DNA of 64,000 bases from IMG/VR virus record IMGVR_UViG_2595698890_000001, positions 14,752 to 78,751 of that record; one strand, 5' to 3'. Positions 1 through 64,000 of the stretch are shown piece after piece. The position numbers were made by a program, and so were the translations under genes. The stretch's first letter is position 1, and each line of letters starts with the position of its first letter. The notes beneath the pieces are model-generated. The model searched no databases. It was not told the origin of the DNA and worked only from the letters and a program-made list of their open reading frames with translations. The DNA is from a virus. Its lineage: Duplodnaviria; Caudoviricetes.

Positions 1-2
1 GT

Positions 3-1301
3 TTCTGGAGAAAAGAGCCCCCAGTGATGGACGAGAACGGCAAGCTTATCAAGGGTGGGATGTTCCCACACCAGCTTGAGTTCTGGGAATCCGAGAGCTT
101 CATCAAGGCTCTTGTTACTGGGTACGGTGGGGGAAAGACTTTCACCGCTGGTAAGTGGTCGATAGCGATGGCTCTTACTAACTCGGGCATACCATTCATG
201 TGTGTGTCCCCATCGTACAAGGTTGCCCGTAAAACGATAGTAATCACCATCAAGGAGTTGCTGCAAGGCAAGCAGACTCTTCTTGAAGGCTTCAGCTGGA
301 AGTACAACAAGTCGGATTGGGAGTTCCTGATCCGATACCGTGGGCGTGAGGGGATCATCTGGATTGGCTCTGGGGACGACCCGGACGCGCTTAAAGGTCC
401 TAACTTGTGTGGCGCTCTGATCGATGAGCCGTTCATACAGCCGCGTGAAGTATTCGAGCAGATGCTCGCTCGTGTACGTCACCCGGGGGCAGTGCAGAAG
501 CACATCGGACTAACAGGAACACCCGAGGACCTTAACTGGGGTTACGACATCACTGAAGGCGACGAGAAAGACAACTTCGACGTACACCTAATCCAAGCAT
601 CCTCGAAAGAGAACAAGGCTCTGGACAAGGAGTACACGGAGCGTCTGGAACGCGGTCTTAGCGAGCAAGCGGCAGAATCATACGTTAGTGGTAAGTTCGT
701 TCCGCTGGCTAAGGGTCGTGTTTACTACGGGTTCTCGCGTGAGCGTAACGTTATGGAGTTCCCGGAAATTCCTAAAGGCGCTGAAATTGGCTTTGGTCTC
801 GACTTCAACGTGAACCCAATGTCGGCGGCTATGTTCTGGACACTCAATGGACACATCCACTTCTTTGATGAGATCCTGCTACCGAACTCGGACACTTACG
901 ACATGTGTGAGACTATACTCGACCTGTACGGAGAGTACCGTCCAGTCTGTTACCCGGATGCTACCGGACGTAAGCGCCAAACTAACGCCGCTGCTGGTAT
1001 GACCGACTTCCGTATAATTAAGGATGAGTACAAGATTAAGATTAACGTTGGTTCTGTGAACCCTCCTAAGCGTGACCGATTCAACATCGTGAACGGAAAG
1101 CTTAATCCTAAGAAGGGTTTGCCGACTATGACCGTCTCCCCTAAGTGCTCGAAGATGATCCGTTACATGGAGTCATATTCACACGAGAAGATGAACCAAC
1201 AGGAAGAAATGTCACACATTCTTGATGCAATGGGCTACCCTGTAGCTCGACTATTCCCACTTAACATGCGTGCCGAGATTAAGAAACTGGCAGGTCACTA
1301 A
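3..1301 (+). CDS. terL: Terminase large subunit (frame open from the window edge, so the true start is probably just upstream)
   Basis: Walker A GYGGGKT, Walker B LIDE, GTPE coupling motif, RNase H-like nuclease GLDFN and HILDAMGY; frame reads FWRKEPPVM from position 3. Confidence 0.95.
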   Translation, partial: FWRKEPPVMDENGKLIKGGMFPHQLEFWESESFIKALVTGYGGGKTFTAGKWSIAMALTNSGIPFMCVSPSYKVARKTIVITIKELLQGKQTLLEGFSWKYNKSDWEFLIRYRGREGIIWIGSGDDPDALKGPNLCGALIDEPFIQPREVFEQMLARVRHPGAVQKHIGLTGTPEDLNWGYDITEGDEKDNFDVHLIQASSKENKALDKEYTERLERGLSEQAAESYVSGKFVPLAKGRVYYGFSRERNVMEFPEIPKGAEIGFGLDFNVNPMSAAMFWTLNGHIHFFDEILLPNSDTYDMCETILDLYGEYRPVCYPDATGRKRQTNAAAGMTDFRIIKDEYKIKINVGSVNPPKRDRFNIVNGKLNPKKGLPTMTVSPKCSKMIRYMESYSHEKMNQQEEMSHILDAMGYPVARLFPLNMRAEIKKLAGH

Positions 1302-1313
1302 GGAGTTTTACTA

Positions 1314-2858
1314 ATGGCTAAAAAGTCTAAGCAGGAAGAAGTTAAAACAATCCCTGCGAAAGAAATCGAATACAAGCACCCAACGTACCACGCCAAGATC
1401 AAGCGTTGGCAGAAGAACCGTTTAGTGTGTTCGGGTACAGACAAGGTTAAAGAAGCGGGCGAGACCTTGCTGCCAAAACTAGAGGGGCAGAGCTCTTCTG
1501 AGTACGAAGCGATGGTTGTCCGTGCTAACTTCTTCCCGGGAGCACTGCGTGCCCTGCACGGTACTAACGGTATGATTCATGCCAAGAACCCGACCATCAA
1601 CTTTCCAGAAAGTAAGCTACACCATCTTACTAATATTGGTCTGTCAGGGTCCTCTATCGCTGAAGTGGCGGAGGAGATCACTGAAGAGCAGATGCTGCAA
1701 GGCTGGGTGGGGATATTTGCTTTCTACACGCACACTGAGGGTGTAGGGGAGCTGAAGCCGTTCCTCTCGGTAATTCAAGCGGAGAGTATCTGGGACTGGC
1801 GCTTTGCTTTAGTAAACGGCGTCAAGCAGCTAACCTACGTTAAGTTCGTGGAGCTGGTAGCGTCTGAGAACTCGAACATGTTCTACACGGAGATGGTCCA
1901 ACAGGTAACACAGCTCTGGTTAGACAAAGACGGCAAGCTTAACCACCGTATCTGCCAGAAGGTCAAGAAGGGTGAAGGTGGTGAGAGCCACTGGATTCAG
2001 AAGCAGGGCGGCGCTGTTTTAGTAAGAGGTAAGCAGGTCGAGGGCGTTCCTTTCCGCCTGATCGGTGCTCGTAAAATGTCGGGCAAGCCTGAAGAAGCGC
2101 CTATCGAGCCTATCGTAGACGTGAACATCTCGCACTACATCACCTCTGCCGACTTGGAGCAAGGTCGCCACTTCACGGCATTGCCAACACCGTACATCTG
2201 TTCCGCTGCGGTGGATGCCGATAAAGAGTTCCGAATCGGTGGATACAACTGCTGGGTGATCCCGGAAGCGGACGCTAAGGTAGGCATGCTTGAGTACACC
2301 GGGCAGGGTCTGCTCTCGCTGGAGAAAGCCGACACTGAGAAGAAGTGGGAAATGGCGGTTCTGGGTGCGCGTATGCTCCAGAACGACAAGAAAGCCAACG
2401 AGTCAAAGGATACGGTTCGACTGCGACAGACTGGTGAGAACAGCATCGTTACTAACGTCGCTCGCCAGTGCTCGACAGCACTCACTTACTTGATCCGCGA
2501 GTTCGTAGCTCCTTGGACACTGGTATCCTCCACGGAGAAGGTAAGCTTCGTACTCACCACGGACTTCCTTACTATCGAGATCTCCACGGATATGCTCAAC
2601 TCAATGGCAGCATTGGTGGCTACGGATAAGATGTCTATGGAAACGTTCTTCTACAACTTGCAGCGTGGCGGTATCTACGAAGCGGGTACGACTATCGAGA
2701 AGGAGCTGGAGCGTATCGAGAAGATGCGAGAGAAGGACCCCGCTCTTACTAAACGTAAAGGCGACGTGGTAGACCTCGATGAAGATGAGGTGGAGAACGA
2801 CCACGTAGACAACCGTGACAAGTCCAAGGACAAGGACGATGGTAAAGGGGAAGAATAG
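1314..2858 (+). CDS. Portal protein (DUF4055-like)
   Basis: Directly follows terL; 514 aa; NISHY-SADLEQGRHFTALPTPY segment typical of DUF4055 portals; AGGAG RBS. Confidence 0.85.
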   Translation: MAKKSKQEEVKTIPAKEIEYKHPTYHAKIKRWQKNRLVCSGTDKVKEAGETLLPKLEGQSSSEYEAMVVRANFFPGALRALHGTNGMIHAKNPTINFPESKLHHLTNIGLSGSSIAEVAEEITEEQMLQGWVGIFAFYTHTEGVGELKPFLSVIQAESIWDWRFALVNGVKQLTYVKFVELVASENSNMFYTEMVQQVTQLWLDKDGKLNHRICQKVKKGEGGESHWIQKQGGAVLVRGKQVEGVPFRLIGARKMSGKPEEAPIEPIVDVNISHYITSADLEQGRHFTALPTPYICSAAVDADKEFRIGGYNCWVIPEADAKVGMLEYTGQGLLSLEKADTEKKWEMAVLGARMLQNDKKANESKDTVRLRQTGENSIVTNVARQCSTALTYLIREFVAPWTLVSSTEKVSFVLTTDFLTIEISTDMLNSMAALVATDKMSMETFFYNLQRGGIYEAGTTIEKELERIEKMREKDPALTKRKGDVVDLDEDEVENDHVDNRDKSKDKDDGKGEE

Positions 2859-3976
2859 TGGCGAACATTAGTGACAATCTGGCGGTAGTATTAGCTGACC
2901 ACCAGATTGATCTCTACCGCTACGAAGCAAATCAGCGGCAGGACATTGCCGCTTTTCTGCTGGCTATGGCGGACGAGATTAGAAAAGCTATTATCAGCGC
3001 GGACGTAGAATCCGTTCCTTTTGTTACTAAGAAGAAGCTCAATGCTTTACTAAAAGAGATTGAGCAGATCATCAAGCAGTACTACCGCGACGCACGTGAC
3101 TACCACCTCGGGGAACTGAAAGAGCTCAGTGTCCTTGAATACGCGGCGGCAGCTGCTAACATTAACAGCGTGGTGGGTGTTACCGTCTTCGAGACGTTCC
3201 TTACTAACCACTTCCTAGAGAGCGTAGTTAGTAATGTTCTAATCGAGGGCGCTCCATCAAAAGAGTGGTGGGCTCGACAGGCTACGGACACGATGGAGAA
3301 GTTCGTAGACCAGATCCGAATGGGCGTGGCTCTAGGTGAGACTAACGATCAGCTGATTAAACGTGTTCTAGGAAACTTCACAGGCACGTATAGTAGGAGG
3401 AAGTTAGCGGACGGGACTACCAAACGCTACGGCAACTACGAAGGCGGAATCTTAAATGGCTCTCGCAGCAATGCTTCTACTTTAGTAAGAAGCTCTGTTC
3501 AGGCGATTGCCAATGATGCTAAGATGCGCCTGTACGCAGCTAATGATGACCTGATTTACGGATACCAGCAACTATCAGTTCTGGACCTCAAAACTTCAGA
3601 CATCTGCATCGCACGTAGTGGCTTAGCTTGGACGGTTGACGGAAAGCCTATTGGCAATCACAAGAAGCGTTTCCGTATCCCACCGCTACACTGGAACTGT
3701 CGGTCACTGCTCATGCCTATTCTCAAGTCGTGGCAAGATATGCCCGGCAAAGTGGTTACAAGTTTACCGGGGAGTATGCAAGCTAGCATGGATGGATTAG
3801 TTAGTGCGTCTGAGACGTATGAAGATATGCTAAAACGACGCTCGGATCGTGAGGTACGCCAAGTACTCGGTCCAGCTCGATACAAGTTATGGAAGGCTGG
3901 CAAACTAAGCCTACGTGACTTAACTGATCAAGATGATCGCCCATTAACATTGAAACAACTTCGAGAACGTGTTTAA
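2858..3976 (+). CDS. Minor head / head morphogenesis protein (SPP1 gp7 / Mu F family)
   Basis: LD-KTS-IC and PPLHWNCRS motifs; position after the portal. Confidence 0.9.
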   Translation: MANISDNLAVVLADHQIDLYRYEANQRQDIAAFLLAMADEIRKAIISADVESVPFVTKKKLNALLKEIEQIIKQYYRDARDYHLGELKELSVLEYAAAAANINSVVGVTVFETFLTNHFLESVVSNVLIEGAPSKEWWARQATDTMEKFVDQIRMGVALGETNDQLIKRVLGNFTGTYSRRKLADGTTKRYGNYEGGILNGSRSNASTLVRSSVQAIANDAKMRLYAANDDLIYGYQQLSVLDLKTSDICIARSGLAWTVDGKPIGNHKKRFRIPPLHWNCRSLLMPILKSWQDMPGKVVTSLPGSMQASMDGLVSASETYEDMLKRRSDREVRQVLGPARYKLWKAGKLSLRDLTDQDDRPLTLKQLRERV

Positions 3977-4023
3977 AATACACCTCGAAATTTACTAACC
4001 GTAAAAACCTAAAGGAAGTAATC

Positions 4024-4821
4024 ATGCTTAAATTCCGTGTTGCTAAAATCGACGACGTTGAAGAACAATTCCGCCACCTGTACATCCAGCAAGCGGATGG
4101 CTCTTTTCAGCTTGGTGTTGAAGGTGCTGTAGATAAAACTAAGGTAGATGAGTTCCGTAACACAAATACCAATCTAACTCAGCAAAAAGAGCAGTTAGAG
4201 CAGCAACTACAGCAAATGGCACAGCAATTCGATGGTCTTGATCCAGAAAAAGCTAAAGAAGCTATGGAGATGATGAACAAGATCCGCGACCAGAAGCTAA
4301 TCGAAGAAGGTAAGATCGAAGAGCTTATCGAAGCGCGTACCAAAGACATGATGACCAATCATCAATCGCGTGAGCAAGAGCTAACTGGCTCTATCAAAGA
4401 GTGGGAAACTAAGTTCGGCAACCTGCAAGGTCAATACCGTAAGCTGCGTATCGGTTCAGACATCCTAGGCTCGCTAGACAAGATCGGTAAGATCCACGGT
4501 TCATCTCGTGACATCATCACCGACCTAGCGGCTCAAGTTTGGCATCTGGGTGACGACGACAAGCTCGTCGCTATGAAGGGCGACCAGAAAGTCTACAGCC
4601 CTACGGACGCAACCAAGCCGCTTACTCCTGAAGAGTGGTGTCTACAGCTTGCGAATGACCGTCCGTACCTGTTCGAGTCAACTACTACAATGGGTAGCGG
4701 TCAAGGCGGTCAATCTGGTGGTCAGCACGTTAAGGGTGTGATCAGCGGTGACGACATGGATGCTTTCGAGCAGAACTTGGAAGCAATCGCAGCTGGTGAA
4801 GTTCAAGTTAACGTCGGTTAA
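4024..4821 (+). CDS. Capsid scaffolding protein
   Basis: Coiled-coil, acidic, PYLF followed by a Gly-rich linker; lies just before the major capsid gene. Confidence 0.75.
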   Translation: MLKFRVAKIDDVEEQFRHLYIQQADGSFQLGVEGAVDKTKVDEFRNTNTNLTQQKEQLEQQLQQMAQQFDGLDPEKAKEAMEMMNKIRDQKLIEEGKIEELIEARTKDMMTNHQSREQELTGSIKEWETKFGNLQGQYRKLRIGSDILGSLDKIGKIHGSSRDIITDLAAQVWHLGDDDKLVAMKGDQKVYSPTDATKPLTPEEWCLQLANDRPYLFESTTTMGSGQGGQSGGQHVKGVISGDDMDAFEQNLEAIAAGEVQVNVG

Positions 4822-4844
4822 TTTTTACTAAGATTAAAGTGCAT

Positions 4845-4869
4845 AAAGCCACCTTCGGGTGGCTTTTTT
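4845..4869 (+). terminator. Intrinsic terminator
   Basis: AAAGCCACC-TTCG-GGTGGCTTT followed by a T tract. Confidence 0.9.
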
Positions 4870-4889
4870 AGTTTTTATTAATAAGAGGC

Positions 4890-4920
4890 TTGACGACTGT
4901 CTGTATTTGGGTTTTATAAT
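4890..4920 (+). promoter_or_regulatory. Sigma70-like promoter for the major capsid gene
   Basis: TTGACG-N19-TATAAT directly after a terminator; the spacer is long. Confidence 0.5.
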
Positions 4921-5026
4921 GTAACCAACAAAGCAAAACTTACTTAACGGCGGGGTCGTTATTTAAGGGTTTCGGGGAAACCATGCGAACTAACTTTATT
5001 AAACGACAACACGAGGATTTAGCACT

Positions 5027-6154
5027 ATGGCTAATACTTTAGAAGCTGTCGCCCCGAAGCTGTTAGCTCAGGGCTTGATGGCACTTCGCGGCACGAACGT
5101 AATGCCTACTTTAGTAAACCGCGACTATGATCGTGATTTAGCAGCCAAGGGTCTGACAGTGGATATTCCAATCCCTTCAGCTGTTCCTACGCAGGACGTT
5201 GCACCGGGCGCAACTCCTCCAAACACTGGCGACATCGCACCTACTGTAGCGAAAGTTACACTAGACAAGTGGAAAGAAGCACCGTTCTACCTAACGGATA
5301 AAGACGTTAAGCAATCTATGAACGGCATTATCCCACTACAGGCATCTGAAGCGGTTAAGTCTCTAGTAAACGACGTGAACGCCGACATCCTTGGTAAGTA
5401 CACTTCAGTTTACGGCATGGTTGGTACTCCGGGTGTGACTCCATTCGGTTCAAACACTAAAGAAGCAACGGACGCTCGTACTAAGCTGAACATCCAGCTT
5501 GCACCGGGTCAAGACCGTCGTTTCGTTATGGACCCATCTGCGGAAGGTAACGCGCTTAACCTACGTGCATTTAACGACACTAACTTCGCAGTAACTGCGC
5601 AAGACGTTCGTGACGGTAAGATGGCTCGTAAACTTGGCTTCGACTGGGCGATGGATCAACAAGTACCTGTACACGCAGCTGGTCTTTCCACTGCGGCTGT
5701 TAACGGTGCTGGTCAGACTGGCAACCAACTTGCGTTCGACGGCGGTGTTAACGCTGCGGATGGCGGTGCTGCTGTTAAAGCTGGTGACATCTTCACAATT
5801 GCGGGCGACGCACAGACTTACGCCGTAGTTGCAACAACTGGCGCTAAAGCTGGTACTTTGACAATCACTCCGTCTATCAAGAAAGCTCCGGCTGACGACG
5901 CTGTGATCACGTTCAAACCTACTCACACTGTTAACTTGGCATTCCACCGCGACGCGTTCGCATTCGCATCTCGTCCTCTGGCTGACCAAACTACAGGCTT
6001 GGGCAACATCATCCGTACAGCTACAGACCCAGTCACTGGTCTTGCTCTACGTCTTGAAATCAGCCGTGAGCACAAACGTACTCGCTTCTCGTACGACCTA
6101 CTATGGGGTTCTTCTCTAGTACGTCCTGAGCTTGCAGTCCGCGTTGCTGGCTAA
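5027..6154 (+). CDS. Major capsid protein (P22 coat-like, with a beta-rich insertion domain)
   Basis: VNRDYD, NLAFHRDAFAFASRPL and YDLLWG-VRPELAVR patterns; highly biased codon usage. Confidence 0.9.
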   Translation: MANTLEAVAPKLLAQGLMALRGTNVMPTLVNRDYDRDLAAKGLTVDIPIPSAVPTQDVAPGATPPNTGDIAPTVAKVTLDKWKEAPFYLTDKDVKQSMNGIIPLQASEAVKSLVNDVNADILGKYTSVYGMVGTPGVTPFGSNTKEATDARTKLNIQLAPGQDRRFVMDPSAEGNALNLRAFNDTNFAVTAQDVRDGKMARKLGFDWAMDQQVPVHAAGLSTAAVNGAGQTGNQLAFDGGVNAADGGAAVKAGDIFTIAGDAQTYAVVATTGAKAGTLTITPSIKKAPADDAVITFKPTHTVNLAFHRDAFAFASRPLADQTTGLGNIIRTATDPVTGLALRLEISREHKRTRFSYDLLWGSSLVRPELAVRVAG

Positions 6155-6170
6155 TAGCGTATAGGTTGTT

Positions 6171-6203
6171 GGGAGGTTGGGATTGCCCACCTCCCTTTTA
6201 TTT
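6171..6203 (+). terminator. Intrinsic terminator after the capsid gene
   Basis: GGGAGGT...ACCTCCC stem plus T tract. Confidence 0.7.
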
Positions 6204-6221
6204 TAACTTTAGTAAACGAGA

Positions 6222-6695
6222 GTGAATACTATGTCTCAGATTGACCCACAAGCGATGCTACAACAAATCCTAGCGGCTTCAGACAATCCGGCTGAACTGC
6301 TACGTGGTGCGATTCAAGAAGCTACACAAGGCGAAGGCTCTAACAACGCACTTCAACAGCTTGAGCTACTTCTTGCGTCTGATCCAAACCTTAAACACCA
6401 CCTACGCTCTGGTATGCCTTCAAGCATCCAAGAGCACTTGCGTTACGTACCGACTATGGTAGTTACATTCCAGAACGGTGCGTTCGGTGGTAAGCCAATG
6501 ACGATCAATACTTCTGACTTCGACGAAGCCCTGCACAAAAAAGTGGATATGGGTAAGTTAGTAAAAGAAGCTGCTAAGCAGGTAGAAGATGCTACGGACG
6601 AAACGGATGAGACTCCAGCGCCGGAAGAGCCAGCTGCTACTACTGAAGGCGAAGAAGATGCGCCTAAGCAACAACGCTCACGCCGTCGTAACTAA
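6222..6695 (+). CDS. Hypothetical protein with acidic then Arg-rich C-terminus
   Basis: Open frame with phage-like codon bias; bounded by terminators. Confidence 0.7.
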   Translation: MNTMSQIDPQAMLQQILAASDNPAELLRGAIQEATQGEGSNNALQQLELLLASDPNLKHHLRSGMPSSIQEHLRYVPTMVVTFQNGAFGGKPMTINTSDFDEALHKKVDMGKLVKEAAKQVEDATDETDETPAPEEPAATTEGEEDAPKQQRSRRRN

Positions 6696-6726
6696 TCTTA
6701 GTAACCGACACGGCGGATTGATTTGG

Positions 6727-6755
6727 AAGGAGGGGGCTTAGCTTCCTCCTTTTTT
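6727..6755 (+). terminator. Intrinsic terminator
   Basis: AAGGAGGGGGC-TTA-GCTTCCTCCTT plus T tract. Confidence 0.75.
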
Positions 6756-6773
6756 CGTTTCTGGAGATTACTA

Positions 6774-7316
6774 ATGGCAATCACATTAATTGTACAACAG
6801 GGTCGATACCCTATTCGCGGAGCTAACTCCTTCGCATCGGTGGAAGACGCCGACAAGTACCACGAGCAACGCGGTAACACTGCGTGGGCTGCATTAGACG
6901 CGGAGAAGAAGAAAGCCGCTCTGATCCAAGCTACGGACTTCATGGCAAGCGAGTACAAGTTCCGTGGGCGCAAGATGTATGGTGAGGAGGACCCTAACTT
7001 CCCACAACTTCTTCCTTTCCCACGCGCAGAGTTTGAGGACTCGGCTGGAAGATCTATTCTGGAGACACCGCAGGGTGTTGTCCGTGCGACTATCGAACTG
7101 GCTGGATACGCTTCAAAAGCACCTCTTTATCCGAACCAAGAGAACTTACTAAAACCGGGTGGTCTAGTTACTAAAGTTAGTAAGAAGACTGGTCCTCTCA
7201 CAACAACATACGAATACGCCAACCCTACTGTGGTACTGCGAGCTACACCTCTCTACAAGAAGGTCACTGGCTGGCTTAACGACTACACGTACACCAATGG
7301 TCGTATTCTTCGCTAG
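6774..7316 (+). CDS. Head-tail adaptor (DnaT-like ssDNA-binding family)
   Basis: GANSFASVEDADKY, KAALIQATDF, LPFPR motifs; GGAG RBS before ATG 6774. Confidence 0.8.
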   Translation: MAITLIVQQGRYPIRGANSFASVEDADKYHEQRGNTAWAALDAEKKKAALIQATDFMASEYKFRGRKMYGEEDPNFPQLLPFPRAEFEDSAGRSILETPQGVVRATIELAGYASKAPLYPNQENLLKPGGLVTKVSKKTGPLTTTYEYANPTVVLRATPLYKKVTGWLNDYTYTNGRILR

Positions 7317-7327
7317 GAGTCTTATTA

Positions 7328-7720
7328 ATGTCTGATTATACGCAGGAGCAACTAGACGCTCTAGAGAGTATCAAGGAAGCGGGAGCACAGTTCGACTTTG
7401 AACTTACCACGTTCACAGCGAATGCAGACAAGCCTTGGTTGGGTGGCACACCCTCAGTAGAGAAGATTCAACTGTGGGCGTGCGTGTTCCCCACTAGCAC
7501 CGCTCCCGGGGCTCTGACGGAGCCAATGTTCAAGGAAGGTACTTTAGTGGAGTCGCAGACCCGGTACATATTAGCCGCTGGGGAGGGTAGAACAACTCAC
7601 CCTAATACTGGCGACGTTATGAAAAACCTAGAGGGTAGCGATTGGTCTATAATGGGATGCGCCCCGCTGACTGTTAATGGTCAAGGCGCAATAATTTACG
7701 AGATGGTAGTAAAACGATGA
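7328..7720 (+). CDS. Head closure / head-tail joining protein
   Basis: Size and synteny; beta-rich C-terminus. Confidence 0.6.
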   Translation: MSDYTQEQLDALESIKEAGAQFDFELTTFTANADKPWLGGTPSVEKIQLWACVFPTSTAPGALTEPMFKEGTLVESQTRYILAAGEGRTTHPNTGDVMKNLEGSDWSIMGCAPLTVNGQGAIIYEMVVKR

Positions 7721-8136
7721 GAGATGATAAAGCTAGAGAGGTGATCGGGGAGGCGTTAGTCGCAGGTCTAAAAGCTGCGGGTATCACCATCGACATAGCT
7801 CAAGAGGGCTACCCGTACAAGGGCGCAGCCAATAAGCCTTACCTTGAGGTGAGCTTCAGTGTAGAATCGACCTCAAGCCAGTCATTAGGCGACGCGGGGA
7901 ACAGGTCTTTTGTCCGCGACGGTGTTTTCCACGTGAACGTATACACACCCTTCACAGCTGGAAGCTCTGCCATGACAGCTCACATTTACGCACTGGCAGT
8001 GCGTGATATTTTCGAAGGCAAGCACTTCGATAAAGACCTTTGGTTCTGGGAGTGTAAAGCCTCGCCAGCGGGATCAAACGGAAACTATAACGTAGCGTAC
8101 GCGAACTGCGCGTTCCGCTTTCAAGAAATCAAGTAG
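7717..8136 (+). CDS. Tail terminator protein
   Basis: 139 aa directly before the tail tube gene; GVFHVNVYTP pattern. Confidence 0.65.
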   Translation: MRDDKAREVIGEALVAGLKAAGITIDIAQEGYPYKGAANKPYLEVSFSVESTSSQSLGDAGNRSFVRDGVFHVNVYTPFTAGSSAMTAHIYALAVRDIFEGKHFDKDLWFWECKASPAGSNGNYNVAYANCAFRFQEIK

Positions 8137-8147
8137 GAGACTTACTA

Positions 8148-9590
8148 ATGAGTGATACTAACCGTGTCCGCCTCGCTCTCTTAGAAGAGACGACGCCGGG
8201 AGTAGTACCAAACAATCCAAAGTTAGTTCGCCAGCGTGTTACTAACATGCCATCCCTAGCGGTGACACCGGAAACCATCGAGTCTGAAGAGCTGGACCCA
8301 ACTATGCAGACTACCGACCTTATCAAAGTAGGTCAGTCTGTAGGTGGTGAGTTCGGCATGGAGTTCAGCTACGACGCACAGCACCAAGTTATGATCGGCG
8401 TTATGCGTAACAGCTGGCAGAGCCATCCTAAATACGTGGGTGCTGAAGTTGGTTCTATCTCAGCTGGTAAGGTTGGCGTTGCCAACAAGACCGCTATCAT
8501 CCCGGTAGGTGCGCTAGTACTGCTGAAGAACTTCAACAACAATGCCAACAATGGCGTGAAGCCTGTTACGGCGGCTACGGCTACTGAGATCACCGCTACT
8601 GGTGTTGTGGCTGATACTGCTAAGACAGGAAAAGAAGCTGTACACCTTGTGGGATTCCAAGGCGGTGAGGGGCACTTGTCTGTCAGTGCGAATGAGCTTA
8701 TCGCGTCGTCGGCGTCTAACTTAGATTTTACTAAGTTTAAACTTCGTCCGGGCTCACTGATCAAGATCGGTGGGAAGGACGCAGCTAACCGCTTCGCCAC
8801 AGCCGCTGTTAACGGTCGCGTGCGTGTTACTAAGGTTGAGGCTAAGAAGTTAACGCTCACTGGCTTACCGACAGGCTGGGCAGCTGACAACGGCAGTGGC
8901 AAGAAGATCTCTGTGTGGACACCGGAAGACGACATCGTTAACGGTGTGGCTACTAAAGCGTTTACGTTCCTACAATCGTTCCTAGACCACAACCCGGTAA
9001 CACACCAAGTGTTTAACGGGATGCGCGTGGGTACTCTTAACATGGAGATGCGTTCTAAACAGATCGTAACCTTCACTGTTAACGCACAGGGTACTAAGGG
9101 CGACATCAACGAGTCAGGCATCGCAAGCGCGACTATCTTGCCAGCGTCTACGGACACAGTGATCAACACCTCTTCAAACGTAGCTGAGCTACAAGAGAAT
9201 GGGCAGAAGATCGCGGGTCCTAACTACGTTACGGGCATGACACTGGCGCTTAACAACAACCCACGTAACGATGACGCTATCGGCTACGAGTCTCCGGTTA
9301 ACATCGGTGGCGGTACGTTCCAGCTAACAGGCACCATCAATACCTACTTCGGCAACAAGTCGATGGTAGAGAAGGTGATCAACAACAGCGAGACTTCATT
9401 GCTGCTGGACTTCGTAGACGGAAGCGGTCAGCACGTCGTATGGGATGCTCCTCGCGTTAAGTACTCAAGCGGCTCTCCGGCGGTATCGGGCAAGAACGCG
9501 GCTAACACCGCAGACTTGGGCTACACCGCTCTGAAACACCCAGATTACGGCTACACACTGGGCGTACAGAAGTTCCGCTACATGGAATAA
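8148..9590 (+). CDS. Major tail tube protein with an internal accessory domain
   Basis: N-terminal EETTPGVVP and IESEEL motifs of siphovirus tail tube proteins; synteny. Confidence 0.85.
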   Translation: MSDTNRVRLALLEETTPGVVPNNPKLVRQRVTNMPSLAVTPETIESEELDPTMQTTDLIKVGQSVGGEFGMEFSYDAQHQVMIGVMRNSWQSHPKYVGAEVGSISAGKVGVANKTAIIPVGALVLLKNFNNNANNGVKPVTAATATEITATGVVADTAKTGKEAVHLVGFQGGEGHLSVSANELIASSASNLDFTKFKLRPGSLIKIGGKDAANRFATAAVNGRVRVTKVEAKKLTLTGLPTGWAADNGSGKKISVWTPEDDIVNGVATKAFTFLQSFLDHNPVTHQVFNGMRVGTLNMEMRSKQIVTFTVNAQGTKGDINESGIASATILPASTDTVINTSSNVAELQENGQKIAGPNYVTGMTLALNNNPRNDDAIGYESPVNIGGGTFQLTGTINTYFGNKSMVEKVINNSETSLLLDFVDGSGQHVVWDAPRVKYSSGSPAVSGKNAANTADLGYTALKHPDYGYTLGVQKFRYME

Positions 9591-9629
9591 TCATGGCACT
9601 TGCGCCAAGAGCAAACCTAGAATAAGATC

Positions 9630-9654
9630 AAAGCGTCCATAAGGGCGCTTTTTT
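9630..9654 (+). terminator. Intrinsic terminator
   Basis: AAAGCGTCC-ATAA-GGGCGCTTT plus T tract. Confidence 0.8.
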
Positions 9655-9679
9655 AATATTAGTAAACAAGGAAAATACA

Positions 9680-10135
9680 ATGAGTAAGAAGACTTCTCCT
9701 TTCGCTATGTTCCGCACTTCAACTAACGACGAAGTGAATGGTGTGTATATTAACTACGGCTCGTTCCGTATCCTAGTAGCACACGCTGGCGGCGCAAACA
9801 CGGCGTACAACCGCCTACTTATGAAACTGGGCAAGCCTTACCTTAAACTGATCAAGTCGGGCAACCTACCGGAAGAAGTTACGAAAGAGATCGATGAGAA
9901 GCTGTACACGCAGACTATCATCAAAGGCTTCCAAGTGGATGAGTCCAAAGACGGTGATAAAGAGCCTAAGTGGGTATCGGGCATCCCGACTGAAAGCGGT
10001 GAAGTTGTCGAGTACAACGAAGAGAACTTAGTAAACCTACTGCGTGAGCTTCCGCACCTATTTGACGACATCAAAGCATTCGCTATGGATATGTCGAACT
10101 TCAAACCGGATCTGGAAGTAGCGAAGGGAAACTAA
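9680..10135 (+). CDS. Tail assembly chaperone (gpG-like)
   Basis: Between tail tube and tape measure genes; ends in slippery G GGA AAC. Confidence 0.85.
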   Translation: MSKKTSPFAMFRTSTNDEVNGVYINYGSFRILVAHAGGANTAYNRLLMKLGKPYLKLIKSGNLPEEVTKEIDEKLYTQTIIKGFQVDESKDGDKEPKWVSGIPTESGEVVEYNEENLVNLLRELPHLFDDIKAFAMDMSNFKPDLEVAKGN

Positions 10136-10524
10136 TAGAGTTTCTAAAGCATGAGCTGGAATATGGCGACGAGGATTTTGATTTCATCATCGAAGCTGCA
10201 ATCGAAGCCGGAGACGAGATTCCGGCTTTTGCTTCAGAAGCGCCTAAACTACTCGACCCGTTAGTACCGACTTATAACATGTTCTGGGATATGTACCGTT
10301 TCAGACGTGTTACCGCTAAAAACGATTTTGTCCCTTGGGAAGTCCTTGAACGGTTCGCCGCTAAGTATGGGATTAGAGAGCTAGGAGAGTTTCAAGAGTT
10401 CTGCGAGCTGTTTCGAGAAATGGAAATGGTCTACCTAGAACACCTAGCTGAGCAACACGAGCAGGAAGAAACTCAACAGCAAGAACAAGGGGGACAGCAT
10501 GGCGGATTTCTCGGAAATTCCTAA
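10126..10524 (+). CDS. Frameshifted extension of the tail chaperone (gpGT-like), reached by -1 frameshift
   Basis: The -1 frame after GGGAAAC (10126-10132) is open (KLIEFLKHELEYG...) and joins the 10279..10524 ORF. Confidence 0.8.
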   Translation, partial: GKLIEFLKHELEYGDEDFDFIIEAAIEAGDEIPAFASEAPKLLDPLVPTYNMFWDMYRFRRVTAKNDFVPWEVLERFAAKYGIRELGEFQEFCELFREMEMVYLEHLAEQHEQEETQQQEQGGQHGGFLGNS

Positions 10525-10954
10525 AGACCTAAAGCATTTCGCTTTTACCCTCCAAGCTAATACCGAAACAAGGCAGCGTGAAGTTGCCTTGACCATCACC
10601 CGCGAGTTAATGCAGCGAAACCCTAAGAAGACGGGCAGATCCGCAGGTAACTGGCAGGTTGGTGTCAATCGCCCTAAGTTAATAGTCCAACAGCCCCCTG
10701 ACCCTGAGAAGGTGAAGTCGGGTGAGATTAGTAAAACAGCCCACGCATTCGTAAAGAAACAACTTACTAAAGCTATAAGCGAAATTACTAATTCTCCACT
10801 GTCTGGATTAGACCCGGTGATTTACATTAGTAATACTGTTGACTATGTAGTTTTACTAAACACCATTCGACCATCAAAACAGGCAGCACCGGGTTGGATT
10901 GAATCCTCTATCCGTTTCGGAGCTGACAGCACTAAAGGGGTGAAATTAAGCTAA
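10499..10954 (+). CDS. Tail completion / neck protein (HK97 gp10-like)
   Basis: PKKTGRSAGNWQVG and IYISNTVDY motifs. Confidence 0.75.
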   Translation: MADFSEIPKDLKHFAFTLQANTETRQREVALTITRELMQRNPKKTGRSAGNWQVGVNRPKLIVQQPPDPEKVKSGEISKTAHAFVKKQLTKAISEITNSPLSGLDPVIYISNTVDYVVLLNTIRPSKQAAPGWIESSIRFGADSTKGVKLS

Positions 10955-13800
10955 TGGCTGGAGAAAGCTATATCATCAAAGTCCGGCAGCAAGGTGCGCG
11001 AGAGGTCAAGCGATCTATCGAAGACATCGGAGCTGGTGCCAAGCGGACCACAAACTCATTGGAGGCTATGCGTAAAGGGCTGAACCTCCTCTTGGGCTTG
11101 TACGGTCTGACAGCACTACAACAGTATGCCGACGAATACCAAAACTTGGATGCAAAGCTGAAGATTGCAACGCATAGTACCGAAGAGCTGGCTCGTGCAG
11201 AGGACCAGCTTTTCCGCATTGCAAACAGAACGTATTCATCCTTCTCAAGTACCGTTGACCTATACGCACGTTTTGAGCGTTCTACCCGGAGCCTCAAGAT
11301 TTCGCAGGACAACTTACTACAAATCACGGAGACCGTTAACAAAGCCATCGCGTTATCCGGTGCGAGTACTCAGGCTGCTAACGCTGCAATCCTACAGCTT
11401 GGTCAGGGTATGGCTGCGGGCACGCTGCGTGGTGACGAACTTAACTCCGTACTCGAACAGGCTCCACGACTTGCCGAGGCTATTGCTACAGGCATGGGTG
11501 TAGCGGTTGGTAACTTGAAGCGCTTGGGTGAGCAGGGTCTGATCACTACCGAGCAGGTTCTGAACGCGCTAGCCTCTCAGGGTGCTGCAATCGACGAGGA
11601 GTTCCTGAACGTTAACCTGACCATCGGCAAAGCGATGGAGGTTCTTAACAACCAGATATTGCGTGCTATCGGTCAGCTGGACAGCAAGTTAGGAATCTCA
11701 TCTACTATTGCGAAAGCTTTAGTAACGTTGAGCCAAAACTTAGACCAAGTTGCAGGTGCTGCTTTAGGTGCCGCCGCTGGTCTTGCGGTCATGTACGCAC
11801 CATCATTACTAAAAGGTTTAGTAACCGTTACCAGATTAGTAAAAGGTCTGACGCTGGCGATGGTTTCCAACCCGTTCGGTGCGATTGCAGTAGCCGCTGC
11901 CACCCTCATCGGTTATCTGACCGTAATGGGCGACCAGATTCAGCCCCTGAGCGATAGTTTCGCTACTGTGGCTGACTTTGCTACCGCTGGGTTCGATATG
12001 GCTTCAGAATCGCTCTCAGGGCTTTACAGCCTAATCGAGAACGATGTGAATAACGCGCTGAACTCGATGCAGGGTCTTGCCGACGAGCTGTTTAGTAAAA
12101 TGGGACCGATAATCGACCAAGCAATGGCTATCGCCTACGATGCTGTCAACAAGGTGATCGGCGCGTTTGTAGTGGCTCGTAAGATTGCTGCCACCGTGTT
12201 CGAGGTTGCTCTGCGTGGGGCGTCTTCGCTATGGGAAGGTCTGACTGCTTTCTACGACTTCTCTGTCGGTCTTACTAAATCGCTGTTCCAGACAGTGGGT
12301 GGTATTGCCGATCAGGTATCGAAGAGCACTGGCATCACGATGGACCGACTTTTAGTAAGCTTCAAGAATGTTCTGAACACAGCTATCGGTGTGTTTACAA
12401 TCATTCCACGCTTGGCTTACCAGATGGCGGTTAGTGTGGCTAAGAACTTCGAGGCGCTGTTCGAGGACATAGGCAACATGGGTGATGCTACTATGGCTGC
12501 GCTCAAAGCTGCGTTCTCCGGTGGAGACTTTACAGCTGCCTTCGAAGCGATTCGATCACAGTCTAACGGCGCGTTGACCGACATGCGCGGAGACATGGAA
12601 GGCGTTCTGAAGGAAACATTTAGTAAAGACTACGTGGGTGATTTGATTACTCAGGTAGGCGTACTAAAAGACCAGTTCATGGACACCTTTGGCAGCGACC
12701 TTAGTAAAGACTACCTGAGCGATGCGCAAGTGTCTCTTAGTAATTTCTACAAGGAGTTTAAAGCACGTGCTGAAGACGCCGCCACTGCACGTCTCGCAGC
12801 TGAGCAGGAAGTCACGGCTGAGTACGAGAAGCAAGACAAGATCATCACCGATAGTCCGGCATTCAGTACCGACCAGATTGCTGAGTTTACTAAGAAGCTT
12901 AACGGTATGCGTGAGACCCTTAACGGCATGAACCCAACTTGGGAGCGTTCACTAGAGGTGATCGGCACATGGCGTGACGGTGCCTTAGATGCTGTGGACA
13001 AGAACTGGGAGCGATACCAAGAGTACGCGGACATGGTTAACGAGGTAACTCGTGAGAAGATCACGGCTGCGTACTGGGAGATGATGGATAGCTCTGAGAA
13101 CGCATTCGAAGGCATGATCTCTAAAGCCAATGAGATGCAGAAGGAGTACGACAACGTAGCCGCTCTGATGAAGAAGGGTATCGGGACAGTAATCGACGGA
13201 CTTACTAACCAGTTAATGCAGTTCGCAATGACAGGTAAACTAAGCTTCCGTGAGCTGGCTTCTAGTCTGGCAATGTCCATCGCCCAGATGATGATGCGTA
13301 TGCTTGTCATGCGTGCTGTTCTGGCAGCGTTGAACGTTATCCCGGGCTTCTCGGCTGCTATGGCTGGTGCCGACGTTGCTGGTCAGGCAATGACGGGGGC
13401 TGGCGCTGCCGCCAACTTCGCGCAATCCACGGCTACCCTCCAGCAGGGTATGGGTCAGGCTCAAGCCGCTGGCGCTAAGATGTACGCTAAGGGCGGTATC
13501 TTTAGTAAGGGTGTGGAGATGTTCGCTAACGGAGCTGCGTTCACGAATAGCGTGGTGTCCCGACCAACGAACTTCGCAATGGCTGGCGGTCTTGGTATGA
13601 TGGGCGAAGCAGGTCCCGAGGCAATCATGCCTCTATCACGAGGATCAGACGGTAAGCTAGGCGTTCAGGCTAGTGGTTCCGCTTCTCCCGAGGTCAACGT
13701 GTACTTTGTACAGAGTGCCGAGGAAGCGGCAGAGCTTATGGCACAAAACCCTAAAGCAGTTAATAAATTAGTAAGAGCAATAGACGAGGTTAAAGGATAA
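10954..13800 (+). CDS. Tail tape measure protein
   Basis: 948 aa Ala-rich helical protein; QLGQGMAAGTLRGDELNSVLEQAP tape-measure motif; GEAGPEAIMPL C-terminus. Confidence 0.95.
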   Translation: MAGESYIIKVRQQGAREVKRSIEDIGAGAKRTTNSLEAMRKGLNLLLGLYGLTALQQYADEYQNLDAKLKIATHSTEELARAEDQLFRIANRTYSSFSSTVDLYARFERSTRSLKISQDNLLQITETVNKAIALSGASTQAANAAILQLGQGMAAGTLRGDELNSVLEQAPRLAEAIATGMGVAVGNLKRLGEQGLITTEQVLNALASQGAAIDEEFLNVNLTIGKAMEVLNNQILRAIGQLDSKLGISSTIAKALVTLSQNLDQVAGAALGAAAGLAVMYAPSLLKGLVTVTRLVKGLTLAMVSNPFGAIAVAAATLIGYLTVMGDQIQPLSDSFATVADFATAGFDMASESLSGLYSLIENDVNNALNSMQGLADELFSKMGPIIDQAMAIAYDAVNKVIGAFVVARKIAATVFEVALRGASSLWEGLTAFYDFSVGLTKSLFQTVGGIADQVSKSTGITMDRLLVSFKNVLNTAIGVFTIIPRLAYQMAVSVAKNFEALFEDIGNMGDATMAALKAAFSGGDFTAAFEAIRSQSNGALTDMRGDMEGVLKETFSKDYVGDLITQVGVLKDQFMDTFGSDLSKDYLSDAQVSLSNFYKEFKARAEDAATARLAAEQEVTAEYEKQDKIITDSPAFSTDQIAEFTKKLNGMRETLNGMNPTWERSLEVIGTWRDGALDAVDKNWERYQEYADMVNEVTREKITAAYWEMMDSSENAFEGMISKANEMQKEYDNVAALMKKGIGTVIDGLTNQLMQFAMTGKLSFRELASSLAMSIAQMMMRMLVMRAVLAALNVIPGFSAAMAGADVAGQAMTGAGAAANFAQSTATLQQGMGQAQAAGAKMYAKGGIFSKGVEMFANGAAFTNSVVSRPTNFAMAGGLGMMGEAGPEAIMPLSRGSDGKLGVQASGSASPEVNVYFVQSAEEAAELMAQNPKAVNKLVRAIDEVKG

Positions 13801-13803
13801 AAA

Positions 13804-14625
13804 ATGGCATTTCAAACGGGAACAGCCTCGGGCTACAAAGACCTGATGGCTAAGCTCCGAACGTTTGCTACAGCCAATGGGTGGGAGTCTGTTAAGTACT
13901 CCAACCCATCTAGTGGCGAGCACGAGCTAGTATTAAAATCCACAGGACCGGGCGGGGATGACTCCATCCATGTCGGCTACCGTACAGTCACCAACACAGC
14001 ATCGGACTACTTCAACTGGGACTTATGGACATCGCAGGTGTACACAGGCGGTGACTTCTGGTCTCAGGCTGGGCAATCTCCGCGCCGCTGCTTACTACTA
14101 TGGAATAACAATATTCCATACTGGTTTGTAGTTACTAAGCGAAGTATCGTCGTGGTGGCTAACGTAAGTACTACCTACCATGTTTCATACAACGGGCTGA
14201 TCACTCCATACACCTCTAAGGGGCACTGGGTTGCTCCGCTAGCCAGCGGTGCCTCTAGTAGTGTTAATACCCTGCGCTGGTCGGACACGAGTGCTAACGT
14301 GGGTGGTCTGCAAAAGGTAAACGGTACGGCTACGATAACAATCCGCGATAAGGACGGGAATTGGGCGAACGTACACACGATGTATCCGCATTCTGGAGGA
14401 GGTCCTATTTTACTAAATGGGTACTCCTCGGGAAACAAGGCGGTCCAACAGTATATCTATTTTGCATCGGACCGTGTTCTGGGGGAGCCTGAGAACCTAT
14501 TCTACGTGAATGGCGCTACACTACAGCCGGGACAGACTTTGAATAACGAACAAGGCAATTTCGTATGTATCCCCAACATATTCCGGTCGGGGGTTCAGGA
14601 TTTCTACGCAGTGAGGTTAGTATAA
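13804..14625 (+). CDS. Virion structural / minor tail protein
   Basis: MAFQTGTA start and beta-rich composition typical of post-tape-measure virion proteins. Confidence 0.65.
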   Translation: MAFQTGTASGYKDLMAKLRTFATANGWESVKYSNPSSGEHELVLKSTGPGGDDSIHVGYRTVTNTASDYFNWDLWTSQVYTGGDFWSQAGQSPRRCLLLWNNNIPYWFVVTKRSIVVVANVSTTYHVSYNGLITPYTSKGHWVAPLASGASSSVNTLRWSDTSANVGGLQKVNGTATITIRDKDGNWANVHTMYPHSGGGPILLNGYSSGNKAVQQYIYFASDRVLGEPENLFYVNGATLQPGQTLNNEQGNFVCIPNIFRSGVQDFYAVRLV

Positions 14626-15554
14626 TGCCTTTTTACTCATTAACTGGGGTGGAGACACCCGAGAAATTGTTCGCAGCCGTAAAGGAGAAGTTAGAACTTA
14701 ACGGCTACGCCAACGTAACAGCGACAGCTTCCTCCGTAGTGTTCGAAGGACCTACCACAGCCTCCGGTCAGCGTTGGAGCGGCTACTGCTCGGTAGGTAA
14801 GCAAGGGTCGCAGCGGTCCTACTACACGTCTATCTCCGTGGGTGAGGGTGTGTCTGGAACATCCCACATCAACAGCTCGGGGAACGCGACTCCCCTGAAT
14901 AACGGCAACTACAACAGACAGACTAACCATAACATCTGGATCAACGGTGATACTACGTTGCAGCTCTTCATTACCAAGCGGGCGGTTATACTGCGTATAA
15001 TCGGAAGAGACGCTGCCTACGCAAGCAGTGACTTCAACAATACGATGATCGTGTATGCTCTGGGTAAGACTACCGGGGAGTTCGGAAGTAAAGACTTCAT
15101 CCTGTGCTCAGGACCGCAGAGTAAAATAGTTGGTCGCTGGTACTACTCAACAGCACTAGGCACTCCGTACAGGTCCTACAACGGCGGAGCTCCCGAGACC
15201 AACACCAAGATCTTAAAGTACGACACCGCTGGTAACAAGAGCTGGGCTAACAGTAGATCGTCGGAGAATGGATTCTACGGTAAGGCGGGGGATGCTAACT
15301 CAGAGGGCAGGTACATGGGGATTCTTAGTAAGATGAAATTCCCAGATAGTATGACCACCGTGATGATGCCGATGTACATCCGGTCAGGGGGAGAGCTCTA
15401 CGGTGAGCTAGACAGTATGAGAGCCGTCCCCATGACTTACTACAACACGGGAGGCTCCTTCACACTAAACTCCAAGAAATGGCTGGTGTGCAGTACCACG
15501 GAGTACCGAGCGGACAACAACGCGCACATGGGCTTCGCGCTGAGAGAGGACTGA
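14625..15554 (+). CDS. Minor tail protein, probably a distant paralog of the preceding gene
   Basis: TAATG coupling; similar architecture, rich in Gly, Ser, Tyr and Asn. Confidence 0.55.
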   Translation: MPFYSLTGVETPEKLFAAVKEKLELNGYANVTATASSVVFEGPTTASGQRWSGYCSVGKQGSQRSYYTSISVGEGVSGTSHINSSGNATPLNNGNYNRQTNHNIWINGDTTLQLFITKRAVILRIIGRDAAYASSDFNNTMIVYALGKTTGEFGSKDFILCSGPQSKIVGRWYYSTALGTPYRSYNGGAPETNTKILKYDTAGNKSWANSRSSENGFYGKAGDANSEGRYMGILSKMKFPDSMTTVMMPMYIRSGGELYGELDSMRAVPMTYYNTGGSFTLNSKKWLVCSTTEYRADNNAHMGFALRED

Positions 15555-17230
15555 TGGCAGACGGATACTTACTAACTGGGGCGCTATGGTCCCAGTTGAT
15601 ACCAGACCCACCGATCCCTACACCGCAGCCACTGTATGACGGGGGTCGGAACTTAACGTACGCTTCTCCGGGATCAGTTAGGGCTCGTGAGCAGCCGCCT
15701 ACAGGCAGGAAGGCTTACTCCCACTTGGGATTCTGGGAGGACTTCAAGAACACCCTGTTCATACAGCCACAGGAGATTGACCTCGGGGCGATCCTAACGG
15801 CTAGTACGCACTCAATTAAGGTGTGGTCCTCGTACGAGACCACCCTTACAGCACCGAGTGTAACCGCCACCGGAACAACTGGTCTGGAGATCTCAGGCAC
15901 TACCAGCAACGTCAAGCTGTATCCGTATGGTGGCTTCCAAGACTATACGGTCAGCGTTACTATGGGAGTGGTAGGCGTTCTTGATGCTAAGTATAAATGG
16001 GAGTTCCCGAGCATACCGGACGCACTGAAAACTCTTAGTATTACGGGCACGAGGGTTATCATCTACGATGCGCCCCCACAGAAGCGCGTGCAGGAGAAGT
16101 TGTCGTGGAAGACGCAGGTGATTAAGACGATCAACACGGACGAGCAACGCCTCAGACTGCGTGAGCGACCTGAGTACTCTGTCACCTACAAGGCATTGTT
16201 GCGTATTGAGGACTCCACGGCGTATGAGGCTATGATGTTCGGCTTAGGTTCGGGCGCTCTGGCTGTCCCGCTATGGCATGAGAGCGTTAGGCATAATGGG
16301 ACTATCCCTGCGGGCGCTAAGTCTATCAACATCCCGACCAACCTTAGTAACTTCGCGCAGGGTCAGCGTGTTGTTCTGTGGGCGGGCATGGACTCTTACG
16401 AGACTGTAGAGCTAGCGTCTGTGGGTAGCGGCACGATGTCGTTCAAGGCAGCTACACTCAGGGCGTGGGAATCTCCTCTAGTAATACCGCTGTACTACGG
16501 TAACGTGGATAAGAGCTCGTACGGAAAGTACCGTGTATCAGCTGTGGCAAGCACAGTGCAGTACACTATGGTAGATACGCTAGACATAGGGACAAGACAA
16601 CCATACCCGACTTACGAGGGACTGGCGATCCTTACGGACACGCTTTTTACTTTTAGTAAAAACGCCCCGACGGACATCCACCACGACACCCACGAGCTCA
16701 AACTAGGGTTTAAACCGCCGACAAATGTAGCCAAGTTCAAGTACCCAAGTGTTACTAAGGACTGGGATGTTGTTCTGTATGGTCAGGAAGATGTGCTCAA
16801 CTTCAAGAAATGGCTTAACCTACTTGGTGGGCAGCAAAAGCCATTCTGGTATCGCACGGGGCGCAAGGAGATTCTTCCTTTTGGAACGTCGCTGACCACG
16901 GGTAAGGACCTAAAAATAAAGGACGTGGGGTATGCGGAGTACTACGCCGGGGTTGCTACGCGGAAATGGATTGCAGTGCAGCGAAAGAGCGATATGTCTT
17001 GGCAGTACTTCTCTGTTACTAAAGCTACTAAGGGTGAGTCTTCTCCGGGAGACTCTAAATTTGAGATCCTGACGTTGGACAGGAACCTCCCGTACGAGAT
17101 AGACCCTTCGGCGGTGGAGATGATCTGCCTACTTATTCCAGTACGACTTGCTTCCGATGAGGTTGTGATAGACTGGGAGGACCTAACGTACGCTAGAAGT
17201 TCACTCAAGATATTGGAGGTTAGTAAATAA
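15554..17230 (+). CDS. Minor tail / distal tail protein
   Basis: TGATG coupling; EQRLRLR-P, AVPLW and GQQKPFW motifs of siphovirus tail proteins. Confidence 0.7.
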   Translation: MADGYLLTGALWSQLIPDPPIPTPQPLYDGGRNLTYASPGSVRAREQPPTGRKAYSHLGFWEDFKNTLFIQPQEIDLGAILTASTHSIKVWSSYETTLTAPSVTATGTTGLEISGTTSNVKLYPYGGFQDYTVSVTMGVVGVLDAKYKWEFPSIPDALKTLSITGTRVIIYDAPPQKRVQEKLSWKTQVIKTINTDEQRLRLRERPEYSVTYKALLRIEDSTAYEAMMFGLGSGALAVPLWHESVRHNGTIPAGAKSINIPTNLSNFAQGQRVVLWAGMDSYETVELASVGSGTMSFKAATLRAWESPLVIPLYYGNVDKSSYGKYRVSAVASTVQYTMVDTLDIGTRQPYPTYEGLAILTDTLFTFSKNAPTDIHHDTHELKLGFKPPTNVAKFKYPSVTKDWDVVLYGQEDVLNFKKWLNLLGGQQKPFWYRTGRKEILPFGTSLTTGKDLKIKDVGYAEYYAGVATRKWIAVQRKSDMSWQYFSVTKATKGESSPGDSKFEILTLDRNLPYEIDPSAVEMICLLIPVRLASDEVVIDWEDLTYARSSLKILEVSK

Positions 17231-18042
17231 TGAGCTACAACGGTAAAGAGGGTAGCTTGTATGATGGTAGACCAGTAACGGTCTACCACTTCAACTACGG
17301 CGGTAAAGACTACTGGTACACTTCAGCTGATACGGCTATAAAAGACCCCACGGGGTCTTTCGATATTCCACCAGTCCACATTAAGCACGGAACGATCAAG
17401 GAGACTACCGAGGACAAGCGTGCTTCCGTCAAGATAGAGCTGGACGCACACACGGACCTTGGGAAAGCCCTGCGGGTCAACCCCGTAGATTCAGTGTGTA
17501 AGGTGAATATACTGCGAACACATCGTAACGACACTGCTAAGCAGTGGGTCTACTACTGGAGAGGTAACGTGTCGTTGGTGGGTAGGGAGGAAGCTCAAGT
17601 GCTAGCCCTTGAGTGCTCACACATGCTTACCGCGCTTGCGACTGGCGGGCTTAGAGCCCGATACAACTACCACTGCCCACACGCGCTGTACGGACCGAGC
17701 TGTAGAGCCAAGGTGACACCCGATAAGACTAAGGAGTTCGTGGTTTCAGCAATCTCCGGGAGCCATGTCAGCCTGACCGGGTGGTCTGCGACAAAATGGT
17801 GGGATGGTGGTCAACTACATTTTGCCAGTGAGAGTCATAGGCGTTACATTATGACCTCCAACACTACGGGTGTTACGCTAGACGCCGTTCCTCGGGGTCT
17901 GTCCGTAGGGGATACAGTTACCCTACAAGCAGGGTGCGACCGGACTAAGGCTACGTGCCAAACTAAGTTTAGTAACCTGCCAAATTACGGCGGCTACCTA
18001 GCGGTCCCGGTAAAGAACCCGTTCCAAGACGGGATTGTTTAA
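17230..18042 (+). CDS. Tail tip assembly protein (DUF2163 / BR0599 family)
   Basis: CPHALYGPSC and AGCDRT-TC-KFSN-NYGG Cys motifs. Confidence 0.9.
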   Translation: MSYNGKEGSLYDGRPVTVYHFNYGGKDYWYTSADTAIKDPTGSFDIPPVHIKHGTIKETTEDKRASVKIELDAHTDLGKALRVNPVDSVCKVNILRTHRNDTAKQWVYYWRGNVSLVGREEAQVLALECSHMLTALATGGLRARYNYHCPHALYGPSCRAKVTPDKTKEFVVSAISGSHVSLTGWSATKWWDGGQLHFASESHRRYIMTSNTTGVTLDAVPRGLSVGDTVTLQAGCDRTKATCQTKFSNLPNYGGYLAVPVKNPFQDGIV

Positions 18043-18062
18043 GTTTAGTAAAAGGGGGTTTT

Positions 18063-18302
18063 ATGGCAATACAAGCACTGTGGTATCTAGTTGTGCTAGT
18101 GGTGGCGCTCATAGTCGCTGTAGCTCTAGCGCCCAAACCACCAAAACCGGATTCACCACAGACTGATGACATTAACGCTCCGACAGCTTCCGAGAACGAG
18201 CTAATCCCGGTGGCTTTCGGAACCACGTGGCTACAGAAGCCAAACATAGTCTGGTACGGTAAAACTGGCACGGACGAGATTAGGACGAAAGGTGGTAAGT
18301 AA
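18063..18302 (+). CDS. Small tail assembly protein
   Basis: Hydrophobic N-terminus; PTASE-IPVAFGT-PNIVWYG motif. Confidence 0.75.
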   Translation: MAIQALWYLVVLVVALIVAVALAPKPPKPDSPQTDDINAPTASENELIPVAFGTTWLQKPNIVWYGKTGTDEIRTKGGK

Positions 18303-18547
18303 TGGCAGACCGCGTAGAGCTCCTGCCGGGGGAGGAGGATTTCAGGATCTTCCTCTCCGATTTCGATCAGGAGTCTGTAAAACAATTCAACTGTCATAGC
18401 GGTATGCGTGACAAGTGCTCCCACTACGACCTTGACTGGTGGGATTTTCTTAACAACGGGATCATGTTTTCAGAGTTGCAAGCACTGGAGGATGGTCAGG
18501 TAAACCGATGCTTAGTGGAGATTTTAAATGGGCGGCGGAAAGGGTAG
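18302..18547 (+). CDS. Small tail assembly protein
   Basis: C-SGMR...LDWWDFLNNGI motif; synteny. Confidence 0.65.
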   Translation: MADRVELLPGEEDFRIFLSDFDQESVKQFNCHSGMRDKCSHYDLDWWDFLNNGIMFSELQALEDGQVNRCLVEILNGRRKG

Positions 18548-21086
18548 TAAGAGTCAGGTAACGGGCTATAAGTACTACGGATCGATGCACCTTGTACTCT
18601 GCCATCGTGGTATCGAGTCGATAGACCGAATCCGCGTAGGCGATAAAGTAGTATCGAGTGAGGTGATCACTCGTAGTAACAATCTAAAACTAATGGACAA
18701 GTGGAACACTTTTGGCGGCGATAAGCGCGAGGGTGGTGTAGTAGGTTTTACTAAATTCTTCTTCGGAGACGACGACCAGTACGTTAGCTCCGTCATCGAC
18801 GGGCTGTTCGAGAGTGGCATTGCGTACCGTGGAGTTGTGTCTGCGGTAATGCCGAAGATGTACTTCTCGGCAAACAACCCGTACATCAAGCCGTGGTCGT
18901 TTCGCGTCCGGTCTTTCCCAGACACTCCGGGGCTAAGCAGAACACATGTTAAGATCGCTATCTCTGATGGTGTGGAGAACATGAACCCAGCACATATCAT
19001 CTACGCTTGCTTAGTATCTCGCAGTGACCGTTGGGGTCTTGGTCTTAACTACCAGGATGATATAGATGTAGGCTCGTTCGCTTCAGCTGCCCAGATTATG
19101 TACACCGAGAAGCTGGGTCTGGGAATTTCATGGGATAACAACGCCGGGGTAGACGACTTCATACAGGAGATCCTACGGCACATAGACGGCGCTTTATTTG
19201 TGGACCAGACAAGCGGCAAGCTGAAGCTGAAGCTTTTCCGTGGCGATTACAAGGTCGAGGATTTGGACACGCTCGATGGCAGCATAATTCACGACATTGA
19301 GAAGTTTGACTACCCACAGTGGGGCAATATAACCACTCAAGTCACTGTTAGTTACGTGGACGCAGCTGAAGGAAAGCACAAGCCTGTGACTGTTCATAAC
19401 GTTGCAGCGCGTGACATTCAGGGGAGAGACGTAGCCGCAGAGCTCAAATTCCCGGGAATTAACAATAAGTGGTTGGCTAACCGAATTGCTTCACGAGAGC
19501 TCAACCAGTTGTCCCGACGTTTAGTAAATGGCGTGCTGATCTGTAACCGAAAAGCGTCCAAATACTCGATAGGCGATGTAGTAATCGTTGACCTGCCTGA
19601 GCGCGAGTTGGATAAGTTAGTAATGCGCGTGATAGAGAAGGCGTACGGGTCGGAGCTGGATGAGAAGGTACGCCTTACGGTAGTTGAGGACACCTTCAAG
19701 ACTGTAGACCCGCTGGTGACAGACGACAGCGATTCCAGCTGGACGAGTCCAGACAAAGCGCCGGAGCCTGTGGACTACCAGAAGCTCACTGAAGCCACCT
19801 ACTGGGAAGTCGTTTCTTTCGTAGGCGACTCGCCTATCGACTGGGACACACTGGGTGACAACTTCGGCTTTGTGCGTACTCTGGCAGTTAGCGACGTTGG
19901 TTTCGGTTACGACATCTATTCCACGACTGGGGGCAGTAGCGGTACTTTCGAAGATAAGTCAGACGGTCAGTTTACTAACCGTGGGCAGCTTACAGCAGCC
20001 CTACCTATAAATACCCCAGCGGAGACAAAAGTCCTCGTCAAGAATCTACAGGACAAGAGCATCGTGCCTACCAATGTTCCAGTGCTAATCGGCGCGGAAT
20101 GGTGTTGGCTTAAAGCGTTCAATCAGCTTACAGGCGAGATGACCGTGCTCCGTGGTATCAATGACACCGTTCCAGCTGCCCACGCTATTGATACTGAGGT
20201 GTGGGTATGTCGTGACGTAGGAACCTCGTTTGACACTACTAAGTATCTAGTGGGGCAGACAGCGACGGTTAAGCTTCTTACTAAGACTCCTTCGGGCACA
20301 CTAGCTCTTAACAGGGCTCCAAGCGCGTCGATAACCCTGAGTAACCGAGCGCACAGACCGTACCCTCCAGCACGACTACGCATCAACGGATCGTATCTGG
20401 CTACGTCCTCTGGGGAACGCCTGAAGGTGGAGTGGGTACACCGCAACCGTCTAATGCAGTCTGATAAGGTCCCTATGTCTCAAGCAGACGGTAGTATTGC
20501 TTCAGAGGCGGGCGTAACCTACGAGCTGGCTATCAAGGGCGCGGTGAGTGGTACGGCGCTGATTGACAAGAAGGGTATTACTGGGACACTCGAAGAGATT
20601 AACCAGAAGGACCACTTGTACAAACTGAGCCGTGCAGACAAGCAGGTGCGCGTAGAGCTACAATCACGTCGCGCTTACGGAAAGTCTACGCTGACATCGT
20701 TTACTAAATGGAACCACCTAGTAACATGGAACCCGCCGGAGACCGACACAGTTACCCCGGAAGGTGGTCAGGCATACAAGCTAGGCGACCGTGTTAACGA
20801 CATCCACCTCCAGTACAAGGACTCGTACGCAGAATACAAGTTCGACCTATCGGCGGACCGTGCGCGTAACAACGCCCTCACCATCGAGGTTCGCAAGACG
20901 AACATGCAGGGTGAGATGATCCAAGTTGAAGTATTCCGAAACAATAGTCGCGTGTACAACAGTACTAAGCAGGTTGGTAGTATCTGGCGGGTCAGTTCGC
21001 TCCAAGAAGGTGCGTACCGGATCAAGATGAGCAACAAGTCTACTGTTACGGATGTAAACATGCTGGCAAGACTTGTTCCAGCGTAA
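18528..21086 (+). CDS. Tail tip / central fibre (host specificity) protein
   Basis: MGGGKG-VTGYKY start, MNPAHIIY and phage-tail domain features; divergent C-terminal receptor-binding part. Confidence 0.85.
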   Translation: MGGGKGSKSQVTGYKYYGSMHLVLCHRGIESIDRIRVGDKVVSSEVITRSNNLKLMDKWNTFGGDKREGGVVGFTKFFFGDDDQYVSSVIDGLFESGIAYRGVVSAVMPKMYFSANNPYIKPWSFRVRSFPDTPGLSRTHVKIAISDGVENMNPAHIIYACLVSRSDRWGLGLNYQDDIDVGSFASAAQIMYTEKLGLGISWDNNAGVDDFIQEILRHIDGALFVDQTSGKLKLKLFRGDYKVEDLDTLDGSIIHDIEKFDYPQWGNITTQVTVSYVDAAEGKHKPVTVHNVAARDIQGRDVAAELKFPGINNKWLANRIASRELNQLSRRLVNGVLICNRKASKYSIGDVVIVDLPERELDKLVMRVIEKAYGSELDEKVRLTVVEDTFKTVDPLVTDDSDSSWTSPDKAPEPVDYQKLTEATYWEVVSFVGDSPIDWDTLGDNFGFVRTLAVSDVGFGYDIYSTTGGSSGTFEDKSDGQFTNRGQLTAALPINTPAETKVLVKNLQDKSIVPTNVPVLIGAEWCWLKAFNQLTGEMTVLRGINDTVPAAHAIDTEVWVCRDVGTSFDTTKYLVGQTATVKLLTKTPSGTLALNRAPSASITLSNRAHRPYPPARLRINGSYLATSSGERLKVEWVHRNRLMQSDKVPMSQADGSIASEAGVTYELAIKGAVSGTALIDKKGITGTLEEINQKDHLYKLSRADKQVRVELQSRRAYGKSTLTSFTKWNHLVTWNPPETDTVTPEGGQAYKLGDRVNDIHLQYKDSYAEYKFDLSADRARNNALTIEVRKTNMQGEMIQVEVFRNNSRVYNSTKQVGSIWRVSSLQEGAYRIKMSNKSTVTDVNMLARLVPA

Positions 21087-21141
21087 CCTAGTGCTCAAGT
21101 ATTAGTATGTGAGCTTTTCTGTAACTAATTGAGGTGATAGT

Positions 21142-21561
21142 ATGAACGCCGCTGTTAATAGTAAGGGTCGTGATGATCCGAACGTGGTTGAAATGTGTCC
21201 GAAAGGACCTTCTAGTAAGGGGGATGGCAATGTGCCAAATGATACAAACAAGCACATAGCTGCGGTACTCGTCCTACTGGTAGCGGGGGCGATTACTTGG
21301 GCTGGGTTTCAACTCAGCGACAATAACGCAGCAATGAGGGCTCAGGCGGTCGTCTCGCAGAGTCAGAACGATTTACTTAAACAACTCACATCCGATGTCA
21401 GGATCATCCAAGGTGGCTTGGCGACGCAAAATGGGGACCTCCGTGTACTGCGGACAGACCTGAATAACACCATGAACCGTGTTGACCGCATCGAAGGTGC
21501 GCAGCAGTTCTTGGACCAGAAAGTAATGTCTGCATTAGCGGACAAGGCAAAGGAGCAATAA
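21142..21561 (+). CDS. Membrane-anchored coiled-coil protein in the lysis cassette (start may be further downstream)
   Basis: One TM segment followed by heptad repeats; precedes the holin. Confidence 0.55.
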   Translation: MNAAVNSKGRDDPNVVEMCPKGPSSKGDGNVPNDTNKHIAAVLVLLVAGAITWAGFQLSDNNAAMRAQAVVSQSQNDLLKQLTSDVRIIQGGLATQNGDLRVLRTDLNNTMNRVDRIEGAQQFLDQKVMSALADKAKEQ

Positions 21562-21563
21562 CG

Positions 21564-21845
21564 ATGAAGATGCGCGAGATGCTAATGCTCGCGCTATCCA
21601 TTGTGATAGCGTTAGCGGTGGTAATGCTTATGGCGGACCCATCAACGTTTGGTTTAATCTTAGTAAAGACAGCTAAGGCGGTAGTCGCGCTGGCAGCTTT
21701 ACGTCTAACAGTCTACTACTTGGACAAGGTGGTAGGCATCGACTTCAAGAAAGCGATGGGGGGATGGGATGGTCAGGCTATGGCTATTTATCTCGGTGCT
21801 CGTTTCATTGGTGCTGCCGTTCTCTTCGGCTGCGTCTTTGGTTAA
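21564..21845 (+). CDS. Putative holin
   Basis: 93 aa with three hydrophobic segments; overlaps the endolysin start. Confidence 0.65.
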   Translation: MKMREMLMLALSIVIALAVVMLMADPSTFGLILVKTAKAVVALAALRLTVYYLDKVVGIDFKKAMGGWDGQAMAIYLGARFIGAAVLFGCVFG

Positions 21846-22359
21846 GAACACCGAGTACGATCATCTAATCTACAAGGCATGGGAGAACTACGTACCACAG
21901 ACGCAATGCTGGCACTGGCTGAAAGCACAGTACTACCAAGAGAGTTTGCTGAAGCCGGATGCCAAGAGTCATGTGGGGGCTATGGGAATAGCACAGGTCA
22001 TGCCCGGTACTTGGTTAGACATTAGTAAGAAACTCCGTTTTAACGCACGAGCGTCACCCTACGACCCTGAGCTCTCAATCGAAGCTGGCGCTTACTACCT
22101 GAATTACCAGTGGAGCCAGTGGCGAGCAAAGCGGACTTTCGAAGATAGAATCAGCTTAGCCTTTGCAGGATACAACGCAGGACTGGGCAACATACTAAAA
22201 GCACAGCGCCTGTCCGGGGGTCGGGCAGATTGGAAGTCGATTAGCGAAGCACTCCCGGGAGTCACGGGAGAGAACAGCAAGGAGACCATCCAGTACGTCG
22301 AACGTATCTTCCGCTGGAAGAAACAACTAGACGAGCATCGAAGTTGTGTAATTTACTAA
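21769..22359 (+). CDS. Endolysin, SLT lytic transglycosylase with N-terminal export signal
   Basis: QES catalytic motif, GAMGIAQVMPGTW, AGYNAG, ETIQYV. Confidence 0.9.
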   Translation: MVRLWLFISVLVSLVLPFSSAASLVKNTEYDHLIYKAWENYVPQTQCWHWLKAQYYQESLLKPDAKSHVGAMGIAQVMPGTWLDISKKLRFNARASPYDPELSIEAGAYYLNYQWSQWRAKRTFEDRISLAFAGYNAGLGNILKAQRLSGGRADWKSISEALPGVTGENSKETIQYVERIFRWKKQLDEHRSCVIY

Positions 22360-22368
22360 AACTATAAC

Positions 22369-22394
22369 AGGGAGCTTCGGCTCCCTTTATTTTT
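22369..22394 (+). terminator. Intrinsic terminator
   Basis: AGGGAGC-TTCG-GCTCCCT plus T tract. Confidence 0.85.
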
Positions 22395-22414
22395 ACTAAT
22401 GTGAGATTACTAAA

Positions 22415-22909
22415 ATGTTTGGTACATTACTAAGATACGGAGGCACATTACTAAAAGGTGTGTCTGCATTCTGGAACCGATACAAATTACTAATTATTTT
22501 GTCCGTCGCGCTGGGAGCGATTTACAGGGCGTATTCGATTGGATATGACCTAGGTTCCACCTATGAGCGACAAAAGGCTACCACGGCGATTCTGGACGCC
22601 ACAAACAAGGCTAGAGAGGAAGAGCTTTCCTACTACCGGGACCAGATAGCCCGCTTAAACGAAAAACACCGCAAAGAACTCGAATTGGAGAAGAGTAATG
22701 TTAAGATACAAACCGTCATTGAGACCAAGTGGCTTACTAAAACGCCAGTGTGTGAGATTAGTAAAACTGACCCTGAGCAGTTTGTTTTTAGTAATGAGTA
22801 TGTCGGCTTGTACAACGACGCAGTACGTGCAGCCAACAGAGCCACCCAAGAAGGACATCCCGCCGGAATTACTAAAACGCTGCCCACCAATGAAGACAGT
22901 GGAGAGTAA
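22415..22909 (+). CDS. Inner-membrane spanin (Rz-like)
   Basis: N-terminal TM, periplasmic coiled coil, single Cys; follows the endolysin. Confidence 0.75.
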   Translation: MFGTLLRYGGTLLKGVSAFWNRYKLLIILSVALGAIYRAYSIGYDLGSTYERQKATTAILDATNKAREEELSYYRDQIARLNEKHRKELELEKSNVKIQTVIETKWLTKTPVCEISKTDPEQFVFSNEYVGLYNDAVRAANRATQEGHPAGITKTLPTNEDSGE

Positions 22910-23009
22910 CGACCCTTGGGTTTTACTAAAAGTGGCTACCGAGAATGTGGGGACGGCTGCAAGCTGCATACTCGACTACCACACCCTACAGGACACAGTT
23001 AGCGACTGA
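22752..23009 (+). CDS. Outer-membrane spanin lipoprotein (Rz1-like), overlapping the i-spanin
   Basis: GTG start, signal peptide ending MSA-C lipobox, Pro-rich mature region with two more Cys. Confidence 0.8.
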   Translation: MRLVKLTLSSLFLVMSMSACTTTQYVQPTEPPKKDIPPELLKRCPPMKTVESNDPWVLLKVATENVGTAASCILDYHTLQDTVSD

Positions 23010-23022
23010 CTCGCCATAGTGG

Positions 23023-23058
23023 TTGACAGGAGGGCGTCAATATGTCATGATGCCCTCC
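23023..23058 (+). promoter_or_regulatory. Sigma70 promoter overlapped by an 11-bp inverted repeat
   Basis: TTGACA-N17-CATGAT; GGAGGGCGTCA / TGATGCCCTCC inverted repeat. Confidence 0.65.
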
Positions 23059-23086
23059 GTACTGTAAAACAACAGGAGACAATGCC

Positions 23087-23395
23087 ATGTCAAGAGTACC
23101 GACGGACCTGACAGTAAGCCGTAAGGTAATGCAGGACCTATCAACACGTGAAGCCCTCGTGCTTGCGTATATCCAAGCCCGCTTAGATTATTCTACTAGC
23201 AAAGAGCGTAAGATGGAGGACGATCTAATCTGGGTCCGCGTACCTGCGCAAGAGATTGCGGAAGAGCTGGGTATGAGTGGGCGTACTGTTCAGAGGTCTA
23301 TCCCACTCTTAGTAAAAGCAGGGAAGCTTACCACTAAGAAACTATCGTATGATTCGATGGATAGTGCCAACTGGTTTGCAGTTACTAAGGAGTAG
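23087..23395 (+). CDS. Winged helix-turn-helix DNA-binding protein
   Basis: AQEIAEELGMSGRTVQRSIPLLVKAGKL HTH pattern. Confidence 0.8.
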   Translation: MSRVPTDLTVSRKVMQDLSTREALVLAYIQARLDYSTSKERKMEDDLIWVRVPAQEIAEELGMSGRTVQRSIPLLVKAGKLTTKKLSYDSMDSANWFAVTKE

Positions 23396-23397
23396 GC

Positions 23398-24480
23398 ATG
23401 TCTGAAGATAAAGTGGTGCGTCTGAGTACCGCGTTAGACCCAGACACAGTACCACACGCCTTATGTAAGATTCAGTTCGCTCAGGTTCCTGTGGATGTTA
23501 TCGAAGACCTATCCAATATGGGCGTTAGTGGCAGAGCGGCGCTAACAGTGTTTGCGTGGCTTCAAGCTAAGCCTGAAGACTGGCAGATCGTCAATGAGGT
23601 GATTATGAGCCAGCTGGGGTTTAGTTCTGGAGGACTGGCAGCGGCTTTAAAAGTACTAAAGGAAGTGGGTCTCTTAGTAAAAGAGCCGATCCGGTGTACC
23701 AAGTGCGGAAAGGTTGCGTTTCATCGAAGCATATTGTCCCCACACCCGGCATTCTCAATCGACTTTCTAAAAGTAAAGTATGCGATGGTGCTGGGAAAGT
23801 GCTGCTCACCAACCGGAGACACGGTAGTTAGGAAGGCTGGAAGACCCAGTATCCATAATTTAGATACTGGACCAAATGTCCAGAATCTAAATACCCATAG
23901 GGTGGACTCTCCACACAGTGGGCAAATAGATACTACATATAAGGATAATAACTTACATGGATTATCTACTAATAAAGAATCTTCTAACGAAGATTCTATC
24001 CCCTCTAAGCGGGTGCGGAGACCTCGGCGTAAGCAGGAGGGCTTTAACGTTAGTAAACCAAAAGAAAGAAAGCCTCGTACGAAGAGTGTGGAACTTACTA
24101 AACATGTGTTTACTCTAGAGAACGTGGGAGGTGAAGAGCACACTCTTACTAAAGCGAACTTCGAACTACTCTATGATTTCGTGGAAAGACAGAAGATTGC
24201 TCTTACCCGGGGTGAGCTAGACGCTTGGCTGGAAATAAATAATGCAAGCTTAGGCTTGAAGATTAAGACGAAGCGTTCCGTGGTGGCTACCATCAAGAAC
24301 TGGCTGGCGCGTTACAGCGAAGCAGACCGCTGGAAAATAGACAAGCACTTGGGTAAGAATACTGGGCGTGTTGGGTCACGCAGACCACAGCGTCTTAACG
24401 GCAACTTGAGTGATCGCCATCGAGAGAGTGAGATCCGAGTTCCAGCGCACTTACAAAAACTAATGGATAAGGAGTCTTAG
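23398..24480 (+). CDS. Replication initiator-like protein (N-terminal wHTH, CxxC)
   Basis: WLQAKPEDW...ALKVLKEVGLL wHTH, low-complexity linker, directly upstream of a DnaC-like loader. Confidence 0.6.
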   Translation: MSEDKVVRLSTALDPDTVPHALCKIQFAQVPVDVIEDLSNMGVSGRAALTVFAWLQAKPEDWQIVNEVIMSQLGFSSGGLAAALKVLKEVGLLVKEPIRCTKCGKVAFHRSILSPHPAFSIDFLKVKYAMVLGKCCSPTGDTVVRKAGRPSIHNLDTGPNVQNLNTHRVDSPHSGQIDTTYKDNNLHGLSTNKESSNEDSIPSKRVRRPRRKQEGFNVSKPKERKPRTKSVELTKHVFTLENVGGEEHTLTKANFELLYDFVERQKIALTRGELDAWLEINNASLGLKIKTKRSVVATIKNWLARYSEADRWKIDKHLGKNTGRVGSRRPQRLNGNLSDRHRESEIRVPAHLQKLMDKES

Positions 24481-24484
24481 TAAA

Positions 24485-25321
24485 ATGACTAGCTTAAACA
24501 AACTAAGAACGATTGCAGACAGGATCAGTATCGGGCAGCTCCCACAACGACGTGGTGAGTACCGTGCCATCCTCAAGCAGCTAGCGGAGGCAGGGGACGA
24601 CGTTAGTCAATACATCCGTCCCAAGTTCCACCCCCGGGTGAACAAGATGCGTACTCGCGGCATACCTGCCGTACACCGCCGTAGTACGTTCGCGTCGTTC
24701 GAGGCTACGGGAAGCCTCAAAGCCAAGAAGGAAATGGTGGAGGCTTACGCAGAGAACTTTACCGAGATGTTTGAGTCCGGTACTAACTTGGTACTCATCG
24801 GCGGTAACGGCGTGGGCAAGACGCACCTAGCTAGTGCCTTGGGCATCAAGCTGGGAATCCGCACTTGTACCATTGCGGAAACTAGATCGTACTTCGAGGA
24901 GTTATCGGAGGACGACGAGTTGTACTACGAGCTGTTTGGGGACAACGTGCCTCCGTTCAAGTTCGTGAACATCGAGCGAACCATGCAGGACTTAATGCAC
25001 GCTTTCGACAGCAAGATGAACAACTGGGACGATGGCAATGCTTTCCGAGTGGCTGAGTCTGAGTTCCAACAACTGGTAGAGCTTAAAGGTTTACTAATCT
25101 TGGACGAGTACGCGGCGACTAAGGTAAACCCGATGTGCTTGAACTTCCTAAACCGATTGGCTACCTACCGCTACGACAACAACTTGCCAACGTGCATTAT
25201 TACTAACCGCACTGAGGAAGAGTTACGTGAATACGACTCAACGGCAGCGAGTCGATTCTTGTCTCAAGGCGGTTTAGTAATCCGGTTCGAGGAGGACGAC
25301 TATCGTGCAAAGGGTCGATAA
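24485..25321 (+). CDS. DnaC / IstB-like helicase loader ATPase
   Basis: GGNGVGKTHLASA, LLILDE, RY-NNLPTCIITN, ASR motifs. Confidence 0.85.
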   Translation: MTSLNKLRTIADRISIGQLPQRRGEYRAILKQLAEAGDDVSQYIRPKFHPRVNKMRTRGIPAVHRRSTFASFEATGSLKAKKEMVEAYAENFTEMFESGTNLVLIGGNGVGKTHLASALGIKLGIRTCTIAETRSYFEELSEDDELYYELFGDNVPPFKFVNIERTMQDLMHAFDSKMNNWDDGNAFRVAESEFQQLVELKGLLILDEYAATKVNPMCLNFLNRLATYRYDNNLPTCIITNRTEEELREYDSTAASRFLSQGGLVIRFEEDDYRAKGR

Positions 25322-25727
25322 ACTTCGACGGGAATACAAGAATCTTTCCATACAGGAGAAAAACCAATTCCTGTTCTGGTTGGGGCTTTCTTCGCAGAAC
25401 GCCCCAGAACGGTTTTCAGACCGGAAGATATACGAATGCCTTCGGGCATCGCTAAAGAAGCTGTCAGCAGCCGGAGATTTGCATTTTGAGGCGCTTAAAG
25501 ATGGTCCTTCAGGCAAACATCTGGTTTCAGCGGTGGAAAAGCTAAATTCAGCGGCTGAGAACGTGGAATCCGAACATCGAGAGAGATTCTTACTAAAGTA
25601 CTGCGCAACGGCTGTGGGGAGATTGGTAGCCATCGACTCTCCCCTAACGCTTCCTAATTTACTAAAAGTAATCTGCCGTCATCACGCGCAGATTACGGAG
25701 GACTTACAACGTGAGCTTTCTTACTAA
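25305..25727 (+). CDS. Hypothetical protein
   Basis: GAGGAGG RBS before GTG; fills the operon gap. Confidence 0.6.
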   Translation: MQRVDKLRREYKNLSIQEKNQFLFWLGLSSQNAPERFSDRKIYECLRASLKKLSAAGDLHFEALKDGPSGKHLVSAVEKLNSAAENVESEHRERFLLKYCATAVGRLVAIDSPLTLPNLLKVICRHHAQITEDLQRELSY

Positions 25728-26565
25728 AAAACAGAAAGTGCTTCTGCTAGTCGATGTGTCGAACATCATGTACAAGGCAATGCACATCCATAAACATCTT
25801 ACTAAGGACGACAAGTTCACTGGTGGGATTTATGGCTTTATGGCTCAAGTAAACACAGCCATCCGCGAGAACGAAGCTACACACGTGGTTTTTTGCTGTG
25901 ATCGCAAACCGTACTTCCGTGAGGAAGGTCTTAGTGTGGACTACAAGGCTGGTCGTGAGAAGTCGCCGGAGACAGAGGACCGCCTAGCCCAAACCGAGGA
26001 TGCCGTTAACGAGCTAACAGCCTTCTTCACGAAGTGGGAGTTCGAAGGACTTGAGGCGGACGACTTGATTGCCTACGCGGTACATCGCTACTACCACCGC
26101 TTTGATAAGATCATAGTGCAGACCAGCGACACCGACCCTTACCAGCTATTCCGCGAGGGTGATACCAAGCTGGCATTCTGGAAGAACCAGAAGGACGGGC
26201 TGTTTACCTACGACGACTTCAAGGAAGCTACTGGGTTTACGGCTGGTATGGAGTGGCTGGCTCAAGATGCTATCACAGGTGGGCACAACGGCATGGGCAA
26301 GGGTATCGTAGGTTACGGTCCGAAGCGAGCCACAGACCTTATACTCAAGCGTACGGTGTCGATACCACAGCTGCTCAGCATCTACCCAGACGCTGGGTAC
26401 AACTTCACAGTAATGCAGCTACCGCACCATAAGATCAGCAAGTACTCGGGAGACATCCGACTAGAGCTTACCTGCATGAGTAGAAAAGACCTTACTAAAT
26501 TCTGTCTATCGTATGGTATTAAAATGCCTCCGGCATGGGTCGAGTCTTTTACTAAGGTTAAATAA
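25711..26565 (+). CDS. 5'-3' exonuclease / flap endonuclease
   Basis: LLVD, YKAGR, EADDLIA, SDTD motifs and GYGPKRA helix-hairpin. Confidence 0.9.
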   Translation: MSFLTKKQKVLLLVDVSNIMYKAMHIHKHLTKDDKFTGGIYGFMAQVNTAIRENEATHVVFCCDRKPYFREEGLSVDYKAGREKSPETEDRLAQTEDAVNELTAFFTKWEFEGLEADDLIAYAVHRYYHRFDKIIVQTSDTDPYQLFREGDTKLAFWKNQKDGLFTYDDFKEATGFTAGMEWLAQDAITGGHNGMGKGIVGYGPKRATDLILKRTVSIPQLLSIYPDAGYNFTVMQLPHHKISKYSGDIRLELTCMSRKDLTKFCLSYGIKMPPAWVESFTKVK

Positions 26566-28184
26566 TGGCTACAAACAAAAACATGATGAGCATTCCAGAT
26601 GCTCAGGACATCGTTACACTCGCGTGTTTTAGTGAGAAGGCAGCACCGCAGCTGTTCGCAAGTGTAACACTACGCCACTTGCCTAACGACAAGCTGCGTG
26701 AAGTGTTCTCTCGTGCTAAGGACTACTTTGATGAGTACGGCAAGCCTGTAGGCTCCCATATCACCAACGAGTTCGCAGACGAGCTTAATGACCGCAAACA
26801 GCGTGCTCGTGCTAACGGCTACCGCGACCTGATCGAAGGTCTGATGGAGAACGCCGAAGAGGTAAACGCAGAGTACGTGCTGAAGGGATTGCGTGACTTC
26901 CTGTGGGTGCAAGAGCTTCGCGGTAACATTCCTAAGCTGGTAGAGAATCTTGAAGACAACAAACTGAAGGAAACTGAGGCGATCCTCAACAAGCTGGCAT
27001 CCACAAAGCAGGAGGAAGACTTTAACTACATCTGGGCTTCCGATATGGAGCAGGTGTACCAAGGGATCTTCCATCGTGAAGTCGGTGAGAGTCTTGAGAT
27101 CGGCATCAAGGAGCTGGACGAGAACAACGTTCGACCTACCAAGAAAGAGCTTTTAGTAATGCTGGCACCGCCTAAGCGTGGTAAGTCATGGTTTGGTGTG
27201 CAATGCCTACGTGCGGGCGTGCAGAACCGACGCAAGAAGTGGAAGACTTTACTAATTACTCTTGAAATGGCTCACGTTAAGTTTGGTGAGCGTTTCGTGC
27301 AGAATTTGTGGGGTCGCTGCCTAGGTGAGCCTCAAGAGGTGTCGAGTACAGTGATCGAGCGTGACGAGTTCGGGTTCATTAGTAATCTGCAAAACGAGCC
27401 ACGCTATCAGTGCGAATCCATCTTAGATACTTTCGCAGATGAGAAGCACGCAGCCCGAGCAACACAAGAATGGTTTGAGAAGCATTCTACAGAGCGCCCG
27501 TTCGTAATGGCTCAGTTCCCGACAGGTGCCTTTACTATGCGTAAACTGCGGGCTTTGGTAGACTGGTTAGATAAGGTCGAGGGTTGGCATCCAGATCAGA
27601 TCATCCTCGATTACCCGGGGATCATGAAACTAGACATCAACAACAAGCGCCAAGCTATGAACCAGCTTTATCAGGACCTTCGTGGCTTCGCGGTTACTAA
27701 CAATATCGCAATGGTTGCATTCCACCAGTCTAACCGTGACGGTGCTCGTGAGCAGGGTATCGACGACGTGATTGACGAAACGAATGCGGGCGAGGATTTT
27801 TCCGTAACACAGCACGCGGATTACCTCATAACTTACAACCAGTCCCCTGTTGAGCGTGAGCTTAACTTAGCGCGACTATACGTACCCCTTAACCGTAACG
27901 GTAAGGACAAGTACCAGATCGTAATCAGCCAGAACTACGCTACCGGGCAGTTCTGTTTGACGAGTGCGTATCGCGGGGGTGACTACACAGGACTTGTGGT
28001 GCCAGATGCAGAAGAAGCGAATGAGAACCCAACTCGTGAAAGAGCCGCAGTCGAGCCTCCGAAGGGATTCCAGATCGACGAGTATGGAACGTGGTTCGAC
28101 CCGGAAACTGGCGAAGTCTGGAAAGGCAACAATAAGGGAGCAGGTAATGGGGAAGGTTCAGGATTTCTTAAACAGGGAGCTTGA
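26565..28184 (+). CDS. Replicative helicase (DnaB-like, SF4)
   Basis: APPKRGKS Walker A, ITLEM, IILDY, QSNR, NRNG. Confidence 0.9.
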   Translation: MATNKNMMSIPDAQDIVTLACFSEKAAPQLFASVTLRHLPNDKLREVFSRAKDYFDEYGKPVGSHITNEFADELNDRKQRARANGYRDLIEGLMENAEEVNAEYVLKGLRDFLWVQELRGNIPKLVENLEDNKLKETEAILNKLASTKQEEDFNYIWASDMEQVYQGIFHREVGESLEIGIKELDENNVRPTKKELLVMLAPPKRGKSWFGVQCLRAGVQNRRKKWKTLLITLEMAHVKFGERFVQNLWGRCLGEPQEVSSTVIERDEFGFISNLQNEPRYQCESILDTFADEKHAARATQEWFEKHSTERPFVMAQFPTGAFTMRKLRALVDWLDKVEGWHPDQIILDYPGIMKLDINNKRQAMNQLYQDLRGFAVTNNIAMVAFHQSNRDGAREQGIDDVIDETNAGEDFSVTQHADYLITYNQSPVERELNLARLYVPLNRNGKDKYQIVISQNYATGQFCLTSAYRGGDYTGLVVPDAEEANENPTRERAAVEPPKGFQIDEYGTWFDPETGEVWKGNNKGAGNGEGSGFLKQGA

Positions 28185-29697
28185 CGACTGGCGCTGGCTG
28201 AAGGAGTTAGAGGACGATACTCCGATTTACGACGAATTAGTAAATTTGCCAGTACGCCCGGAGTTTGAGTTCCGCCCGTACATGTGTCAATTAGTGGGAT
28301 ACTGGATAGGGATCTGCAAAGATTCCTTCCTGTTCTTTATGCCGATGTCTTCTGGAAAGACCAAGCTGATCCTAGACATATTCAACTATCGAGCTCGTGA
28401 GGATGAGGACCTTCGCGGGCTTATCCTCGTTCCGCGTGTAGCCAACATCAAGACGTGGGTGGATCAGGTAGGCATACACGCTCCTAATCTACACGCACTG
28501 CCGATCCTTGGCTCTACGGACGAGAAGCGTCGCACGCTGTTTTCCGAAGCGGACCTGTACATAGCGTGCTATTCAGACCTTCAGTTCTTGATGGCTGACT
28601 TGCAGCAAGTTAAGGGCAAGAAGAAGAACCAGCGCAAGCCAAACGACCGTATGTGTCGTGAGGTACAGAAGCGCATCAACTTTGTCGCTTGTGATGAGAT
28701 ACACAAAGCAGGGAACCACGAGTCCTTGGTGTACAGACTTCTTAAACGTCTTACTAAAACAGCTCGATACCGCTATGGTATGACAGCCACACCGTTCAGC
28801 CGTAAGGTCGAGCGCCTGTGGGCTATCTTCAACCTGATTGACCACGGGGAGACCTTCGGGTCCACACTAACGTCATTCAGAGAGGTGTTCTTTACTAAAC
28901 GCCGTAACGTGTGGTCCGGGTTCTTCGAGCACGTGTTCGACGACAACATGAAACCAGACCTACACCGCCTAATGCAACACAGGTCAATACGATACGAAAA
29001 CCACGAGGTTAAGGAACTGCCGCCTGTGGTTTATCGCCGTGAAGAGCTGGACATGTCTAAGGAGCAGCTACAGCTTTACCGAGATGCACGCAAGGGCTTG
29101 GTAGACTGCGGTGGTGAGGCTAAGGCAGAGCTTGAGGCTGCGTACATCCGATCTCGCCAAGCACTGGCTGGGTACGTCGAGTGGAAGAACGAGGACCGCA
29201 AAGTAGAGGGCAAGTACCTGAAGTCGGATGCTAAGCTAGACTGGGTGCAGTCGTTCTTAGACGACACGGAAGAGAAGGTCGTGATCTTCTACGCCTACAC
29301 GAGTTCTGCTAAGCGTATTACGCAGTTACTAAAGAAGGAGAAGAAGAAGTTCTCGTGGATCTGGTCCGGGTGTAAAAACCCAATCAAGGCTTACGATGAT
29401 TTCCGAAACAAGGACGATGTGCAGTTCATGGTAATCAACTTGGCTTCCGGGGATGCGGGTCTTCAGTTCGAGATGGCACGCTACTGCGTGTTCTATGAGT
29501 CTCCAGAAGACCCAGTTACCCGGGAACAAGCAGAGGGTCGTGTAGCTCGTGATGGGGAGACCGCCACAGACAACACGTACATAGTGGACCTTGTTACTAA
29601 GAAGTCGTTCGAGCCTAAACTCCTGAAGTCACTAGAGGATGGTCACAACTTCCAAGAGGAGGTGCTTTCAGGTCGATTCAGAGACTGGGAGGACTAA
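28147..29697 (+). CDS. SF2 (SNF2-like) helicase
   Basis: MSSGKT, DEIH, TATP, QAEGRVAR motifs. Confidence 0.9.
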   Translation: MGKVQDFLNRELDDWRWLKELEDDTPIYDELVNLPVRPEFEFRPYMCQLVGYWIGICKDSFLFFMPMSSGKTKLILDIFNYRAREDEDLRGLILVPRVANIKTWVDQVGIHAPNLHALPILGSTDEKRRTLFSEADLYIACYSDLQFLMADLQQVKGKKKNQRKPNDRMCREVQKRINFVACDEIHKAGNHESLVYRLLKRLTKTARYRYGMTATPFSRKVERLWAIFNLIDHGETFGSTLTSFREVFFTKRRNVWSGFFEHVFDDNMKPDLHRLMQHRSIRYENHEVKELPPVVYRREELDMSKEQLQLYRDARKGLVDCGGEAKAELEAAYIRSRQALAGYVEWKNEDRKVEGKYLKSDAKLDWVQSFLDDTEEKVVIFYAYTSSAKRITQLLKKEKKKFSWIWSGCKNPIKAYDDFRNKDDVQFMVINLASGDAGLQFEMARYCVFYESPEDPVTREQAEGRVARDGETATDNTYIVDLVTKKSFEPKLLKSLEDGHNFQEEVLSGRFRDWED

Positions 29698-30311
29698 TGG
29701 CTTTACTAAGACGTAGAGTTATCCACACACCAACTAAGAGCGGGCGCTTACGCGCTCGCCTTGTCGTTGAGAAGGTTACTAATAGTAAACCGACTACCCG
29801 CAAGCGCAAGAAGCGCCTAAAGGATTCCCTTCACAGCCAGCTATGCCTACTAGCCAAGAAGTGGATCTACAAGCAGGGGTTTGGGGTAGCCGTGGATGAC
29901 AGGATGAAAGCTGCCTGTGTTACCGGAGAGCAGCCGGACGCTTTAGGGTGGAGAGCTAGCGTTAGCATTCTGATCGAGGTCAAGACATCCCGAAGCGACT
30001 TCCTTGCCGACAAGAACAAGAAGTTCCGGGCAGACCCGTCGATAGGGATGGGAGACTGGCGCTTTTACCTGTGTCCTAAAGACCTAATTAGTAAAGATGA
30101 GCTCCCGGAAGGTTGGGGGCTTCTCTACTATAGCGACGGCAAGATCCGTCGGGTGCACGGTGGTCCTAAAAGCAACGGGTGGACGTTCGACTCAATACCC
30201 TTCCGTGGTAATAAAGAGTGTGAGATGTCCTACATGTATTCGGCTCTCAGACGTATGGTAGTACGAGGTCACTTAGAGTCTATGTATTCAATGGACGGCA
30301 TTAAGAAATGA
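29697..30311 (+). CDS. PD-(D/E)xK nuclease, MmcB-like
   Basis: EQPDALGW, IEVKTSRSDFLAD, ELPEGWGLL. Confidence 0.75.
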   Translation: MALLRRRVIHTPTKSGRLRARLVVEKVTNSKPTTRKRKKRLKDSLHSQLCLLAKKWIYKQGFGVAVDDRMKAACVTGEQPDALGWRASVSILIEVKTSRSDFLADKNKKFRADPSIGMGDWRFYLCPKDLISKDELPEGWGLLYYSDGKIRRVHGGPKSNGWTFDSIPFRGNKECEMSYMYSALRRMVVRGHLESMYSMDGIKK

Positions 30312-31432
30312 GTATTTTCAAACGTAAGGGCGTGGAAGCATGGCTTGAGATCTTCAACAAGCATAGCATCACGTACGCAACTAAGCATAAGAACTGTAAG
30401 CGGGGCAACGTCGTAATTGACTGCCCTTTCTGTGCTAACTCTGAAGGCAAGTTCCACATGGGTGTGGACAAGAACGGTCGTTTCGGTTGCTGGAAGAACC
30501 AAGAGCACCGTGGGTCCTCCCCGCACAAGCTGCTCGTAGCACTGCTTCGAATCTCCCCGGCAGAAGCCTCCCGTATGGTGGGCGCTGACGAGGGTCAGGT
30601 AGACGAGGATGACTGGAACTCTTTACTAAGAAGTCTGAGTACGTGGGAAGAAGAAGACTACCCGGAAGACGACGACGAGGAAGAGGATGAGATAGTTAAG
30701 GGTATGAAGATGCCTAAGCAGTTCATCCCGGTAGCTCCGTTCGGAGACGCCGCCGATTACTTCTACTACATCATGGACCGTGGGTTTCCTCGGAAGGATG
30801 TTCGCAAATTAGTAAAACACTTCGACCTACGCTGTTGCGATACTTGGGATCGTGTTGCCGGGAAGATTTGGTACGAGCGTATAATCACGCCAGTGTGCTT
30901 ACATGGCGAGTTAATGTGTTGGGGTAGCCGAACCATAAACCCAGACGACGAGCTGCGCTACATGTCCCTGCCAGCCGATGAGAGTATCATCCCCGTTAAG
31001 GAGTTGGTGTACAACTACGATAACTGCATGGAGGGCGGCAAGATACTTCTTTTAGTAGAGGGTCAGGTGGACGTGTGGAAGTTGGACTTCTACGGGAAAG
31101 AGCACGGGATACGCGCAGCTGGTCTTTTTAGTAAATCTATCGTACCATCTCAGGTAGACCTAGTGCATGACCTGAAGAAGCAGTTCGATCACACGTTCCT
31201 ACTACTCGATGCGAACGAGGAAGCCTACGGACTTTCTTTGTGTGATTTACTAAACGGGTACGGGAAGCGCGTTAAAACCCTCATCTGGGATGGTAACGAC
31301 GAAGACCCGGGAGCGGCTACTTACAGAGAGCTAGAAACTTTTTTTAAAAAATTACTAAAAAAGACTTTACTAAAACGAACGAGGTCGGTACTATTACCTC
31401 GCTCCCAACGAAAGGGGACAAGAAATGAATGA
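30308..31432 (+). CDS. DNA primase (zinc finger plus TOPRIM)
   Basis: CPFC...GCW zinc finger, VEGQVD, LLDAN, DPG. Confidence 0.85.
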   Translation: MSIFKRKGVEAWLEIFNKHSITYATKHKNCKRGNVVIDCPFCANSEGKFHMGVDKNGRFGCWKNQEHRGSSPHKLLVALLRISPAEASRMVGADEGQVDEDDWNSLLRSLSTWEEEDYPEDDDEEEDEIVKGMKMPKQFIPVAPFGDAADYFYYIMDRGFPRKDVRKLVKHFDLRCCDTWDRVAGKIWYERIITPVCLHGELMCWGSRTINPDDELRYMSLPADESIIPVKELVYNYDNCMEGGKILLLVEGQVDVWKLDFYGKEHGIRAAGLFSKSIVPSQVDLVHDLKKQFDHTFLLLDANEEAYGLSLCDLLNGYGKRVKTLIWDGNDEDPGAATYRELETFFKKLLKKTLLKRTRSVLLPRSQRKGTRNE

Positions 31433-31952
31433 ATACCACGCGAAATTAGTAAAATCTAATTTCAAGGGCGTTCGAGAGATTTGCAAGGTAGAGCATCCTA
31501 CCATCGCTGGTCAGACATTCCGTTACTTCGATTTCGATGACGAGAACTTGCTGGGAGTGATTGGTCCGGGTGGTCCGCAAATCTTTAACCCATCTACAGC
31601 GCACACCCACATGGGCGAAGTGCTGATTAAATGGATGGAATCTGGAGACGAAGAAGTTTTTACTAAACTTAAACAAGTTGAGCAAAGACCTCGCCGTCGA
31701 AAACGTTCAAAATTAGTTGAAGACGAAAAACCAAAAACTCGTCAACGACGTATAGTTAAAGCAGACAAAGGTGATGATGATGTCAATTCAAACCAACGTA
31801 AACGCAGACCACGGCTCAAACCCGCACATGAAACCTTCCGAGCAGACTTGGAAACCAAAGTTCGAGGGCGAAATCGAAGGGTACGTAATGAACTGGGTTC
31901 GCAACAACCACTGGAAAGTAAACCAGCAACTTCCCGACGTAGAAGACGTTAA
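31425..31952 (+). CDS. Hypothetical protein with very basic C-terminal half
   Basis: RBS AAGGGG; overlaps the next gene by about 180 bp. Confidence 0.6.
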   Translation: MNEYHAKLVKSNFKGVREICKVEHPTIAGQTFRYFDFDDENLLGVIGPGGPQIFNPSTAHTHMGEVLIKWMESGDEEVFTKLKQVEQRPRRRKRSKLVEDEKPKTRQRRIVKADKGDDDVNSNQRKRRPRLKPAHETFRADLETKVRGRNRRVRNELGSQQPLESKPATSRRRRR

Positions 31953-32403
31953 ACAGGAAGCTTACTGCATCTTTCTTTACGTGGAGGGTAAATACCCTAA
32001 CATTGATAATCCACGTTGGTTCATGGATATGTTCAAAAGAACTTTTAGCTGTCGTATGGTTGATTGTTCTCGAAAACAGATTCGTCACAAAGAGCACTTC
32101 GCTGAAACGGACGTATTGTTTAGTGAAGGAGAGGAAAGCCTATCTCTTACTGATATGATGGTAGGCGACCTCGAAACAGCGGCAATCGCAGAGCGTCTTA
32201 TGGAAGAAGCGGACGGAGAAGTTAAGCAAGTACTACGTACGATCCTTAACATGCCTTCAGAAGTTTTTACTATGGTTGAAGAAGCGTGGACAAGCCGTGG
32301 TAAACGTAAGGTAATGGGCAATCAGATGCTTTGCGCCTTATTAGGAAAAGACCCAAGCCAGACCAATTTGGTGAAAAAAGTTGAAGATCACTTTATTGGT
32401 TAA
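31771..32403 (+). CDS. Sigma factor-like protein (sigma70 region 2)
   Basis: DVEDVKQEAYCIF...Y...F...VDCSRK region-2 pattern. Confidence 0.6.
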   Translation: MMMMSIQTNVNADHGSNPHMKPSEQTWKPKFEGEIEGYVMNWVRNNHWKVNQQLPDVEDVKQEAYCIFLYVEGKYPNIDNPRWFMDMFKRTFSCRMVDCSRKQIRHKEHFAETDVLFSEGEESLSLTDMMVGDLETAAIAERLMEEADGEVKQVLRTILNMPSEVFTMVEEAWTSRGKRKVMGNQMLCALLGKDPSQTNLVKKVEDHFIG

Positions 32404-32473
32404 TTAAAATAGTTCGTATAGACACTATACAACACCAACTAACTTAGTTAACATTAGTAAATAAGGAATCATT

Positions 32474-33634
32474 ATGACTCTGACTAAAGCAATCCTAGAA
32501 GAACTTATCCAAGCAACTAACACTCCACGTGCAAAGCGTGACTCTCACGAGAAACACTTGCAGAAGATTGTTAAAGCTGTCGGCGCTCTTGACGACGATG
32601 CTTGGGACGCTCTTTCCGATGAAGCTGCGGAATGGTACAATGATGCCGTAAATGCAATTAACGACGGTCAAGACATCCCGGGCTCTGAAAAAGACCCGAT
32701 GGAAGCCGAAGAAGAAAAACCAGCGCGTTCACGCCGTGGACGTAACACTAAAACTGAAGAAACGGAAAACCAACCAATGAAAAAAGTACTTGTAGCAATC
32801 GCACTAGCAGAAGTAGTTAAAGGCATCACAGCAACTGTAGTTTGTGGCGATGACACTTTTGAAGGCGAAGTAATTGCGGTTACTAAGAAAGGTCGCGGCA
32901 AGAACGCAACTGTTGAAGAGTTCACTCTGAAAACAGCTGACGGTGAAGAAGTGTTTGGTGCTGAAGACTTGATCTTCGACGAAGGCGACAAGATCGAACG
33001 TCACGACGAAGCTCCAGCGGAAGAAGAGAAGAAGCCTTCTCGCTCACGTCGCGGCGCTAAGAAAGACGAAGAGCCAGCGGCTGAAGAAAAACCTACACGC
33101 TCTCGCCGTGGTGCTAAGAAAGAAGAGCCGAAGCCAGAGCCTGTTGAAGTTGAAACAGAAATCGCATTCAACGACATCGCTAAAGGCGACAAGCTGAAGC
33201 TTCAAGTTGAAGACGACGCTTTCGAAGGTGAAGTTAAAGCGGTTAAGAAATCTGGTCGCGGCAAGAACGCTAAAGTAGCAGAGTTCACTCTTACTACGGC
33301 AGACGGCGAAGAAGTCTTCGAAGCAGACCACATTGTGGTTGAAGAAGGCGACAAGATCATCCGCGTTACTATGGAAGAGCCTAAAGCGGAAGCCGCTGGC
33401 GAAGAGAAGAAAACTGGTTCTCGTCGCGGTCGTGGTGCTAAGACAGGTGGTGCGGAATCAGCAGCTCACCAAGTACGTCGCCTAATCTGTGAAAACATGG
33501 ACGCGGACAAGAAAGAAATCGAAGAGTTGATGGCTGAAAACGGCATCGACATGAAACCTTCAACTTTCGACGTGCTATACAGCGAAGCGCACAGCCTAAT
33601 CGGTGTTCTTCGTGAACTAGACAAGTTGGCATAA
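32474..33634 (+). CDS. Abundant hypothetical protein with two repeated beta domains and RSRRG linkers
   Basis: Internal duplication of about 70 aa; strongly biased codons. Confidence 0.8.
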   Translation: MTLTKAILEELIQATNTPRAKRDSHEKHLQKIVKAVGALDDDAWDALSDEAAEWYNDAVNAINDGQDIPGSEKDPMEAEEEKPARSRRGRNTKTEETENQPMKKVLVAIALAEVVKGITATVVCGDDTFEGEVIAVTKKGRGKNATVEEFTLKTADGEEVFGAEDLIFDEGDKIERHDEAPAEEEKKPSRSRRGAKKDEEPAAEEKPTRSRRGAKKEEPKPEPVEVETEIAFNDIAKGDKLKLQVEDDAFEGEVKAVKKSGRGKNAKVAEFTLTTADGEEVFEADHIVVEEGDKIIRVTMEEPKAEAAGEEKKTGSRRGRGAKTGGAESAAHQVRRLICENMDADKKEIEELMAENGIDMKPSTFDVLYSEAHSLIGVLRELDKLA

Positions 33635-33656
33635 TCTGGCTTAGCCGGGTTCAATA

Positions 33657-33681
33657 GGGGAGGCTTCGGCTTCCCCTTTTT
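33657..33681 (+). terminator. Intrinsic terminator
   Basis: AGGGGAGGC-TTCG-GCTTCCCCT plus T tract. Confidence 0.85.
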
Positions 33682-33703
33682 GTTTTTAGTAAGGAGATTA
33701 CTA

Positions 33704-34096
33704 ATGGAACAAGAGCGATTTGTAGATGTAGCCGAGCTGCGTATGCTCGCTCGTGCAAAAGCACAACACCACTTGCACCAACGTTTACCTTTAGTAAAAA
33801 ACCAGCACACAGCTCACGTGTACGGGTTTACTACCTTGGATTTATTGAGCGCAACGCTCTTCGCACAGGAAGCGAACCTACTACTAGCGTCACAACCATA
33901 CAGAACGGTAAACAGCCACATACTGTTTTTCACGCCGACGAGCCGCCTACAAGAAGCGGATGTGGTTGTGGGCTTTCGATACGATGACAACAACAACCCT
34001 GCTAACGTTAGGGACCACTTTCGGGATCGGGACTCGTTTCCCCGGTTCCTAGTCCTAACCCCGGAGGGCACGGACTGGAAGCCAGCGTGGGAATAG
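33704..34096 (+). CDS. Hypothetical protein
   Basis: AAGGAG RBS before ATG 33704. Confidence 0.7.
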   Translation: MEQERFVDVAELRMLARAKAQHHLHQRLPLVKNQHTAHVYGFTTLDLLSATLFAQEANLLLASQPYRTVNSHILFFTPTSRLQEADVVVGFRYDDNNNPANVRDHFRDRDSFPRFLVLTPEGTDWKPAWE

Positions 34097-34134
34097 GTGC
34101 TTGCAAGCCATGTGAGGATTTAGTATAGTTTCAC

Positions 34135-34212
34135 TCGGCATTGTGATCCTTAGAAATATCAACACTGTTGGCTTGTTTCAAGGGGGAGGCTATTATAGCT
34201 TCCCCCTTTCTT
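34135..34212 (+). ncRNA. Candidate small RNA of about 78 nt
   Basis: TTGCAA-N17-TATAGT promoter (34101-34129) and strong terminator (34180-34212) with no ORF between. Confidence 0.5.
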
Positions 34213-34260
34213 GTATCTGGCGTATAGGTACAGACTGATAACCCAATAGGAGCAACAACA

Positions 34261-35319
34261 ATGGCAACACTAGAGAAAGCCCATCTACAGCGCGTCCTCA
34301 ACTTCATCAAGCCCGCACTATCACCACACGACTTTGTACCCGTGCTATCACACTTCTGTTTCACGGCAGACGGTGATGTTTACGCGTATAACGACCTAGT
34401 TGGTGTTACGGTCCGCGAGCATGACTTCGGAATCGTGGGCGCGTTGCCGGGTAAGGATTTACTAAAAGTAATAAGCTCGTTTGGCAAAGCTGATATTCAG
34501 ATCGAAGAGCTTGACAGCGGAGCGGGTGTGCTTATCAAGTCGGGACGTTCTAAGACCAAGCTGGCGATGCTTGGTGAGGACGACTTCGTGTACGACCCAG
34601 TTACTAACTCAGGGCTAGAGCCTCGCGTAGAGTTGGAGCTTTCCGAGGAAATCCTCGCGGCGTTCAAGAAGTGTATTACCGGGATCGGGGACGACCCTAC
34701 TTGTCCGGCTCAGATGGGTGTGACTGTAACCGACAACTTCTTGTTCTCGACAGACAACATCACAATCACCGCATACGAGTTTGAGGACCCAATTGAGGGG
34801 ATTGGTCAGGTGATACTTCCAAAACAGTTCTGTGAGCTTGTGACAGAGCTTTCTAAGTACAATAAGTCGGAGGTCATCACCCTGTCGTTCTACGACGACA
34901 ACGTGACGGCTATTTTGGAGGACGAGAGCGTGGAGATCACCACTCGTTTGATTAGCGACGATGAGCCGTTCGACTTCGAAGGCGTTCTAGAGTCATTCCT
35001 AGAAGATGACAACTTAGTAAAAATACCAACTGAGTTCAAGGACATGTTCGCCCGTGCCGAGGCTGTTTTAGGCAAAGGCGACGATGCCTTACTAAAAGTT
35101 CTGGTTGAGGACGAGGTTCTGTCTATCACCGCCAAGTCTGCCACCATCGAGCTTGATGACGAGTGCGATATGGATGCCGACCCGATCTCATTCCTAGTGG
35201 ATGCTGGGATGGTAGCCCGGGCATGTAACTTCACATCGCACGTAGCACTACTGGACTCCGCCATGTTCTTCAGCGACGGTGGGGCGTTCTACCACTTGAT
35301 TAGTCACGGAGAGGAGTAA
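34261..35319 (+). CDS. Sliding clamp, DNA polymerase III beta-like
   Basis: 352 aa acidic; PVLSHF, STD and VILPK segments matching beta-clamp architecture. Confidence 0.75.
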   Translation: MATLEKAHLQRVLNFIKPALSPHDFVPVLSHFCFTADGDVYAYNDLVGVTVREHDFGIVGALPGKDLLKVISSFGKADIQIEELDSGAGVLIKSGRSKTKLAMLGEDDFVYDPVTNSGLEPRVELELSEEILAAFKKCITGIGDDPTCPAQMGVTVTDNFLFSTDNITITAYEFEDPIEGIGQVILPKQFCELVTELSKYNKSEVITLSFYDDNVTAILEDESVEITTRLISDDEPFDFEGVLESFLEDDNLVKIPTEFKDMFARAEAVLGKGDDALLKVLVEDEVLSITAKSATIELDDECDMDADPISFLVDAGMVARACNFTSHVALLDSAMFFSDGGAFYHLISHGEE

Positions 35320-35321
35320 CT

Positions 35322-37976
35322 ATGGGCTTCTTCCATCAAAAGGGAGCTAAGGGCGGCAACCGCCGCCTTACGGGTAAGCAGCAAGCGTTCGAGCAGCAGA
35401 AGCATTTACTAAAGTCTGTTGGCGCTAAGAAGTTCGAAGGTGTGGGTGTTCAGCCGTGTGGTTCTGAGGACCCGGTAGTGTACCTGCTAGGGCTTACCCC
35501 AACCCCTAACCAACTACGTCGTGGGGACCTTACTAAAGGCGAGACTGCGCAGGTTATGCGTAAGTATTTTGGTCGTGACTTCTACTATGAGGATTGTCGC
35601 CACGGTGCTGTTGTGCGCGAGACTTTTGCCGAGTTGGACGAGGTTATCGACGACGTTGTGATCGAGCAGTGGCGTGGTCTGACAGAGCGGGATATAGAAG
35701 AGTCTAAGCCAGCGGTAGTAGTCGCACTTGGTGCGGGTGCGTTGCGCTTCCTAACCGGGTCTGCGGACATCCACGGTATGCACGGTCGCATGTTACCCCA
35801 CAAGATCGGTAATCATACGTTCTGGATACTCCCGGTGTTCGACCCTCGCTGGGTGATTAGTAAAGAGCACGACTTCTTCGTCAATGAGTACGAGGTCTGT
35901 GTTAAGACGCAAATCACTCGCCTTATGGATAGCATCGAGACCGGGACATTGCCAGAGCCTGTAGTCTACGATAGTGGTTACGACGATGGCATCGAGATCA
36001 TCATGGGTGAGGGCATCCAAGACGTGCACCGCGTAGAAGATGCGCTCCATGACATGCTACGAGAACCGCTAGTATCTGTGGACTACGAGACACAGAACCT
36101 ACGCCCGTACTTGGACGACTCTCGCTTACTAACTACCGCAGTGGGCACCTTCGACCGCACGGTAGCCTTCCCGGTAGACCACCCTAGAGCGTGGAACAAC
36201 AAGACCCGCCGCCAAGTGATCGGGTTGTGGGGTGAGTACCTAGCGCAAGCGCCGAGGGCTATCGTGTACAACGCTACAATGGAGCAAGAGTGGACAGCGC
36301 ACTACTACGGGTACAGCAACCTACGTAAGACGCAGTGGGAAGACTTGATGGCAGCAGCCTACTGTCTGGACTCCAGAAAGGGGCATCTGTCGTTAGACGA
36401 TTTCATCAAGTATAACTGTGGATTCGACTTGAAGAAGCTGTCCGGCAAGATGAACAAGGCTAACATGGTAGGCGAGCGTCTAGACCGTGTGCTTATGTAC
36501 AACGGACGAGATGTTAAGTGGACGTTCAAGGGCTTCGAAATCGGCATGGACCGCCTGAAGCGTGAGGGAGAAGAACGACCTTACCACACTAAGGTACGCA
36601 ACTCCGCTGCTCTTACCGGAATGCAGATGCGTGGTATGCCCCGTAATGAGGACGCCTTGTACGAGCTACAAGATACTCTTACTAACGATATTGCGGACGC
36701 AGAGGATGAATTACTAAACACCCCTGAAGTTCGGAAGTTTGAGCGCCAGCACGACACCGAGTTTAACCCGTCGTCACCGGACCACAACGTAACACTGTTC
36801 CGTGACATCCTGAAGCGTCCAGAGGGCAAGAAGGAGGGTAAGGGCAAGGACGGTAAGCCTAAGTACAGTACGGACGAAGCTGCCTTGAGTTCCATGCCAG
36901 CAGACGAGTGTCCGTCGGCACCGTTGATACTAAAGTTGCGCGGTTTTAGTAAGTTAAAGTCAACCTACGTAGATGGCTTACTAACGCCCGTGACAGAGTT
37001 CATTGGGGACGAGAAGAAGCGTAAGGGGCTTGTGTATCCGGACGGACTACTGCACCCTAACTACAACGGTATGTTTACTGCCACCGGGCGTCTGTCCTCG
37101 GATGAGCCGAACGCACAGAACTTCCCTAAGCGTAAGAATCGACACATCCGTAAGCCGATTGCACCGCCTCCGGGCTTCCGGGTAGTATCGCTCGACTTTG
37201 GTCAGATTGAAGCACGTGTATTCGGTATGGCATCACGAGATCCGAACTTCTGTAATGCGCTGTGGAATAATCTGGACGTTCACTTTGACTGGGCTGTTAA
37301 GATTAGTAACGAGTACCCGGCTATCTTGGACCGTATCTACGAGGAGTACTACGATAAGGTAAACAAGATGGTAGACGGCGGGGTCAAAGAGTACGATGCG
37401 TTGATCAAGTGTCTTCGTGGCGACGTTAAGAACCAATGGGTGTTCCCTCAGTTCTTCGGCGCGGGCTTTAAGTCTTGTGCTCAAAGCCTCCACATCCCGG
37501 ATGATAATGCGGAGTATCTACGAGAGATGTTCTGGGACGAGTTTGCCGGAGTACTAGAGTGGCAGAACGAAACACTAGAACGTGCTTACCGCAATGGCTT
37601 CGTACGCACCCTGAATGGCTTTAAGCGTTCGTTCCCTATGAGTAAGCAGGAGATCATCAACACGCCGATTCAGGGCACAGCGGCTGAAGTAGTACTAGAA
37701 GGCTTGTGCTTACTAAGTGAGGAATCTGCCCTGCTAGAAGACGTGTACATGCACCCAATCATGCAGATACACGATGACTTGACCTTCATCATGCCTGAAG
37801 ACGGCATGGACGAGCGTATAGCTCACGTAGCGGAGATCATGACTGGTGTTTACCGCACCTTTGACTTTGTTAACGTACCACTGCTCATCGAGGCTGAAGA
37901 AGGTCCCGACTGGTGTGACCAGAAAGTCTACGGTGAATACTCATCCACGCAGTTCGGACACGTTCGAGCTGATTAA
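35322..37976 (+). CDS. Family A DNA polymerase with N-terminal UDG-like domain and 3'-5' exonuclease
   Basis: DYET exo [13 protein letters not shown], motif A DFGQIEAR, motif C IHDD; [15 protein letters not shown]-family-4-like segment. Confidence 0.95.
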
Positions 37977-38023
37977 TACATGACCTCCCCCGGGAGGTCT
38001 TTAACTTTAGTAAAGAGGAAATT

Positions 38024-38863
38024 ATGCAACAATACCTCGCATTAGCACAGCGCATCATTGACGAGGGTGTGCTAGTAGAGAACCAGCGTACCGGGAAGAA
38101 GTGCCTAACGGTAATCAACGCAGACCTTACCTACAACCAACTACCCTTAGTAACAACCCGCAAGAGCTTCTGGAAAGCAGCTGTAGCCGAACTGCTTGGG
38201 TACATTCGTGGATACAGCAGTGCCGAAGATTTCCGAAAGCTGGGAACCACCACTTGGGACGCTAACGCCAACAAGAATGAAGCTTGGCTTAATAACCCGT
38301 ACCGCGTGGGCAATGACCACATGGGGCGTGTTTACGGTGTGCAGGGACGATCTTGGGCTAAGCCGGATGGCGGTACTGTGGACCAGCTCAAGAAGATTGT
38401 GGATAATCTTACTAACGGTATCGACGACCGTGGGGAGATCCTGAACTTCTACAACCCGGGCGAGTTCCACATGGGATGCCTACGCCCGTGCATGTACAGC
38501 CACCACTTCTCACTGCTAGGAGACACCCTGTATCTCAACAGCACACAACGCTCTTGTGATGTACCTTTGGGTCTGAACTTCAACATGGTTCAGGTGTACG
38601 TGTTCCTAGCGATCATGGCTCAAATCACCGGGCACAAGATGGGCACCGCGCACCACAAGATCGTGAACGCTCATATCTACGAAGACCAGATAGATCTCAT
38701 GCGCGACGTACAGTTAACCCGAGAGCCGCTAGACCCACCCGTGTTGTGGATCAACCCGGACATCAAGACACTAGAAGACTTGGAGACTTGGGTAACACTG
38801 GACGACTTTGATGTCTTTGGCTACAAACACCATGATCCAATAAAATATCCATTCACTGTTTAG
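38024..38863 (+). CDS. thyA: Thymidylate synthase
   Basis: LRPC catalytic Cys, [16 protein letters not shown]; Vibrio-type sequence. Confidence 0.97.
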
Positions 38864-38876
38864 TAAGGAGTACCAG

Positions 38877-39809
38877 ATGGAAACAAAACCACTACACGTA
38901 ACACTACGCCCACAGACCTTTGATGAGATCATCGGTCACGACGCCGTAGTAAAAGACGTGCAGAACCAGCTAGACAGCAACCAACGCTGTTACTTATTCA
39001 TGGGACCTCCCGGGTGTGGTAAGACTACTTTCGGCAATGTAATTGCTCGCCACGTAGAGTCTGAGAACGTGATCGAAGTAGACGCGGGCAGTACCAGTAA
39101 GGCAGAACAGGTCCGTGAGCTTGTGGAGAAAGCCAAGTACAAGGGCTTCGGCAAGAACCCTATCCGCGTGTACATCATCAACGAGGTACAGGCTTTTAGT
39201 AAAGCGTCATGGGATGCGATGCTGGACATCATGGAAAGCCCTCCGGCTCATGTGTACTTCATTCTAACTACCACGGAATCTACTAAGGTTCCTAAAGCCG
39301 TCAAGACTCGCTGCGCTTCATACGAGCTAAAACCGCTGAACAAGAAGGCTCTGAACGAGCTTGTAGACTTCGTGCTGGATGAGGGTGAGCTGGACGTTCC
39401 AGAAGAGTTTATTGACGTTGTGATTAGCAAGTGCGAGGGCTCCCCTCGACAGCTGATCCAGTTCCTCCTAAAAGCGGAGTCAGCCGCAAGTCGCGCCGAC
39501 CTAAATACGCTGTTGGATGAGGCTGACGACGATAAGCAGATCATCGACCTTGCCCGTGCCCTCGCGTTTACTAAAGGTAAAAAGTGGAGTAAAGTGCAGG
39601 AGATCTTGAAAGACCTCAAGGACACTCCACCGGAGAGCATCCGAATCGTAGTCACTACTTACGTGTCCGGGTGTATGCTGAACGCCAAGTCGGAAGCTGA
39701 AGCTGAGAAGTTCCACCGTATCTTGGACGCGTTCTCCACGCCGTGTAACCCCACTGACAAACTAGGTCCGATTTTACTAGCTTGCGGTGATATTTGTTTC
39801 GGGGAATAA
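38877..39809 (+). CDS. Clamp loader AAA+ ATPase (DnaX / RFC-like)
   Basis: RPQTFDEIIGH, GPPGCGKTT, IINEVQ, TRC, GSPR. Confidence 0.85.
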   Translation: METKPLHVTLRPQTFDEIIGHDAVVKDVQNQLDSNQRCYLFMGPPGCGKTTFGNVIARHVESENVIEVDAGSTSKAEQVRELVEKAKYKGFGKNPIRVYIINEVQAFSKASWDAMLDIMESPPAHVYFILTTTESTKVPKAVKTRCASYELKPLNKKALNELVDFVLDEGELDVPEEFIDVVISKCEGSPRQLIQFLLKAESAASRADLNTLLDEADDDKQIIDLARALAFTKGKKWSKVQEILKDLKDTPPESIRIVVTTYVSGCMLNAKSEAEAEKFHRILDAFSTPCNPTDKLGPILLACGDICFGE

Positions 39810-39814
39810 AATAA

Positions 39815-40306
39815 ATGTCGTATGACACTTCAGAAACTGCAATCCGATCATTTAAGGGTCGCCTACGTATAGATAAGAACGATTTGGACAACGAGCTTGT
39901 TGAGCAATCGCACTTATTCTTCGAGGTATCAGAACGCCTTACTTGGGCGAAAGCAGAACGCGACGAGATTAAGCGCGAATGCGATGAACTTGCCGGGGAG
40001 ATCAAAGCGGAGATATTCGCGGATAACCCTAAGATGGCAGACACCAAAGCTACAGCTTTAGTAAAGAAGGACGCAGATTTTATTGAGCGTTACCGAGAAA
40101 AAACTGAAGCGGATCGTATAGTTGGAGCATGGGAGGCGCTTGTAGAAGCATTCAAGTCTCGCGGCTACATGCTCCGTCAACTGGCGGACCTGTATGTAGC
40201 GAACTACTACTCTCCGATTAGTGGTGGTGAATCGCAAGATGACAAGCGTCGTAAGAGTGCCGAGCGCACAGAGCGTAGTGAAAGCAGAAGACGACGGAGC
40301 AGATAG
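39815..40306 (+). CDS. Recombination mediator, UvsY-like
   Basis: LRIDKNDLDNE start and helical coiled coil; lies near the SSB and RecA genes. Confidence 0.6.
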   Translation: MSYDTSETAIRSFKGRLRIDKNDLDNELVEQSHLFFEVSERLTWAKAERDEIKRECDELAGEIKAEIFADNPKMADTKATALVKKDADFIERYREKTEADRIVGAWEALVEAFKSRGYMLRQLADLYVANYYSPISGGESQDDKRRKSAERTERSESRRRRSR

Positions 40307-40308
40307 TT

Positions 40309-40449
40309 ATGGAGCATTTACCAGCACTAGCGGGAATTGTGGTAATATCCCCTATCGCCATTTACGCAGCAGCGCGTATGGCTACCAAGGCTTACTTTTT
40401 CAGTAAGCTAGAGTTTCTTACTAAAGTTAAAACAAAAGGATGGCAATAA
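40309..40449 (+). CDS. Small membrane protein (46 aa), not in the ORF track
   Basis: MEHLPALAGIVVISPIAIYAAARMATK...; GGAG RBS; TAATG coupling to the SSB gene. Confidence 0.6.
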   Translation: MEHLPALAGIVVISPIAIYAAARMATKAYFFSKLEFLTKVKTKGWQ

Positions 40450-41612
40450 TGTCAAGACGTGATCGTAACAGTCGTGGTGGTCGTAAAGGTTTCGAGTACA
40501 AGAAACGTTCTAAAGAGCAGGTACAGAAACGTGCCGACCAGTCTTCAGGCGACTTTAAGTCAATCTTCAAAGACGGCATTAAGCTGTTTAAGCCTAAGAA
40601 GGGCGACAACGCAATCCGCATCCTCCCGGCTACTTGGGAAGACCCGGACCACTACGCACTAGACGTGCATGTCCACTACGGTGTTGGTGCTGACGAAGAG
40701 CGCGTGCTAGCACTACACGAGATGTTAGGTGAAGATGACCCAATCCGTGAGATGCGCATGGACTACGAGCAAGCTGGCAACAAGGAGATGGCTAAGGCTT
40801 GTCGTCCGGGACGTGCTTGTGCGATGTGGGTAATCGACTTGGACAACGAAGCTGAAGGTCCGCAGATGTACCTAGCGCCACCTACGGTAGACGCTGGTAT
40901 CGCGCAGGTTAGTATCGACAAGCGTTCTGGTGAGATGTACGACATTGACGACCCAGACAACGGCTACGAAGTCTACTTTACTAAACAGGGCGAAGGGATG
41001 AACACGAAGTACGTGGGCTTCCAGATTTCACGCAACCCATCTGAAGTAGATGAAGAGCACTTAGATTACGCCATCGAGAACCCAATCCCGGACTGCTTAG
41101 TTTACTTAGAGTACGACGAGATTGCTAAGATGATCGACGGCTGGGAACCAACTCCACGCGGTAAAGGTGGTAAAGACGGTGGTAAAGAAAAGCCTAAATC
41201 ATATCGCGGACGTGACCGTGATCGCGGTGACGACGCTGATGATAGCCGCAGCCGTCGCGGTGGCAGCGACGATAGCAAGTCTGGCGGTGATCGCGGTGAA
41301 GGTGATTACCAATACGATGACGTTATGGCGGCAGACTGGGAAGAGCTTGAGCAGATTATCGAGCTTGAAGAACTTGACATTGACCCAATGGACTTTGACG
41401 AAGATGACCAAGAAGGCTGTGCTAAAGCAATCTGTGAAGAACTGGGCATTGAGAAACCTAAGCCTACTCGCTCTGCTCGCGGTGGCTCTCGTCGTAGCCG
41501 TGGCGGTGATAGTGACGATGGTGATTCTCGATCTTCCCGCCGCCGTGGTCGTGGCGACGACGGTGATGACAGCTCTGAACGCGTTCGCGGTATGCGTCGA
41601 AATCGTCGCTAA
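40449..41612 (+). CDS. Single-stranded DNA-binding protein (T4 gp32-like core) with long RG/RS-rich tail
   Basis: GDNAIRILP, VHYG, DPDNGY, KQGEGMNTKY core motifs. Confidence 0.75.
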   Translation: MSRRDRNSRGGRKGFEYKKRSKEQVQKRADQSSGDFKSIFKDGIKLFKPKKGDNAIRILPATWEDPDHYALDVHVHYGVGADEERVLALHEMLGEDDPIREMRMDYEQAGNKEMAKACRPGRACAMWVIDLDNEAEGPQMYLAPPTVDAGIAQVSIDKRSGEMYDIDDPDNGYEVYFTKQGEGMNTKYVGFQISRNPSEVDEEHLDYAIENPIPDCLVYLEYDEIAKMIDGWEPTPRGKGGKDGGKEKPKSYRGRDRDRGDDADDSRSRRGGSDDSKSGGDRGEGDYQYDDVMAADWEELEQIIELEELDIDPMDFDEDDQEGCAKAICEELGIEKPKPTRSARGGSRRSRGGDSDDGDSRSSRRRGRGDDGDDSSERVRGMRRNRR

Positions 41613-41641
41613 GTATCGTAAAGAAGTAGATTAGTAAAACC

Positions 41642-41664
41642 AAGGGAGGCGAAAGTCTCCCTTT
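41642..41664 (+). terminator. Intrinsic terminator
   Basis: AAGGGAGGC-GAAA-GTCTCCCTTT. Confidence 0.7.
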
Positions 41665-41681
41665 CGTTAGTTCTGGAGAAA

Positions 41682-42323
41682 GTGAAAATGACTCGTGGTG
41701 TTATCGTAGCAATTGAGGGCTTTGACGGCTCAGGCAAATCAACTCTTACTAAGCAGTTAGTAGAAGAGCTTAGTAATTACAACGTTCGTGTAGTGCAAAC
41801 TCGTCAACCGGGCGGGACTCCCTTCGCGGAAGAAATCCGCTCCTTACTAATGACCGGGCAGCGTGACCGCAGCCAGCGTGTCGAAGCACATCTATTCCTA
41901 GCCGCTCGACACGACTTATACGACAAGCTGATCCAGCCCGAAGTAGAAGCGGGTAGTATTGTGGTCTGTGACCGACATTACATCTCATCCCTAGCCAACC
42001 AGCCGGAATGTGCCGAGATGTTCCTACAAGACCGTGTGTTTGACCCGGACGTGTGGATCATGGCTCGATGCCCATTCCCGGTGTGTATTACCCGCAGTGA
42101 AGCGCGTGGCGATACGGACGCGTTCAGTGATGACGACCTAGTGGAGAAGCGTGCCCAGTATGACCGCTACCAGCACGGCTTACGCTCGGCTAAGCAATTT
42201 AGTGCTACCGACTCAATCTTTACCATCGACACGGACCTAGGATTAACAAGCTCACGTGAGCAGGTGAAGAAGGTTGCCAGCTACATCGTAAACCTAAACA
42301 AACAACGTCCGTATAATTCATAG
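41682..42323 (+). CDS. tmk: Thymidylate kinase
   Basis: IEGFDGSGKST, RQPGGT, LFLAAR, CDR. Confidence 0.9.
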   Translation: MKMTRGVIVAIEGFDGSGKSTLTKQLVEELSNYNVRVVQTRQPGGTPFAEEIRSLLMTGQRDRSQRVEAHLFLAARHDLYDKLIQPEVEAGSIVVCDRHYISSLANQPECAEMFLQDRVFDPDVWIMARCPFPVCITRSEARGDTDAFSDDDLVEKRAQYDRYQHGLRSAKQFSATDSIFTIDTDLGLTSSREQVKKVASYIVNLNKQRPYNS

Positions 42324-42351
42324 TGTTCAATGCACTTTAAGGTTAGTAAAA

Positions 42352-43464
42352 ATGACAGAAACAAGACGCCGCCGTACTAAAGCTGTTGAGAAGGACGAGG
42401 CTAAGAAGCCACGTACACGCCGCTCAAAAGCTCCAGAAACGGCTTCAGAAGAAAAACCGAAGGAACGTGCGAACGCGTACTTCGTATCCACGGAGAAAGG
42501 CGTGGAGGGCTTTTCTACCGGGTGTTGTTTGTTCGACCAAGCCCTAGGTGGTATCGGGTGGGCTACCCGTCGTATCATCAACATCGTAGGTGACAAATCG
42601 ACTGGTAAGACACTCTTAGCCATCGAAGGTATGATCAACTTCCACCGCACCTTCATCGATCAGAACCCGCGTATCATTTACAAGGAGTGTGAATCCGCGT
42701 TCGACGAGCCGTACGCAGCTGCTCTAGGCTTACCACTGGACGACATCGAGGTAGACGACGACCTTGATACCGTGGAAGACATGTACGAAGACATCGAGCG
42801 CATCGTTATGGAAGCAGAGCGAGACCCGCGCCCTATACTGTACATCGTGGATAGCTTGGATGGTCTAAGTGACCGCGCGGAACAGGGTCGTAAGATTGAC
42901 GAAGCCAGCTATGGTCAGGATAAGGCTAAGAAGCTTTCAGAGTTCTTCCGTAAGAAGAAGAAGGTGATGTCTAAGGCTAACATTACTTTACTAATAGTAA
43001 GCCAGATTCGTGATAACATTAACGCCGCTGCCTTTGGTAAAAAGTCAAAGCGCTCAGGCGGCAAGGCTTTGGACTTTTATTGTAGTCAAGTAGTGTGGCT
43101 AGCAAACCTAGGCAAAGTGACTAAGGCTGTCAAAGGCAAGAAGCGTATCGTTGGGGTAGACATCCGAGCAGCTATCGAGAAGAACAAGGTGGGCAACCCA
43201 TTCCGCACCGCCGATTACCCGATAATTTTTGGGTATGGCTGTGATGACATCTACGCTTCCGTTGAGTGGCTACAGTCAAACGTGGGCTGGGATGTGCTTG
43301 AGGACCTAGGCTTCAAGAAGACCACCTACAAAGCTATGTGCGCTAAGATCCGCGATAAAGGTGGTGTAGAGGCTAAGGAGTTACGGGAGAAGCTGAACGC
43401 CTTAGTAATCCACCACTGGCAAGAGATAGAGCTAGATCTTATGCCTCAAAGCAGCAAGTATTAA
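42352..43464 (+). CDS. recA: RecA / UvsX-like recombinase
   Basis: GDKSTGKT, IVDSL, SQIR, GGKALDFY, KNKVGNPFR. Confidence 0.9.
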   Translation: MTETRRRRTKAVEKDEAKKPRTRRSKAPETASEEKPKERANAYFVSTEKGVEGFSTGCCLFDQALGGIGWATRRIINIVGDKSTGKTLLAIEGMINFHRTFIDQNPRIIYKECESAFDEPYAAALGLPLDDIEVDDDLDTVEDMYEDIERIVMEAERDPRPILYIVDSLDGLSDRAEQGRKIDEASYGQDKAKKLSEFFRKKKKVMSKANITLLIVSQIRDNINAAAFGKKSKRSGGKALDFYCSQVVWLANLGKVTKAVKGKKRIVGVDIRAAIEKNKVGNPFRTADYPIIFGYGCDDIYASVEWLQSNVGWDVLEDLGFKKTTYKAMCAKIRDKGGVEAKELREKLNALVIHHWQEIELDLMPQSSKY

Positions 43465-43483
43465 CTTTAGTAAAGGAGGCGGT

Positions 43484-43996
43484 ATGCCTATTCAAGTTGC
43501 AACTAAGAAACCAGTCCCGGTACAGTTCGTAGTGTGGAAGGGGGATAACCTAAAAGAAGTGCTCGACTTCACAGGTAAGCATCCGAAGTTTGACGAGTGG
43601 TTCGACAGCTTTGAAGACTTCCAACGCCACGTGCAAGCAGACGGCTGCATCTTCAAAATCCTTACTAAAGAAGGTACTATGAAGGCGCTAGTGGGTGACT
43701 ACATCATCCGTGGTGTTAAAGGCGAGCATTACCCATGCAAACCAGAAATCTTCCTTCAGACCTACGAGATTGGGCTGAAGCCTGAGATGAGCACTTCAGA
43801 GATCCAGATTGCCTTGCAGAAGTGTGATGGATACGGTGAGTGGATGCTTAACTGGGTAGCGGTAGAGTACGTAGGAAACGAGTTCCAGCGTATCCCGGTG
43901 TTTATCTGCTACCACCCAGACGAGACGCCGTTCTTCGCCTCGTCCGACCCACAGCTAGCGGTACGAGCTTTCGCAAAGTACCCATACAAGGGATAA
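43484..43996 (+). CDS. Conserved phage protein (KKPV...[18 protein letters not shown] family)
   Basis: Recognisable widespread phage motif; function not established here. Confidence 0.7.
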   Translation: [170 protein letters not shown]

Positions 43997-44008
43997 CTTT
44001 AGTAAACT

Positions 44009-44027
44009 AGGGGACTTCGGTCCCCTT
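44009..44027 (+). terminator. Hairpin, probable terminator
   Basis: AGGGGAC-TTCG-GTCCCCTT; identical stem at 51797. Confidence 0.6.
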
Positions 44028-44045
44028 CATACATTGGAGACCAGC

Positions 44046-44636
44046 ATGATCGAAGAAGACCTGTACATGGGCTTAGACTGCTCCCTAAACAACTCGGGCA
44101 TTACGATCTTTGGTAAGCAAACAGGATACATCTATGAGAGCATCAAGCCTAAGTGCCAAGGGTATGAGCGCCTTGCTTTTATCCACGATAGTCTTACTAA
44201 AATACTCGATAAATACCCGAACATCAAAGGAGCTAACATCGAGCGGTATGCCTACGGCAAGGGCGGTGATAATAAGTCCAATGCCGGGATGGTATTCAAC
44301 ATCGGTGAAGGCGGTGGCGTCGTGCGACTGGCGTTATTTTCGAAGCAAATACCTGTCCTCCTCACTAGCCCGAATACTGGGAAGAAGTACGCTACTGGAA
44401 AGGGTACAGGCGGCAAGGAAATAATCCTGAAGGAAGTGTACAAACGCTTCGGAGAGGACCTTAACGACGACAACCTCGCCGACGCTTTAGTAATGGCACG
44501 TATAGCTTACCACTGGTTTACAGATGACTACGAAGGTCTTACTAAGGCTCAGATAGAAGCGGTAAAAGCTGCCTCTCTCGAATACGAGCCGCCTAAGCCT
44601 AAGAGTCGCCGCAAAAGGAGAGTAACTAAGAAATGA
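44046..44636 (+). CDS. RuvC-like Holliday junction resolvase
   Basis: MGLDCSLNNSG, IE, KKYATGKG, DDNLADA. Confidence 0.85.
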   Translation: MIEEDLYMGLDCSLNNSGITIFGKQTGYIYESIKPKCQGYERLAFIHDSLTKILDKYPNIKGANIERYAYGKGGDNKSNAGMVFNIGEGGGVVRLALFSKQIPVLLTSPNTGKKYATGKGTGGKEIILKEVYKRFGEDLNDDNLADALVMARIAYHWFTDDYEGLTKAQIEAVKAASLEYEPPKPKSRRKRRVTKK

Positions 44637-45628
44637 ATCGCCTGATTTGCGCGGATACTCATTTCACACCAAAGCCCCTAGACGAGTACCGTTGGGGGCT
44701 TTTTGAGTATCTGAAGAAGTGGTGTGTTAAGTACGAGGTAGACGAGCTTTGGATCTTAGGAGATATGACCGACGCTAAAGAAGGTCACAATGCTGAGTTC
44801 GTCAACCGTTTAGTAAACTGCATCTCGGAGCTCGCGGAGGTAGTTCCGGTATATATCTTGAGAGGAAATCATGATTACGCTGTTTCACACTGCGCCTTCT
44901 TTGAATTTTTACGCAAGCTGCCTAATGTGTATTGGATTGACCGCCCTACTACTGTGTACGGCGTTCGCTGCTTTCCACACAGCAAGAACCCTGCGGAAGA
45001 TTGGAAGACGCTGTTGGACGACCTTGACGAGTACGATTACGCGTTTTTCCACCAGTGCTTTGTTGGATCGAAATCAAGCCTAGGTCATATACTAGAGGGG
45101 ACCGACCTAGACCTTACTAAACTTAAACACTGTAAAGTCTACGCCGGGGACATCCACCTACCGCAAACTGTTCGCGGTATCGAGTACGTGGGAAGTCCTT
45201 ACCCTACCACTTACGGGGACCGCTTCCTTGGTCGATGTCTGTTGGAAACGCCAGAAGGTAGAATCCAGCTGCACTACCCTACGATCCAGAAATGCACCCT
45301 AGTGGTAGGGTCCGTGCCGGAGATTTACGAGGCTCACCTTTACCCGGGAGACCAAGTTAAGATCCGCTACAAGATTAGTAAGAAGGACCGTGCTGAGTGG
45401 ACTAACATCAAGAACACCATCAAAGCCGCTTGCGATGACTTGGGAGTAGTGCTTGGTGGCGTTGAGCTCATCACAGACGTGGTTGAAAAGGTTGAGCCGA
45501 AGGAGAGTTCATCTGAAGTGCTAAAAGCCTCAGAGAGCTCCATCCTGAAGCAATTCGCAGTAAAAGAAGACCTGCCGGACGACTACTTAAACACAGGGCT
45601 TATAATTCTCCGGGAGGGTGAGCTATGA
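44633..45628 (+). CDS. Mre11 / SbcD-like nuclease
   Basis: ADTH, LGD, GNHD, GDIH, YVGSP. Confidence 0.9.
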   Translation: MNRLICADTHFTPKPLDEYRWGLFEYLKKWCVKYEVDELWILGDMTDAKEGHNAEFVNRLVNCISELAEVVPVYILRGNHDYAVSHCAFFEFLRKLPNVYWIDRPTTVYGVRCFPHSKNPAEDWKTLLDDLDEYDYAFFHQCFVGSKSSLGHILEGTDLDLTKLKHCKVYAGDIHLPQTVRGIEYVGSPYPTTYGDRFLGRCLLETPEGRIQLHYPTIQKCTLVVGSVPEIYEAHLYPGDQVKIRYKISKKDRAEWTNIKNTIKAACDDLGVVLGGVELITDVVEKVEPKESSSEVLKASESSILKQFAVKEDLPDDYLNTGLIILREGEL

Positions 45629-47481
45629 GTTTGCATTTACTAAATATCCGTGGAGAGAAGTTCAAGAGCTTTGTGGAGCCCTTCGATTTCTGCCTAAACC
45701 GACAGCCGGGGTTGTACCTACTGCGGGGTGATAACGTAGCCGAGCCGAGCCTAGGTGGTAACGGTGTTGGTAAGTCTACCATCTGGGACGCACTATTCTG
45801 GGCATTCACCGGGACGACGTTGCGTAACCTGAAGAACACAGACGTGAAGCCTTGGGGAACATCTGGAAGTACTTGGGTGGAGTTCCAAGCGTGTTTGGAT
45901 GAGGACCTGATCACGGTACGCCGCCAGACATCACCGAACGCGTTGACTATCGAGTCTGACAACCACCAGACAGGACCACAGGACATCTCTACAGAGGAGT
46001 TACTAAGATTCTTCAACATGGATGAAACCCAGCTCTTGCACTCTCTGATTGTCGGTCAGTTTGGGACATTCTTCTTTGATATGCTCCCGGCTAAGAAGCA
46101 GGAACTCTTCTCATCCATCTTGTCGCTCGATGTCTGGATCAGCCGCAGTAAAGTAGCTGGTCAGATGGTTAAGGACATGAAGAACGCCCTCCAGCTGGCA
46201 GAGGTCGAGTACGGTAAGCTTGAGTCTGCGCTGGCTACGCTTGGTAAGGTAGGATACGAGGGAGATGCCGACCAGTGGGAAGAGGAGCACGCCATCGAGC
46301 TTGAGGAGTGGGAAGCCACTATCGAACGTCTAAAGCACGAGCTTGGCACTAAGGACATTAGTAAGATTGATAAGGACCGTACGTGGGCTGAGCAATTACT
46401 AAATGACGTAGAGAGCACCCTCCGGGAGATGAAGCGAGAGATCGATAACCTGAAGGAAGACATCCGGGAAGTAGAAGCAGACAAGCGGGACGCCGACAAT
46501 GCCATCGAGGACATGCTCAAGGACTTGGCTGTGACTATGGATCAAGGTGAGTGCTCATACTGCGGGCATGGTGTATCTGACAACGAGATAGACCGTCTGG
46601 AGAGCAGCACCCGAGTAAAAGTTGACGAGCTTGAGGATAAGATCGACAGCCTTATTGACGAGGGCAAAGAGCTGCAAAAGGACTTGAAGCCTAAGCAGGA
46701 CTACTACGAGGACCAGCAGCGTGAGCGCGAGGGACTACTAGACAAGCTTAGTAAATTAGACTCGGAAGCCCGTATGGTTTCACAGGACAGGAAGCGTATC
46801 GAGCGCGAGCTACGCCACGCTGAAGGGTCCTACGATAAACTACTACGGACAGAGAACCCTTGGGCTAAGCTGCGAGATGATAACGAGTCCGATGCAATCG
46901 AATTAGGTGCAAAGATTATCGAGTGTAACGAGACTATTAGTAACCTGAATACAGCGATAGCACGTACTCAGTACTGGGTGAAAGGATTCAAGGACGTACG
47001 CTTGTTCATGATCGATAACTACCTTGTGGACCTAGAAGTGGAGGTCAATAACTCCATCAAGCAGCTGGGATTAGATGGCTGGCGTATAGAGTTCTCCGTA
47101 GATAGGGAGACCCAGCGCGGTACGATCAAGAAAGGATTCGAGGTCTACGTGTACTCACCACGCAATACTAAGCCTGTTAAGTGGGAGTGCTGGAGTGGGG
47201 GCGAATCCTCACGACTTAAACTGGCGGGCGAGCTAGGGCTTATGGAGATGATCTTCACGGCTACCGGGCAGGAACCTAACATCGAGGTGTTTGACGAGCC
47301 GACTAGCTTTATGTCCCCAGAAGGTATCGAAGACCTTCTAGAGCTACTGCGAGAGCGTGCTTTACTAAAGCAGAAGCAGATTTATATAATCGACCACCAC
47401 TCGATCAACTTCGGAGGATTCGAGGGTGTGATCACCATTCAACGCGATAACCTAGGAAGTCGCATACTGGAGACCAGATAA
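45625..47481 (+). CDS. Rad50 / SbcC-like ATPase
   Basis: NGVGKS, coiled coil with CSYC zinc hook, WSGGE, FDE. Confidence 0.92.
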   Translation: MSLHLLNIRGEKFKSFVEPFDFCLNRQPGLYLLRGDNVAEPSLGGNGVGKSTIWDALFWAFTGTTLRNLKNTDVKPWGTSGSTWVEFQACLDEDLITVRRQTSPNALTIESDNHQTGPQDISTEELLRFFNMDETQLLHSLIVGQFGTFFFDMLPAKKQELFSSILSLDVWISRSKVAGQMVKDMKNALQLAEVEYGKLESALATLGKVGYEGDADQWEEEHAIELEEWEATIERLKHELGTKDISKIDKDRTWAEQLLNDVESTLREMKREIDNLKEDIREVEADKRDADNAIEDMLKDLAVTMDQGECSYCGHGVSDNEIDRLESSTRVKVDELEDKIDSLIDEGKELQKDLKPKQDYYEDQQREREGLLDKLSKLDSEARMVSQDRKRIERELRHAEGSYDKLLRTENPWAKLRDDNESDAIELGAKIIECNETISNLNTAIARTQYWVKGFKDVRLFMIDNYLVDLEVEVNNSIKQLGLDGWRIEFSVDRETQRGTIKKGFEVYVYSPRNTKPVKWECWSGGESSRLKLAGELGLMEMIFTATGQEPNIEVFDEPTSFMSPEGIEDLLELLRERALLKQKQIYIIDHHSINFGGFEGVITIQRDNLGSRILETR

Positions 47482-48098
47482 TGCTAAATTTTACTGTTAG
47501 TAAAACTAACCTGATTATGTTCCCGTGGGTTCGTAACACACTCGTAGCGGAAGACACACAGCCTTGTATCAGCGGCGTGTTTAACGTTAAGTTTGTGCTC
47601 AACGCAGAGTCTCAATCGGACTCGGAAGAGATTGTGGACCACTCATTCATCGACGCCTATGCGGGCATGATCGCGGACTTGTTCCGTGATACTAACATCG
47701 TGTGGGATAAGGACGAGGCTGGGCGTACGGTGGCGAAGTCCATCCACGAGTCTTACCCTCGCACTCGAATCCTGACAACGCCGTACAACCCTACTATGGA
47801 GAACGTAGCCGGGATGTTCTACGCGATTATGCACCGCGTGCTGTGTGCTAGTAACTTTACTAACTCGGAAGACCCGGACCTATGCCTTGTGTCTGTAGTG
47901 CTGGAAGACGTAACACGTGGGCATTCGGCTGAGTGTACGCAGTGGGCGCACGAGGGGCGCTACATGAAGAACGGTGCACAATTCCATTGGACGGAATCCA
48001 TCACGGACTTATCTGAGTTTGACGTGGTATCACTTTTTACTGAGGACGTTCGTATAGGTGTTCCAGTAGCAGGTACTACGGTAGACAAGTATGAGTAG
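47481..48098 (+). CDS. QueD / PTPS-like T-fold protein lacking the catalytic His residues
   Basis: NPTMENVA motif and overall spacing; no HGH. Confidence 0.5.
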   Translation: MLNFTVSKTNLIMFPWVRNTLVAEDTQPCISGVFNVKFVLNAESQSDSEEIVDHSFIDAYAGMIADLFRDTNIVWDKDEAGRTVAKSIHESYPRTRILTTPYNPTMENVAGMFYAIMHRVLCASNFTNSEDPDLCLVSVVLEDVTRGHSAECTQWAHEGRYMKNGAQFHWTESITDLSEFDVVSLFTEDVRIGVPVAGTTVDKYE

Positions 48099-48450
48099 CC
48101 AAGAATTACAAATTAACGATGTCGTGGAAGTGGTGGTTACGTCTAACCACTTCCTTGAGATGTTTAACAAGGTGGGTCGTATAACCAAGAAGCACGGCTC
48201 ATTTTACTGGGTAAAGTTCAAGTTTAATTTTAGTAACGACAATAAGCATTTACACGTTTACGACCAAGTAGACTTTGGACCTTTCAGCATCAACCAACTA
48301 AAACTATTGGAGAAATCAGAAAATGACTCAAGCAGCGAAGAAAGTACTAAGCCTGTCGCAAATCGTAGGAAAGTTCGCCGGGTGCGTAATCGAATTGAAC
48401 CGCAACCAGTTCCCCGCCCAACTAGAAGGCGTCGTGCAAGACTTAACTAA
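48091..48450 (+). CDS. Hypothetical protein (SH3/KOW-like start, Arg-rich tail)
   Basis: LQINDVVEV...VGRITK pattern; overlaps both neighbours. Confidence 0.55.
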   Translation: MSSQELQINDVVEVVVTSNHFLEMFNKVGRITKKHGSFYWVKFKFNFSNDNKHLHVYDQVDFGPFSINQLKLLEKSENDSSSEESTKPVANRRKVRRVRNRIEPQPVPRPTRRRRARLN

Positions 48451-49507
48451 CCACTTTAAGTTTTTCTCGCAGAACCTAGGCGGCGTAGACATGGTGGATT
48501 ACAGTCGTAGTGAGTTCTACGACTTACTAGAGGAGTACTTGAACCAAGATACTCGTTGTTGGGAATGGAACAAGCCGGACGGTGATGGGCACTTTATTGA
48601 CCTTACTGCGCTAGTGCAGAACGTAACCTACGAGTTGTACGGTCCGACTTCTACAGTTCATGAAGTACCGCCGAAGAATGACTACAGCCGACTAGACAGT
48701 TTCGATAGTAAGAAGACTGTTAAGGCTGCGGTAATTGCGGCATTCTCGGTAGAGCGTCGTGAAGTAGAAGTGTGCATCGAAGGTGACGACACTAACCCGA
48801 TTGAAGTAATCAAAGTAACTGACGACTTCTTCGCACGCTCACTGCCTGTAGCTGGTCAATCTGTTTTAGTAATCTATGAGAACGGCTACCAGTCACACAG
48901 CCCGTTAGACGTGTTTACTAAAGGCTATGACCGTGCGTTCGCAATCAACGACCCGGCAACTACGATGCCTACACACGCTTACGTAGAGAGCTGCCTAGGC
49001 ACCTTGTCACAAGACTACTTTGAGCCGGATGCGACGATCATCAACTGCATGAAAGAGTTCATCATTAGCGGCAACGTTCTAGATGGCTACAAGAAGTCTA
49101 CTTTCTATGGGCGTGAGCGTCCAGTCGTGGATCTGGCGGAGAAGTTGGAGATCGCGGATATTGCAGACTGGCGTCGTCTTGAGCGTAAAGAACAAGCCTT
49201 GTTCCACGCGGTGATCGGTATGGCTACTGAGAGTACGGAGCTGGTAGAGCAGATGTTTGCGTACATGTTCCAAGGCAAGGAGCTGGACACTACAAACCTT
49301 TACGAAGAGGTGGGGGATAACCTGTTCTACGTGAGCGTGCTTCTCAAGTACCTAGGCGTGTCATACGAGCAGACAATGTATGATAACCACGGCAAGCGTA
49401 TGAAGCGCTTCAAGGGTGGTCTGTACTCCTCGGAAGCTGCGATCAACCGTGATGTGGAGGCAGAGTTGCAGGAACTTACTAACAGTGGTAATCTGTCCGG
49501 GCAGTAA
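48323..49507 (+). CDS. Multidomain protein with C-terminal MazG-like NTP pyrophosphohydrolase
   Basis: HAVIGMATESTEL...EEVGDNLFY...N-GKRMKRF; central YENGYQSHSP-DVF-KGY domain. Confidence 0.8.
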   Translation: MTQAAKKVLSLSQIVGKFAGCVIELNRNQFPAQLEGVVQDLTNHFKFFSQNLGGVDMVDYSRSEFYDLLEEYLNQDTRCWEWNKPDGDGHFIDLTALVQNVTYELYGPTSTVHEVPPKNDYSRLDSFDSKKTVKAAVIAAFSVERREVEVCIEGDDTNPIEVIKVTDDFFARSLPVAGQSVLVIYENGYQSHSPLDVFTKGYDRAFAINDPATTMPTHAYVESCLGTLSQDYFEPDATIINCMKEFIISGNVLDGYKKSTFYGRERPVVDLAEKLEIADIADWRRLERKEQALFHAVIGMATESTELVEQMFAYMFQGKELDTTNLYEEVGDNLFYVSVLLKYLGVSYEQTMYDNHGKRMKRFKGGLYSSEAAINRDVEAELQELTNSGNLSGQ

Positions 49508-49560
49508 ACACGTTGTCCATTTTTGGTCTAGGCTTAGGGCTTGAGCACTAGCACTTTTTA

Positions 49561-49587
49561 GGGTCTCCTTCGGGGGACCCTTTTTTT
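49561..49587 (+). terminator. Intrinsic terminator
   Basis: GGGTCTCC-TTCG-GGGGACCC plus T7. Confidence 0.9.
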
Positions 49588-49645
49588 ATTCCCGTCCGCG
49601 ATGTATCCTATGTGGGTAAACCTACCAATCAGATCCGGGGATGCT

Positions 49646-50140
49646 ATGGCAGAACAAGAAGAGAAAAAGCCGCGCCAACGCAGACAGCGCCAGCAGATAC
49701 TAAGTGTCGCCCAGCGCCGTATTCAGCGTACGTGGAAGCTTGACGAAGATACTAAGACTCGATTCATTGAGGCGATCCTCAAGGGGATGAGTGAAGAGCG
49801 AGCCTGTATGCTTGTTAAGATCAACAAGGTGCACTACTACGAGAAGAAGAAGAAGGTTATGGAGTACCTTCAGTCCGGGATTGAGCCAGACGGTGGTGAT
49901 GATCCGCGTAGCAACATCGACGAGTGGGCATCGTTCATCGAGGACGTGGAATCTGCAATTGCAGAGCACGAGCTCAACCTGATTGACGACGCGCTGGACA
50001 TCGACTCAGATGCTCGCAATAAGGCATTCTGGGCTCGTAACGTGACTATACTAGAACGACGCAACCGGGCAGACTGGGGACGCAACGAGACGCTTACACA
50101 CAACATCGGGCACTACGACCCGGACGACAAATTCCTTTAA
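49646..50140 (+). CDS. Probable terminase small subunit
   Basis: KLDEDT-RFIEAI-G-AC HTH and ILERR-WGR motif typical of a TerS family. Confidence 0.6.
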   Translation: MAEQEEKKPRQRRQRQQILSVAQRRIQRTWKLDEDTKTRFIEAILKGMSEERACMLVKINKVHYYEKKKKVMEYLQSGIEPDGGDDPRSNIDEWASFIEDVESAIAEHELNLIDDALDIDSDARNKAFWARNVTILERRNRADWGRNETLTHNIGHYDPDDKFL

Positions 50141-50166
50141 TATTAGTAAAAGTAAAGTCAGCGATA

Positions 50167-50197
50167 AAAGGGAGCCTAAGTGGTTCCCTTTTCTTTT
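50167..50197 (+). terminator. Intrinsic terminator
   Basis: AAAAGGGAGCC-TAAGT-GGTTCCCTTTT. Confidence 0.8.
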
Positions 50198-50247
50198 GGG
50201 CGGCGTATAGGTGGTTGTCACCAACAATGCCTAGGAGGGATGACATA

Positions 50248-50937
50248 GTGAAAGAACGATACAGCCACGAGTTGAAGCGCTGGCATAAGTGGCTTGGGAT
50301 TTGGCGCATAAACAAAGACTCGGTAGACACTAAGTGGGGCTACTTTGCACCGCGCTGGGCGTTAGAGTTGAAGTGGAACAAGGGTGGGTACTTTGACAAC
50401 CGCTGCTCGCTAGACATCGGACTCGTCTGGGGGATGTTCCATATCGACCTGCCGATCCGCATTAAAGATATGAAGGTCAGCTGTGAATGGGATACCTTCG
50501 GCTTTTACTTGTTCGAGAGGGATTTAGTATGGCGCTGGGGTAAGGTCTACAAATCATGGAGCCTACCGTTCGTATCATGGGTGTTCGATTTCCATCAAGT
50601 CATGCACAAGGATGGACACTGGATCGATGGGGACCGTGCGTGGAGGAACGAGGATGTAGAGAAGCATGTCTTCGACTACACGTATGTTCTGGAGTGCGGC
50701 GAAGTCCAGCACAGGAAGGCGACCTGCTACCGAGAGCGACGCCAGTGGCACCGCAAGTGGCTGCCCTTACTAAAACAGTGTGGGGTGGATATTAACGTCT
50801 CGTTCGACGGTGAGGTAGGAGAGGGCACCGGATCTTGGAAAGGTGGTACTGTAGGCTGCGGCTGGGAGATGATCCCCGGTGAGTCTATCGAACAGTGCCT
50901 AAGACGTATGGAAAAAGAGCGTAAGTTCACAAGATAA
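50248..50937 (+). CDS. Hypothetical Trp-rich phage protein
   Basis: AGGAGG RBS before GTG 50248; GEVGEGTGSWKGGTVGCG motif. Confidence 0.75.
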   Translation: MKERYSHELKRWHKWLGIWRINKDSVDTKWGYFAPRWALELKWNKGGYFDNRCSLDIGLVWGMFHIDLPIRIKDMKVSCEWDTFGFYLFERDLVWRWGKVYKSWSLPFVSWVFDFHQVMHKDGHWIDGDRAWRNEDVEKHVFDYTYVLECGEVQHRKATCYRERRQWHRKWLPLLKQCGVDINVSFDGEVGEGTGSWKGGTVGCGWEMIPGESIEQCLRRMEKERKFTR

Positions 50938-51010
50938 TTAACTTTTTAAACACGTATATATTTTAGCAACCGGGAATAATCCCTTAACCTTAGTAAAAAG
51001 GAACAACTCA

Positions 51011-51727
51011 ATGAGTAAGAAAATTTTAGTAGCATCATTCGCAACAGCTCTAACGTCTTTTGCCGCGGAAGTTCGTGAGAAGATTACCGCAGTAAAGACA
51101 GCAGCTGGTTCCCTAGCGTTTGACATCCTAGCGGGTGGCGCTACCGATTCAGGCACGGAAGTTAAGATCGCAGAAGCTAAGACCGAAGTTAATACCCTTG
51201 AATATGCCCTAGGCACTATCGAAGGTTTGCTAGCTACGTTCGGTGTGGATGGTGCAATCCCGTTAGTAATCTCCGGGGAGCTGGAAGACATCTCGATCAC
51301 TAAGCCGAAGAACGTCCCAACGCTTACGATCAGCACTTTCCGCGACTTACACCTTATCGAAGGCAAGAACGCTTTTGTGCAGACTAAAGAAGGTGAGTTC
51401 TACGTGTTGATCCAGTCAGTGTCGTCCGTAGAGGGTAACGACGAGGTGTCAACAGAGTACACATACGTCACTAAGATTCTGGCAACGCTTACAGCTGGTT
51501 ACGTAGAAGCTACTAAGGCTACCACTACCGGGCGTACTTCAGCGCGTAAACCTGCAACTTCTAACAAGCCAGCAAGTAAGAAGCCAGCGTCTAAGAAGCC
51601 AGCGGCTAAAGACGCAGACAAGAAGACCGAGCCAGCGCGTTCACGCCGTCCTCGCCCTAACACGGCTAAGAAGGAAGACGCGCCAAAAAACTCGGAAGCG
51701 GCAACTCAGGGAACTTCCGAAAGTTAA
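51011..51727 (+). CDS. Hypothetical protein with histone H1-like KKPA tail
   Basis: KPASKKPASKKPAAK and ARSRRPRP C-terminus. Confidence 0.75.
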   Translation: MSKKILVASFATALTSFAAEVREKITAVKTAAGSLAFDILAGGATDSGTEVKIAEAKTEVNTLEYALGTIEGLLATFGVDGAIPLVISGELEDISITKPKNVPTLTISTFRDLHLIEGKNAFVQTKEGEFYVLIQSVSSVEGNDEVSTEYTYVTKILATLTAGYVEATKATTTGRTSARKPATSNKPASKKPASKKPAAKDADKKTEPARSRRPRPNTAKKEDAPKNSEAATQGTSES

Positions 51728-51796
51728 CTAAGGCTGATTTGCCCGTAGACCGATGGATGGTGGCATTCGACCTAATGAATACCACGCTTACTAAAT

Positions 51797-51818
51797 AGGG
51801 GACTTCGGTCCCCTTTTT
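51797..51818 (+). terminator. Intrinsic terminator
   Basis: AGGGGAC-TTCG-GTCCCCTTTTT. Confidence 0.9.
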
Positions 51819-51822
51819 CGTG

Positions 51823-51897
51823 CCTAAGTGCCTAGGAGGTTTCGACCTAAGTGCCTAGGCATATTCAGCCTAAGTGCCTAGGAGGTTTGTGCCTAGG
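51823..51897. repeat. 23-bp tandem array A1 (CCTAAGTGCCTAGG core, 3 units plus a partial)
   Basis: Units start at 51823, 51846 and 51869. Confidence 0.95.
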
Positions 51898-52085
51898 TGT
51901 TTTAGTAAAATACCCCGATACCGGGATTTCCGTGATCGGACCGCAAAGCCCACCACGTACAGCTTTCAGCCGAATTTACACCGTTTTGGTGATCACCCCT
52001 AAACCTGAAAAAACTTCAAAATAACTGTTTACTATTAGTAAAAATAGCGTATAGTTCACCGGGTAAGGCAAAGAGGAGAAACACC

Positions 52086-52187
52086 ATGCGCTTACTTATC
52101 GAGGGAGCAGTTTTATCGCTGGTTTGTATTTTACTAATGTGCAGCGATTCCCTAATAGATATAGCTTACAACTTTTTAGTAAAATAA
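52086..52187 (+). CDS. Small hydrophobic protein (33 aa)
   Basis: GAGGAG RBS; MRLLIEGAVLSLVCILLMC... Confidence 0.5.
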   Translation: MRLLIEGAVLSLVCILLMCSDSLIDIAYNFLVK

Positions 52188-52201
52188 TTTTTAGTAAAGT
52201 G

Positions 52202-52230
52202 TTGACGGATTGATTTTAGTTTAGTAAAGT
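52202..52230 (+). promoter_or_regulatory. Sigma70 promoter of the ParB-like gene
   Basis: TTGACG-N17-TAAAGT; TTAGTAA overlaps the -10. Confidence 0.65.
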
Positions 52231-52275
52231 TAGTAATCAGAAACACAGTCACTCACAGTAAAGAGGATTCACAAA

Positions 52276-53322
52276 ATGACTAAACGCGCTTCAGAACTGG
52301 CAAAAAACACTGCCTTCAACGATTTGTTTTCTTCTAGCAAAACAGGTTTCAACGTAGCAGCTATGGCGGACGGCGATAAGATTAAGAAAGACTTCCGAAC
52401 GTACGCTATCCACCCTTCAGCAATCCGTATCATCGACGGCTTTAACTCTCGTATGGATTACGGTGATATTGAAGAGCTGGCGATGAGCCTTAAAGCGGAG
52501 CACGAGAACAACGGTCAAGCCCTGATCCAACCGCTTATCTTGATGTCTGTTAAGGGCGAAAAAGACAAGTACGACCTGATCGCCGGGCACCGTCGCATGA
52601 TGGCTGCACAGTGGTTATGGGAAAACCTACAGTACGACGTGGGCGGCTTGGCATCTCGCATCTACAAATACGATACGCCTTACCACCACATGATCGGCGT
52701 GAACATGCGTGAGAACGACCAGAAGCCGCTAACCCCTATCGAGGAAGCGATCAACTTCAAGCGTTTACGCGATGCTGACTACACGCTGGAGCAGATCCGA
52801 GACCTTAGCGGGCGTTCTATCTGCCACATTAGTAAGCGCCTAACACTACTAACCGGGGCGGATGAAGTTGTAGACGCGGTAGCTGAAGGCGTGCTTCAGT
52901 CGCAGATGGCAGCGGAAATCGTTGTGCGCCGTAAAGATGACTTGGAAGGACAGCGCGAGCTAGTCGAGAAAGCTAAGTCAGGTAAGGAAGGCAAGCGGGC
53001 GGTACGTGAGACTCTTAAAGCCGAGATGAACGCCAGCGGACGCAAGAAACGCGCTAAGAAAGTTTCCACCGGGACCGCAAAACCGGAACCAGCTAATAAA
53101 CGTCTTACCCAGAAGGAGCACGACGAGTTAGTAAAATCACACTCGGTATGGGTAGCCGATTTTGTCAAGGCGTACGGCGTGAAAGTACAGCACGACGAAG
53201 TAATGAAGAAAGCCGCCGAGTTCCGCAAGGAAGGCGATGCGGGCTACCGCAAGCTGACCAAGATGCTGATCGAGTTTGGCAAGATCGACGGCGTGGGTTT
53301 GGTCCTTGGCATTGACCTATAA
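52276..53322 (+). CDS. ParB-like protein (ParB/Srx domain plus HTH)
   Basis: IQPL, IAGHRR, REN-QKPLTPIEEA, HTH LEQI-GRS-HISKRL. Confidence 0.85.
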   Translation: MTKRASELAKNTAFNDLFSSSKTGFNVAAMADGDKIKKDFRTYAIHPSAIRIIDGFNSRMDYGDIEELAMSLKAEHENNGQALIQPLILMSVKGEKDKYDLIAGHRRMMAAQWLWENLQYDVGGLASRIYKYDTPYHHMIGVNMRENDQKPLTPIEEAINFKRLRDADYTLEQIRDLSGRSICHISKRLTLLTGADEVVDAVAEGVLQSQMAAEIVVRRKDDLEGQRELVEKAKSGKEGKRAVRETLKAEMNASGRKKRAKKVSTGTAKPEPANKRLTQKEHDELVKSHSVWVADFVKAYGVKVQHDEVMKKAAEFRKEGDAGYRKLTKMLIEFGKIDGVGLVLGIDL

Positions 53323-53524
53323 CTGCCAATTAGCCGGGTAATTGCGGCGGGCGCTTTCACTCCAATTTAGCGCCCTTTTTAAAGCGGGTTCCAGCGAGCC
53401 CATTTTAAAAAGATATACCCTTAATCTAGCCGGGTAATTTCGGCACGGGCACCTTACTAGCCCGCTTTTTAAAGTGCATTTACTAAAGTGCATTTTAACA
53501 AGTTCAACAATCGGAGTCAGATTC

Positions 53525-53986
53525 ATGCTACTAGCAAAAAACCTTCAGCGTGCGCCTTACCTTAAAACGCTGGGCGATACTCTATTCACGCAGTGCGTGC
53601 AAGATATGCCTTTCACACCGCTGGACACGTCGCCAGCCTTTACGCTTACCATTACTAAGGGCGCGGACCTATCGACAGCTCACACGCTGGCAGTTCGAGA
53701 CGTGGAGGAGGTGCACGACTTAGCCCGCCACTTTAAGACCGGGGCAAAGCGTTTGTATGGTACGCAGGTGTTCAATGATCCGATGGCGGTATTCGAAGCG
53801 CACAACGGTCACACGTGGACCGGGCAAGCAATCTTTAACGCCTTTCTAGCGAATAGCTCGACACTCGGCAAGCAGTGGATCAAGCGTGCGAGCGCGTACG
53901 ATATTGTTAAAACAGTCAATACAGTAAACGACATGGCTTTTAGTAAGTGGGTAGAAGAATTATGCGCGATGGTGGAAGAATGTTAA
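53525..53986 (+). CDS. Hypothetical protein
   Basis: GGAG RBS before ATG 53525. Confidence 0.65.
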   Translation: MLLAKNLQRAPYLKTLGDTLFTQCVQDMPFTPLDTSPAFTLTITKGADLSTAHTLAVRDVEEVHDLARHFKTGAKRLYGTQVFNDPMAVFEAHNGHTWTGQAIFNAFLANSSTLGKQWIKRASAYDIVKTVNTVNDMAFSKWVEELCAMVEEC

Positions 53987-54318
53987 AACGCTCTCTAATC
54001 GCCGCCACGCTGTTTTTCAGTGCTAACATGGCTCATGGTGCCACTGACTGGCAAAACGTTCAATCTGAAGCGTTTGCGGCGCGATTTGCCATACAGTCGA
54101 TGATTCCGTCACGCTGTATTTACCCGGAACGCTTCAATCGCTTCTATAAAGCGGTCAAAAAGGACGGTTTCGACACTGCAAAGCTAAGAGACAAAGCTTT
54201 TCTTACTAAGATTAAGAAAGAGAAGGCAAGCCTCAAGCAATGGTTAGGCACGACCGACGAAGGTTGCGCGATCATTAGTAAGCAATTCCCTGAACAGTAC
54301 TACAAGGGATTTTTTTAA
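53980..54318 (+). CDS. Exported protein with signal peptide
   Basis: MLKRSLIAATLFFSANMAHG-A signal sequence; two Cys in the mature part. Confidence 0.65.
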   Translation: MLKRSLIAATLFFSANMAHGATDWQNVQSEAFAARFAIQSMIPSRCIYPERFNRFYKAVKKDGFDTAKLRDKAFLTKIKKEKASLKQWLGTTDEGCAIISKQFPEQYYKGFF

Positions 54319-54337
54319 ATTATTTTACTAATTGGTG

Positions 54338-54365
54338 TTGACATGGTGCGTCATTTTAGTAATAT
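54338..54365 (+). promoter_or_regulatory. Sigma70 promoter
   Basis: TTGACA-N16-TAATAT; TTAGTAA overlaps the -10. Confidence 0.65.
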
Positions 54366-54427
54366 AGGCACCAAGCAAGGCGATACAGCCTAAACAATTA
54401 AACCGCAATTAGTAAGGAGTCATTACG

Positions 54428-55138
54428 ATGCGTACTATCACTATCAAATACCCAACACTTGAACACACTCTTCCAGTATTCAGCGCCCAAGACCACGGCT
54501 ACGATGGCAGCGACGACAGCCTTTTCCTAGCACTGGTTAATGGCGTCCCATCGTTTGCAGTTATGGCGGACATCGAATCTGAAGCGCACGACTCAGTTCT
54601 TAACTTCCCGACTCGCATCCCGGTAGGCGGTATCGAGCGCCGTTTCCACGGCTACGGTCCAGCTACTCTTCATGGTGTCGAGTTCAAGCAACTTACTAAC
54701 GCGGACATCGTTGCCCTTACTGACGTTGTGATCCCGGAGTGGGATGCGCACTACGGCGACGCGTGGGAGCATACATTCTCAGGGTGCGAAGTAAGCCCGG
54801 TTATTGTGGCGGCTATTCACGCCGGGGAAGGTATCTGGACTGAAGAGGTTCAAACCGACTGGGGCGAGCTCAACACAGAATACCCAACAGTTGACGCGGA
54901 CGGCGCAGAATACATGGTCCTATCCCGTCAAGAATACCAACGCTACGAGCACGACCAAGCGCGTGACCAATTGGTAGACCGTATCGACGCGCTGGAAGAT
55001 GACATTCTACGCTCGTTGTTCAACCGCAACCAACAGAGTCTTATTAACGACTTTAAAAACATGGCGGAGTTTGATCCGAAATACGCTAAAAGCATCATTG
55101 TAGCCTCTCGCGTGTTCCAAGTAATCGAACTCGACTAA
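54428..55138 (+). CDS. Acidic hypothetical protein
   Basis: AAGGAG RBS; D/E-rich 236 aa. Confidence 0.75.
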   Translation: MRTITIKYPTLEHTLPVFSAQDHGYDGSDDSLFLALVNGVPSFAVMADIESEAHDSVLNFPTRIPVGGIERRFHGYGPATLHGVEFKQLTNADIVALTDVVIPEWDAHYGDAWEHTFSGCEVSPVIVAAIHAGEGIWTEEVQTDWGELNTEYPTVDADGAEYMVLSRQEYQRYEHDQARDQLVDRIDALEDDILRSLFNRNQQSLINDFKNMAEFDPKYAKSIIVASRVFQVIELD

Positions 55139-55211
55139 CTAACCCGGGGGGGGGCAGAAGGGCTTCCCCTACAACCTGACATCATTTTTACTAATTTCGG
55201 AGAATCGAAAA

Positions 55212-55532
55212 ATGGCAGAACTACAACTTCCTAACACAATTGCGGCAGCAGCTAAGAACCTTTCTAGTGAGCAGCGTGCTCTACTGCTTCAGAAGTACCG
55301 CGACGGTGCGAAGAGCAAGGGCTTAAACTGGTTCCTATGGCTGATCGGCTTCCAGCACTTCTACCAAGGCAAGATCGGCATGGGCTTACTTTTCTTGTGT
55401 ACGCTTCCGCTTGGTATCGGTTTCGTGTGGTGGATCTTTGAAGCCTTCCGCAATAACAAGGAAATCGACAAGCTGAACGACCAGTTAGCAATGGAGCTTT
55501 TCACGGAACAGAAACTTCTAGCCAGCGACTAG
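55212..55532 (+). CDS. TM2-domain membrane protein
   Basis: KSK...LWLIG-QHFYQGKIGMGLLFL-T-G-G-VWW pattern. Confidence 0.8.
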   Translation: MAELQLPNTIAAAAKNLSSEQRALLLQKYRDGAKSKGLNWFLWLIGFQHFYQGKIGMGLLFLCTLPLGIGFVWWIFEAFRNNKEIDKLNDQLAMELFTEQKLLASD

Positions 55533-55603
55533 AATAACGCGTCAAACTCAATAGTAAGAGCCTCGGGAATCACCCGGGGCTTTCGCACATAAGGAATTAA
55601 GTC

Positions 55604-56080
55604 ATGAGGACAAAGTTTACTAATGATGAGTTAGACCGTATCGAAGCGGCTACCGGGTATCGCATACGCTTGAGATCCGAGCACCCATATTACAGCGCGT
55701 ACTTAAAAGCTCGCCAGCGTTGTCTCGACCCGGATCACGAATCTTATCCTTGGTATGGCGGGAGAGGTCTAACTTTCGGGTTTAACGGTGCCGTGGGTTT
55801 TACGCAGTATTGCGAAGAGCTTGGGAGGAAGCCATCCCCTAAGCACACGGTAGACCGTCGGGATAATGATCTCGGCTACGTCCCCGGGAATATACGTTGG
55901 GCAAGCCCAGCCCAGCAGGGAGCAAACCAGCGAAAGACCAAAAAGTACCCTTACAAGGGTAGGATGATGACCGCGAGGCGTATTAGTAAGATAACGGGGC
56001 TCAGTAAGGCTGTTATCGCTGACCGATGGCGACGTGGCGAACGCGGGGACCGCTGGCTAAGACCCGCCCAACGTGCCTAG
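55604..56080 (+). CDS. HNH endonuclease-like protein
   Basis: RQRC...YGGRG...HTVDRRDN-GY-PGNIRWA-QQ-NQR. Confidence 0.85.
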   Translation: MRTKFTNDELDRIEAATGYRIRLRSEHPYYSAYLKARQRCLDPDHESYPWYGGRGLTFGFNGAVGFTQYCEELGRKPSPKHTVDRRDNDLGYVPGNIRWASPAQQGANQRKTKKYPYKGRMMTARRISKITGLSKAVIADRWRRGERGDRWLRPAQRA

Positions 56081-56267
56081 GAGGTTTCAACCTAAGTGCC
56101 TAGGAGGTTTCAACCTAAGTGCCTAGGAGGTTTCAACCTAAGTGCCTAGGAGGTTTCAACCTAAGTGCCTAGGAGGTTTCAACCTAAGTGCCTAGGAGGT
56201 TTCAACCTAAGTGCCTAGGAGGTTTCAAAAATTTTGCTTAGGAGGTTTCAAAAATTTTGCTTAGGTG
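56073..56267. repeat. 23-bp tandem array A2 (GTGCCTAGGAGGTTTCAACCTAA, 6 perfect units plus degenerate ones)
   Basis: Perfect units from 56073 to 56210, variants to 56267; no spacers. Confidence 0.98.
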
Positions 56268-56657
56268 ATCTCATCCAAACGACCTAGGCATATTGAGATT
56301 ATTGTCAATAGGCGGGATGTTACTGATAGGATTGTTAATAGATAAAATTGTTAATAGATAAAACTATTAGTAAACAATTCTATCAATAGATAATATTGTT
56401 AATAGTTAAAACTGTTAGTAGTTAAAACTATCAATAAACCCGGCGGACCGGGAAGCCGTCGCCAGCTTCCCCGGGGACCGGGACCGGGAAGCGATCCCCG
56501 GCGTGGTGCCTATTACCACAAAATACGGATCAACTACCAAACTATTTTTTATAGTTTTTAGTAATAACCATATAACAAAATAGTTTACTAAAATGATTGA
56601 AGTTGCCCGGCGTTTTTAGTAAACGCGTGCGCACGCGGTCTATTACTATTAGTAAAA

Positions 56658-56715
56658 AAATATTTGTTGAAAGTTGAAAAAACATGTTGTACCCGGACCG
56701 CGTTTTTAGTAATAT
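56658..56715 (+). promoter_or_regulatory. Early sigma70 promoter, copy 1
   Basis: AAATATTTGTTGAAAGTTG upstream element, TTGTAC-N17-TAATAT. Confidence 0.8.
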
Positions 56716-56772
56716 GTCTCACAAGGAAGGCGGGAAGGGTTCCCGGCTATGGCAAACAATGGAGCGCCGATC

Positions 56773-56877
56773 ATGTTTATAGATTTGAACAAAGTTGCAC
56801 TACTTCCAAGCTTTGATTGGATGTTTTGGACCGGGATCGCGTGCGCCGCTTATATCGTTTGGAAGTTCTCAAAATGA
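56773..56877 (+). CDS. Small membrane protein (34 aa)
   Basis: GGAG RBS; hydrophobic WMFWTGIACAAYIVW; ATGA overlap with the next gene. Confidence 0.55.
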   Translation: MFIDLNKVALLPSFDWMFWTGIACAAYIVWKFSK

Positions 56878-57026
56878 AAACTTTACTAATAGTAATCACC
56901 TTACTAGCCGGGATCGTTAGTTGCGATCAGATTCGCACCGCCGCCGCCGTTAAAACGTGCGAGGCTAAAAAGGAAGCGGGACAGCTCGCCGCGCCTTTTG
57001 ATAACTGCGACATTCTGAAATATTAG
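56874..57026 (+). CDS. Small lipoprotein (50 aa)
   Basis: MKTLLIVITLLAGIVS-C lipobox; two further Cys. Confidence 0.7.
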   Translation: MKTLLIVITLLAGIVSCDQIRTAAAVKTCEAKKEAGQLAAPFDNCDILKY

Positions 57027-57029
57027 TAA

Positions 57030-57087
57030 AAATATTTCTTGAAAGTTGTATTTTGCTATTGTACCCGGACCGGGTTTTTAGTAAGAT
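57030..57087 (+). promoter_or_regulatory. Early sigma70 promoter, copy 2
   Basis: Same upstream element; TTGTAC-N17-TAAGAT. Confidence 0.8.
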
Positions 57088-57125
57088 AACCATATCAAAG
57101 CAAACAAGCATTAAGGCAGTCACTT

Positions 57126-57518
57126 ATGTTTAACCGTAAAACTCAAAAGCAAAAAATCTTTTCTCTCGCGTGGGATAACGCTCGCCACGCGGCAAGCTTC
57201 CACGGCGGCAAGCCTTGCGAGTATTTCGCGGAATCTCTTAAACTTGCGTACCGTGGGATCTCACTTGAACCCGTGCGCCCACACTCGCAGAAAGTGACGC
57301 CGGATCTTATCAGCGCCGTGATCAGTACCGTGATCGCAGTTGCAATCATTCTCTTTTCTGTTTGGGTAGCCCATCCCGTTGCTATTATCTCGGCTGTAGT
57401 TGGGATCGCAATTGGCGCGGCTGGTTACTCGGATTTTGAATTGCACTTTCAAGCAATCGCAGAAAACAAGCGTATTAACGCAAACACTAATTTCAATCGT
57501 TTAATTACTAAATTTTAA
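57126..57518 (+). CDS. Membrane protein with two TM segments
   Basis: IFSLAW-AR...YFAESLKLAY N-terminal phage motif, then a hydrophobic hairpin. Confidence 0.7.
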   Translation: MFNRKTQKQKIFSLAWDNARHAASFHGGKPCEYFAESLKLAYRGISLEPVRPHSQKVTPDLISAVISTVIAVAIILFSVWVAHPVAIISAVVGIAIGAAGYSDFELHFQAIAENKRINANTNFNRLITKF

Positions 57519-57532
57519 AGTAAGGGTATCCC

Positions 57533-58009
57533 ATGAAAAATTTTGGCATCGAAACACAACTTGCTAACCGTACTGAAGCGGTTAACACTGCAAACCGTTT
57601 TATTAACGAAGTCGCGCCCGTGCTGGCGGCTCGCTTTGCTGAAGGCTTCAAGATCAAAACGACATCAAACGACCTTTACCAAAAGGACGCACGCGACGTG
57701 CGATCCATACTTGATAGCGCGGCGACGGCTGGCAAGATCCATCAATCATTTTTAGACATCACCGACACGGTGATCCGTGTTCGCGTTAAAACTACTTTTT
57801 CAGTCTCCCCGTGTGGTTGCTGCTACTATGAGGAGTTTGTCCCGGTTTGGGATCTGGAGAACTCGCGCCCGTGGGCATTCGAACCGCTGGAGATCGTACC
57901 GCTTGGAAAAGTGATCGAAGCACATCAAGCGATCCCGGCAGTGGAGCAACAGATCCGCGAATTGAAAAGCAAGCTTTCAAAACTAAAACAGATCACCGGG
58001 GGGCTTTAA
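57533..58009 (+). CDS. Hypothetical early protein
   Basis: TAAGGG RBS; C-terminal coiled coil. Confidence 0.7.
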   Translation: MKNFGIETQLANRTEAVNTANRFINEVAPVLAARFAEGFKIKTTSNDLYQKDARDVRSILDSAATAGKIHQSFLDITDTVIRVRVKTTFSVSPCGCCYYEEFVPVWDLENSRPWAFEPLEIVPLGKVIEAHQAIPAVEQQIRELKSKLSKLKQITGGL

Positions 58010-58011
58010 TC

Positions 58012-58413
58012 ATGGATCTTCAAACTTCAATCTATGCAGCCGATAACCGCTACCACTACGCGGACCGCTACGACGAACACGGAACACTACACGATCTCGC
58101 GTGCGAGTACGCAGATAAATATCAAGCTGAATACTTGGAAAACGTGAACGACGACAAAGATCACGACGACGCCGATCAGTTAGCGCACGACTACGCCCGC
58201 GAAACGGTACTTGATGGGATGTGTTGGTTTTCGGTCCGATTCTTTGCCATCACTTATCCGGATCACATCCTGAACCGCACGCCTCACGATACATTAGGCG
58301 CGGATACTCCCGACGGTTTGATCCGCCGCAATATCGAGGAAGTTGTGACAGCGGCGGCGGCGACCATGATCGAAGAGATGCGCGAGCGTGGAGATCTTGA
58401 CCGTGACGAATAG
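58012..58413 (+). CDS. Acidic protein, possible Ocr-like DNA mimic
   Basis: About 32 D/E versus about 12 K/R in 133 aa; early location. Confidence 0.5.
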   Translation: MDLQTSIYAADNRYHYADRYDEHGTLHDLACEYADKYQAEYLENVNDDKDHDDADQLAHDYARETVLDGMCWFSVRFFAITYPDHILNRTPHDTLGADTPDGLIRRNIEEVVTAAAATMIEEMRERGDLDRDE

Positions 58414-58624
58414 CACAAAAGCATTGACGGATCGCGGATACCGTCCAGCCGGGGAGTTTAACCCGGCTATTCACAAAAAAGTTAGTAAGTGTGATTTAGG
58501 CGGCGTAGTTTGTCGCGTGGTAACTGGTCCCGGATTGGAGCGCGGGATCATGCCATACTACACAACACGAATGATCGGCGGCTTCCCGGTCCCGGTAGAA
58601 AATAAAACTTTCTTTGTCAAGTAA
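58403..58624 (+). CDS. Hypothetical early protein
   Basis: GGAG RBS before GTG 58403; fills the operon. Confidence 0.55.
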   Translation: MTNSTKALTDRGYRPAGEFNPAIHKKVSKCDLGGVVCRVVTGPGLERGIMPYYTTRMIGGFPVPVENKTFFVK

Positions 58625-58645
58625 TAATCTTAGTAAGGGTATATT

Positions 58646-59023
58646 ATGAAAACACGCAATAAGCCACAATCAACACGCTTTTTTGAAGGCGTCCGCGACC
58701 TTGACACGCTGATCACTCGCTCAACTCATAGCGGCGAGTTTTCCAAGAAAGTGATCCGACTCGGATTCACACATTTAAACGGTCAAGTTTTGGAAGGTTG
58801 CCCGGTTGCGATTTCCGGGGAGTTGTTCGACGCTATCGGCGGGATGGTTTACGGCAACGGCGGCGATCTAAATAAACGCTACCGCTTGGAGATGGTTTAC
58901 ACGCACGGCGGCGAATATCATCTTTTTGTCAAGTATCAACACATAATCGGATCGCGCCGGGTTTGTGCAATCTCCCCGGATAGCGTGCAACGCTGGATCG
59001 ATACCCAACCGAAACACGGTTAA
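58646..59023 (+). CDS. Hypothetical early protein
   Basis: TTAGTAAGGG-ATTATG start context; followed by a terminator. Confidence 0.7.
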   Translation: MKTRNKPQSTRFFEGVRDLDTLITRSTHSGEFSKKVIRLGFTHLNGQVLEGCPVAISGELFDAIGGMVYGNGGDLNKRYRLEMVYTHGGEYHLFVKYQHIIGSRRVCAISPDSVQRWIDTQPKHG

Positions 59024-59041
59024 TTACAATCCTATTAGTAA

Positions 59042-59345
59042 GGGCGCATTTTGCGCCCTTTTTTGTATCCGGGAAGGCGTACAGCTTTATTAGTAAATAA
59101 TAGCTTTTCGCTGTACGTGCACCGCCGATCTAGGGCGATTTTTCAATTTGGCGCGAAACGGAACTTTTAATACCATAGTAAGGGTTTTACTAAAAACCGC
59201 TTAAAACGCCATACAACGCGAATTTGGGCTATATTACTAAAACTCAATTTACTAATTACTACTAGTAAAAAGAGTTATAAAAATATTTGTTGAAAGTTGC
59301 GTTTTGCTATTGTACCCGGACCGGGTTTTTAGTAATATATCTCAC
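59042..59345 (+). repeat. About 300-bp terminator-promoter cassette, copy 1 (includes early promoter 3)
   Basis: Closely similar to 60523-60827; TTGTAC 59310, TAATAT 59333. Confidence 0.9.
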
Positions 59346-59391
59346 AAGGAAGGCGGGAAGGGTTCCCGGCTAGTTTTCTGGAGTGTTCGCC

Positions 59392-59670
59392 ATGAAATCA
59401 CGTACTATTGACATCTTCCCGGCTCGCTTGGGTTTACCGGGACAACTAAACAAGGCTTTTAAAAAAGCTGGTCTATCCGTGGTAATTCTTGACAAGTCGC
59501 CACGCGGGACGGTTGCCAGCCACGGCGATCAAAATTTCGTTTGCTACCGTGTTGATTTTAAATCAGTTAGTAAGTGCGGGGACGGATCGGACGCTCGCCC
59601 GGCTTCAATGGCATTCACGCACAACACAAAAACGCGCCGCGTGACGCTAACAGAAATCGACTATCTTTAA
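59392..59670 (+). CDS. Hypothetical early protein
   Basis: GGAG RBS; first gene after promoter 3. Confidence 0.7.
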   Translation: MKSRTIDIFPARLGLPGQLNKAFKKAGLSVVILDKSPRGTVASHGDQNFVCYRVDFKSVSKCGDGSDARPASMAFTHNTKTRRVTLTEIDYL

Positions 59671-59698
59671 TTCATCTTTTTATTAGTAAGGGCTTATT

Positions 59699-60022
59699 AT
59701 GTCAGTAACTCAATTGGAAACACTAAATACAACTTTTCAGCAAGCAGCAAACGCGGCAATCGACGCGGGCGCAACTCATTACATTATCAATAAAACGCTA
59801 TACGCGGGAAGCTGGATCACCTTCTCTTATACTTTTGTCAATTGCAACAAAACCAAACTAAATCAAGTTTGGGAAGTTGGTCACTATATCAAGGAAATGA
59901 AAACGTACAGCACGGCGGATCGCTGGATGTCTGACAAGTGGATCGAGCACAATCTTGACGGGCGCGACCGTCACGGGATGATCCATAGTGCGCTTTTCAT
60001 GTTAAACCGTGGTTTGGTTTAA
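59699..60022 (+). CDS. Hypothetical early protein
   Basis: TTAGTAAGGG-ATTATG start context. Confidence 0.7.
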   Translation: MSVTQLETLNTTFQQAANAAIDAGATHYIINKTLYAGSWITFSYTFVNCNKTKLNQVWEVGHYIKEMKTYSTADRWMSDKWIEHNLDGRDRHGMIHSALFMLNRGLV

Positions 60023-60067
60023 TCACTATTCTCTCAATAATCATTTTAATTTTAGTAAGGGTTTATT

Positions 60068-60499
60068 ATGTTTCCTATTTATAAAGCAATCGCGGGATCA
60101 TTCGAAGGCAAGATCGGCACGCTGTACACTAGCGCGGGGATGGACTTTTTAACGCTGTCAAATACCGACAAAGTTTTAGTAACAAAAAATCAGCGCGAGC
60201 TATTAGAACAAAGATCGCAAAACTTTACTTGTGATTACATTCGCGGCTTTTTTCATCCTGATATGTCAATCAATTACGGATTCAATAGTGGCGGTTATGA
60301 GAATCACGCTTTCTTCATCACTAAGGACGGCGGCGCACTATCGATCAAGGCAGTGCAAGAAAATATTGATAGTGTTGATTTTACCGATGAAAGCGATCCG
60401 CAATGGTTTATTATTGGCGGCGACGTTAACCACGAAAACGACGATCTTTATTGTGACCATACCAGCGAGAAGATCGAACCAATGTATGGCGACGACTAA
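60068..60499 (+). CDS. Conserved hypothetical phage protein
   Basis: GGY...ITKDGGAL...W...LYCDH-IEP-YG motif; shared start context. Confidence 0.7.
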   Translation: MFPIYKAIAGSFEGKIGTLYTSAGMDFLTLSNTDKVLVTKNQRELLEQRSQNFTCDYIRGFFHPDMSINYGFNSGGYENHAFFITKDGGALSIKAVQENIDSVDFTDESDPQWFIIGGDVNHENDDLYCDHTSEKIEPMYGDD

Positions 60500-60522
60500 A
60501 AAGAATTGACTCAATAACAACC

Positions 60523-60827
60523 GGGCGCATAATGCGCCCTTTTTTGTGCCTCCAAACCGCGTACAGCCTTTTAAGTAAAAACAACCTTTTCGCTGTACGT
60601 ACACCGGGCAACTAGGGCGATTTTTCAATTTGGCGCGAAACGGAACTTTTAATACCATAGTAAGGCTCTTACTAAAAACCGCTTAAAACGCCATACGGCG
60701 CGAATTTGGGCTATATTACTAAAACGCGTTTACCCGGTTTAATATTAGTAAAATAGTTCTAAAAATATTTGTTGAAAGTTGTGTTTTGCTATTGTATCCG
60801 GTCCGCTAATTTAGTAATATATTCACA
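60523..60827 (+). repeat. About 300-bp terminator-promoter cassette, copy 2 (includes early promoter 4)
   Basis: Closely similar to 59042-59345; TTGTAT 60792, TAATAT 60815. Confidence 0.9.
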
Positions 60828-60897
60828 CGGTAAGAGATTACCACTTGTTAACCATTTTCCCCGGGAAGTTTCCCCGGTTTATTAGTAAGGGCATATT

Positions 60898-61677
60898 ATG
60901 CGCACTGTTAAAATTACAAATTCTGATCTTGTTTCTATTCGTTCAAAGTTCGATCGTGAACTTGAAAAACAAAAACGCCGTTTCCAAGCTAAGCCGGAAC
61001 AATACGGATCGCGCACTGAAGAAGATCTTCTTCCACTGTGGATCGATAACGCTTACTGTAAAGCATTGTTTAAACAGCTGGAGTTTGACGGGCTCGCAAC
61101 TATCACAAAAGAAACGGATTCTTTTTACACATTCGCGGATCACGCGGGCGACTGCTACAACGCGGAAGCAAACCCGGATATTGATCCGGCAGAATTACGC
61201 CGCCAGCGTAAAAACGAATTGGCGCGTTTTAACCGTCAAGGCGTGTACTATCATGAATTACTAATTGATGGCGAGTCATTCGGATCAATTGGCGGATTTG
61301 TGGGGAATGACTTTTACGGATCAGGCTACGACATTGATTTTTACAAAACTGCAATTACCGAAATCGGCAACCGATACGGCGCGGGCTTCCTTCCAACGCT
61401 GGACCAAATCCAGAAAGCAGAAAAACACGGCGACTTAGTAAAAGAGTTTGTTTACTGTGATTACTCAAAAACGATCCGCACAAAAGCGAATCATTGTGTT
61501 TTGAACTTCGACGAAAGATCACGCCGTTGGATTGTTGATATTGATCCGGGCGTGCCTTCAGAAATCGCGGTACTTGTGTTTGAGCTTTTCCATACGTCGC
61601 ATGATTTCCGTTGGTGCACTTCAGAATCTGGCAAAGCTGACATCTTGACAAAACACATTCGCGCTAACTTGAAATAA
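60898..61677 (+). CDS. Hypothetical early protein
   Basis: 259 aa; shared TTAGTAAGGG start context. Confidence 0.75.
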   Translation: MRTVKITNSDLVSIRSKFDRELEKQKRRFQAKPEQYGSRTEEDLLPLWIDNAYCKALFKQLEFDGLATITKETDSFYTFADHAGDCYNAEANPDIDPAELRRQRKNELARFNRQGVYYHELLIDGESFGSIGGFVGNDFYGSGYDIDFYKTAITEIGNRYGAGFLPTLDQIQKAEKHGDLVKEFVYCDYSKTIRTKANHCVLNFDERSRRWIVDIDPGVPSEIAVLVFELFHTSHDFRWCTSESGKADILTKHIRANLK

Positions 61678-61693
61678 TCGGGGAGTTACTAAA

Positions 61694-61876
61694 ATGCAAA
61701 ACGTTTACGGATACATCTATATGTCGGTTTTCTGTGAAACTGGTTTAAGCGAGCGCGGCGCAAAAATTGCCGCGTCCCGTGTGGGCGCTTCCCGTGTTGG
61801 TTATCGTTCACCAATTAACAATATGTATATTGAGACGGCAGTCAAAAACGACGCCGGGAAGTGGGAGACTAAATAA
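61694..61876 (+). CDS. Hypothetical early protein
   Basis: GGGAG RBS; SERGAK-AA-R-G-VGYR motif. Confidence 0.65.
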   Translation: MQNVYGYIYMSVFCETGLSERGAKIAASRVGASRVGYRSPINNMYIETAVKNDAGKWETK

Positions 61877-61877
61877 C

Positions 61878-62093
61878 ATGGCAATCCGTGGAATCTCTCA
61901 AACTGAAATCGCATCATACAACGATATGATCGCACTCATCGAAAACGGCAAACACTCAAAAGCGCGTGAATTGTTTTGCGATTGGGACCAATCAAAGCAA
62001 TCGCGTTTTATCCGGGCGCTTGGAGATCTGGAAGGTGTGACGCTGGAAGTACACCTTGAAATATTAAAGCAATTGATTGTTTTGTACGTATAG
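61878..62093 (+). CDS. Hypothetical early protein
   Basis: GGGAG RBS before ATG 61878. Confidence 0.6.
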   Translation: MAIRGISQTEIASYNDMIALIENGKHSKARELFCDWDQSKQSRFIRALGDLEGVTLEVHLEILKQLIVLYV

Positions 62094-62150
62094 TAAATTT
62101 ACACTGTAAATCATTATTTATCATTTTATTAGTAAGAGCGAGTTTATATC

Positions 62151-62654
62151 ATGTTTAATCAAGTTATTGTTGAATTACCAAAAGGCGAGATCGCAACAGT
62201 TGAAACTTACAACACGCCATTTCAGGCACGCGGGATCGCTCGCTGCATCGCAGCCGTTGCGGGTACTTGTTACGAACCCGGCAAACTGTATTTTGTATCG
62301 GTCCCAAGTTCCCAAATCAACCGCGCCGCGTTCGAGTACGTCGCAACAATCGATCAGGCGGTTATTGTGTCATTTAGTAATAGCGATCCGACGGCTATCA
62401 CGGCGGTCAATCCAGATTACCAGCACACGGTGGATAGTTTCCTCACTTGGAATAATGAGTTTGATTTAGCCGTGGAAGCGGATAAGCGAGAATCGACACT
62501 TGAAACACGTTTACACAAATCTAAATGCTATCAGCAAGCGGTTTACTACTGGCGTGAACTTCCACTAAGTGAGAAGAATAATATTAGTAAGGTATTCCCG
62601 GCACTGGCGGACGGCTACCCGAGTGAATCACAATTTGGCGGTAATGAGAAATAA
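62151..62654 (+). CDS. Hypothetical early protein
   Basis: Start context TTAGTAAGAGCGAGTTTATATCATG shared with the next gene. Confidence 0.65.
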   Translation: MFNQVIVELPKGEIATVETYNTPFQARGIARCIAAVAGTCYEPGKLYFVSVPSSQINRAAFEYVATIDQAVIVSFSNSDPTAITAVNPDYQHTVDSFLTWNNEFDLAVEADKRESTLETRLHKSKCYQQAVYYWRELPLSEKNNISKVFPALADGYPSESQFGGNEK

Positions 62655-62705
62655 CTTCAATACCACTTTACACTGTAAATCATTTAGTAAGAGCGAGTTT
62701 ATATC

Positions 62706-62882
62706 ATGGCGATTCAATTACAAATCCGAGTTAGTGCAGAATTGGAAGCGGAACAATTTCCCCTTTGCCCATACTGCGACCAACCGCTTCAAAACGCAAA
62801 CGACCTAGTAATCGTATATAACGGAATGTTTTCCGTGATGGCATTAGCGCACCAATCATGCCACGACGAAAACGACAGTTAA
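62706..62882 (+). CDS. Small zinc-finger protein (58 aa), not in the ORF track
   Basis: CPYC...HQSC; start context identical to 62151; followed by a terminator. Confidence 0.65.
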   Translation: MAIQLQIRVSAELEAEQFPLCPYCDQPLQNANDLVIVYNGMFSVMALAHQSCHDENDS

Positions 62883-62901
62883 ACAATTTACACTGTAAAT
62901 C

Positions 62902-62927
62902 GCCCGGGTAAGTTATCCGGGCTTTTT
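62902..62927 (+). terminator. Intrinsic terminator ending the early block
   Basis: GCCCGGGTAA-G-TTATCCGGGC plus T5; related hairpin at 63599-63628. Confidence 0.8.
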
Positions 62928-63885
62928 ATTGTCCGCCGTTTACTAATGATAGATTACTAATTATCGTTCTTCCCTTCCCCGGCTATCGTTCCCCGGTAGC
63001 AGTCAAACGCCCGCAATTATTTTCACCTCGACATAAACGCGCCGCGATTCCCTATATGATAATATTGTATATAGCAGTTTTCCCCATAGTGATAAATCCG
63101 TTATTATGTATGTAATTATCCGTGTATATTCTTTCGCTATTAATACTATTGTTATTAGTAAAACAATATTCCTTTTTGCCTATATCATCCATCTACTGAA
63201 TCTATAAAAAGATAGTAACTATAATATCATTAGCAAGCGGGCGATTTTGGGCGTTATCCGGGCTCACACGGGCGATTTACATATATACGCGGCTCATCGT
63301 ATTGGTGAACTCTTCCCGGGCGCTTACAATGCCATACAGACAACCGCGCTATTGAGCAATCTATAATTAATCCTTTCTCTTTACTAAAACATTGAACAAC
63401 AATCAACAATCAATTATAATCTATATACACGGTAGGGAAGCGCGATTTCCCTATATACGGAAATTCACTATATACACATTAGGCGGTCACTATGTCAGAT
63501 ATAACATACGGTTCAATTATCGGCGGGCTCTTCCTTGCTATCGTTTACGGTTGTCAGCTAATGGCGGCAATGTAAATCACATCACTCATTACTAAAACGC
63601 CCGGGCTATTGTTCCGGGCTTTTCTTTTCCCGTCTTCCCCTATATACAATCCTATCAATTAAACTTCTCTTCCCGGACCGACTCGACCAACGGACCAGCG
63701 ACCAACGCACAAACCTATTGAGCAATTACTCAATGAGCAATTCCCTATTGAGCAATCTCTCATTAGTTATTGACCATTCTATCTATTAACAATCCTATCG
63801 TTTGCGCAATTGATAACATTATTAATTAATAGTTCTGTCAGTTGCGCAATTGAGTAATCTATCAATAAGGGGGTCCATACCCCCC

Positions 63886-64000
63886 GGGTGCCGCCTTACT
63901 AACGAGCTGGGTGCCGCCTTACTAACGAGCTGGGTGCCGCCTTACTAACGAGCTGGGTGCCGCCTTACTAACGAGCTGGGTGCCGCCTTACTAACGAGCC
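63886..64000. repeat. 23-bp tandem array B (GGGTGCCGCCTTACTAACGAGCT x5, runs to the window edge)
   Basis: Units at 63886, 63909, 63932, 63955 and 63978. Confidence 0.98.

Follow-up and report, generated by a model that had tools for sequence, protein, structure and literature searches.

The window analysed here is the whole 64-kb stretch of DNA, taken from the circularly closed 78,751-bp genome of a lytic Vibrio siphophage of the genus Mardecavirus with a G+C content of about 50%. The tandem array at the end of the contig recurs in R01 with four units and continues there straight into the sequence that opens this contig, and the genome is therefore circularly closed. The array is absent from SSP002, a related phage (77.7% identity across 65,108 aligned bases). 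The relevant features are listed below, in window coordinates unless stated otherwise.

1..64000, no strand: field of 240 exact TTASTAA sites (+ strand: 125 TTACTAA, 115 TTAGTAA)
22353..22929, no strand: densest cluster in a window scan, 11 TTASTAA in 600 bp, the first six TTACTAA
23087..24480, +: wHTH protein (102 aa) and replication initiator (360 aa), phrog_428
30308..31432, +: zinc-finger and TOPRIM primase, 374 aa, rejected as determinant
32474..33634, +: repeat protein, 386 aa, with two repeats of about 60 aa and four RSRRG-type basic motifs
38024..38863, +: thyA from a Vibrio host (83% amino-acid identity by comparison with host thyA), two TTASTAA
51011..51727, +: H1-like protein, 238 aa, with a Lys/Pro/Ala-rich tail
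51902..52236, no strand: seven-site cluster upstream of the ParB-like gene, with a corresponding cluster in SSP002
52276..53322, +: ParB/Noc-like protein, 348 aa, Pfam ParB_N and HTH_ParB, candidate reader for Mardecaviruses alone
54325..54365, +: best sigma-70-like promoter of the early region by sequence, TTGACA-16-TAATAT
63886..63999, +: five perfect 23-bp tandem units at the contig end, each with TTACTAA
Genome 8479-9129 (5.6 kb before the window start): predicted orphan NPPY methyltransferase, 216 aa, phrog_799

Abundance and conservation of TTASTAA

The original prediction held that TTASTAA recurs along the whole window, and the shuffle control bears this out: there are 240 copies, compared with a mean of 9.62 (sd 2.88) and a maximum of 16 in 100 dinucleotide-preserving shuffles, none of which reached 240. 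Its manual count of 33 sites in the first 11 kb was exact on recount, and its example coordinates stand apart from one that was off by one (1308 rather than 1309). TTASTAA is by far the top 7-mer of the window, the next unrelated one having 47 copies. The whole genome holds 294 copies, against 9 of the reversed control word; the density is 3.7 per kb, or about one site per 270 bp. The one-mismatch variants stay at background, neither depleted nor enriched (0-13 copies each), and with A or T in the centre there are 5 and 6 copies.

The word is conserved in related phages. All four Mardecavirus genomes examined are enriched (294, 286, 300 and 288 sites), and 184 of the 246 alignable sites of the genome are kept in SSP002, compared with 24% of all 7-mers; the centre is swapped between C and G in 14 of these 184. 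Conservation at synonymous positions had been proposed as a check, and third-codon identity to SSP002 is 0.833 within the word and 0.579 outside it. The sites are spaced more evenly than random (CV 0.87 and 0.83 vs 0.99 +/- 0.06), and the largest gaps, 1133 and 1168 bp, lie below the 5% quantile for randomly placed sites.

No more than 7 bp are fixed, and the flanks carry T or A at 33-44% over distances 1-3. With all sites oriented to TTACTAA, these flanks are mirror images at distances 1-3 in three genomes, which agrees with the twofold symmetry of reading that had been predicted. Because the flanks are twofold symmetric, the reader of TTASTAA is likely to be a symmetric double-strand factor. 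The centre letter shows a regional bias (26 C vs 2 G on the + strand of genome 4-12 kb); this is unexplained by a purely symmetric reader and speaks against a binding view.

Selection acting on the DNA of coding sequence

A codon-preserving shuffle had been set as the test that might refute the enrichment, and the enrichment persists under it. With synonymous codons shuffled within each of 104 ORF-called genes (300 shuffles, protein sequence and codon usage preserved), 23.9 +/- 4.6 sites were left (maximum 37), against 216 observed. TTASTAA is the spelling of 91 of the 161 L[LV][IMTNKSR] tripeptides and 118 of the 162 [FLIV][TS][KN] tripeptides, so that 57-73% of the tripeptides capable of carrying it do so, and the capable tripeptides are themselves in excess (160 vs 110 +/- 11 and 156 vs 74 +/- 8). 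In the first gene set (100 ORFs), 88 sites lie in frame 1, 114 in frame 2 and 4 in frame 3, the last only at gene ends (4/4) because frame 3 holds an in-frame stop. Across the genome, 214 sites lie in CDS and 80 outside, that is, 73% within genes; 172 sites of the window are wholly inside ORF-called genes. The density is 11.25 per kb in non-coding and 2.99 per kb in coding DNA, and 73 sites are wholly non-coding, where 1.7 are expected from non-coding composition. One detail of the original prediction did not hold: the codon table shows no marked C/G-ending in the supposedly C/G-ending genes, and the genome has about 50% G+C.

The captured thyA gene illustrates the process. While 75 host thyA genes total 3 sites, the phage copy has two. 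The first is a synonymous recoding of LVT, which is present in 73 of 73 hosts; the second coincides with LTN at a position that is LTR in 53 of 73 hosts. Captured host genes thus acquire TTASTAA, and thyA gained its sites after capture. The synonymous shuffle, the tripeptide excess and the conservation in SSP002 uphold the claim that the DNA word, rather than the protein, is under selection; this selection fixes synonymous codons and shifts the amino-acid sequence.

It is extremely improbable that the sites are a functionless by-product of codon or dipeptide bias, of mutational bias or of dispersed copies of one repeat. Some sites do lie within repeated promoter modules and one tandem array, and an order-4 Markov model expects 92.6 copies. 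However, this expectation is inflated because the sub-words of TTASTAA itself feed the model, and orders 0-3 give 8.1, 10.4, 12.7 and 26.7. The protein- and codon-preserving shuffle, the background level of the one-mismatch neighbours and the conserved synonymous positions also argue against a by-product, and past the T/A flanks no extended similarity surrounds the sites.

Candidate readers and a second enriched phage

TTASTAA is also the top 7-mer of G001, an unrelated AT-rich metagenomic phage (33% G+C) whose nearest relatives are without the enrichment. Of the sequence-specific DNA-binding families, phrog_428 alone was found in both enriched phages, and its homology is remote only, with no direct phmmer match between the two replication initiators. 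Apart from it, no specific DNA-binding protein is detectably common to the two phages, and thus a homologous phage-encoded reader is unproven. It is unlikely that two different readers converged on the same 7-mer.

Four proteins had been proposed as readers, and the comparison with G001 favours none of them. The ParB/Noc-like protein has both the N-terminal domain and the HTH of the ParB family and matches solved chains of Spo0J, Noc and ParB (E 3e-8 to 2e-5), with TIGR00180 under the cut-off. As a general reader it is not supported, since G001 has the same word and neither ParB_N (E<=0.1) nor HTH_ParB (E<=1) matched there. A 7-bp core is also short for a ParB-type helix-turn-helix dimer, a point against the binding view. 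The pair of wHTH protein (23087) and initiator shares with G001 only the remote initiator family. Neither the repeat protein (32474) nor the H1-like protein (51011) has a G001 homologue by phmmer or PHROGs. The former yielded no family and no usable atlas match, and its gene holds only one TTASTAA; the single-sequence model of the latter was poor (mean pLDDT 49.9), with the N-terminal helical hairpin alone moderately confident. The primase (30308) was rejected as determinant, as 16 of 16 other primase-family phages are not enriched and the tree does not track the word. Within Mardecaviruses, the sequence leaves the ParB/Noc-like protein and the orphan NPPY methyltransferase as concrete candidates.

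The methyltransferase may instead make the word an epigenetic mark, in which an adenine in TTASTAA is methylated and selection maintains the word in its methylated form rather than for a bound protein. We consider this rather unlikely. The enzyme has motif I (EPCCGLC) and motif IV (TNPPY), matches phrog_799 'DNA methyltransferase' at E 3e-53 and is 83% identical in SSP002. We noticed no nuclease partner beside its gene, and the two HNH genes are homing-type paralogues sited away from it. The arrangement would mirror that of cyanobacterial HIPs, which co-occur with cognate orphan methyltransferases (PMC4390886). However, a six-frame search of G001 at E<=1 gave no phrog_799 match, no ORF of that phage has a [DNS]PP[YFW] motif, and the Mardecavirus HNH has no counterpart there; the methyltransferases of G001 are four of generic SAM type only, in a glycan-type cluster. 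The Mardecavirus enzyme has no Pfam, NCBIfam or solved-structure match, so its substrate class is taken from the PHROG label alone, and in our judgement 216 aa is small for a 7-bp target-recognition domain. Methylation alone is no cause for a 25-fold enrichment, and a second reader would still be required.

The densest cluster follows a terminator-like hairpin, takes in the start of a spanin-like gene and lies upstream of the genes for the wHTH protein and the replication initiator. It ranks first among the 600-bp windows of G000, SSP002 and R01; 11 sites per 600 bp were reached by 1.6% of 5000 random placements. The predicted clustering upstream of parB (51.9-52.24 kb) was recovered as seven sites at 51,902-52,236, some of which abut or overlap sigma-70-like hexamers (TTGACG-17-TAAAGT at 52202-52230). 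The corresponding region of SSP002 likewise has a seven-site window; it opens at 65201, ahead of parB (65699). The promoter at 54325..54365 has one site 6 bp upstream of its -35 hexamer and another overlapping the -10 hexamer.

A strand-specific replication or recombination signal, with TTACTAA or TTAGTAA read on single-stranded DNA of both strands at Okazaki-fragment spacing by a primase, an initiator or helicase loader, or a resolvase/nuclease, seems improbable to us. Both enriched phages have a T4-like set of replication and recombination proteins (primase, clamp, clamp loader, PolA, RecA and SbcCD-type proteins) as well as the phrog_428 initiator family, no gap exceeds about 1.2 kb, the centre letter is regionally biased, and the densest cluster, before the initiator genes, has six sites in a single orientation. 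Yet that cluster is only modestly unusual (p = 0.016) and is located in a lysis gene, and the flanks are symmetric once oriented by the centre letter. Neither the 16 other primase-family phages nor any of 64 clamp-loader relatives is enriched. The G001 primase is sister (100/99 support) to the primase of L140, a phage with 2 sites in 11.9 kb; L209, whose identity to G001 in the same module is about 50%, carries a single site in 4 kb.

The original prediction left open whether Vibrio chromosomes are depleted or enriched in the word. In the Vibrio DNA examined it is under-represented: 1.61 Mb from 80 Vibrio species contain 211 sites (0.131 per kb), where 335 are expected from composition and the control word occurs 445 times, and the phage density is about 28-fold higher. 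A cellular protein, used or evaded, might favour TTASTAA so that unrelated phages converge, and we assign this a low probability. The under-representation in Vibrio DNA is consistent with such a host factor, as are the identical word and T/A flank preference in two phages without a common specific reader. In contrast, in none of the four other Vibrio phages examined, one of which was grown on V. parahaemolyticus, does the word rise above control level, and G001, with its 33% G+C, has close relatives without the word. The rarity of the palindrome in host DNA excludes a host signal of the Chi type.

Proposed role and comparison with known systems

We tentatively suggest, at somewhat under even chances, that TTASTAA is a positively selected, twofold-symmetric double-strand recognition word with which the phage marks its own chromosome for a phage-encoded factor. 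Binding would be the most likely use of the mark and methylation the second. Mardecaviruses would keep a site about every 270 bp for a sequence-specific reader, most probably a dimeric DNA-binding protein for which the whole genome would have to offer loading or nucleation points a few hundred bases apart. The same protein may double as an operator-binding factor where the word abuts early promoters. Coating, protection or nuclease discrimination may be its role.

As a separate matter, 214 tightly bound sites inside genes would be roadblocks for RNA polymerase, which counts against the binding view.

A word that overrides codon and amino-acid choice at about 300 places in a 79-kb virus must act chromosome-wide, and we know of no such chromosome-wide function described for these widely isolated Vibrio phages, which are biocontrol candidates. 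If a reader exists, it would offer a new specificity for telling self from host and be useful for finding similar codes in metagenomic viruses; recoding could then silently cripple a phage, which makes the word relevant to phage engineering.

We found no description of a TTASTAA-type word in phages in the literature, and several known systems were compared. Restriction-modification pairs a methyltransferase with an endonuclease, and phage genomes avoid the site; TTASTAA is enriched, not avoided, and no endonuclease was noticed beside the methyltransferase gene. Chi and DNA uptake sequences are also short words whose density separates self from foreign with a per-site additive benefit, but these words are asymmetric, have an orientation and are over-represented in the chromosome of the cell itself, whereas TTASTAA has symmetric flanks and lies below composition expectation in Vibrio. 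The stoperators of cluster A (L5) phages likewise place many copies of one short word along a phage genome. However, they are 13 bp long, asymmetric, a few dozen in number, set in short intergenic gaps, oriented with transcription and bound by a prophage repressor. The suggestion of a stoperator-like network therefore fails: TTASTAA is palindromic, lies 73% in genes with both centre letters on the coding strand, has about 300 copies without transcription orientation, and belongs to a phage annotated as lytic.

Likeness to ParB systems lies in the ParB/Noc-like protein encoded here, with seven sites before its gene. Noc binds dozens of dispersed palindromes, and the KorB operator is an odd-length palindrome with a central S. 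parS, NBS and KorB-type sites are palindromes of 13-16 bp, whereas the core here is 7 bp, and they number one to some dozens rather than about 300. Membership among ParB-parS, Noc-NBS or KorB systems was rejected on the 7-bp core and on the failure of the protein to co-occur with the word in G001.

The identical word appears in yeast, as the YAP7 motif mTTAsTAA (YAP1, mTkACTAA) in a ChIP-chip motif table (PMC2174516). A symmetric bZIP dimer with overlapping TTAC half-sites can read TTASTAA. Yap proteins are eukaryotic transcription factors, however, and a bZIP-like protein was found in neither phage; we take the parallel as a lead on reader architecture, not as family membership.

The closest known kind is the cyanobacterial HIP1 palindrome. 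HIP1 and alternate HIPs (e.g. GCGATCGC) are short exact palindromes, 15- to 300-fold over-represented, that occur within and between ORFs; they are conserved beyond background and therefore maintained by selection, with a debated function, according to Xu et al. 2018 (PMC5861425). Elhai 2015 (PMC4390886) states that frequent alternate HIPs are accompanied by methyltransferases of matching specificity. In like manner, TTASTAA is an exact palindrome over-represented genome-wide by at least an order of magnitude (about 25-fold), occupies both permissible frames, lies within and between ORFs, is conserved between genomes above background and at synonymous positions, and is accompanied in Mardecaviruses by a predicted orphan NPPY methyltransferase, a possible cognate enzyme. 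It differs in belonging to a lytic phage rather than a cellular chromosome, in being A+T-rich and of odd length with a degenerate centre, in its greater density (1 per 270 bp) with more than half of the coding capacity used, in a host that does not have the word, and in that no such methyltransferase was found in the second phage, G001. We give an even chance to the broader idea that lytic phages can evolve HIP-like self-marking, in which a 7-bp palindrome near proteome-permitted saturation is read by a symmetric factor, arises independently or is transferred with its reader in unrelated phages, and separates self from host for coating, protection, replication/recombination or packaging. If true, phage genome biology would gain a new layer and the evolution of phage proteins a new constraint. 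The TTASTAA phage is a tractable model for the 30-year-old HIP1 puzzle, because its genome is small, it is lytic and culturable, its orthologous genomes are 78-95% identical and a captured gene shows the gain of sites.

Occurrence, symmetry and spacing of the sites

The word TTASTAA (TTACTAA or TTAGTAA) occurs 240 times in the window, compared with 9.6 ± 2.9 times in dinucleotide shuffles (largest 16; none of 100 reached 240) and with 8-27 copies expected from Markov models of orders 0-3. It is the top 7-mer of the window, a factor of five above any unrelated 7-mer, and the whole genome contains 294 copies, compared with 9 for the control, which is the word reversed. The 36 one-mismatch variants were counted 0-13 times apiece, and the forms with A or T at the centre 5 and 6 times. 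The original prediction had reported 33 copies in the first 11 kb from a manual count and a cluster upstream of parB; our recount returned exactly the same number, and 7 sites precede the ParB-like gene (52276-53322). The observation is real, and stronger than was stated there.

For the flanking bases, all sites were oriented to TTACTAA and the 5' flank was compared with the complement of the 3' flank. The flanks match at distances 1-3 in this phage, in the related Vibrio phage SSP002 and in G001, an enriched IMG/VR contig, the preferred base being T at distances 1 and 2 and A at distance 3, and this supports the twofold symmetry that had been proposed. At distance 4 the flanks differ in both Mardecaviruses and not in G001, probably as an effect of coding phase. 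Because the flanks are symmetric, a reader that recognizes double-stranded DNA with twofold symmetry is favoured over a single-strand reader. An RNA signal is disfavoured for the same reason and because the two centre letters are about equally frequent on the coding strand.

The sites are spaced somewhat more evenly than random placement would give (CV 0.87 and 0.83 vs 0.99 ± 0.06), and the largest gaps, 1133 and 1168 bp, are below the 5th percentile of random placement; unlike the Mardecaviruses, G001 has one 5.9-kb stretch without sites. The densest 600-bp stretch, with 11 sites, is at window 22,350-22,950, directly before the wHTH and initiator genes; it is the corresponding stretch that is densest in all three Mardecaviruses, and only 1.6% of random placements reached 11. 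As a candidate origin this cluster was set aside, being only modestly unusual (p = 0.016) and situated, on our reading of the sequence, within a spanin-like lysis gene.

In the early region, the best sigma-70-like promoters have sites adjoining or overlapping their hexamers, and sites also occur within the T-tails of terminators; promoter-like sites per se are no commoner than in shuffles (20 vs 17.6). On the + strand the centre letter is biased by region, both ahead of the window and at intergenic sites of window 9.6-60 kb: at genome 4-12 kb (4001-12000) it is C in 26 copies and G in 2, and the copies close to ribosome sites between 17 kb and 62 kb of the window are mostly TTAGTAA. Four copies of an early module were seen, in the order TTAGTAA, aaatatttgTTGAAAgttg..ctattgta, CCGGnCCGG hairpin and tttTTAGTAA, which looks like a promoter and a hairpin between two TTAGTAA copies. 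Two tandem arrays, free of TTASTAA except for one site in the 16-bp array, could represent an origin or partition-like region.

Repeated elements (window coordinates)
51816-51899: degenerate copy of the GTGCCTAGGAGGTTTCAACCTAA array, before the ParB region
56073-56265: perfect 23-bp tandem array, 6.8 copies, unit GTGCCTAGGAGGTTTCAACCTAA
56333-56436: 16-bp iteron-like array, 6 copies, adjoining the 23-bp array
about 56655-56700, 57030-57090, 59275-59335 and 60755-60815: early module

The phage genome and selection on the word

The virus record is 78,751 bp long and the window spans its bases 14,752-78,751. The last 114 bases of the contig are five 23-bp units, and because the same array in the related phage R01 continues straight into the sequence that opens the contig, the contig is circularly closed. 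Over 12 kb, R01 is 95.8% identical to this phage, and SSP002, VP06 and some 38 further Vibrio phages are about 78% identical. Both relatives whose records were examined belong to the genus Mardecavirus, and the annotated genes of the relatives are all on one strand. No polymerase relative above 60% identity was found outside the genus, so that the comparisons within it span 78-95% nucleotide identity. Searches of the window and of the locus L006 gave no Rfam family and, with the four G001 loci added, no tRNA.

Three anti-defence families occur in the phage, namely Acb3, Tad5 and a Tad2-like protein. The Tad2-like match was placed by position only, on the basis that SSP002 gp012 at that position is annotated DUF2829. 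An N-terminal phrog_1810 domain is present in four proteins; its fusion partners include at least one BRCT domain, in a protein of only 163 aa that is labelled 'DNA ligase' in the relatives. Beside the QueD-type match, no further genes of the 7-deazaguanine pathway were seen.

Other genes (window coordinates unless marked genome)
genome 3161-3946: Tad2-like match (Pfam, E 1.6e-18; pooled scan)
genome 3188-3430, 4713-4889 and 5287-5505, and window 43505-43777: phrog_1810 N-terminal domain
47481-48098: protein of 205 aa that follows the SbcCD-like genes; weak match, below threshold, to 6-pyruvoyl-tetrahydropterin synthase (QueD-type), E 0.005
48323-49507: 394-aa fusion of a Tad5 domain with a MazG-like pyrophosphatase
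50215-50937: Acb3 (CBASS inhibitor), E 1e-79

Coding and non-coding figures refer to the corrected set of 104 ORF-called genes unless stated otherwise. When synonymous codons were shuffled within each gene, so that every protein and the codon usage of each gene were preserved, 23.9 ± 4.6 sites remained (largest 37 in 300 shuffles) against 216 observed. This shuffle had been named beforehand as a possible refutation, and its outcome bears out the claim that selection acts on the DNA and not on the protein. That the word is merely a by-product is extremely improbable in our judgement. The third frame contains a stop, which leaves just two reading frames open to TTASTAA; in frame 1, 91 of 161 fitting tripeptides are written as the word, and in frame 2, 118 of 162. 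Tripeptides able to carry it also exceed amino-acid shuffles (160 vs 110 ± 11 and 156 vs 74 ± 8, from a first gene set that lacked the DnaB-like helicase and one tail gene), and thus the protein sequence too has been bent towards TTASTAA.

Non-coding DNA is denser in sites than coding DNA (11.25 vs 2.99 per kb) and holds 73, where composition predicts 1.7. A single site is found in many short intergenic gaps, placed either just 5' of the Shine-Dalgarno sequence or in the interval that separates it from the start codon. The long genes that have 0-1 site include that of the gp32-like protein and the positional counterparts of the scaffold, major capsid and terminase genes of relatives. The relatives R01, SSP002 and VP06 have 286, 300 and 288 copies. 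In the alignment to SSP002 (65,108 aligned bases, 77.7% identity), 184 of 246 alignable sites are shared, with the centre C/G swapped in 14 of the 184, compared with full conservation of only 24% of all 7-mers. Third-codon identity is 83.3% within the word and 57.9% elsewhere.

The phage density of 3.7 per kb is about 28 times that of Vibrio DNA, in which 80 loci around thyA (1.61 Mb) have 211 sites (0.131 per kb), fewer than the 335 expected from composition and the 445 of the control word. The phage thyA product is 83% identical to Vibrio ThyA at the protein level, and the gene is therefore a captured host gene. It has 2 sites by itself, and 75 host thyA genes have 3 altogether. At one phage site the codons for LVT, a tripeptide also encoded in 73 of 73 hosts, have been rewritten synonymously; the other site accompanies LTN, and LTR is found in 53 of the 73. 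Four other Vibrio phages are at the control level (word/control 21/19, 18/28, 44/38 and 32/21), and the enrichment therefore does not follow from the host in general. We consider it unlikely that a host factor reads the word. Instead, we suggest, with a confidence that falls slightly short of even, that TTASTAA is a selected self-marking recognition site for a symmetric factor encoded by the phage.

A second enriched phage and the candidate readers

IMG/VR was searched twice for three closely spaced sites, in scans that cover largely the same loci. Among the matches listed, G001 was the sole strong case, and a tandem array (G002) was also present. G001, which is unrelated to this phage, is a complete contig of 74,118 bp with terminal repeats and 33% G+C. 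Its 234 sites compare with 41 of the control word and 34 from composition, TTASTAA is its top 7-mer, and codon shuffling left 54.8 ± 6.1 of the 195 observed. It resembles this phage in reading-frame pattern, T/A flanks and saturation (54% and 68%). A moderate excess was also seen in G003, a 21.8-kb contig (L316-L317), with 41 evenly spread sites, where the control word has 16 and composition predicts about 12; there the word is outside the top 7-mers, and no protein similarity to this phage or G001 was found. G001 also encodes a sigma-70-type factor and a dCMP deaminase. Four SAM methyltransferases, a family-2 glycosyltransferase and a sulfotransferase-like protein are clustered at 168-5238 of its locus L122, and in the scanned set two proteins outside that cluster match MptE-like.

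By blastp (E<=0.01) and phmmer (--max, E<=5), the two phages have nothing in common but proteins of replication and recombination: primase, clamp, clamp loader, PolA and RecA, plus a weak match between helicases. The primase (374 aa, Zn-finger/TOPRIM) was rejected as the reader. Its family is present in 18 IMG/VR loci, of which only SSP002 and G001 are enriched and the other 16 of 16 are not, and in the tree (16 rows; L126, L130 and L143 were left out for want of a clean ORF) two changes are required to account for the enriched pair. The primase of G001 is sister to that of L140 (100/99 support), a non-enriched relative with 2 sites in 11.9 kb. Another relative, L209, has 1 site in 4 kb and, across the same replication genes, is about 50% identical to G001. 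As the nearest relatives of G001 are not enriched, the trait is labile and independent of the replication module; a replication or recombination signal is, in our opinion, improbable. The clamp loader was likewise rejected as a marker, as 0 of 64 were enriched among the matches listed (at least 64 relatives, with G001 outside these matches).

Pooled PHROG scans covered 148 proteins (68 of this phage and 80 of G001, after removal of large known enzymes and structural genes) and were intersected over the 25 most-populated families per scan, not over single-member families. Among the families listed, only two more are common to both phages: a small protein beside the clamp loader, also present in the non-enriched L209, and phrog_428, a broad replication-initiator family reached by remote homology.

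The readers named in the original prediction (the ParB-like, wHTH, repeat and 238-aa 'H1-like' proteins) did not find support. The ParB-like protein is genuinely related to ParB/Noc, and neither ParB domain was found in G001. The repeat protein (32474-33634, 386 aa) and the 238-aa protein (51011-51727) had no family match and no G001 counterpart; the former had no usable match in the Atlas and none by BLASTP to a basic G001 protein. Single-sequence structure models were poor, with mean pLDDT 31.5 and 49.9, the latter for the 238-aa protein. A basic motif, (S/T)RSRR(G/P), occurs four times in the repeat protein, twice in the gp32-like single-strand binding protein (40440-41612) and once in the 238-aa protein, and may be a docking peptide shared by three otherwise unrelated proteins; G001 lacks this motif. 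The HNH genes are paralogues inside this phage alone; a second homing-type paralogue is at 55604-56080, where the six-frame match crosses one TAG.

A HIP-like methylation mark is the reading that we rank second, and we regard it as rather doubtful. An orphan 216-aa protein encoded 5.6 kb before the window, also conserved in SSP002, has EPCCGLC and TNPPY motifs and a match to phrog_799 'DNA methyltransferase'. For this putative methyltransferase no Pfam, NCBIfam or solved-structure relative was found, the only relative found in IMG/VR was SSP002's own copy, and G001 has no counterpart. Either the reader escapes these searches through divergence or small size, or each of the two phages has a different one, or a host factor is involved.

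Comparison with known systems

In the literature searched, supplements aside, no description was found of TTASTAA or of any hyper-abundant palindrome in phages, and the only matches to the word were yeast or fungal. The terms 'methyl', 'palindrom', 'restriction' and 'ParB' are absent from the text of the PG288 paper without its supplements. As tested, TTASTAA fails at least one defining feature of each of stoperators, Chi, uptake sequences, parS and restriction sites. The yeast Yap bZIP dimers have the same 7-mer as their site (PMC2174516), and a symmetric dimer with overlapping half-sites can therefore read it. Of the known kinds, the cyanobacterial HIP1 palindrome is the closest. Its over-representation is reported to be 15- to 300-fold, with conservation inside ORFs as well as between them, and it is judged to be selectively maintained with a function on which there is no consensus (PMC5861425); it has also been tied to orphan methyltransferases (PMC4390886).

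Follow-up and report, generated by a model that had tools for sequence, protein, structure and literature searches.

Results

Short arginine clusters are enriched in the proteome of this phage, lie in segments predicted to be disordered, and have arginines that are better conserved than the flanking residues. The DNA that we analysed, a stretch of 64,000 nucleotides referred to as the window, belongs to a Mardecavirus, a Vibrio siphophage, and is 96.6% identical to phage R01. The bearers are the initiator, a nuclease-like protein, a gp32-like SSB, a UvsY-like mediator, RecA, RuvC, the small terminase (TerS) and several proteins of unknown function (Table 1). Our favoured reading, in which we place about even confidence, is that the clusters are short positive 'stickers' in the disordered tails and linkers of proteins working on DNA, and tether those proteins electrostatically to DNA and acidic partners. 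The stickers would most likely raise the local nucleic-acid affinity of their bearers; long acidic tracts in the SSB and in the scaffold-like orf32474 family may be a second binding target. We infer both these binding partners and the benefit of the tails, which would be a recombination and DNA-processing machinery whose members are tethered to their substrate and to one another.

Table 1. Proteins of the window that carry arginine-rich or basic segments
Feature	Position (nt)	Strand	Description
orf6222, head-module protein	6222..6695	+	C-terminal tip KQQRSRRRN, nt 6666-6692, after acidic linker
Replication initiator	23398..24480	+	phrog_11233, E 5.5e-31
Initiator, interdomain linker PSKRVRRPRRKQE	24001-24039	+	
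Initiator, GRVGSRRPQRLN	24364-24399	+	
MmcB-like protein	29697..30311	+	Basic N-terminus, MALLRRR and TRKRKKR, nt 29697-29819
orf31425, conserved gene without annotation	31425..31952	+	Five Arg clusters in C-terminal half, nt 31677-31949, the last being KPATSRRRRR
orf32474, scaffold-like	32474..33634	+	N-terminal helical domain, two small beta-barrels, C-terminal three-helix domain
orf32474, four KPxRSRRG-type islands in acidic linkers	32717-32752, 33032-33061, 33089-33118, 33413-33442	+	
UvsY-like mediator (putative)	39815..40306	+	C-terminal tail RRKSAERTERSESRRRRSR, nt 40247-40303
gp32-like SSB	40440..41612	+	Basic N-terminus, nt 40446-40484
SSB, polyampholyte disordered regions	41199-41267, 41475-41561	+	
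SSB, basic C-terminal tip ERVRGMRRNRR	41577-41609	+	
RecA-type recombinase	42352..43464	+	45-residue N-terminal extension, TRRRRTK and KPRTRRSK, nt 42352-42432
RuvC-like resolvase	44034..44636	+	C-terminal KPKSRRKRRVTKK, nt 44598-44630; Pfam RuvC, phrog_159
orf48091, small conserved gene without annotation	48091..48450	+	C-terminal ANRRKVRRVRNR ... RPTRRRRARLN, nt 48358-48447, within Tad5-MazG overlap
Small terminase (TerS)	49646..50140	+	Start as in R01 annotation; N-terminal EEKKPRQRRQRQ, nt 49664-49699
orf51011	51011..51727	+	C-terminal KPAxKKPA repeats and EPARSRRPRP, nt 51629-51664; upstream of ParB

All arginine strings quoted in the initial annotation were found in the translations of the 12 proteins it named. 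We scored a cluster as at least four Arg in any seven residues, a metric picked after the data had been seen; 11 of the 12 proteins reach it, the exception being the MmcB-like protein, with a maximum of three Arg in seven and a K/R cluster. Our own greedy ORF caller gave 106 naive calls of at least 50 residues genome-wide, a set that excludes orf31425 and orf48091 (overlap filter) and takes in a few small ORFs of doubtful status at 56-58 kb. This set contains 18 clusters on 15 proteins, and 13 of the 18 are terminal (no more than 30 residues from an end). Shuffling within proteins yielded 5.9 ± 2.1 proteins and 2.15 ± 1.5 terminal clusters, and none of 300 reached the observed values. With the same caller, lambda (6/74), T7 (2/48) and T1 (3/75) pooled to 11/197 proteins, compared with 15/106 here (odds ratio 2.8, p = 0.017); proteins with terminal clusters numbered 7/197 and 11/106, respectively (odds ratio 3.1, p = 0.022). 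Cluster frequency is thus about 2.5 times that of the shuffles and about 2.8 times that of the control phages, the GC-matched comparison being one of three phages only, with p about 0.02. The full control set, extended by partial T5 and ICP1 sequences and by 15 viral loci neighbouring ThyA, scored 21/707, and in its low-GC members clusters of Lys and Arg together were rare as well. These counts go against the possibility, raised in the initial annotation, that such tails are no more frequent than in control phage proteomes.

The clusters could in principle be an artefact of base composition, of mis-called or overlapping frames, or of a repeated DNA element read as arginine, which we consider highly improbable. 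Gene overlaps do contain the orf48091 tails and some of those of orf31425 (whose last 182 nt overlap the longest-ORF start of orf31771), and the annotations of R01, SSP002 and KF4 lack both genes. The earlier caveat that overlap may inflate their arginine content is right in part: both orf48091 clusters lie inside the Tad5-MazG gene overlap, but the first two orf31425 clusters precede any overlap. The substitution patterns of both genes are clearly those of a coding frame: synonymous/nonsynonymous counts for orf31425, intact in R01, SSP002 and KF4, are 27/20 and 30/14 in its own frame and 2-6/42-48 in the others, and the non-overlapping part of orf48091, intact in three relatives, gives 18/14 and 14/12 vs 2-3/28-36. 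Overlap is no concern for the other ten of the 12 proteins, all with matches to PHROG families that hold annotated phage proteins, and arginine makes up an ordinary 5.8% of the proteome at a GC content of 0.50. Arg codon usage inside the clusters is that of the genome, no nucleotide word common to them was found, and synonymous codons vary between the KPxRSRRG copies. Across three subclades, cluster arginines are identical in 166/194 comparisons with SSP002 and KF4, compared with 601/868 for the 15-residue flanks (p = 2e-6) and 3646/4722 for the remaining positions. Together, these data indicate selection on the protein rather than the DNA, and an artefact at the level of DNA or reading frame is largely refuted. 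Most clusters sit in linkers or at termini that are unstructured in the AlphaFold2 (AF2) models, and the hydrophobic fraction near them is 0.00-0.22, compared with 0.23-0.33 protein-wide.

In the replication/recombination/packaging block (23087-53322), 10 of 33 genes score, whereas the structural/lysis block has two scoring genes among 25. For genes no further than 10 kb from RecA the count is 7/21, compared with 46/474 in GC-matched relatives (p = 0.004). All scoring proteins of known function are DNA binders, a generalisation only partly established because five of the 12 tail-bearing proteins lack a known function. PolA, both helicases, the primase, clamp, clamp loader, 5'-3' exonuclease, ThyA, Tmk, MazG and SbcCD do not score. 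A strict acid-KP-RxRR pattern matches two proteins only in this genome; in related loci it occurs 19 times where 3.5 are expected, a five-fold enrichment reached by none of 100 shuffles. The initial annotation had proposed a single shared signal that addresses DNA-metabolism proteins to a replication compartment. As stated, this is not supported by the strict pattern, and the polymerase, helicases, clamp and other proteins that such an address should mark lack tails, while TerS and one head-module protein carry them. The restriction to DNA binders, these absences and the want of a strict motif lead us to prefer electrostatic stickers to a general compartment address. Overall, the earlier interpretation is partly supported: its acidic partner tracts are plausible receivers, judging from the sequences of the SSB and orf32474, whose acidic linkers carry Arg islands. 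The TTASTAA word, to which it had tentatively linked the tails, is strongly enriched and, among the genomes examined, restricted to Mardecavirus; the link consists of co-occurrence in this one lineage only.

The tails are conserved in relatives, contrary to a further possibility raised at the outset. We sampled 79 related viral loci from a broad clade of uncultured phages (RecA 40-52% identical, GC 0.32-0.69), in which basic tails or Arg islands are kept on the gp32-like SSB, the UvsY-like mediator, RecA and the orf32474 family; members with a GC content of 0.32-0.36 still retain Arg. On these four families the clusters are ancient. At least three Arg in seven occur in the last 45 residues of 43/54 UvsY-like orthologs, and 54/72 SSB orthologs have a basic C-terminal tail, compared with 264/1408 for other proteins of the same loci. 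Among the nearest RecA homologs, 96/120 have at least three K/R in their first 12 residues. The tails of RuvC, TerS, the initiator and the others were traced within the genus only, except that the RuvC tail is also present in the three nearest outgroup homologs. Of the genomes examined, which cover the nearest outgroups in part, those of Mardecavirus alone showed tails on about a dozen proteins. Five complete distant relatives, in which the ORF caller is noisy at a GC content of 0.56-0.63, show a weak excess of Arg clusters across the proteome (observed count reached by 12, 18, 0, 27 and 11 of 100 shuffles), an observation that speaks against the sticker reading.

Foldseek matches the SSB core to the RB69 and T4 gp32 cores (2a1k and 1gpc; E from 1.6e-7 to 5e-6), and its Pfam gp32 score of 26.3 bits is just below the cut-off of 26.8. 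In the AF2 model the core spans residues 40-235, and residues 241-287 and 346-377 are disordered (pLDDT below 50). Acidic tracts are present in the SSB and its orthologs, with Arg islands in the long acidic linkers; the N-terminal extensions of the orthologs alternate Arg-rich with acidic blocks, as do the two disordered regions of the SSB itself. The UvsY-like protein matches phrog_231 (E 7e-4) and phrog_1069 (E 9e-23). In RecA the Pfam domain covers residues 47-297, and alignments to remote phage RecAs begin only at residue 46-66. The RuvC tip is present in 4/4 homologs at 51-91% identity and missing from 4/4 at 39% or less.

Orf32474 has 335 remote homologs, with Arg islands in 93 of 150 representatives, and the family was found in all five complete related genomes. 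The family has one to four islands inside acidic linkers, and the consensus E-E-E-[KA]-P-x-R-R-R-x-A-A-[DE] persists at an overall identity of about 25%. The AF2 model is folded at residues 1-70, 110-178, 232-290 and 330-386, with linkers at pLDDT <50.

Several of the remaining tails persist where their surroundings change. The orf6222 tip is kept in SSP002 and KF4 despite a diverging linker (homologs of orf6222 were found within the genus only, 3/3 hits), the initiator has the same linker motif in R01-type and SSP002-type phages despite their different N-terminal domains, and orf51011 retains a PxRSR(R/K)PR core between diverging flanks. The N-terminal TerS cluster is conserved in SSP002 and KF4; phrog_4102 aligns only from residue 34 of the long ORF, placing this basic arm outside the profile. 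The basic clusters of the MmcB-like protein are present as described, but its name was not confirmed: no Pfam match at E <= 0.01 was found, and the protein belongs to phrog_631 (unknown function), with a weak match to the 'DNA repair protein' phrog_5429 (E 4.2e-9).

Discussion

Three other readings accept the clusters as real. Each protein might have evolved a basic arm of its own, with neither partner nor logic in common, the apparent series being a by-product. DNA-binding proteins commonly have basic tails (lambda N and Int scored among our controls), and the tails described here vary in position (N-terminus, C-terminus or linker), sequence and age. Control phages, too, show an about two-fold enrichment of the loose P..RxRR pattern, so some Arg clustering is generic to natural proteins. 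We nevertheless regard this reading as unlikely, given a density about three times that of GC-matched model phages, a raised count near RecA relative to GC-matched relatives, and a K-P-x-[RST]-S/R-R-R flavour with acidic lead-in that recurs on unrelated proteins and suggests convergence on one solution. About equally doubtful is a condensate or compartment, the reading of the initial annotation, in which multivalent Arg islands and acidic spacers of the SSB and orf32474 would phase-separate and the tails of other proteins recruit them as clients. The charge-patterned disorder of the SSB and the islands in the acidic linkers of orf32474 do amount to a sticker-and-spacer design, and islands of similar type occur on unrelated families across the clade. 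T4 UvsX and gp32 are described as condensing in vitro with PEG, and a disordered region of UvsX as recruiting UvsY and a polymerase (PMC11951158). Against a client signal speak the tail-less polymerase, helicases, primase, clamp, clamp loader and nucleotide enzymes and the tailed TerS and head-module protein, and neither a strict common motif nor AF2 docking of the orf32474 linkers on any domain was found.

That undocked model, which includes orf32474's own motifs, bears equally on a distinctly improbable reading: a short linear motif recognised by a folded receptor, such as the Sm/Tudor/SH3-like barrels of orf32474, which would build a scaffold-and-client network. The long-lived family consensus and the enrichment of the strict pattern in related loci are what such a receptor predicts, and the barrels are acidic, with a weak resemblance to peptide- or RNA-binding small barrels. 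However, the fold matches are generic (Foldseek E >= 3.8e-3, VIA Z <= 7.4), and two matching proteins in this genome would make a small clientele.

We count T4 gp32 as a precedent for electrostatic stickers: its basic N-terminal KRKST ('LAST') motif is described as conferring cooperativity, and its acidic C-domain as binding partner proteins (PMC12893549). The window SSB shares the gp32 fold, a basic N-terminus (with a KKRSK stretch) and acidic tracts after the core, and the order clamp loader, UvsY-like, SSB, RecA is kept in 54-71 of the 79 related loci. Unlike in gp32, its acidic region is interleaved with Arg blocks, it ends in a basic helix rather than an acidic end, and AF2 predicts an extra helical domain at residues 290-340; unlike in T4, the partners RecA, UvsY-like and RuvC bear Arg tails. 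E. coli SSB is presented as a hub whose acidic C-terminal tip and disordered linker recruit many partners, and which phase-separates (PMC10018359, PMC10164576). In the window protein, too, long disordered stretches could serve to organise proteins of genome maintenance. It is a gp32-type monomer rather than a homotetrameric OB protein and ends in RGMRRNRR instead of a DDDIPF-like tip; here the partners would carry the short peptide 'handles', and these would be oppositely charged.

AT-hooks and other basic disordered DNA-binding tails are of the HMGA type, and RGRP is the DNA-binding core of the AT-hook. The tails of the window resemble them as short K/P/R-rich motifs in disordered regions of DNA-handling proteins, and RGRP cores occur in the homologous N-terminal tail of the three nearest outgroup RecAs (3/120 in a search limited to RecA homologs). 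None of the tail strings quoted from the window contains this core, and Pfam gave no AT_hook match. AT-hooks are also reported in the recombination accessory factor Swi2 (PMC10164574). Many islands here differ in being flanked by acidic residues; such islands are not ideal plain DNA binders, an observation that weighs against the sticker reading.

In RNase E-type bacterial RNases, C-terminal domains patterned in arginine and acidic charge scaffold degradosomes and droplets. The SSB and the N-terminal extensions of its orthologs similarly alternate Arg-rich and acidic blocks over long disorder. The phage blocks are far shorter, are dispersed over many proteins, and belong to a setting of DNA recombination and replication.

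Arginine clusters in the Mardecavirus proteome

Arginine clusters were scored throughout with a single metric, at least four Arg in any seven residues, which was picked after the data had been seen. By this measure, 11 of the 12 proteins reported in the initial annotation to carry Arg-rich tags bear a cluster: orf6222 (orf numbers are start coordinates in the window), the initiator, orf31425, orf32474, the UvsY-like protein, SSB, RecA, RuvC, orf48091, TerS and orf51011. The MmcB-like protein, whose name lacks Pfam confirmation, is the exception, with 3 Arg in seven residues plus a Lys/Arg cluster. Every Arg peptide quoted in that annotation was found in the translations, and its observation is confirmed.

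Genome-wide, using our own ORF caller (106 ORFs), 15 proteins score; they contain 18 clusters, 13 of them no more than 30 residues from a terminus. Shuffling residues within each protein gave 5.9 ± 2.1 scoring proteins and 2.15 ± 1.5 terminal clusters, and none of 300 shuffles matched the observed values. The Arg content of the proteome is an ordinary 5.8%. The clusters are also more frequent than in control phages run through the same pipeline (lambda, 6/74; T7, 2/48; T1, 3/75). The pooled controls give 11/197 against 15/106 (odds ratio 2.8, p = 0.017), and 7/197 against 11/106 for proteins with terminal clusters (p = 0.022). When parts of T5 and ICP1 and 15 unrelated viral loci are included, 21 of 707 control proteins score. 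Lys tails replacing Arg were not seen in the low-GC control phages. The excess is real but moderate, as estimated from few control phages and naive ORF calls.

The window comprises bases 14752-78751 of a 78,751-bp virus record, with a GC content of ~0.50. Vibrio phage R01 is 96.6% identical to it over 12 kb and SSP002/KF5-type phages are ~80% identical; all belong to the genus Mardecavirus. Nearly all long ORFs in the window, and every gene analysed here, lie on the plus strand. Genes between 6222 and 51727 were named by PHROG and Pfam scans. They include an initiator, DnaC-like loader, 5'-3' exonuclease, DnaB-like and SNF2 helicases and primase; a clamp, family-A polymerase, ThyA and clamp loader; a weakly UvsY-like protein, gp32-like SSB, Tmk and RecA; and RuvC, SbcCD, MazG, small terminase and ParB. 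In the window, 10 of 33 genes in the replication, recombination and packaging block score, compared with 2 of 25 structural and lysis genes.

A repeat element or codon bias acting at the DNA level was considered as the source of the clusters. The cluster Arg codons (CGT 49, CGC 43, AGA 18, CGA 12, CGG 7, AGG 4) are used in proportions like those of the whole genome, and synonymous codons vary among the four KPxRSRRG copies of orf32474; this explanation is therefore rejected. Gene overlaps, which the initial annotation had warned could inflate Arg content, are ruled out as an explanation, together with ghost ORFs, for 10 of the 12 named proteins. The warning applies in full only to orf48091, because both its clusters sit inside the overlap with the following gene, and in part to orf31425, whose clusters 1 and 2 are located before the overlap with its neighbour. 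Synonymous to nonsynonymous counts in the non-overlapping parts are 27/20 and 30/14 for orf31425 and 18/14 and 14/12 for orf48091; the alternative frames give 2-6 synonymous against 28-48 nonsynonymous changes. By sequence comparison, both are conserved protein-coding genes absent from the annotation of R01, SSP002 and KF4. In both, the N-terminal ~80 residues look folded, and the Arg-rich tail extends into the next gene.

Conservation of the tails

The tails are conserved in relatives, a point on which the initial annotation had staked its proposal. In alignments with SSP002 and KF4, cluster Arg residues are identical in 166 of 194 comparisons, more often than the 15-residue flanks (601/868, p = 2e-6) or the remainder of the tail-bearing proteins (3646/4722, p = 0.006). 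In orf6222, RSR(R/N/S)R is kept while the acidic linker diverges; in the initiator, SKRxRRxR is kept despite an N-terminal domain that cannot be aligned between R01-type and SSP002-type phages. The hydrophobic fraction is 0.00-0.22 around every cluster, compared with 0.23-0.33 for the whole proteins.

A locus search for close relatives with RecA alone returned a single locus. An alignment-based scan gave 79 further viral loci with RecA proteins 40-52% identical and a GC content of 0.32-0.69, in which blastp found orthologs of the clamp loader (63), UvsY-like protein (54), SSB (71) and SbcD (52). At least three Arg in seven within the last 45 residues are present in 54 of 72 SSB orthologs and 43 of 54 UvsY-like orthologs, against a baseline of 264/1408 for other proteins of the same loci. 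Arg persists in the ortholog tails of members down to a GC content of 0.32-0.36.

The AlphaFold2 model of SSB has a core (residues 40-235, pLDDT 94-98), a helical domain (290-340) and a terminal helix of moderate confidence; residues 241-287 and 346-377, which hold Arg/Asp blocks, are modelled as disordered. The core matches those of RB69 and T4 gp32 in Foldseek (E 1.6e-7 to 1.5e-5, probability 1.0). The sequence matches phrog_1192 SSB (E 2.9e-16) and falls just under the Pfam gp32 cut-off (26.3 against 26.8 bits, E 9.2e-6); a sequence search of the PDB gave no matches at E <= 1. By these matches, SSB has a gp32 OB-fold core. Near its N-terminus, KKRSK at residues 21-25, a possible counterpart of the basic (K/R)3(S/T)2 cooperativity motif of T4 gp32, is preceded by SRRDRNSRGGRK; the orthologs have a related F-x-Y-K-K-R-S stretch, many have Arg/Asp/Ser-rich N-terminal extensions, and their C-termini show a KLRRMRExR-type pattern after long acidic runs.

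The RecA N-tail is an addition, since alignments with remote phage RecA proteins begin only at residue 46-66. Nearly all of the best 120 RecA homologs (42-100% identity) have a basic N-terminal extension of 25-60 residues, and 96 of them have at least three Lys or Arg among the first 12 residues. The basic tip of RuvC is kept in four homologs at 51-91% identity and missing in four at <=39%.

Of the 21 window proteins encoded no more than 10 kb from RecA, 7 score; in relatives of GC 0.45-0.55 the figure is 46 of 474 (p = 0.004). In five complete distant relatives, the observed cluster count is matched in 12, 18, 0, 27 and 11 of 100 shuffles; a proteome-wide excess is weak or absent there, by a test whose ORF calls are not dependable at GC 0.56-0.63. 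TerS, orf51011, orf48091 and RuvC have no blastp homologs in the 79 loci, and all three matches of orf6222 lie within the genus, in a search that sees only exact shared 5-residue words. From these distributions, the tails of SSB, the UvsY-like protein, RecA and the orf32474 family appear to be old. Among the genomes examined, Mardecavirus alone showed the wider series, with the RuvC tail also in the nearest outgroup. Three distant relatives encode a protein of 483-484 residues with a stretch of Arg and then one of acidic residues at its C-terminus, as in GRRRRREEDDDEE.

The orf32474 family

No annotated function was found for this family among the database matches. The AlphaFold2 model of orf32474, based on a 60-sequence alignment, has an N-terminal helical domain, two small β-barrels (strands at 119-177 and 240-283) and a C-terminal three-helix domain; the linkers holding all four KPxRSRRG motifs are below pLDDT 50. 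By tblastn against phage records, the protein appeared restricted to the genus (38 records, all Vibrio). A full HMMER scan retrieved 335 representative clusters, whose members have both terminal domains in common and contain one or two barrels. Arg islands, clusters set in an acidic linker, occur in 93 of the 150 representatives listed (161 segments), with the consensus E-E-E-[K/A]-P-small-R-R-R-x-A-A-[D/E]. Seven of the 79 loci have a match to the family profile at their upstream edge, and all five complete related genomes have one full-length copy ~10-12 kb from RecA by coordinate subtraction, which places the family in a conserved module shared with RecA, SSB and the UvsY-like protein.

The modelled barrels weakly resemble Sm, Tudor, SH3 and L19 barrels. 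VIA Z scores against L19, Hfq, Sm and Tudor chains are 5.3-7.4, and Foldseek retrieves only generic small barrels at E >= 3.8e-3, with the N- and C-terminal domains barely covered. Pfam barrel matches in relatives are mostly below cut-off; in one homolog (P0138), PUA_4 reaches 26.8 bits against a cut-off of 23.9.

Proposed role of the tails

The scoring proteins with known function are all DNA binders: initiator, SSB, mediator, recombinase, resolvase and small terminase. PolA, the helicases, primase, clamp, clamp loader, exonuclease, SbcCD, ThyA, Tmk and MazG do not score; these are enzymes otherwise held on DNA, or never touching it. Such a distribution is more in keeping with affinity tails than with an address to a compartment. 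We give about an even chance to the idea that the Arg clusters are electrostatic stickers tethering DNA-handling proteins to nucleic acid and to acidic tracts of SSB and the scaffold-like orf32474 protein. The tails would raise the hold of these proteins on nucleic acid; the acidic lead-ins, and the acidic tracts in SSB and the orf32474 family, suggest acidic protein segments as their second target. In T4 gp32, a basic KRKST motif and the acidic C-domain mediate cooperativity and partner binding (PMC12893549). Taken with the gp32 core and the acidic tracts of SSB, this precedent favours the sticker reading.

The initial annotation had proposed one shared addressing signal that concentrates these proteins in a replication compartment or condensate, an interpretation that is partly supported. 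A strict motif (acid-KP-RxRR) gives four matches in just two proteins of the genome, and a looser P..RxRR pattern is about two-fold enriched in control phages too; the claim of a single motif is therefore dropped. An import signal for a phage nucleus or other compartment would go with a shell or compartment protein and would sit on the imported replication enzymes; the core replisome and nucleotide enzymes have no tails. That the tail-bearing proteins are clients of phase separation by SSB and orf32474 we think unlikely; the sticker-and-spacer look of these two would suit a condensate, and T4 UvsX and gp32 demix in vitro with PEG via a disordered region (PMC11951158). More speculative still, and in our view quite improbable, is a lineage-wide electrostatic Arg code that recruits clients to a hub or condensate, a membrane-less DNA factory in a mid-sized siphophage. 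Here the stickers would be read by acidic SSB tracts and the small acidic orf32474 barrels in a multivalent hub. RuvC, TerS, the initiator and others would have acquired the code within Mardecavirus, side by side with the genus-specific, >20-fold enriched word TTASTAA that dots the genome.

This word occurs 240 times in the window (9.6 ± 2.9 in shuffles) and 294 times in the whole genome (12.5 expected). Parts of SSP002, KF4 and R01 contain 173, 167 and 188 copies (~8 expected); five distant relatives, lambda, T7 and T1 are at background level. In the window, 75 of the 240 sites are not wholly within a called gene, and many lie at gene ends or starts.

Comparison with known systems

The T4 recombination proteins UvsX, UvsY and gp32 are textbook systems used in isothermal amplification, and how they find each other is understood mainly via the acidic SSB tail. 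The C-terminal domain of T4 gp32 is purely acidic, unstructured and partner-binding. The SSB studied here has no such domain; instead, a folded helical domain occurs together with Arg blocks and acidic runs in its last 150 residues, and the chain terminates with the basic tip ERVRGMRRNRR. The E. coli SSB tip and linker hub likewise differs, with an acidic-hydrophobic DDDIPF-type tip in place of the basic C-terminus. AT-hooks have an R-G-R-P core. RGRP was not seen in the quoted tail strings of the window, and Pfam AT_hook gave no match at E <= 10, in a search whose filters may drop such short models; among the best 120 RecA homologs it occurs in the N-tails of three, the nearest outgroup proteins (P0003-P0005). 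Charge-patterned RNase tails are another close system. In the Arg-rich RNA-binding motif of the lambda N type, an Arg-rich helix binds a specific RNA hairpin; lambda N scored in the control set. Short basic handles on the partners, a basic SSB tip and an Arg island repeated in the unstudied orf32474 scaffold family set the present system apart. Open-access literature gave no description of Arg tails in Mardecavirus or of this SSB family.

In a large phage clade of mostly uncultured members, the layout seems to differ from that of T4: partners with Arg tails, an SSB with mixed-charge disordered regions and a basic tip, and a conserved scaffold-like orf32474 protein repeating the same Arg island. 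If the tails are assembly handles, this would be a second design for SSB-centred hubs, would give the orf32474 family a function, and would make available portable tags with which proteins could be brought to phage DNA. As nothing more than generic DNA-affinity tails, they would be an ordinary finding.

Other features of the genome

Orf51011, encoded directly upstream of ParB, has a histone-H1-like KPAxKKPA repeat run before its Arg island, possibly as a nucleoid-type protein of the phage. Between R01-type and SSP002/KF4-type phages, the initiator cannot be aligned over its N-terminal half; its linker and C-terminal domain are conserved. The difference resembles a domain swap and may be connected with origin specificity. 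R01 and KF4 have the basic 23-residue C-terminus of the primase, KKTLLKRTRSVLLPRSQRKGTRNE; the SSP002 gene stops early and lacks KKTLLKRTRSVLLPRSQRKGTRNE. Towards the end of the window, GC falls from ~0.50 to 0.43-0.46 across small ORFs without assigned function. The small terminase gene is flanked by two anti-defence genes, encoding a Tad5-MazG protein and Acb3.

Coordinates of the features discussed (window positions unless another record is named; L004 is the SSP002-side record, and G002, G003 and G005 are complete distant relatives)
Feature	Position	Strand	Remarks
TTASTAA example sites	1308-1314, 6209-6215, 22353-22493, 52176-52236		
Initiator, N-terminal half	23398-24000; L004 18424-18900		
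Primase	30308-31432; L004 25266-26321		
orf31425	31425-31952	+	Intact in R01, SSP002 and KF4; no annotation there, no PHROG match
orf48091	48091-48450	+	Intact in R01, SSP002 and KF4; no annotation there, no PHROG match
MazG-like gene with N-terminal Tad5 (type I Thoeris inhibitor) domain	48323-49507	+	PF25190, E 1.9e-25
Acb3 CBASS inhibitor gene	50215-50937		PF25187, E 1.1e-79
orf51011	51011-51727		
Low-GC region	56000-64000		
483-484-residue protein with Arg-then-acidic end	G002 16452-17906		
483-484-residue protein with Arg-then-acidic end	G003 68489-69940	-	
483-484-residue protein with Arg-then-acidic end	G005 3292-4743
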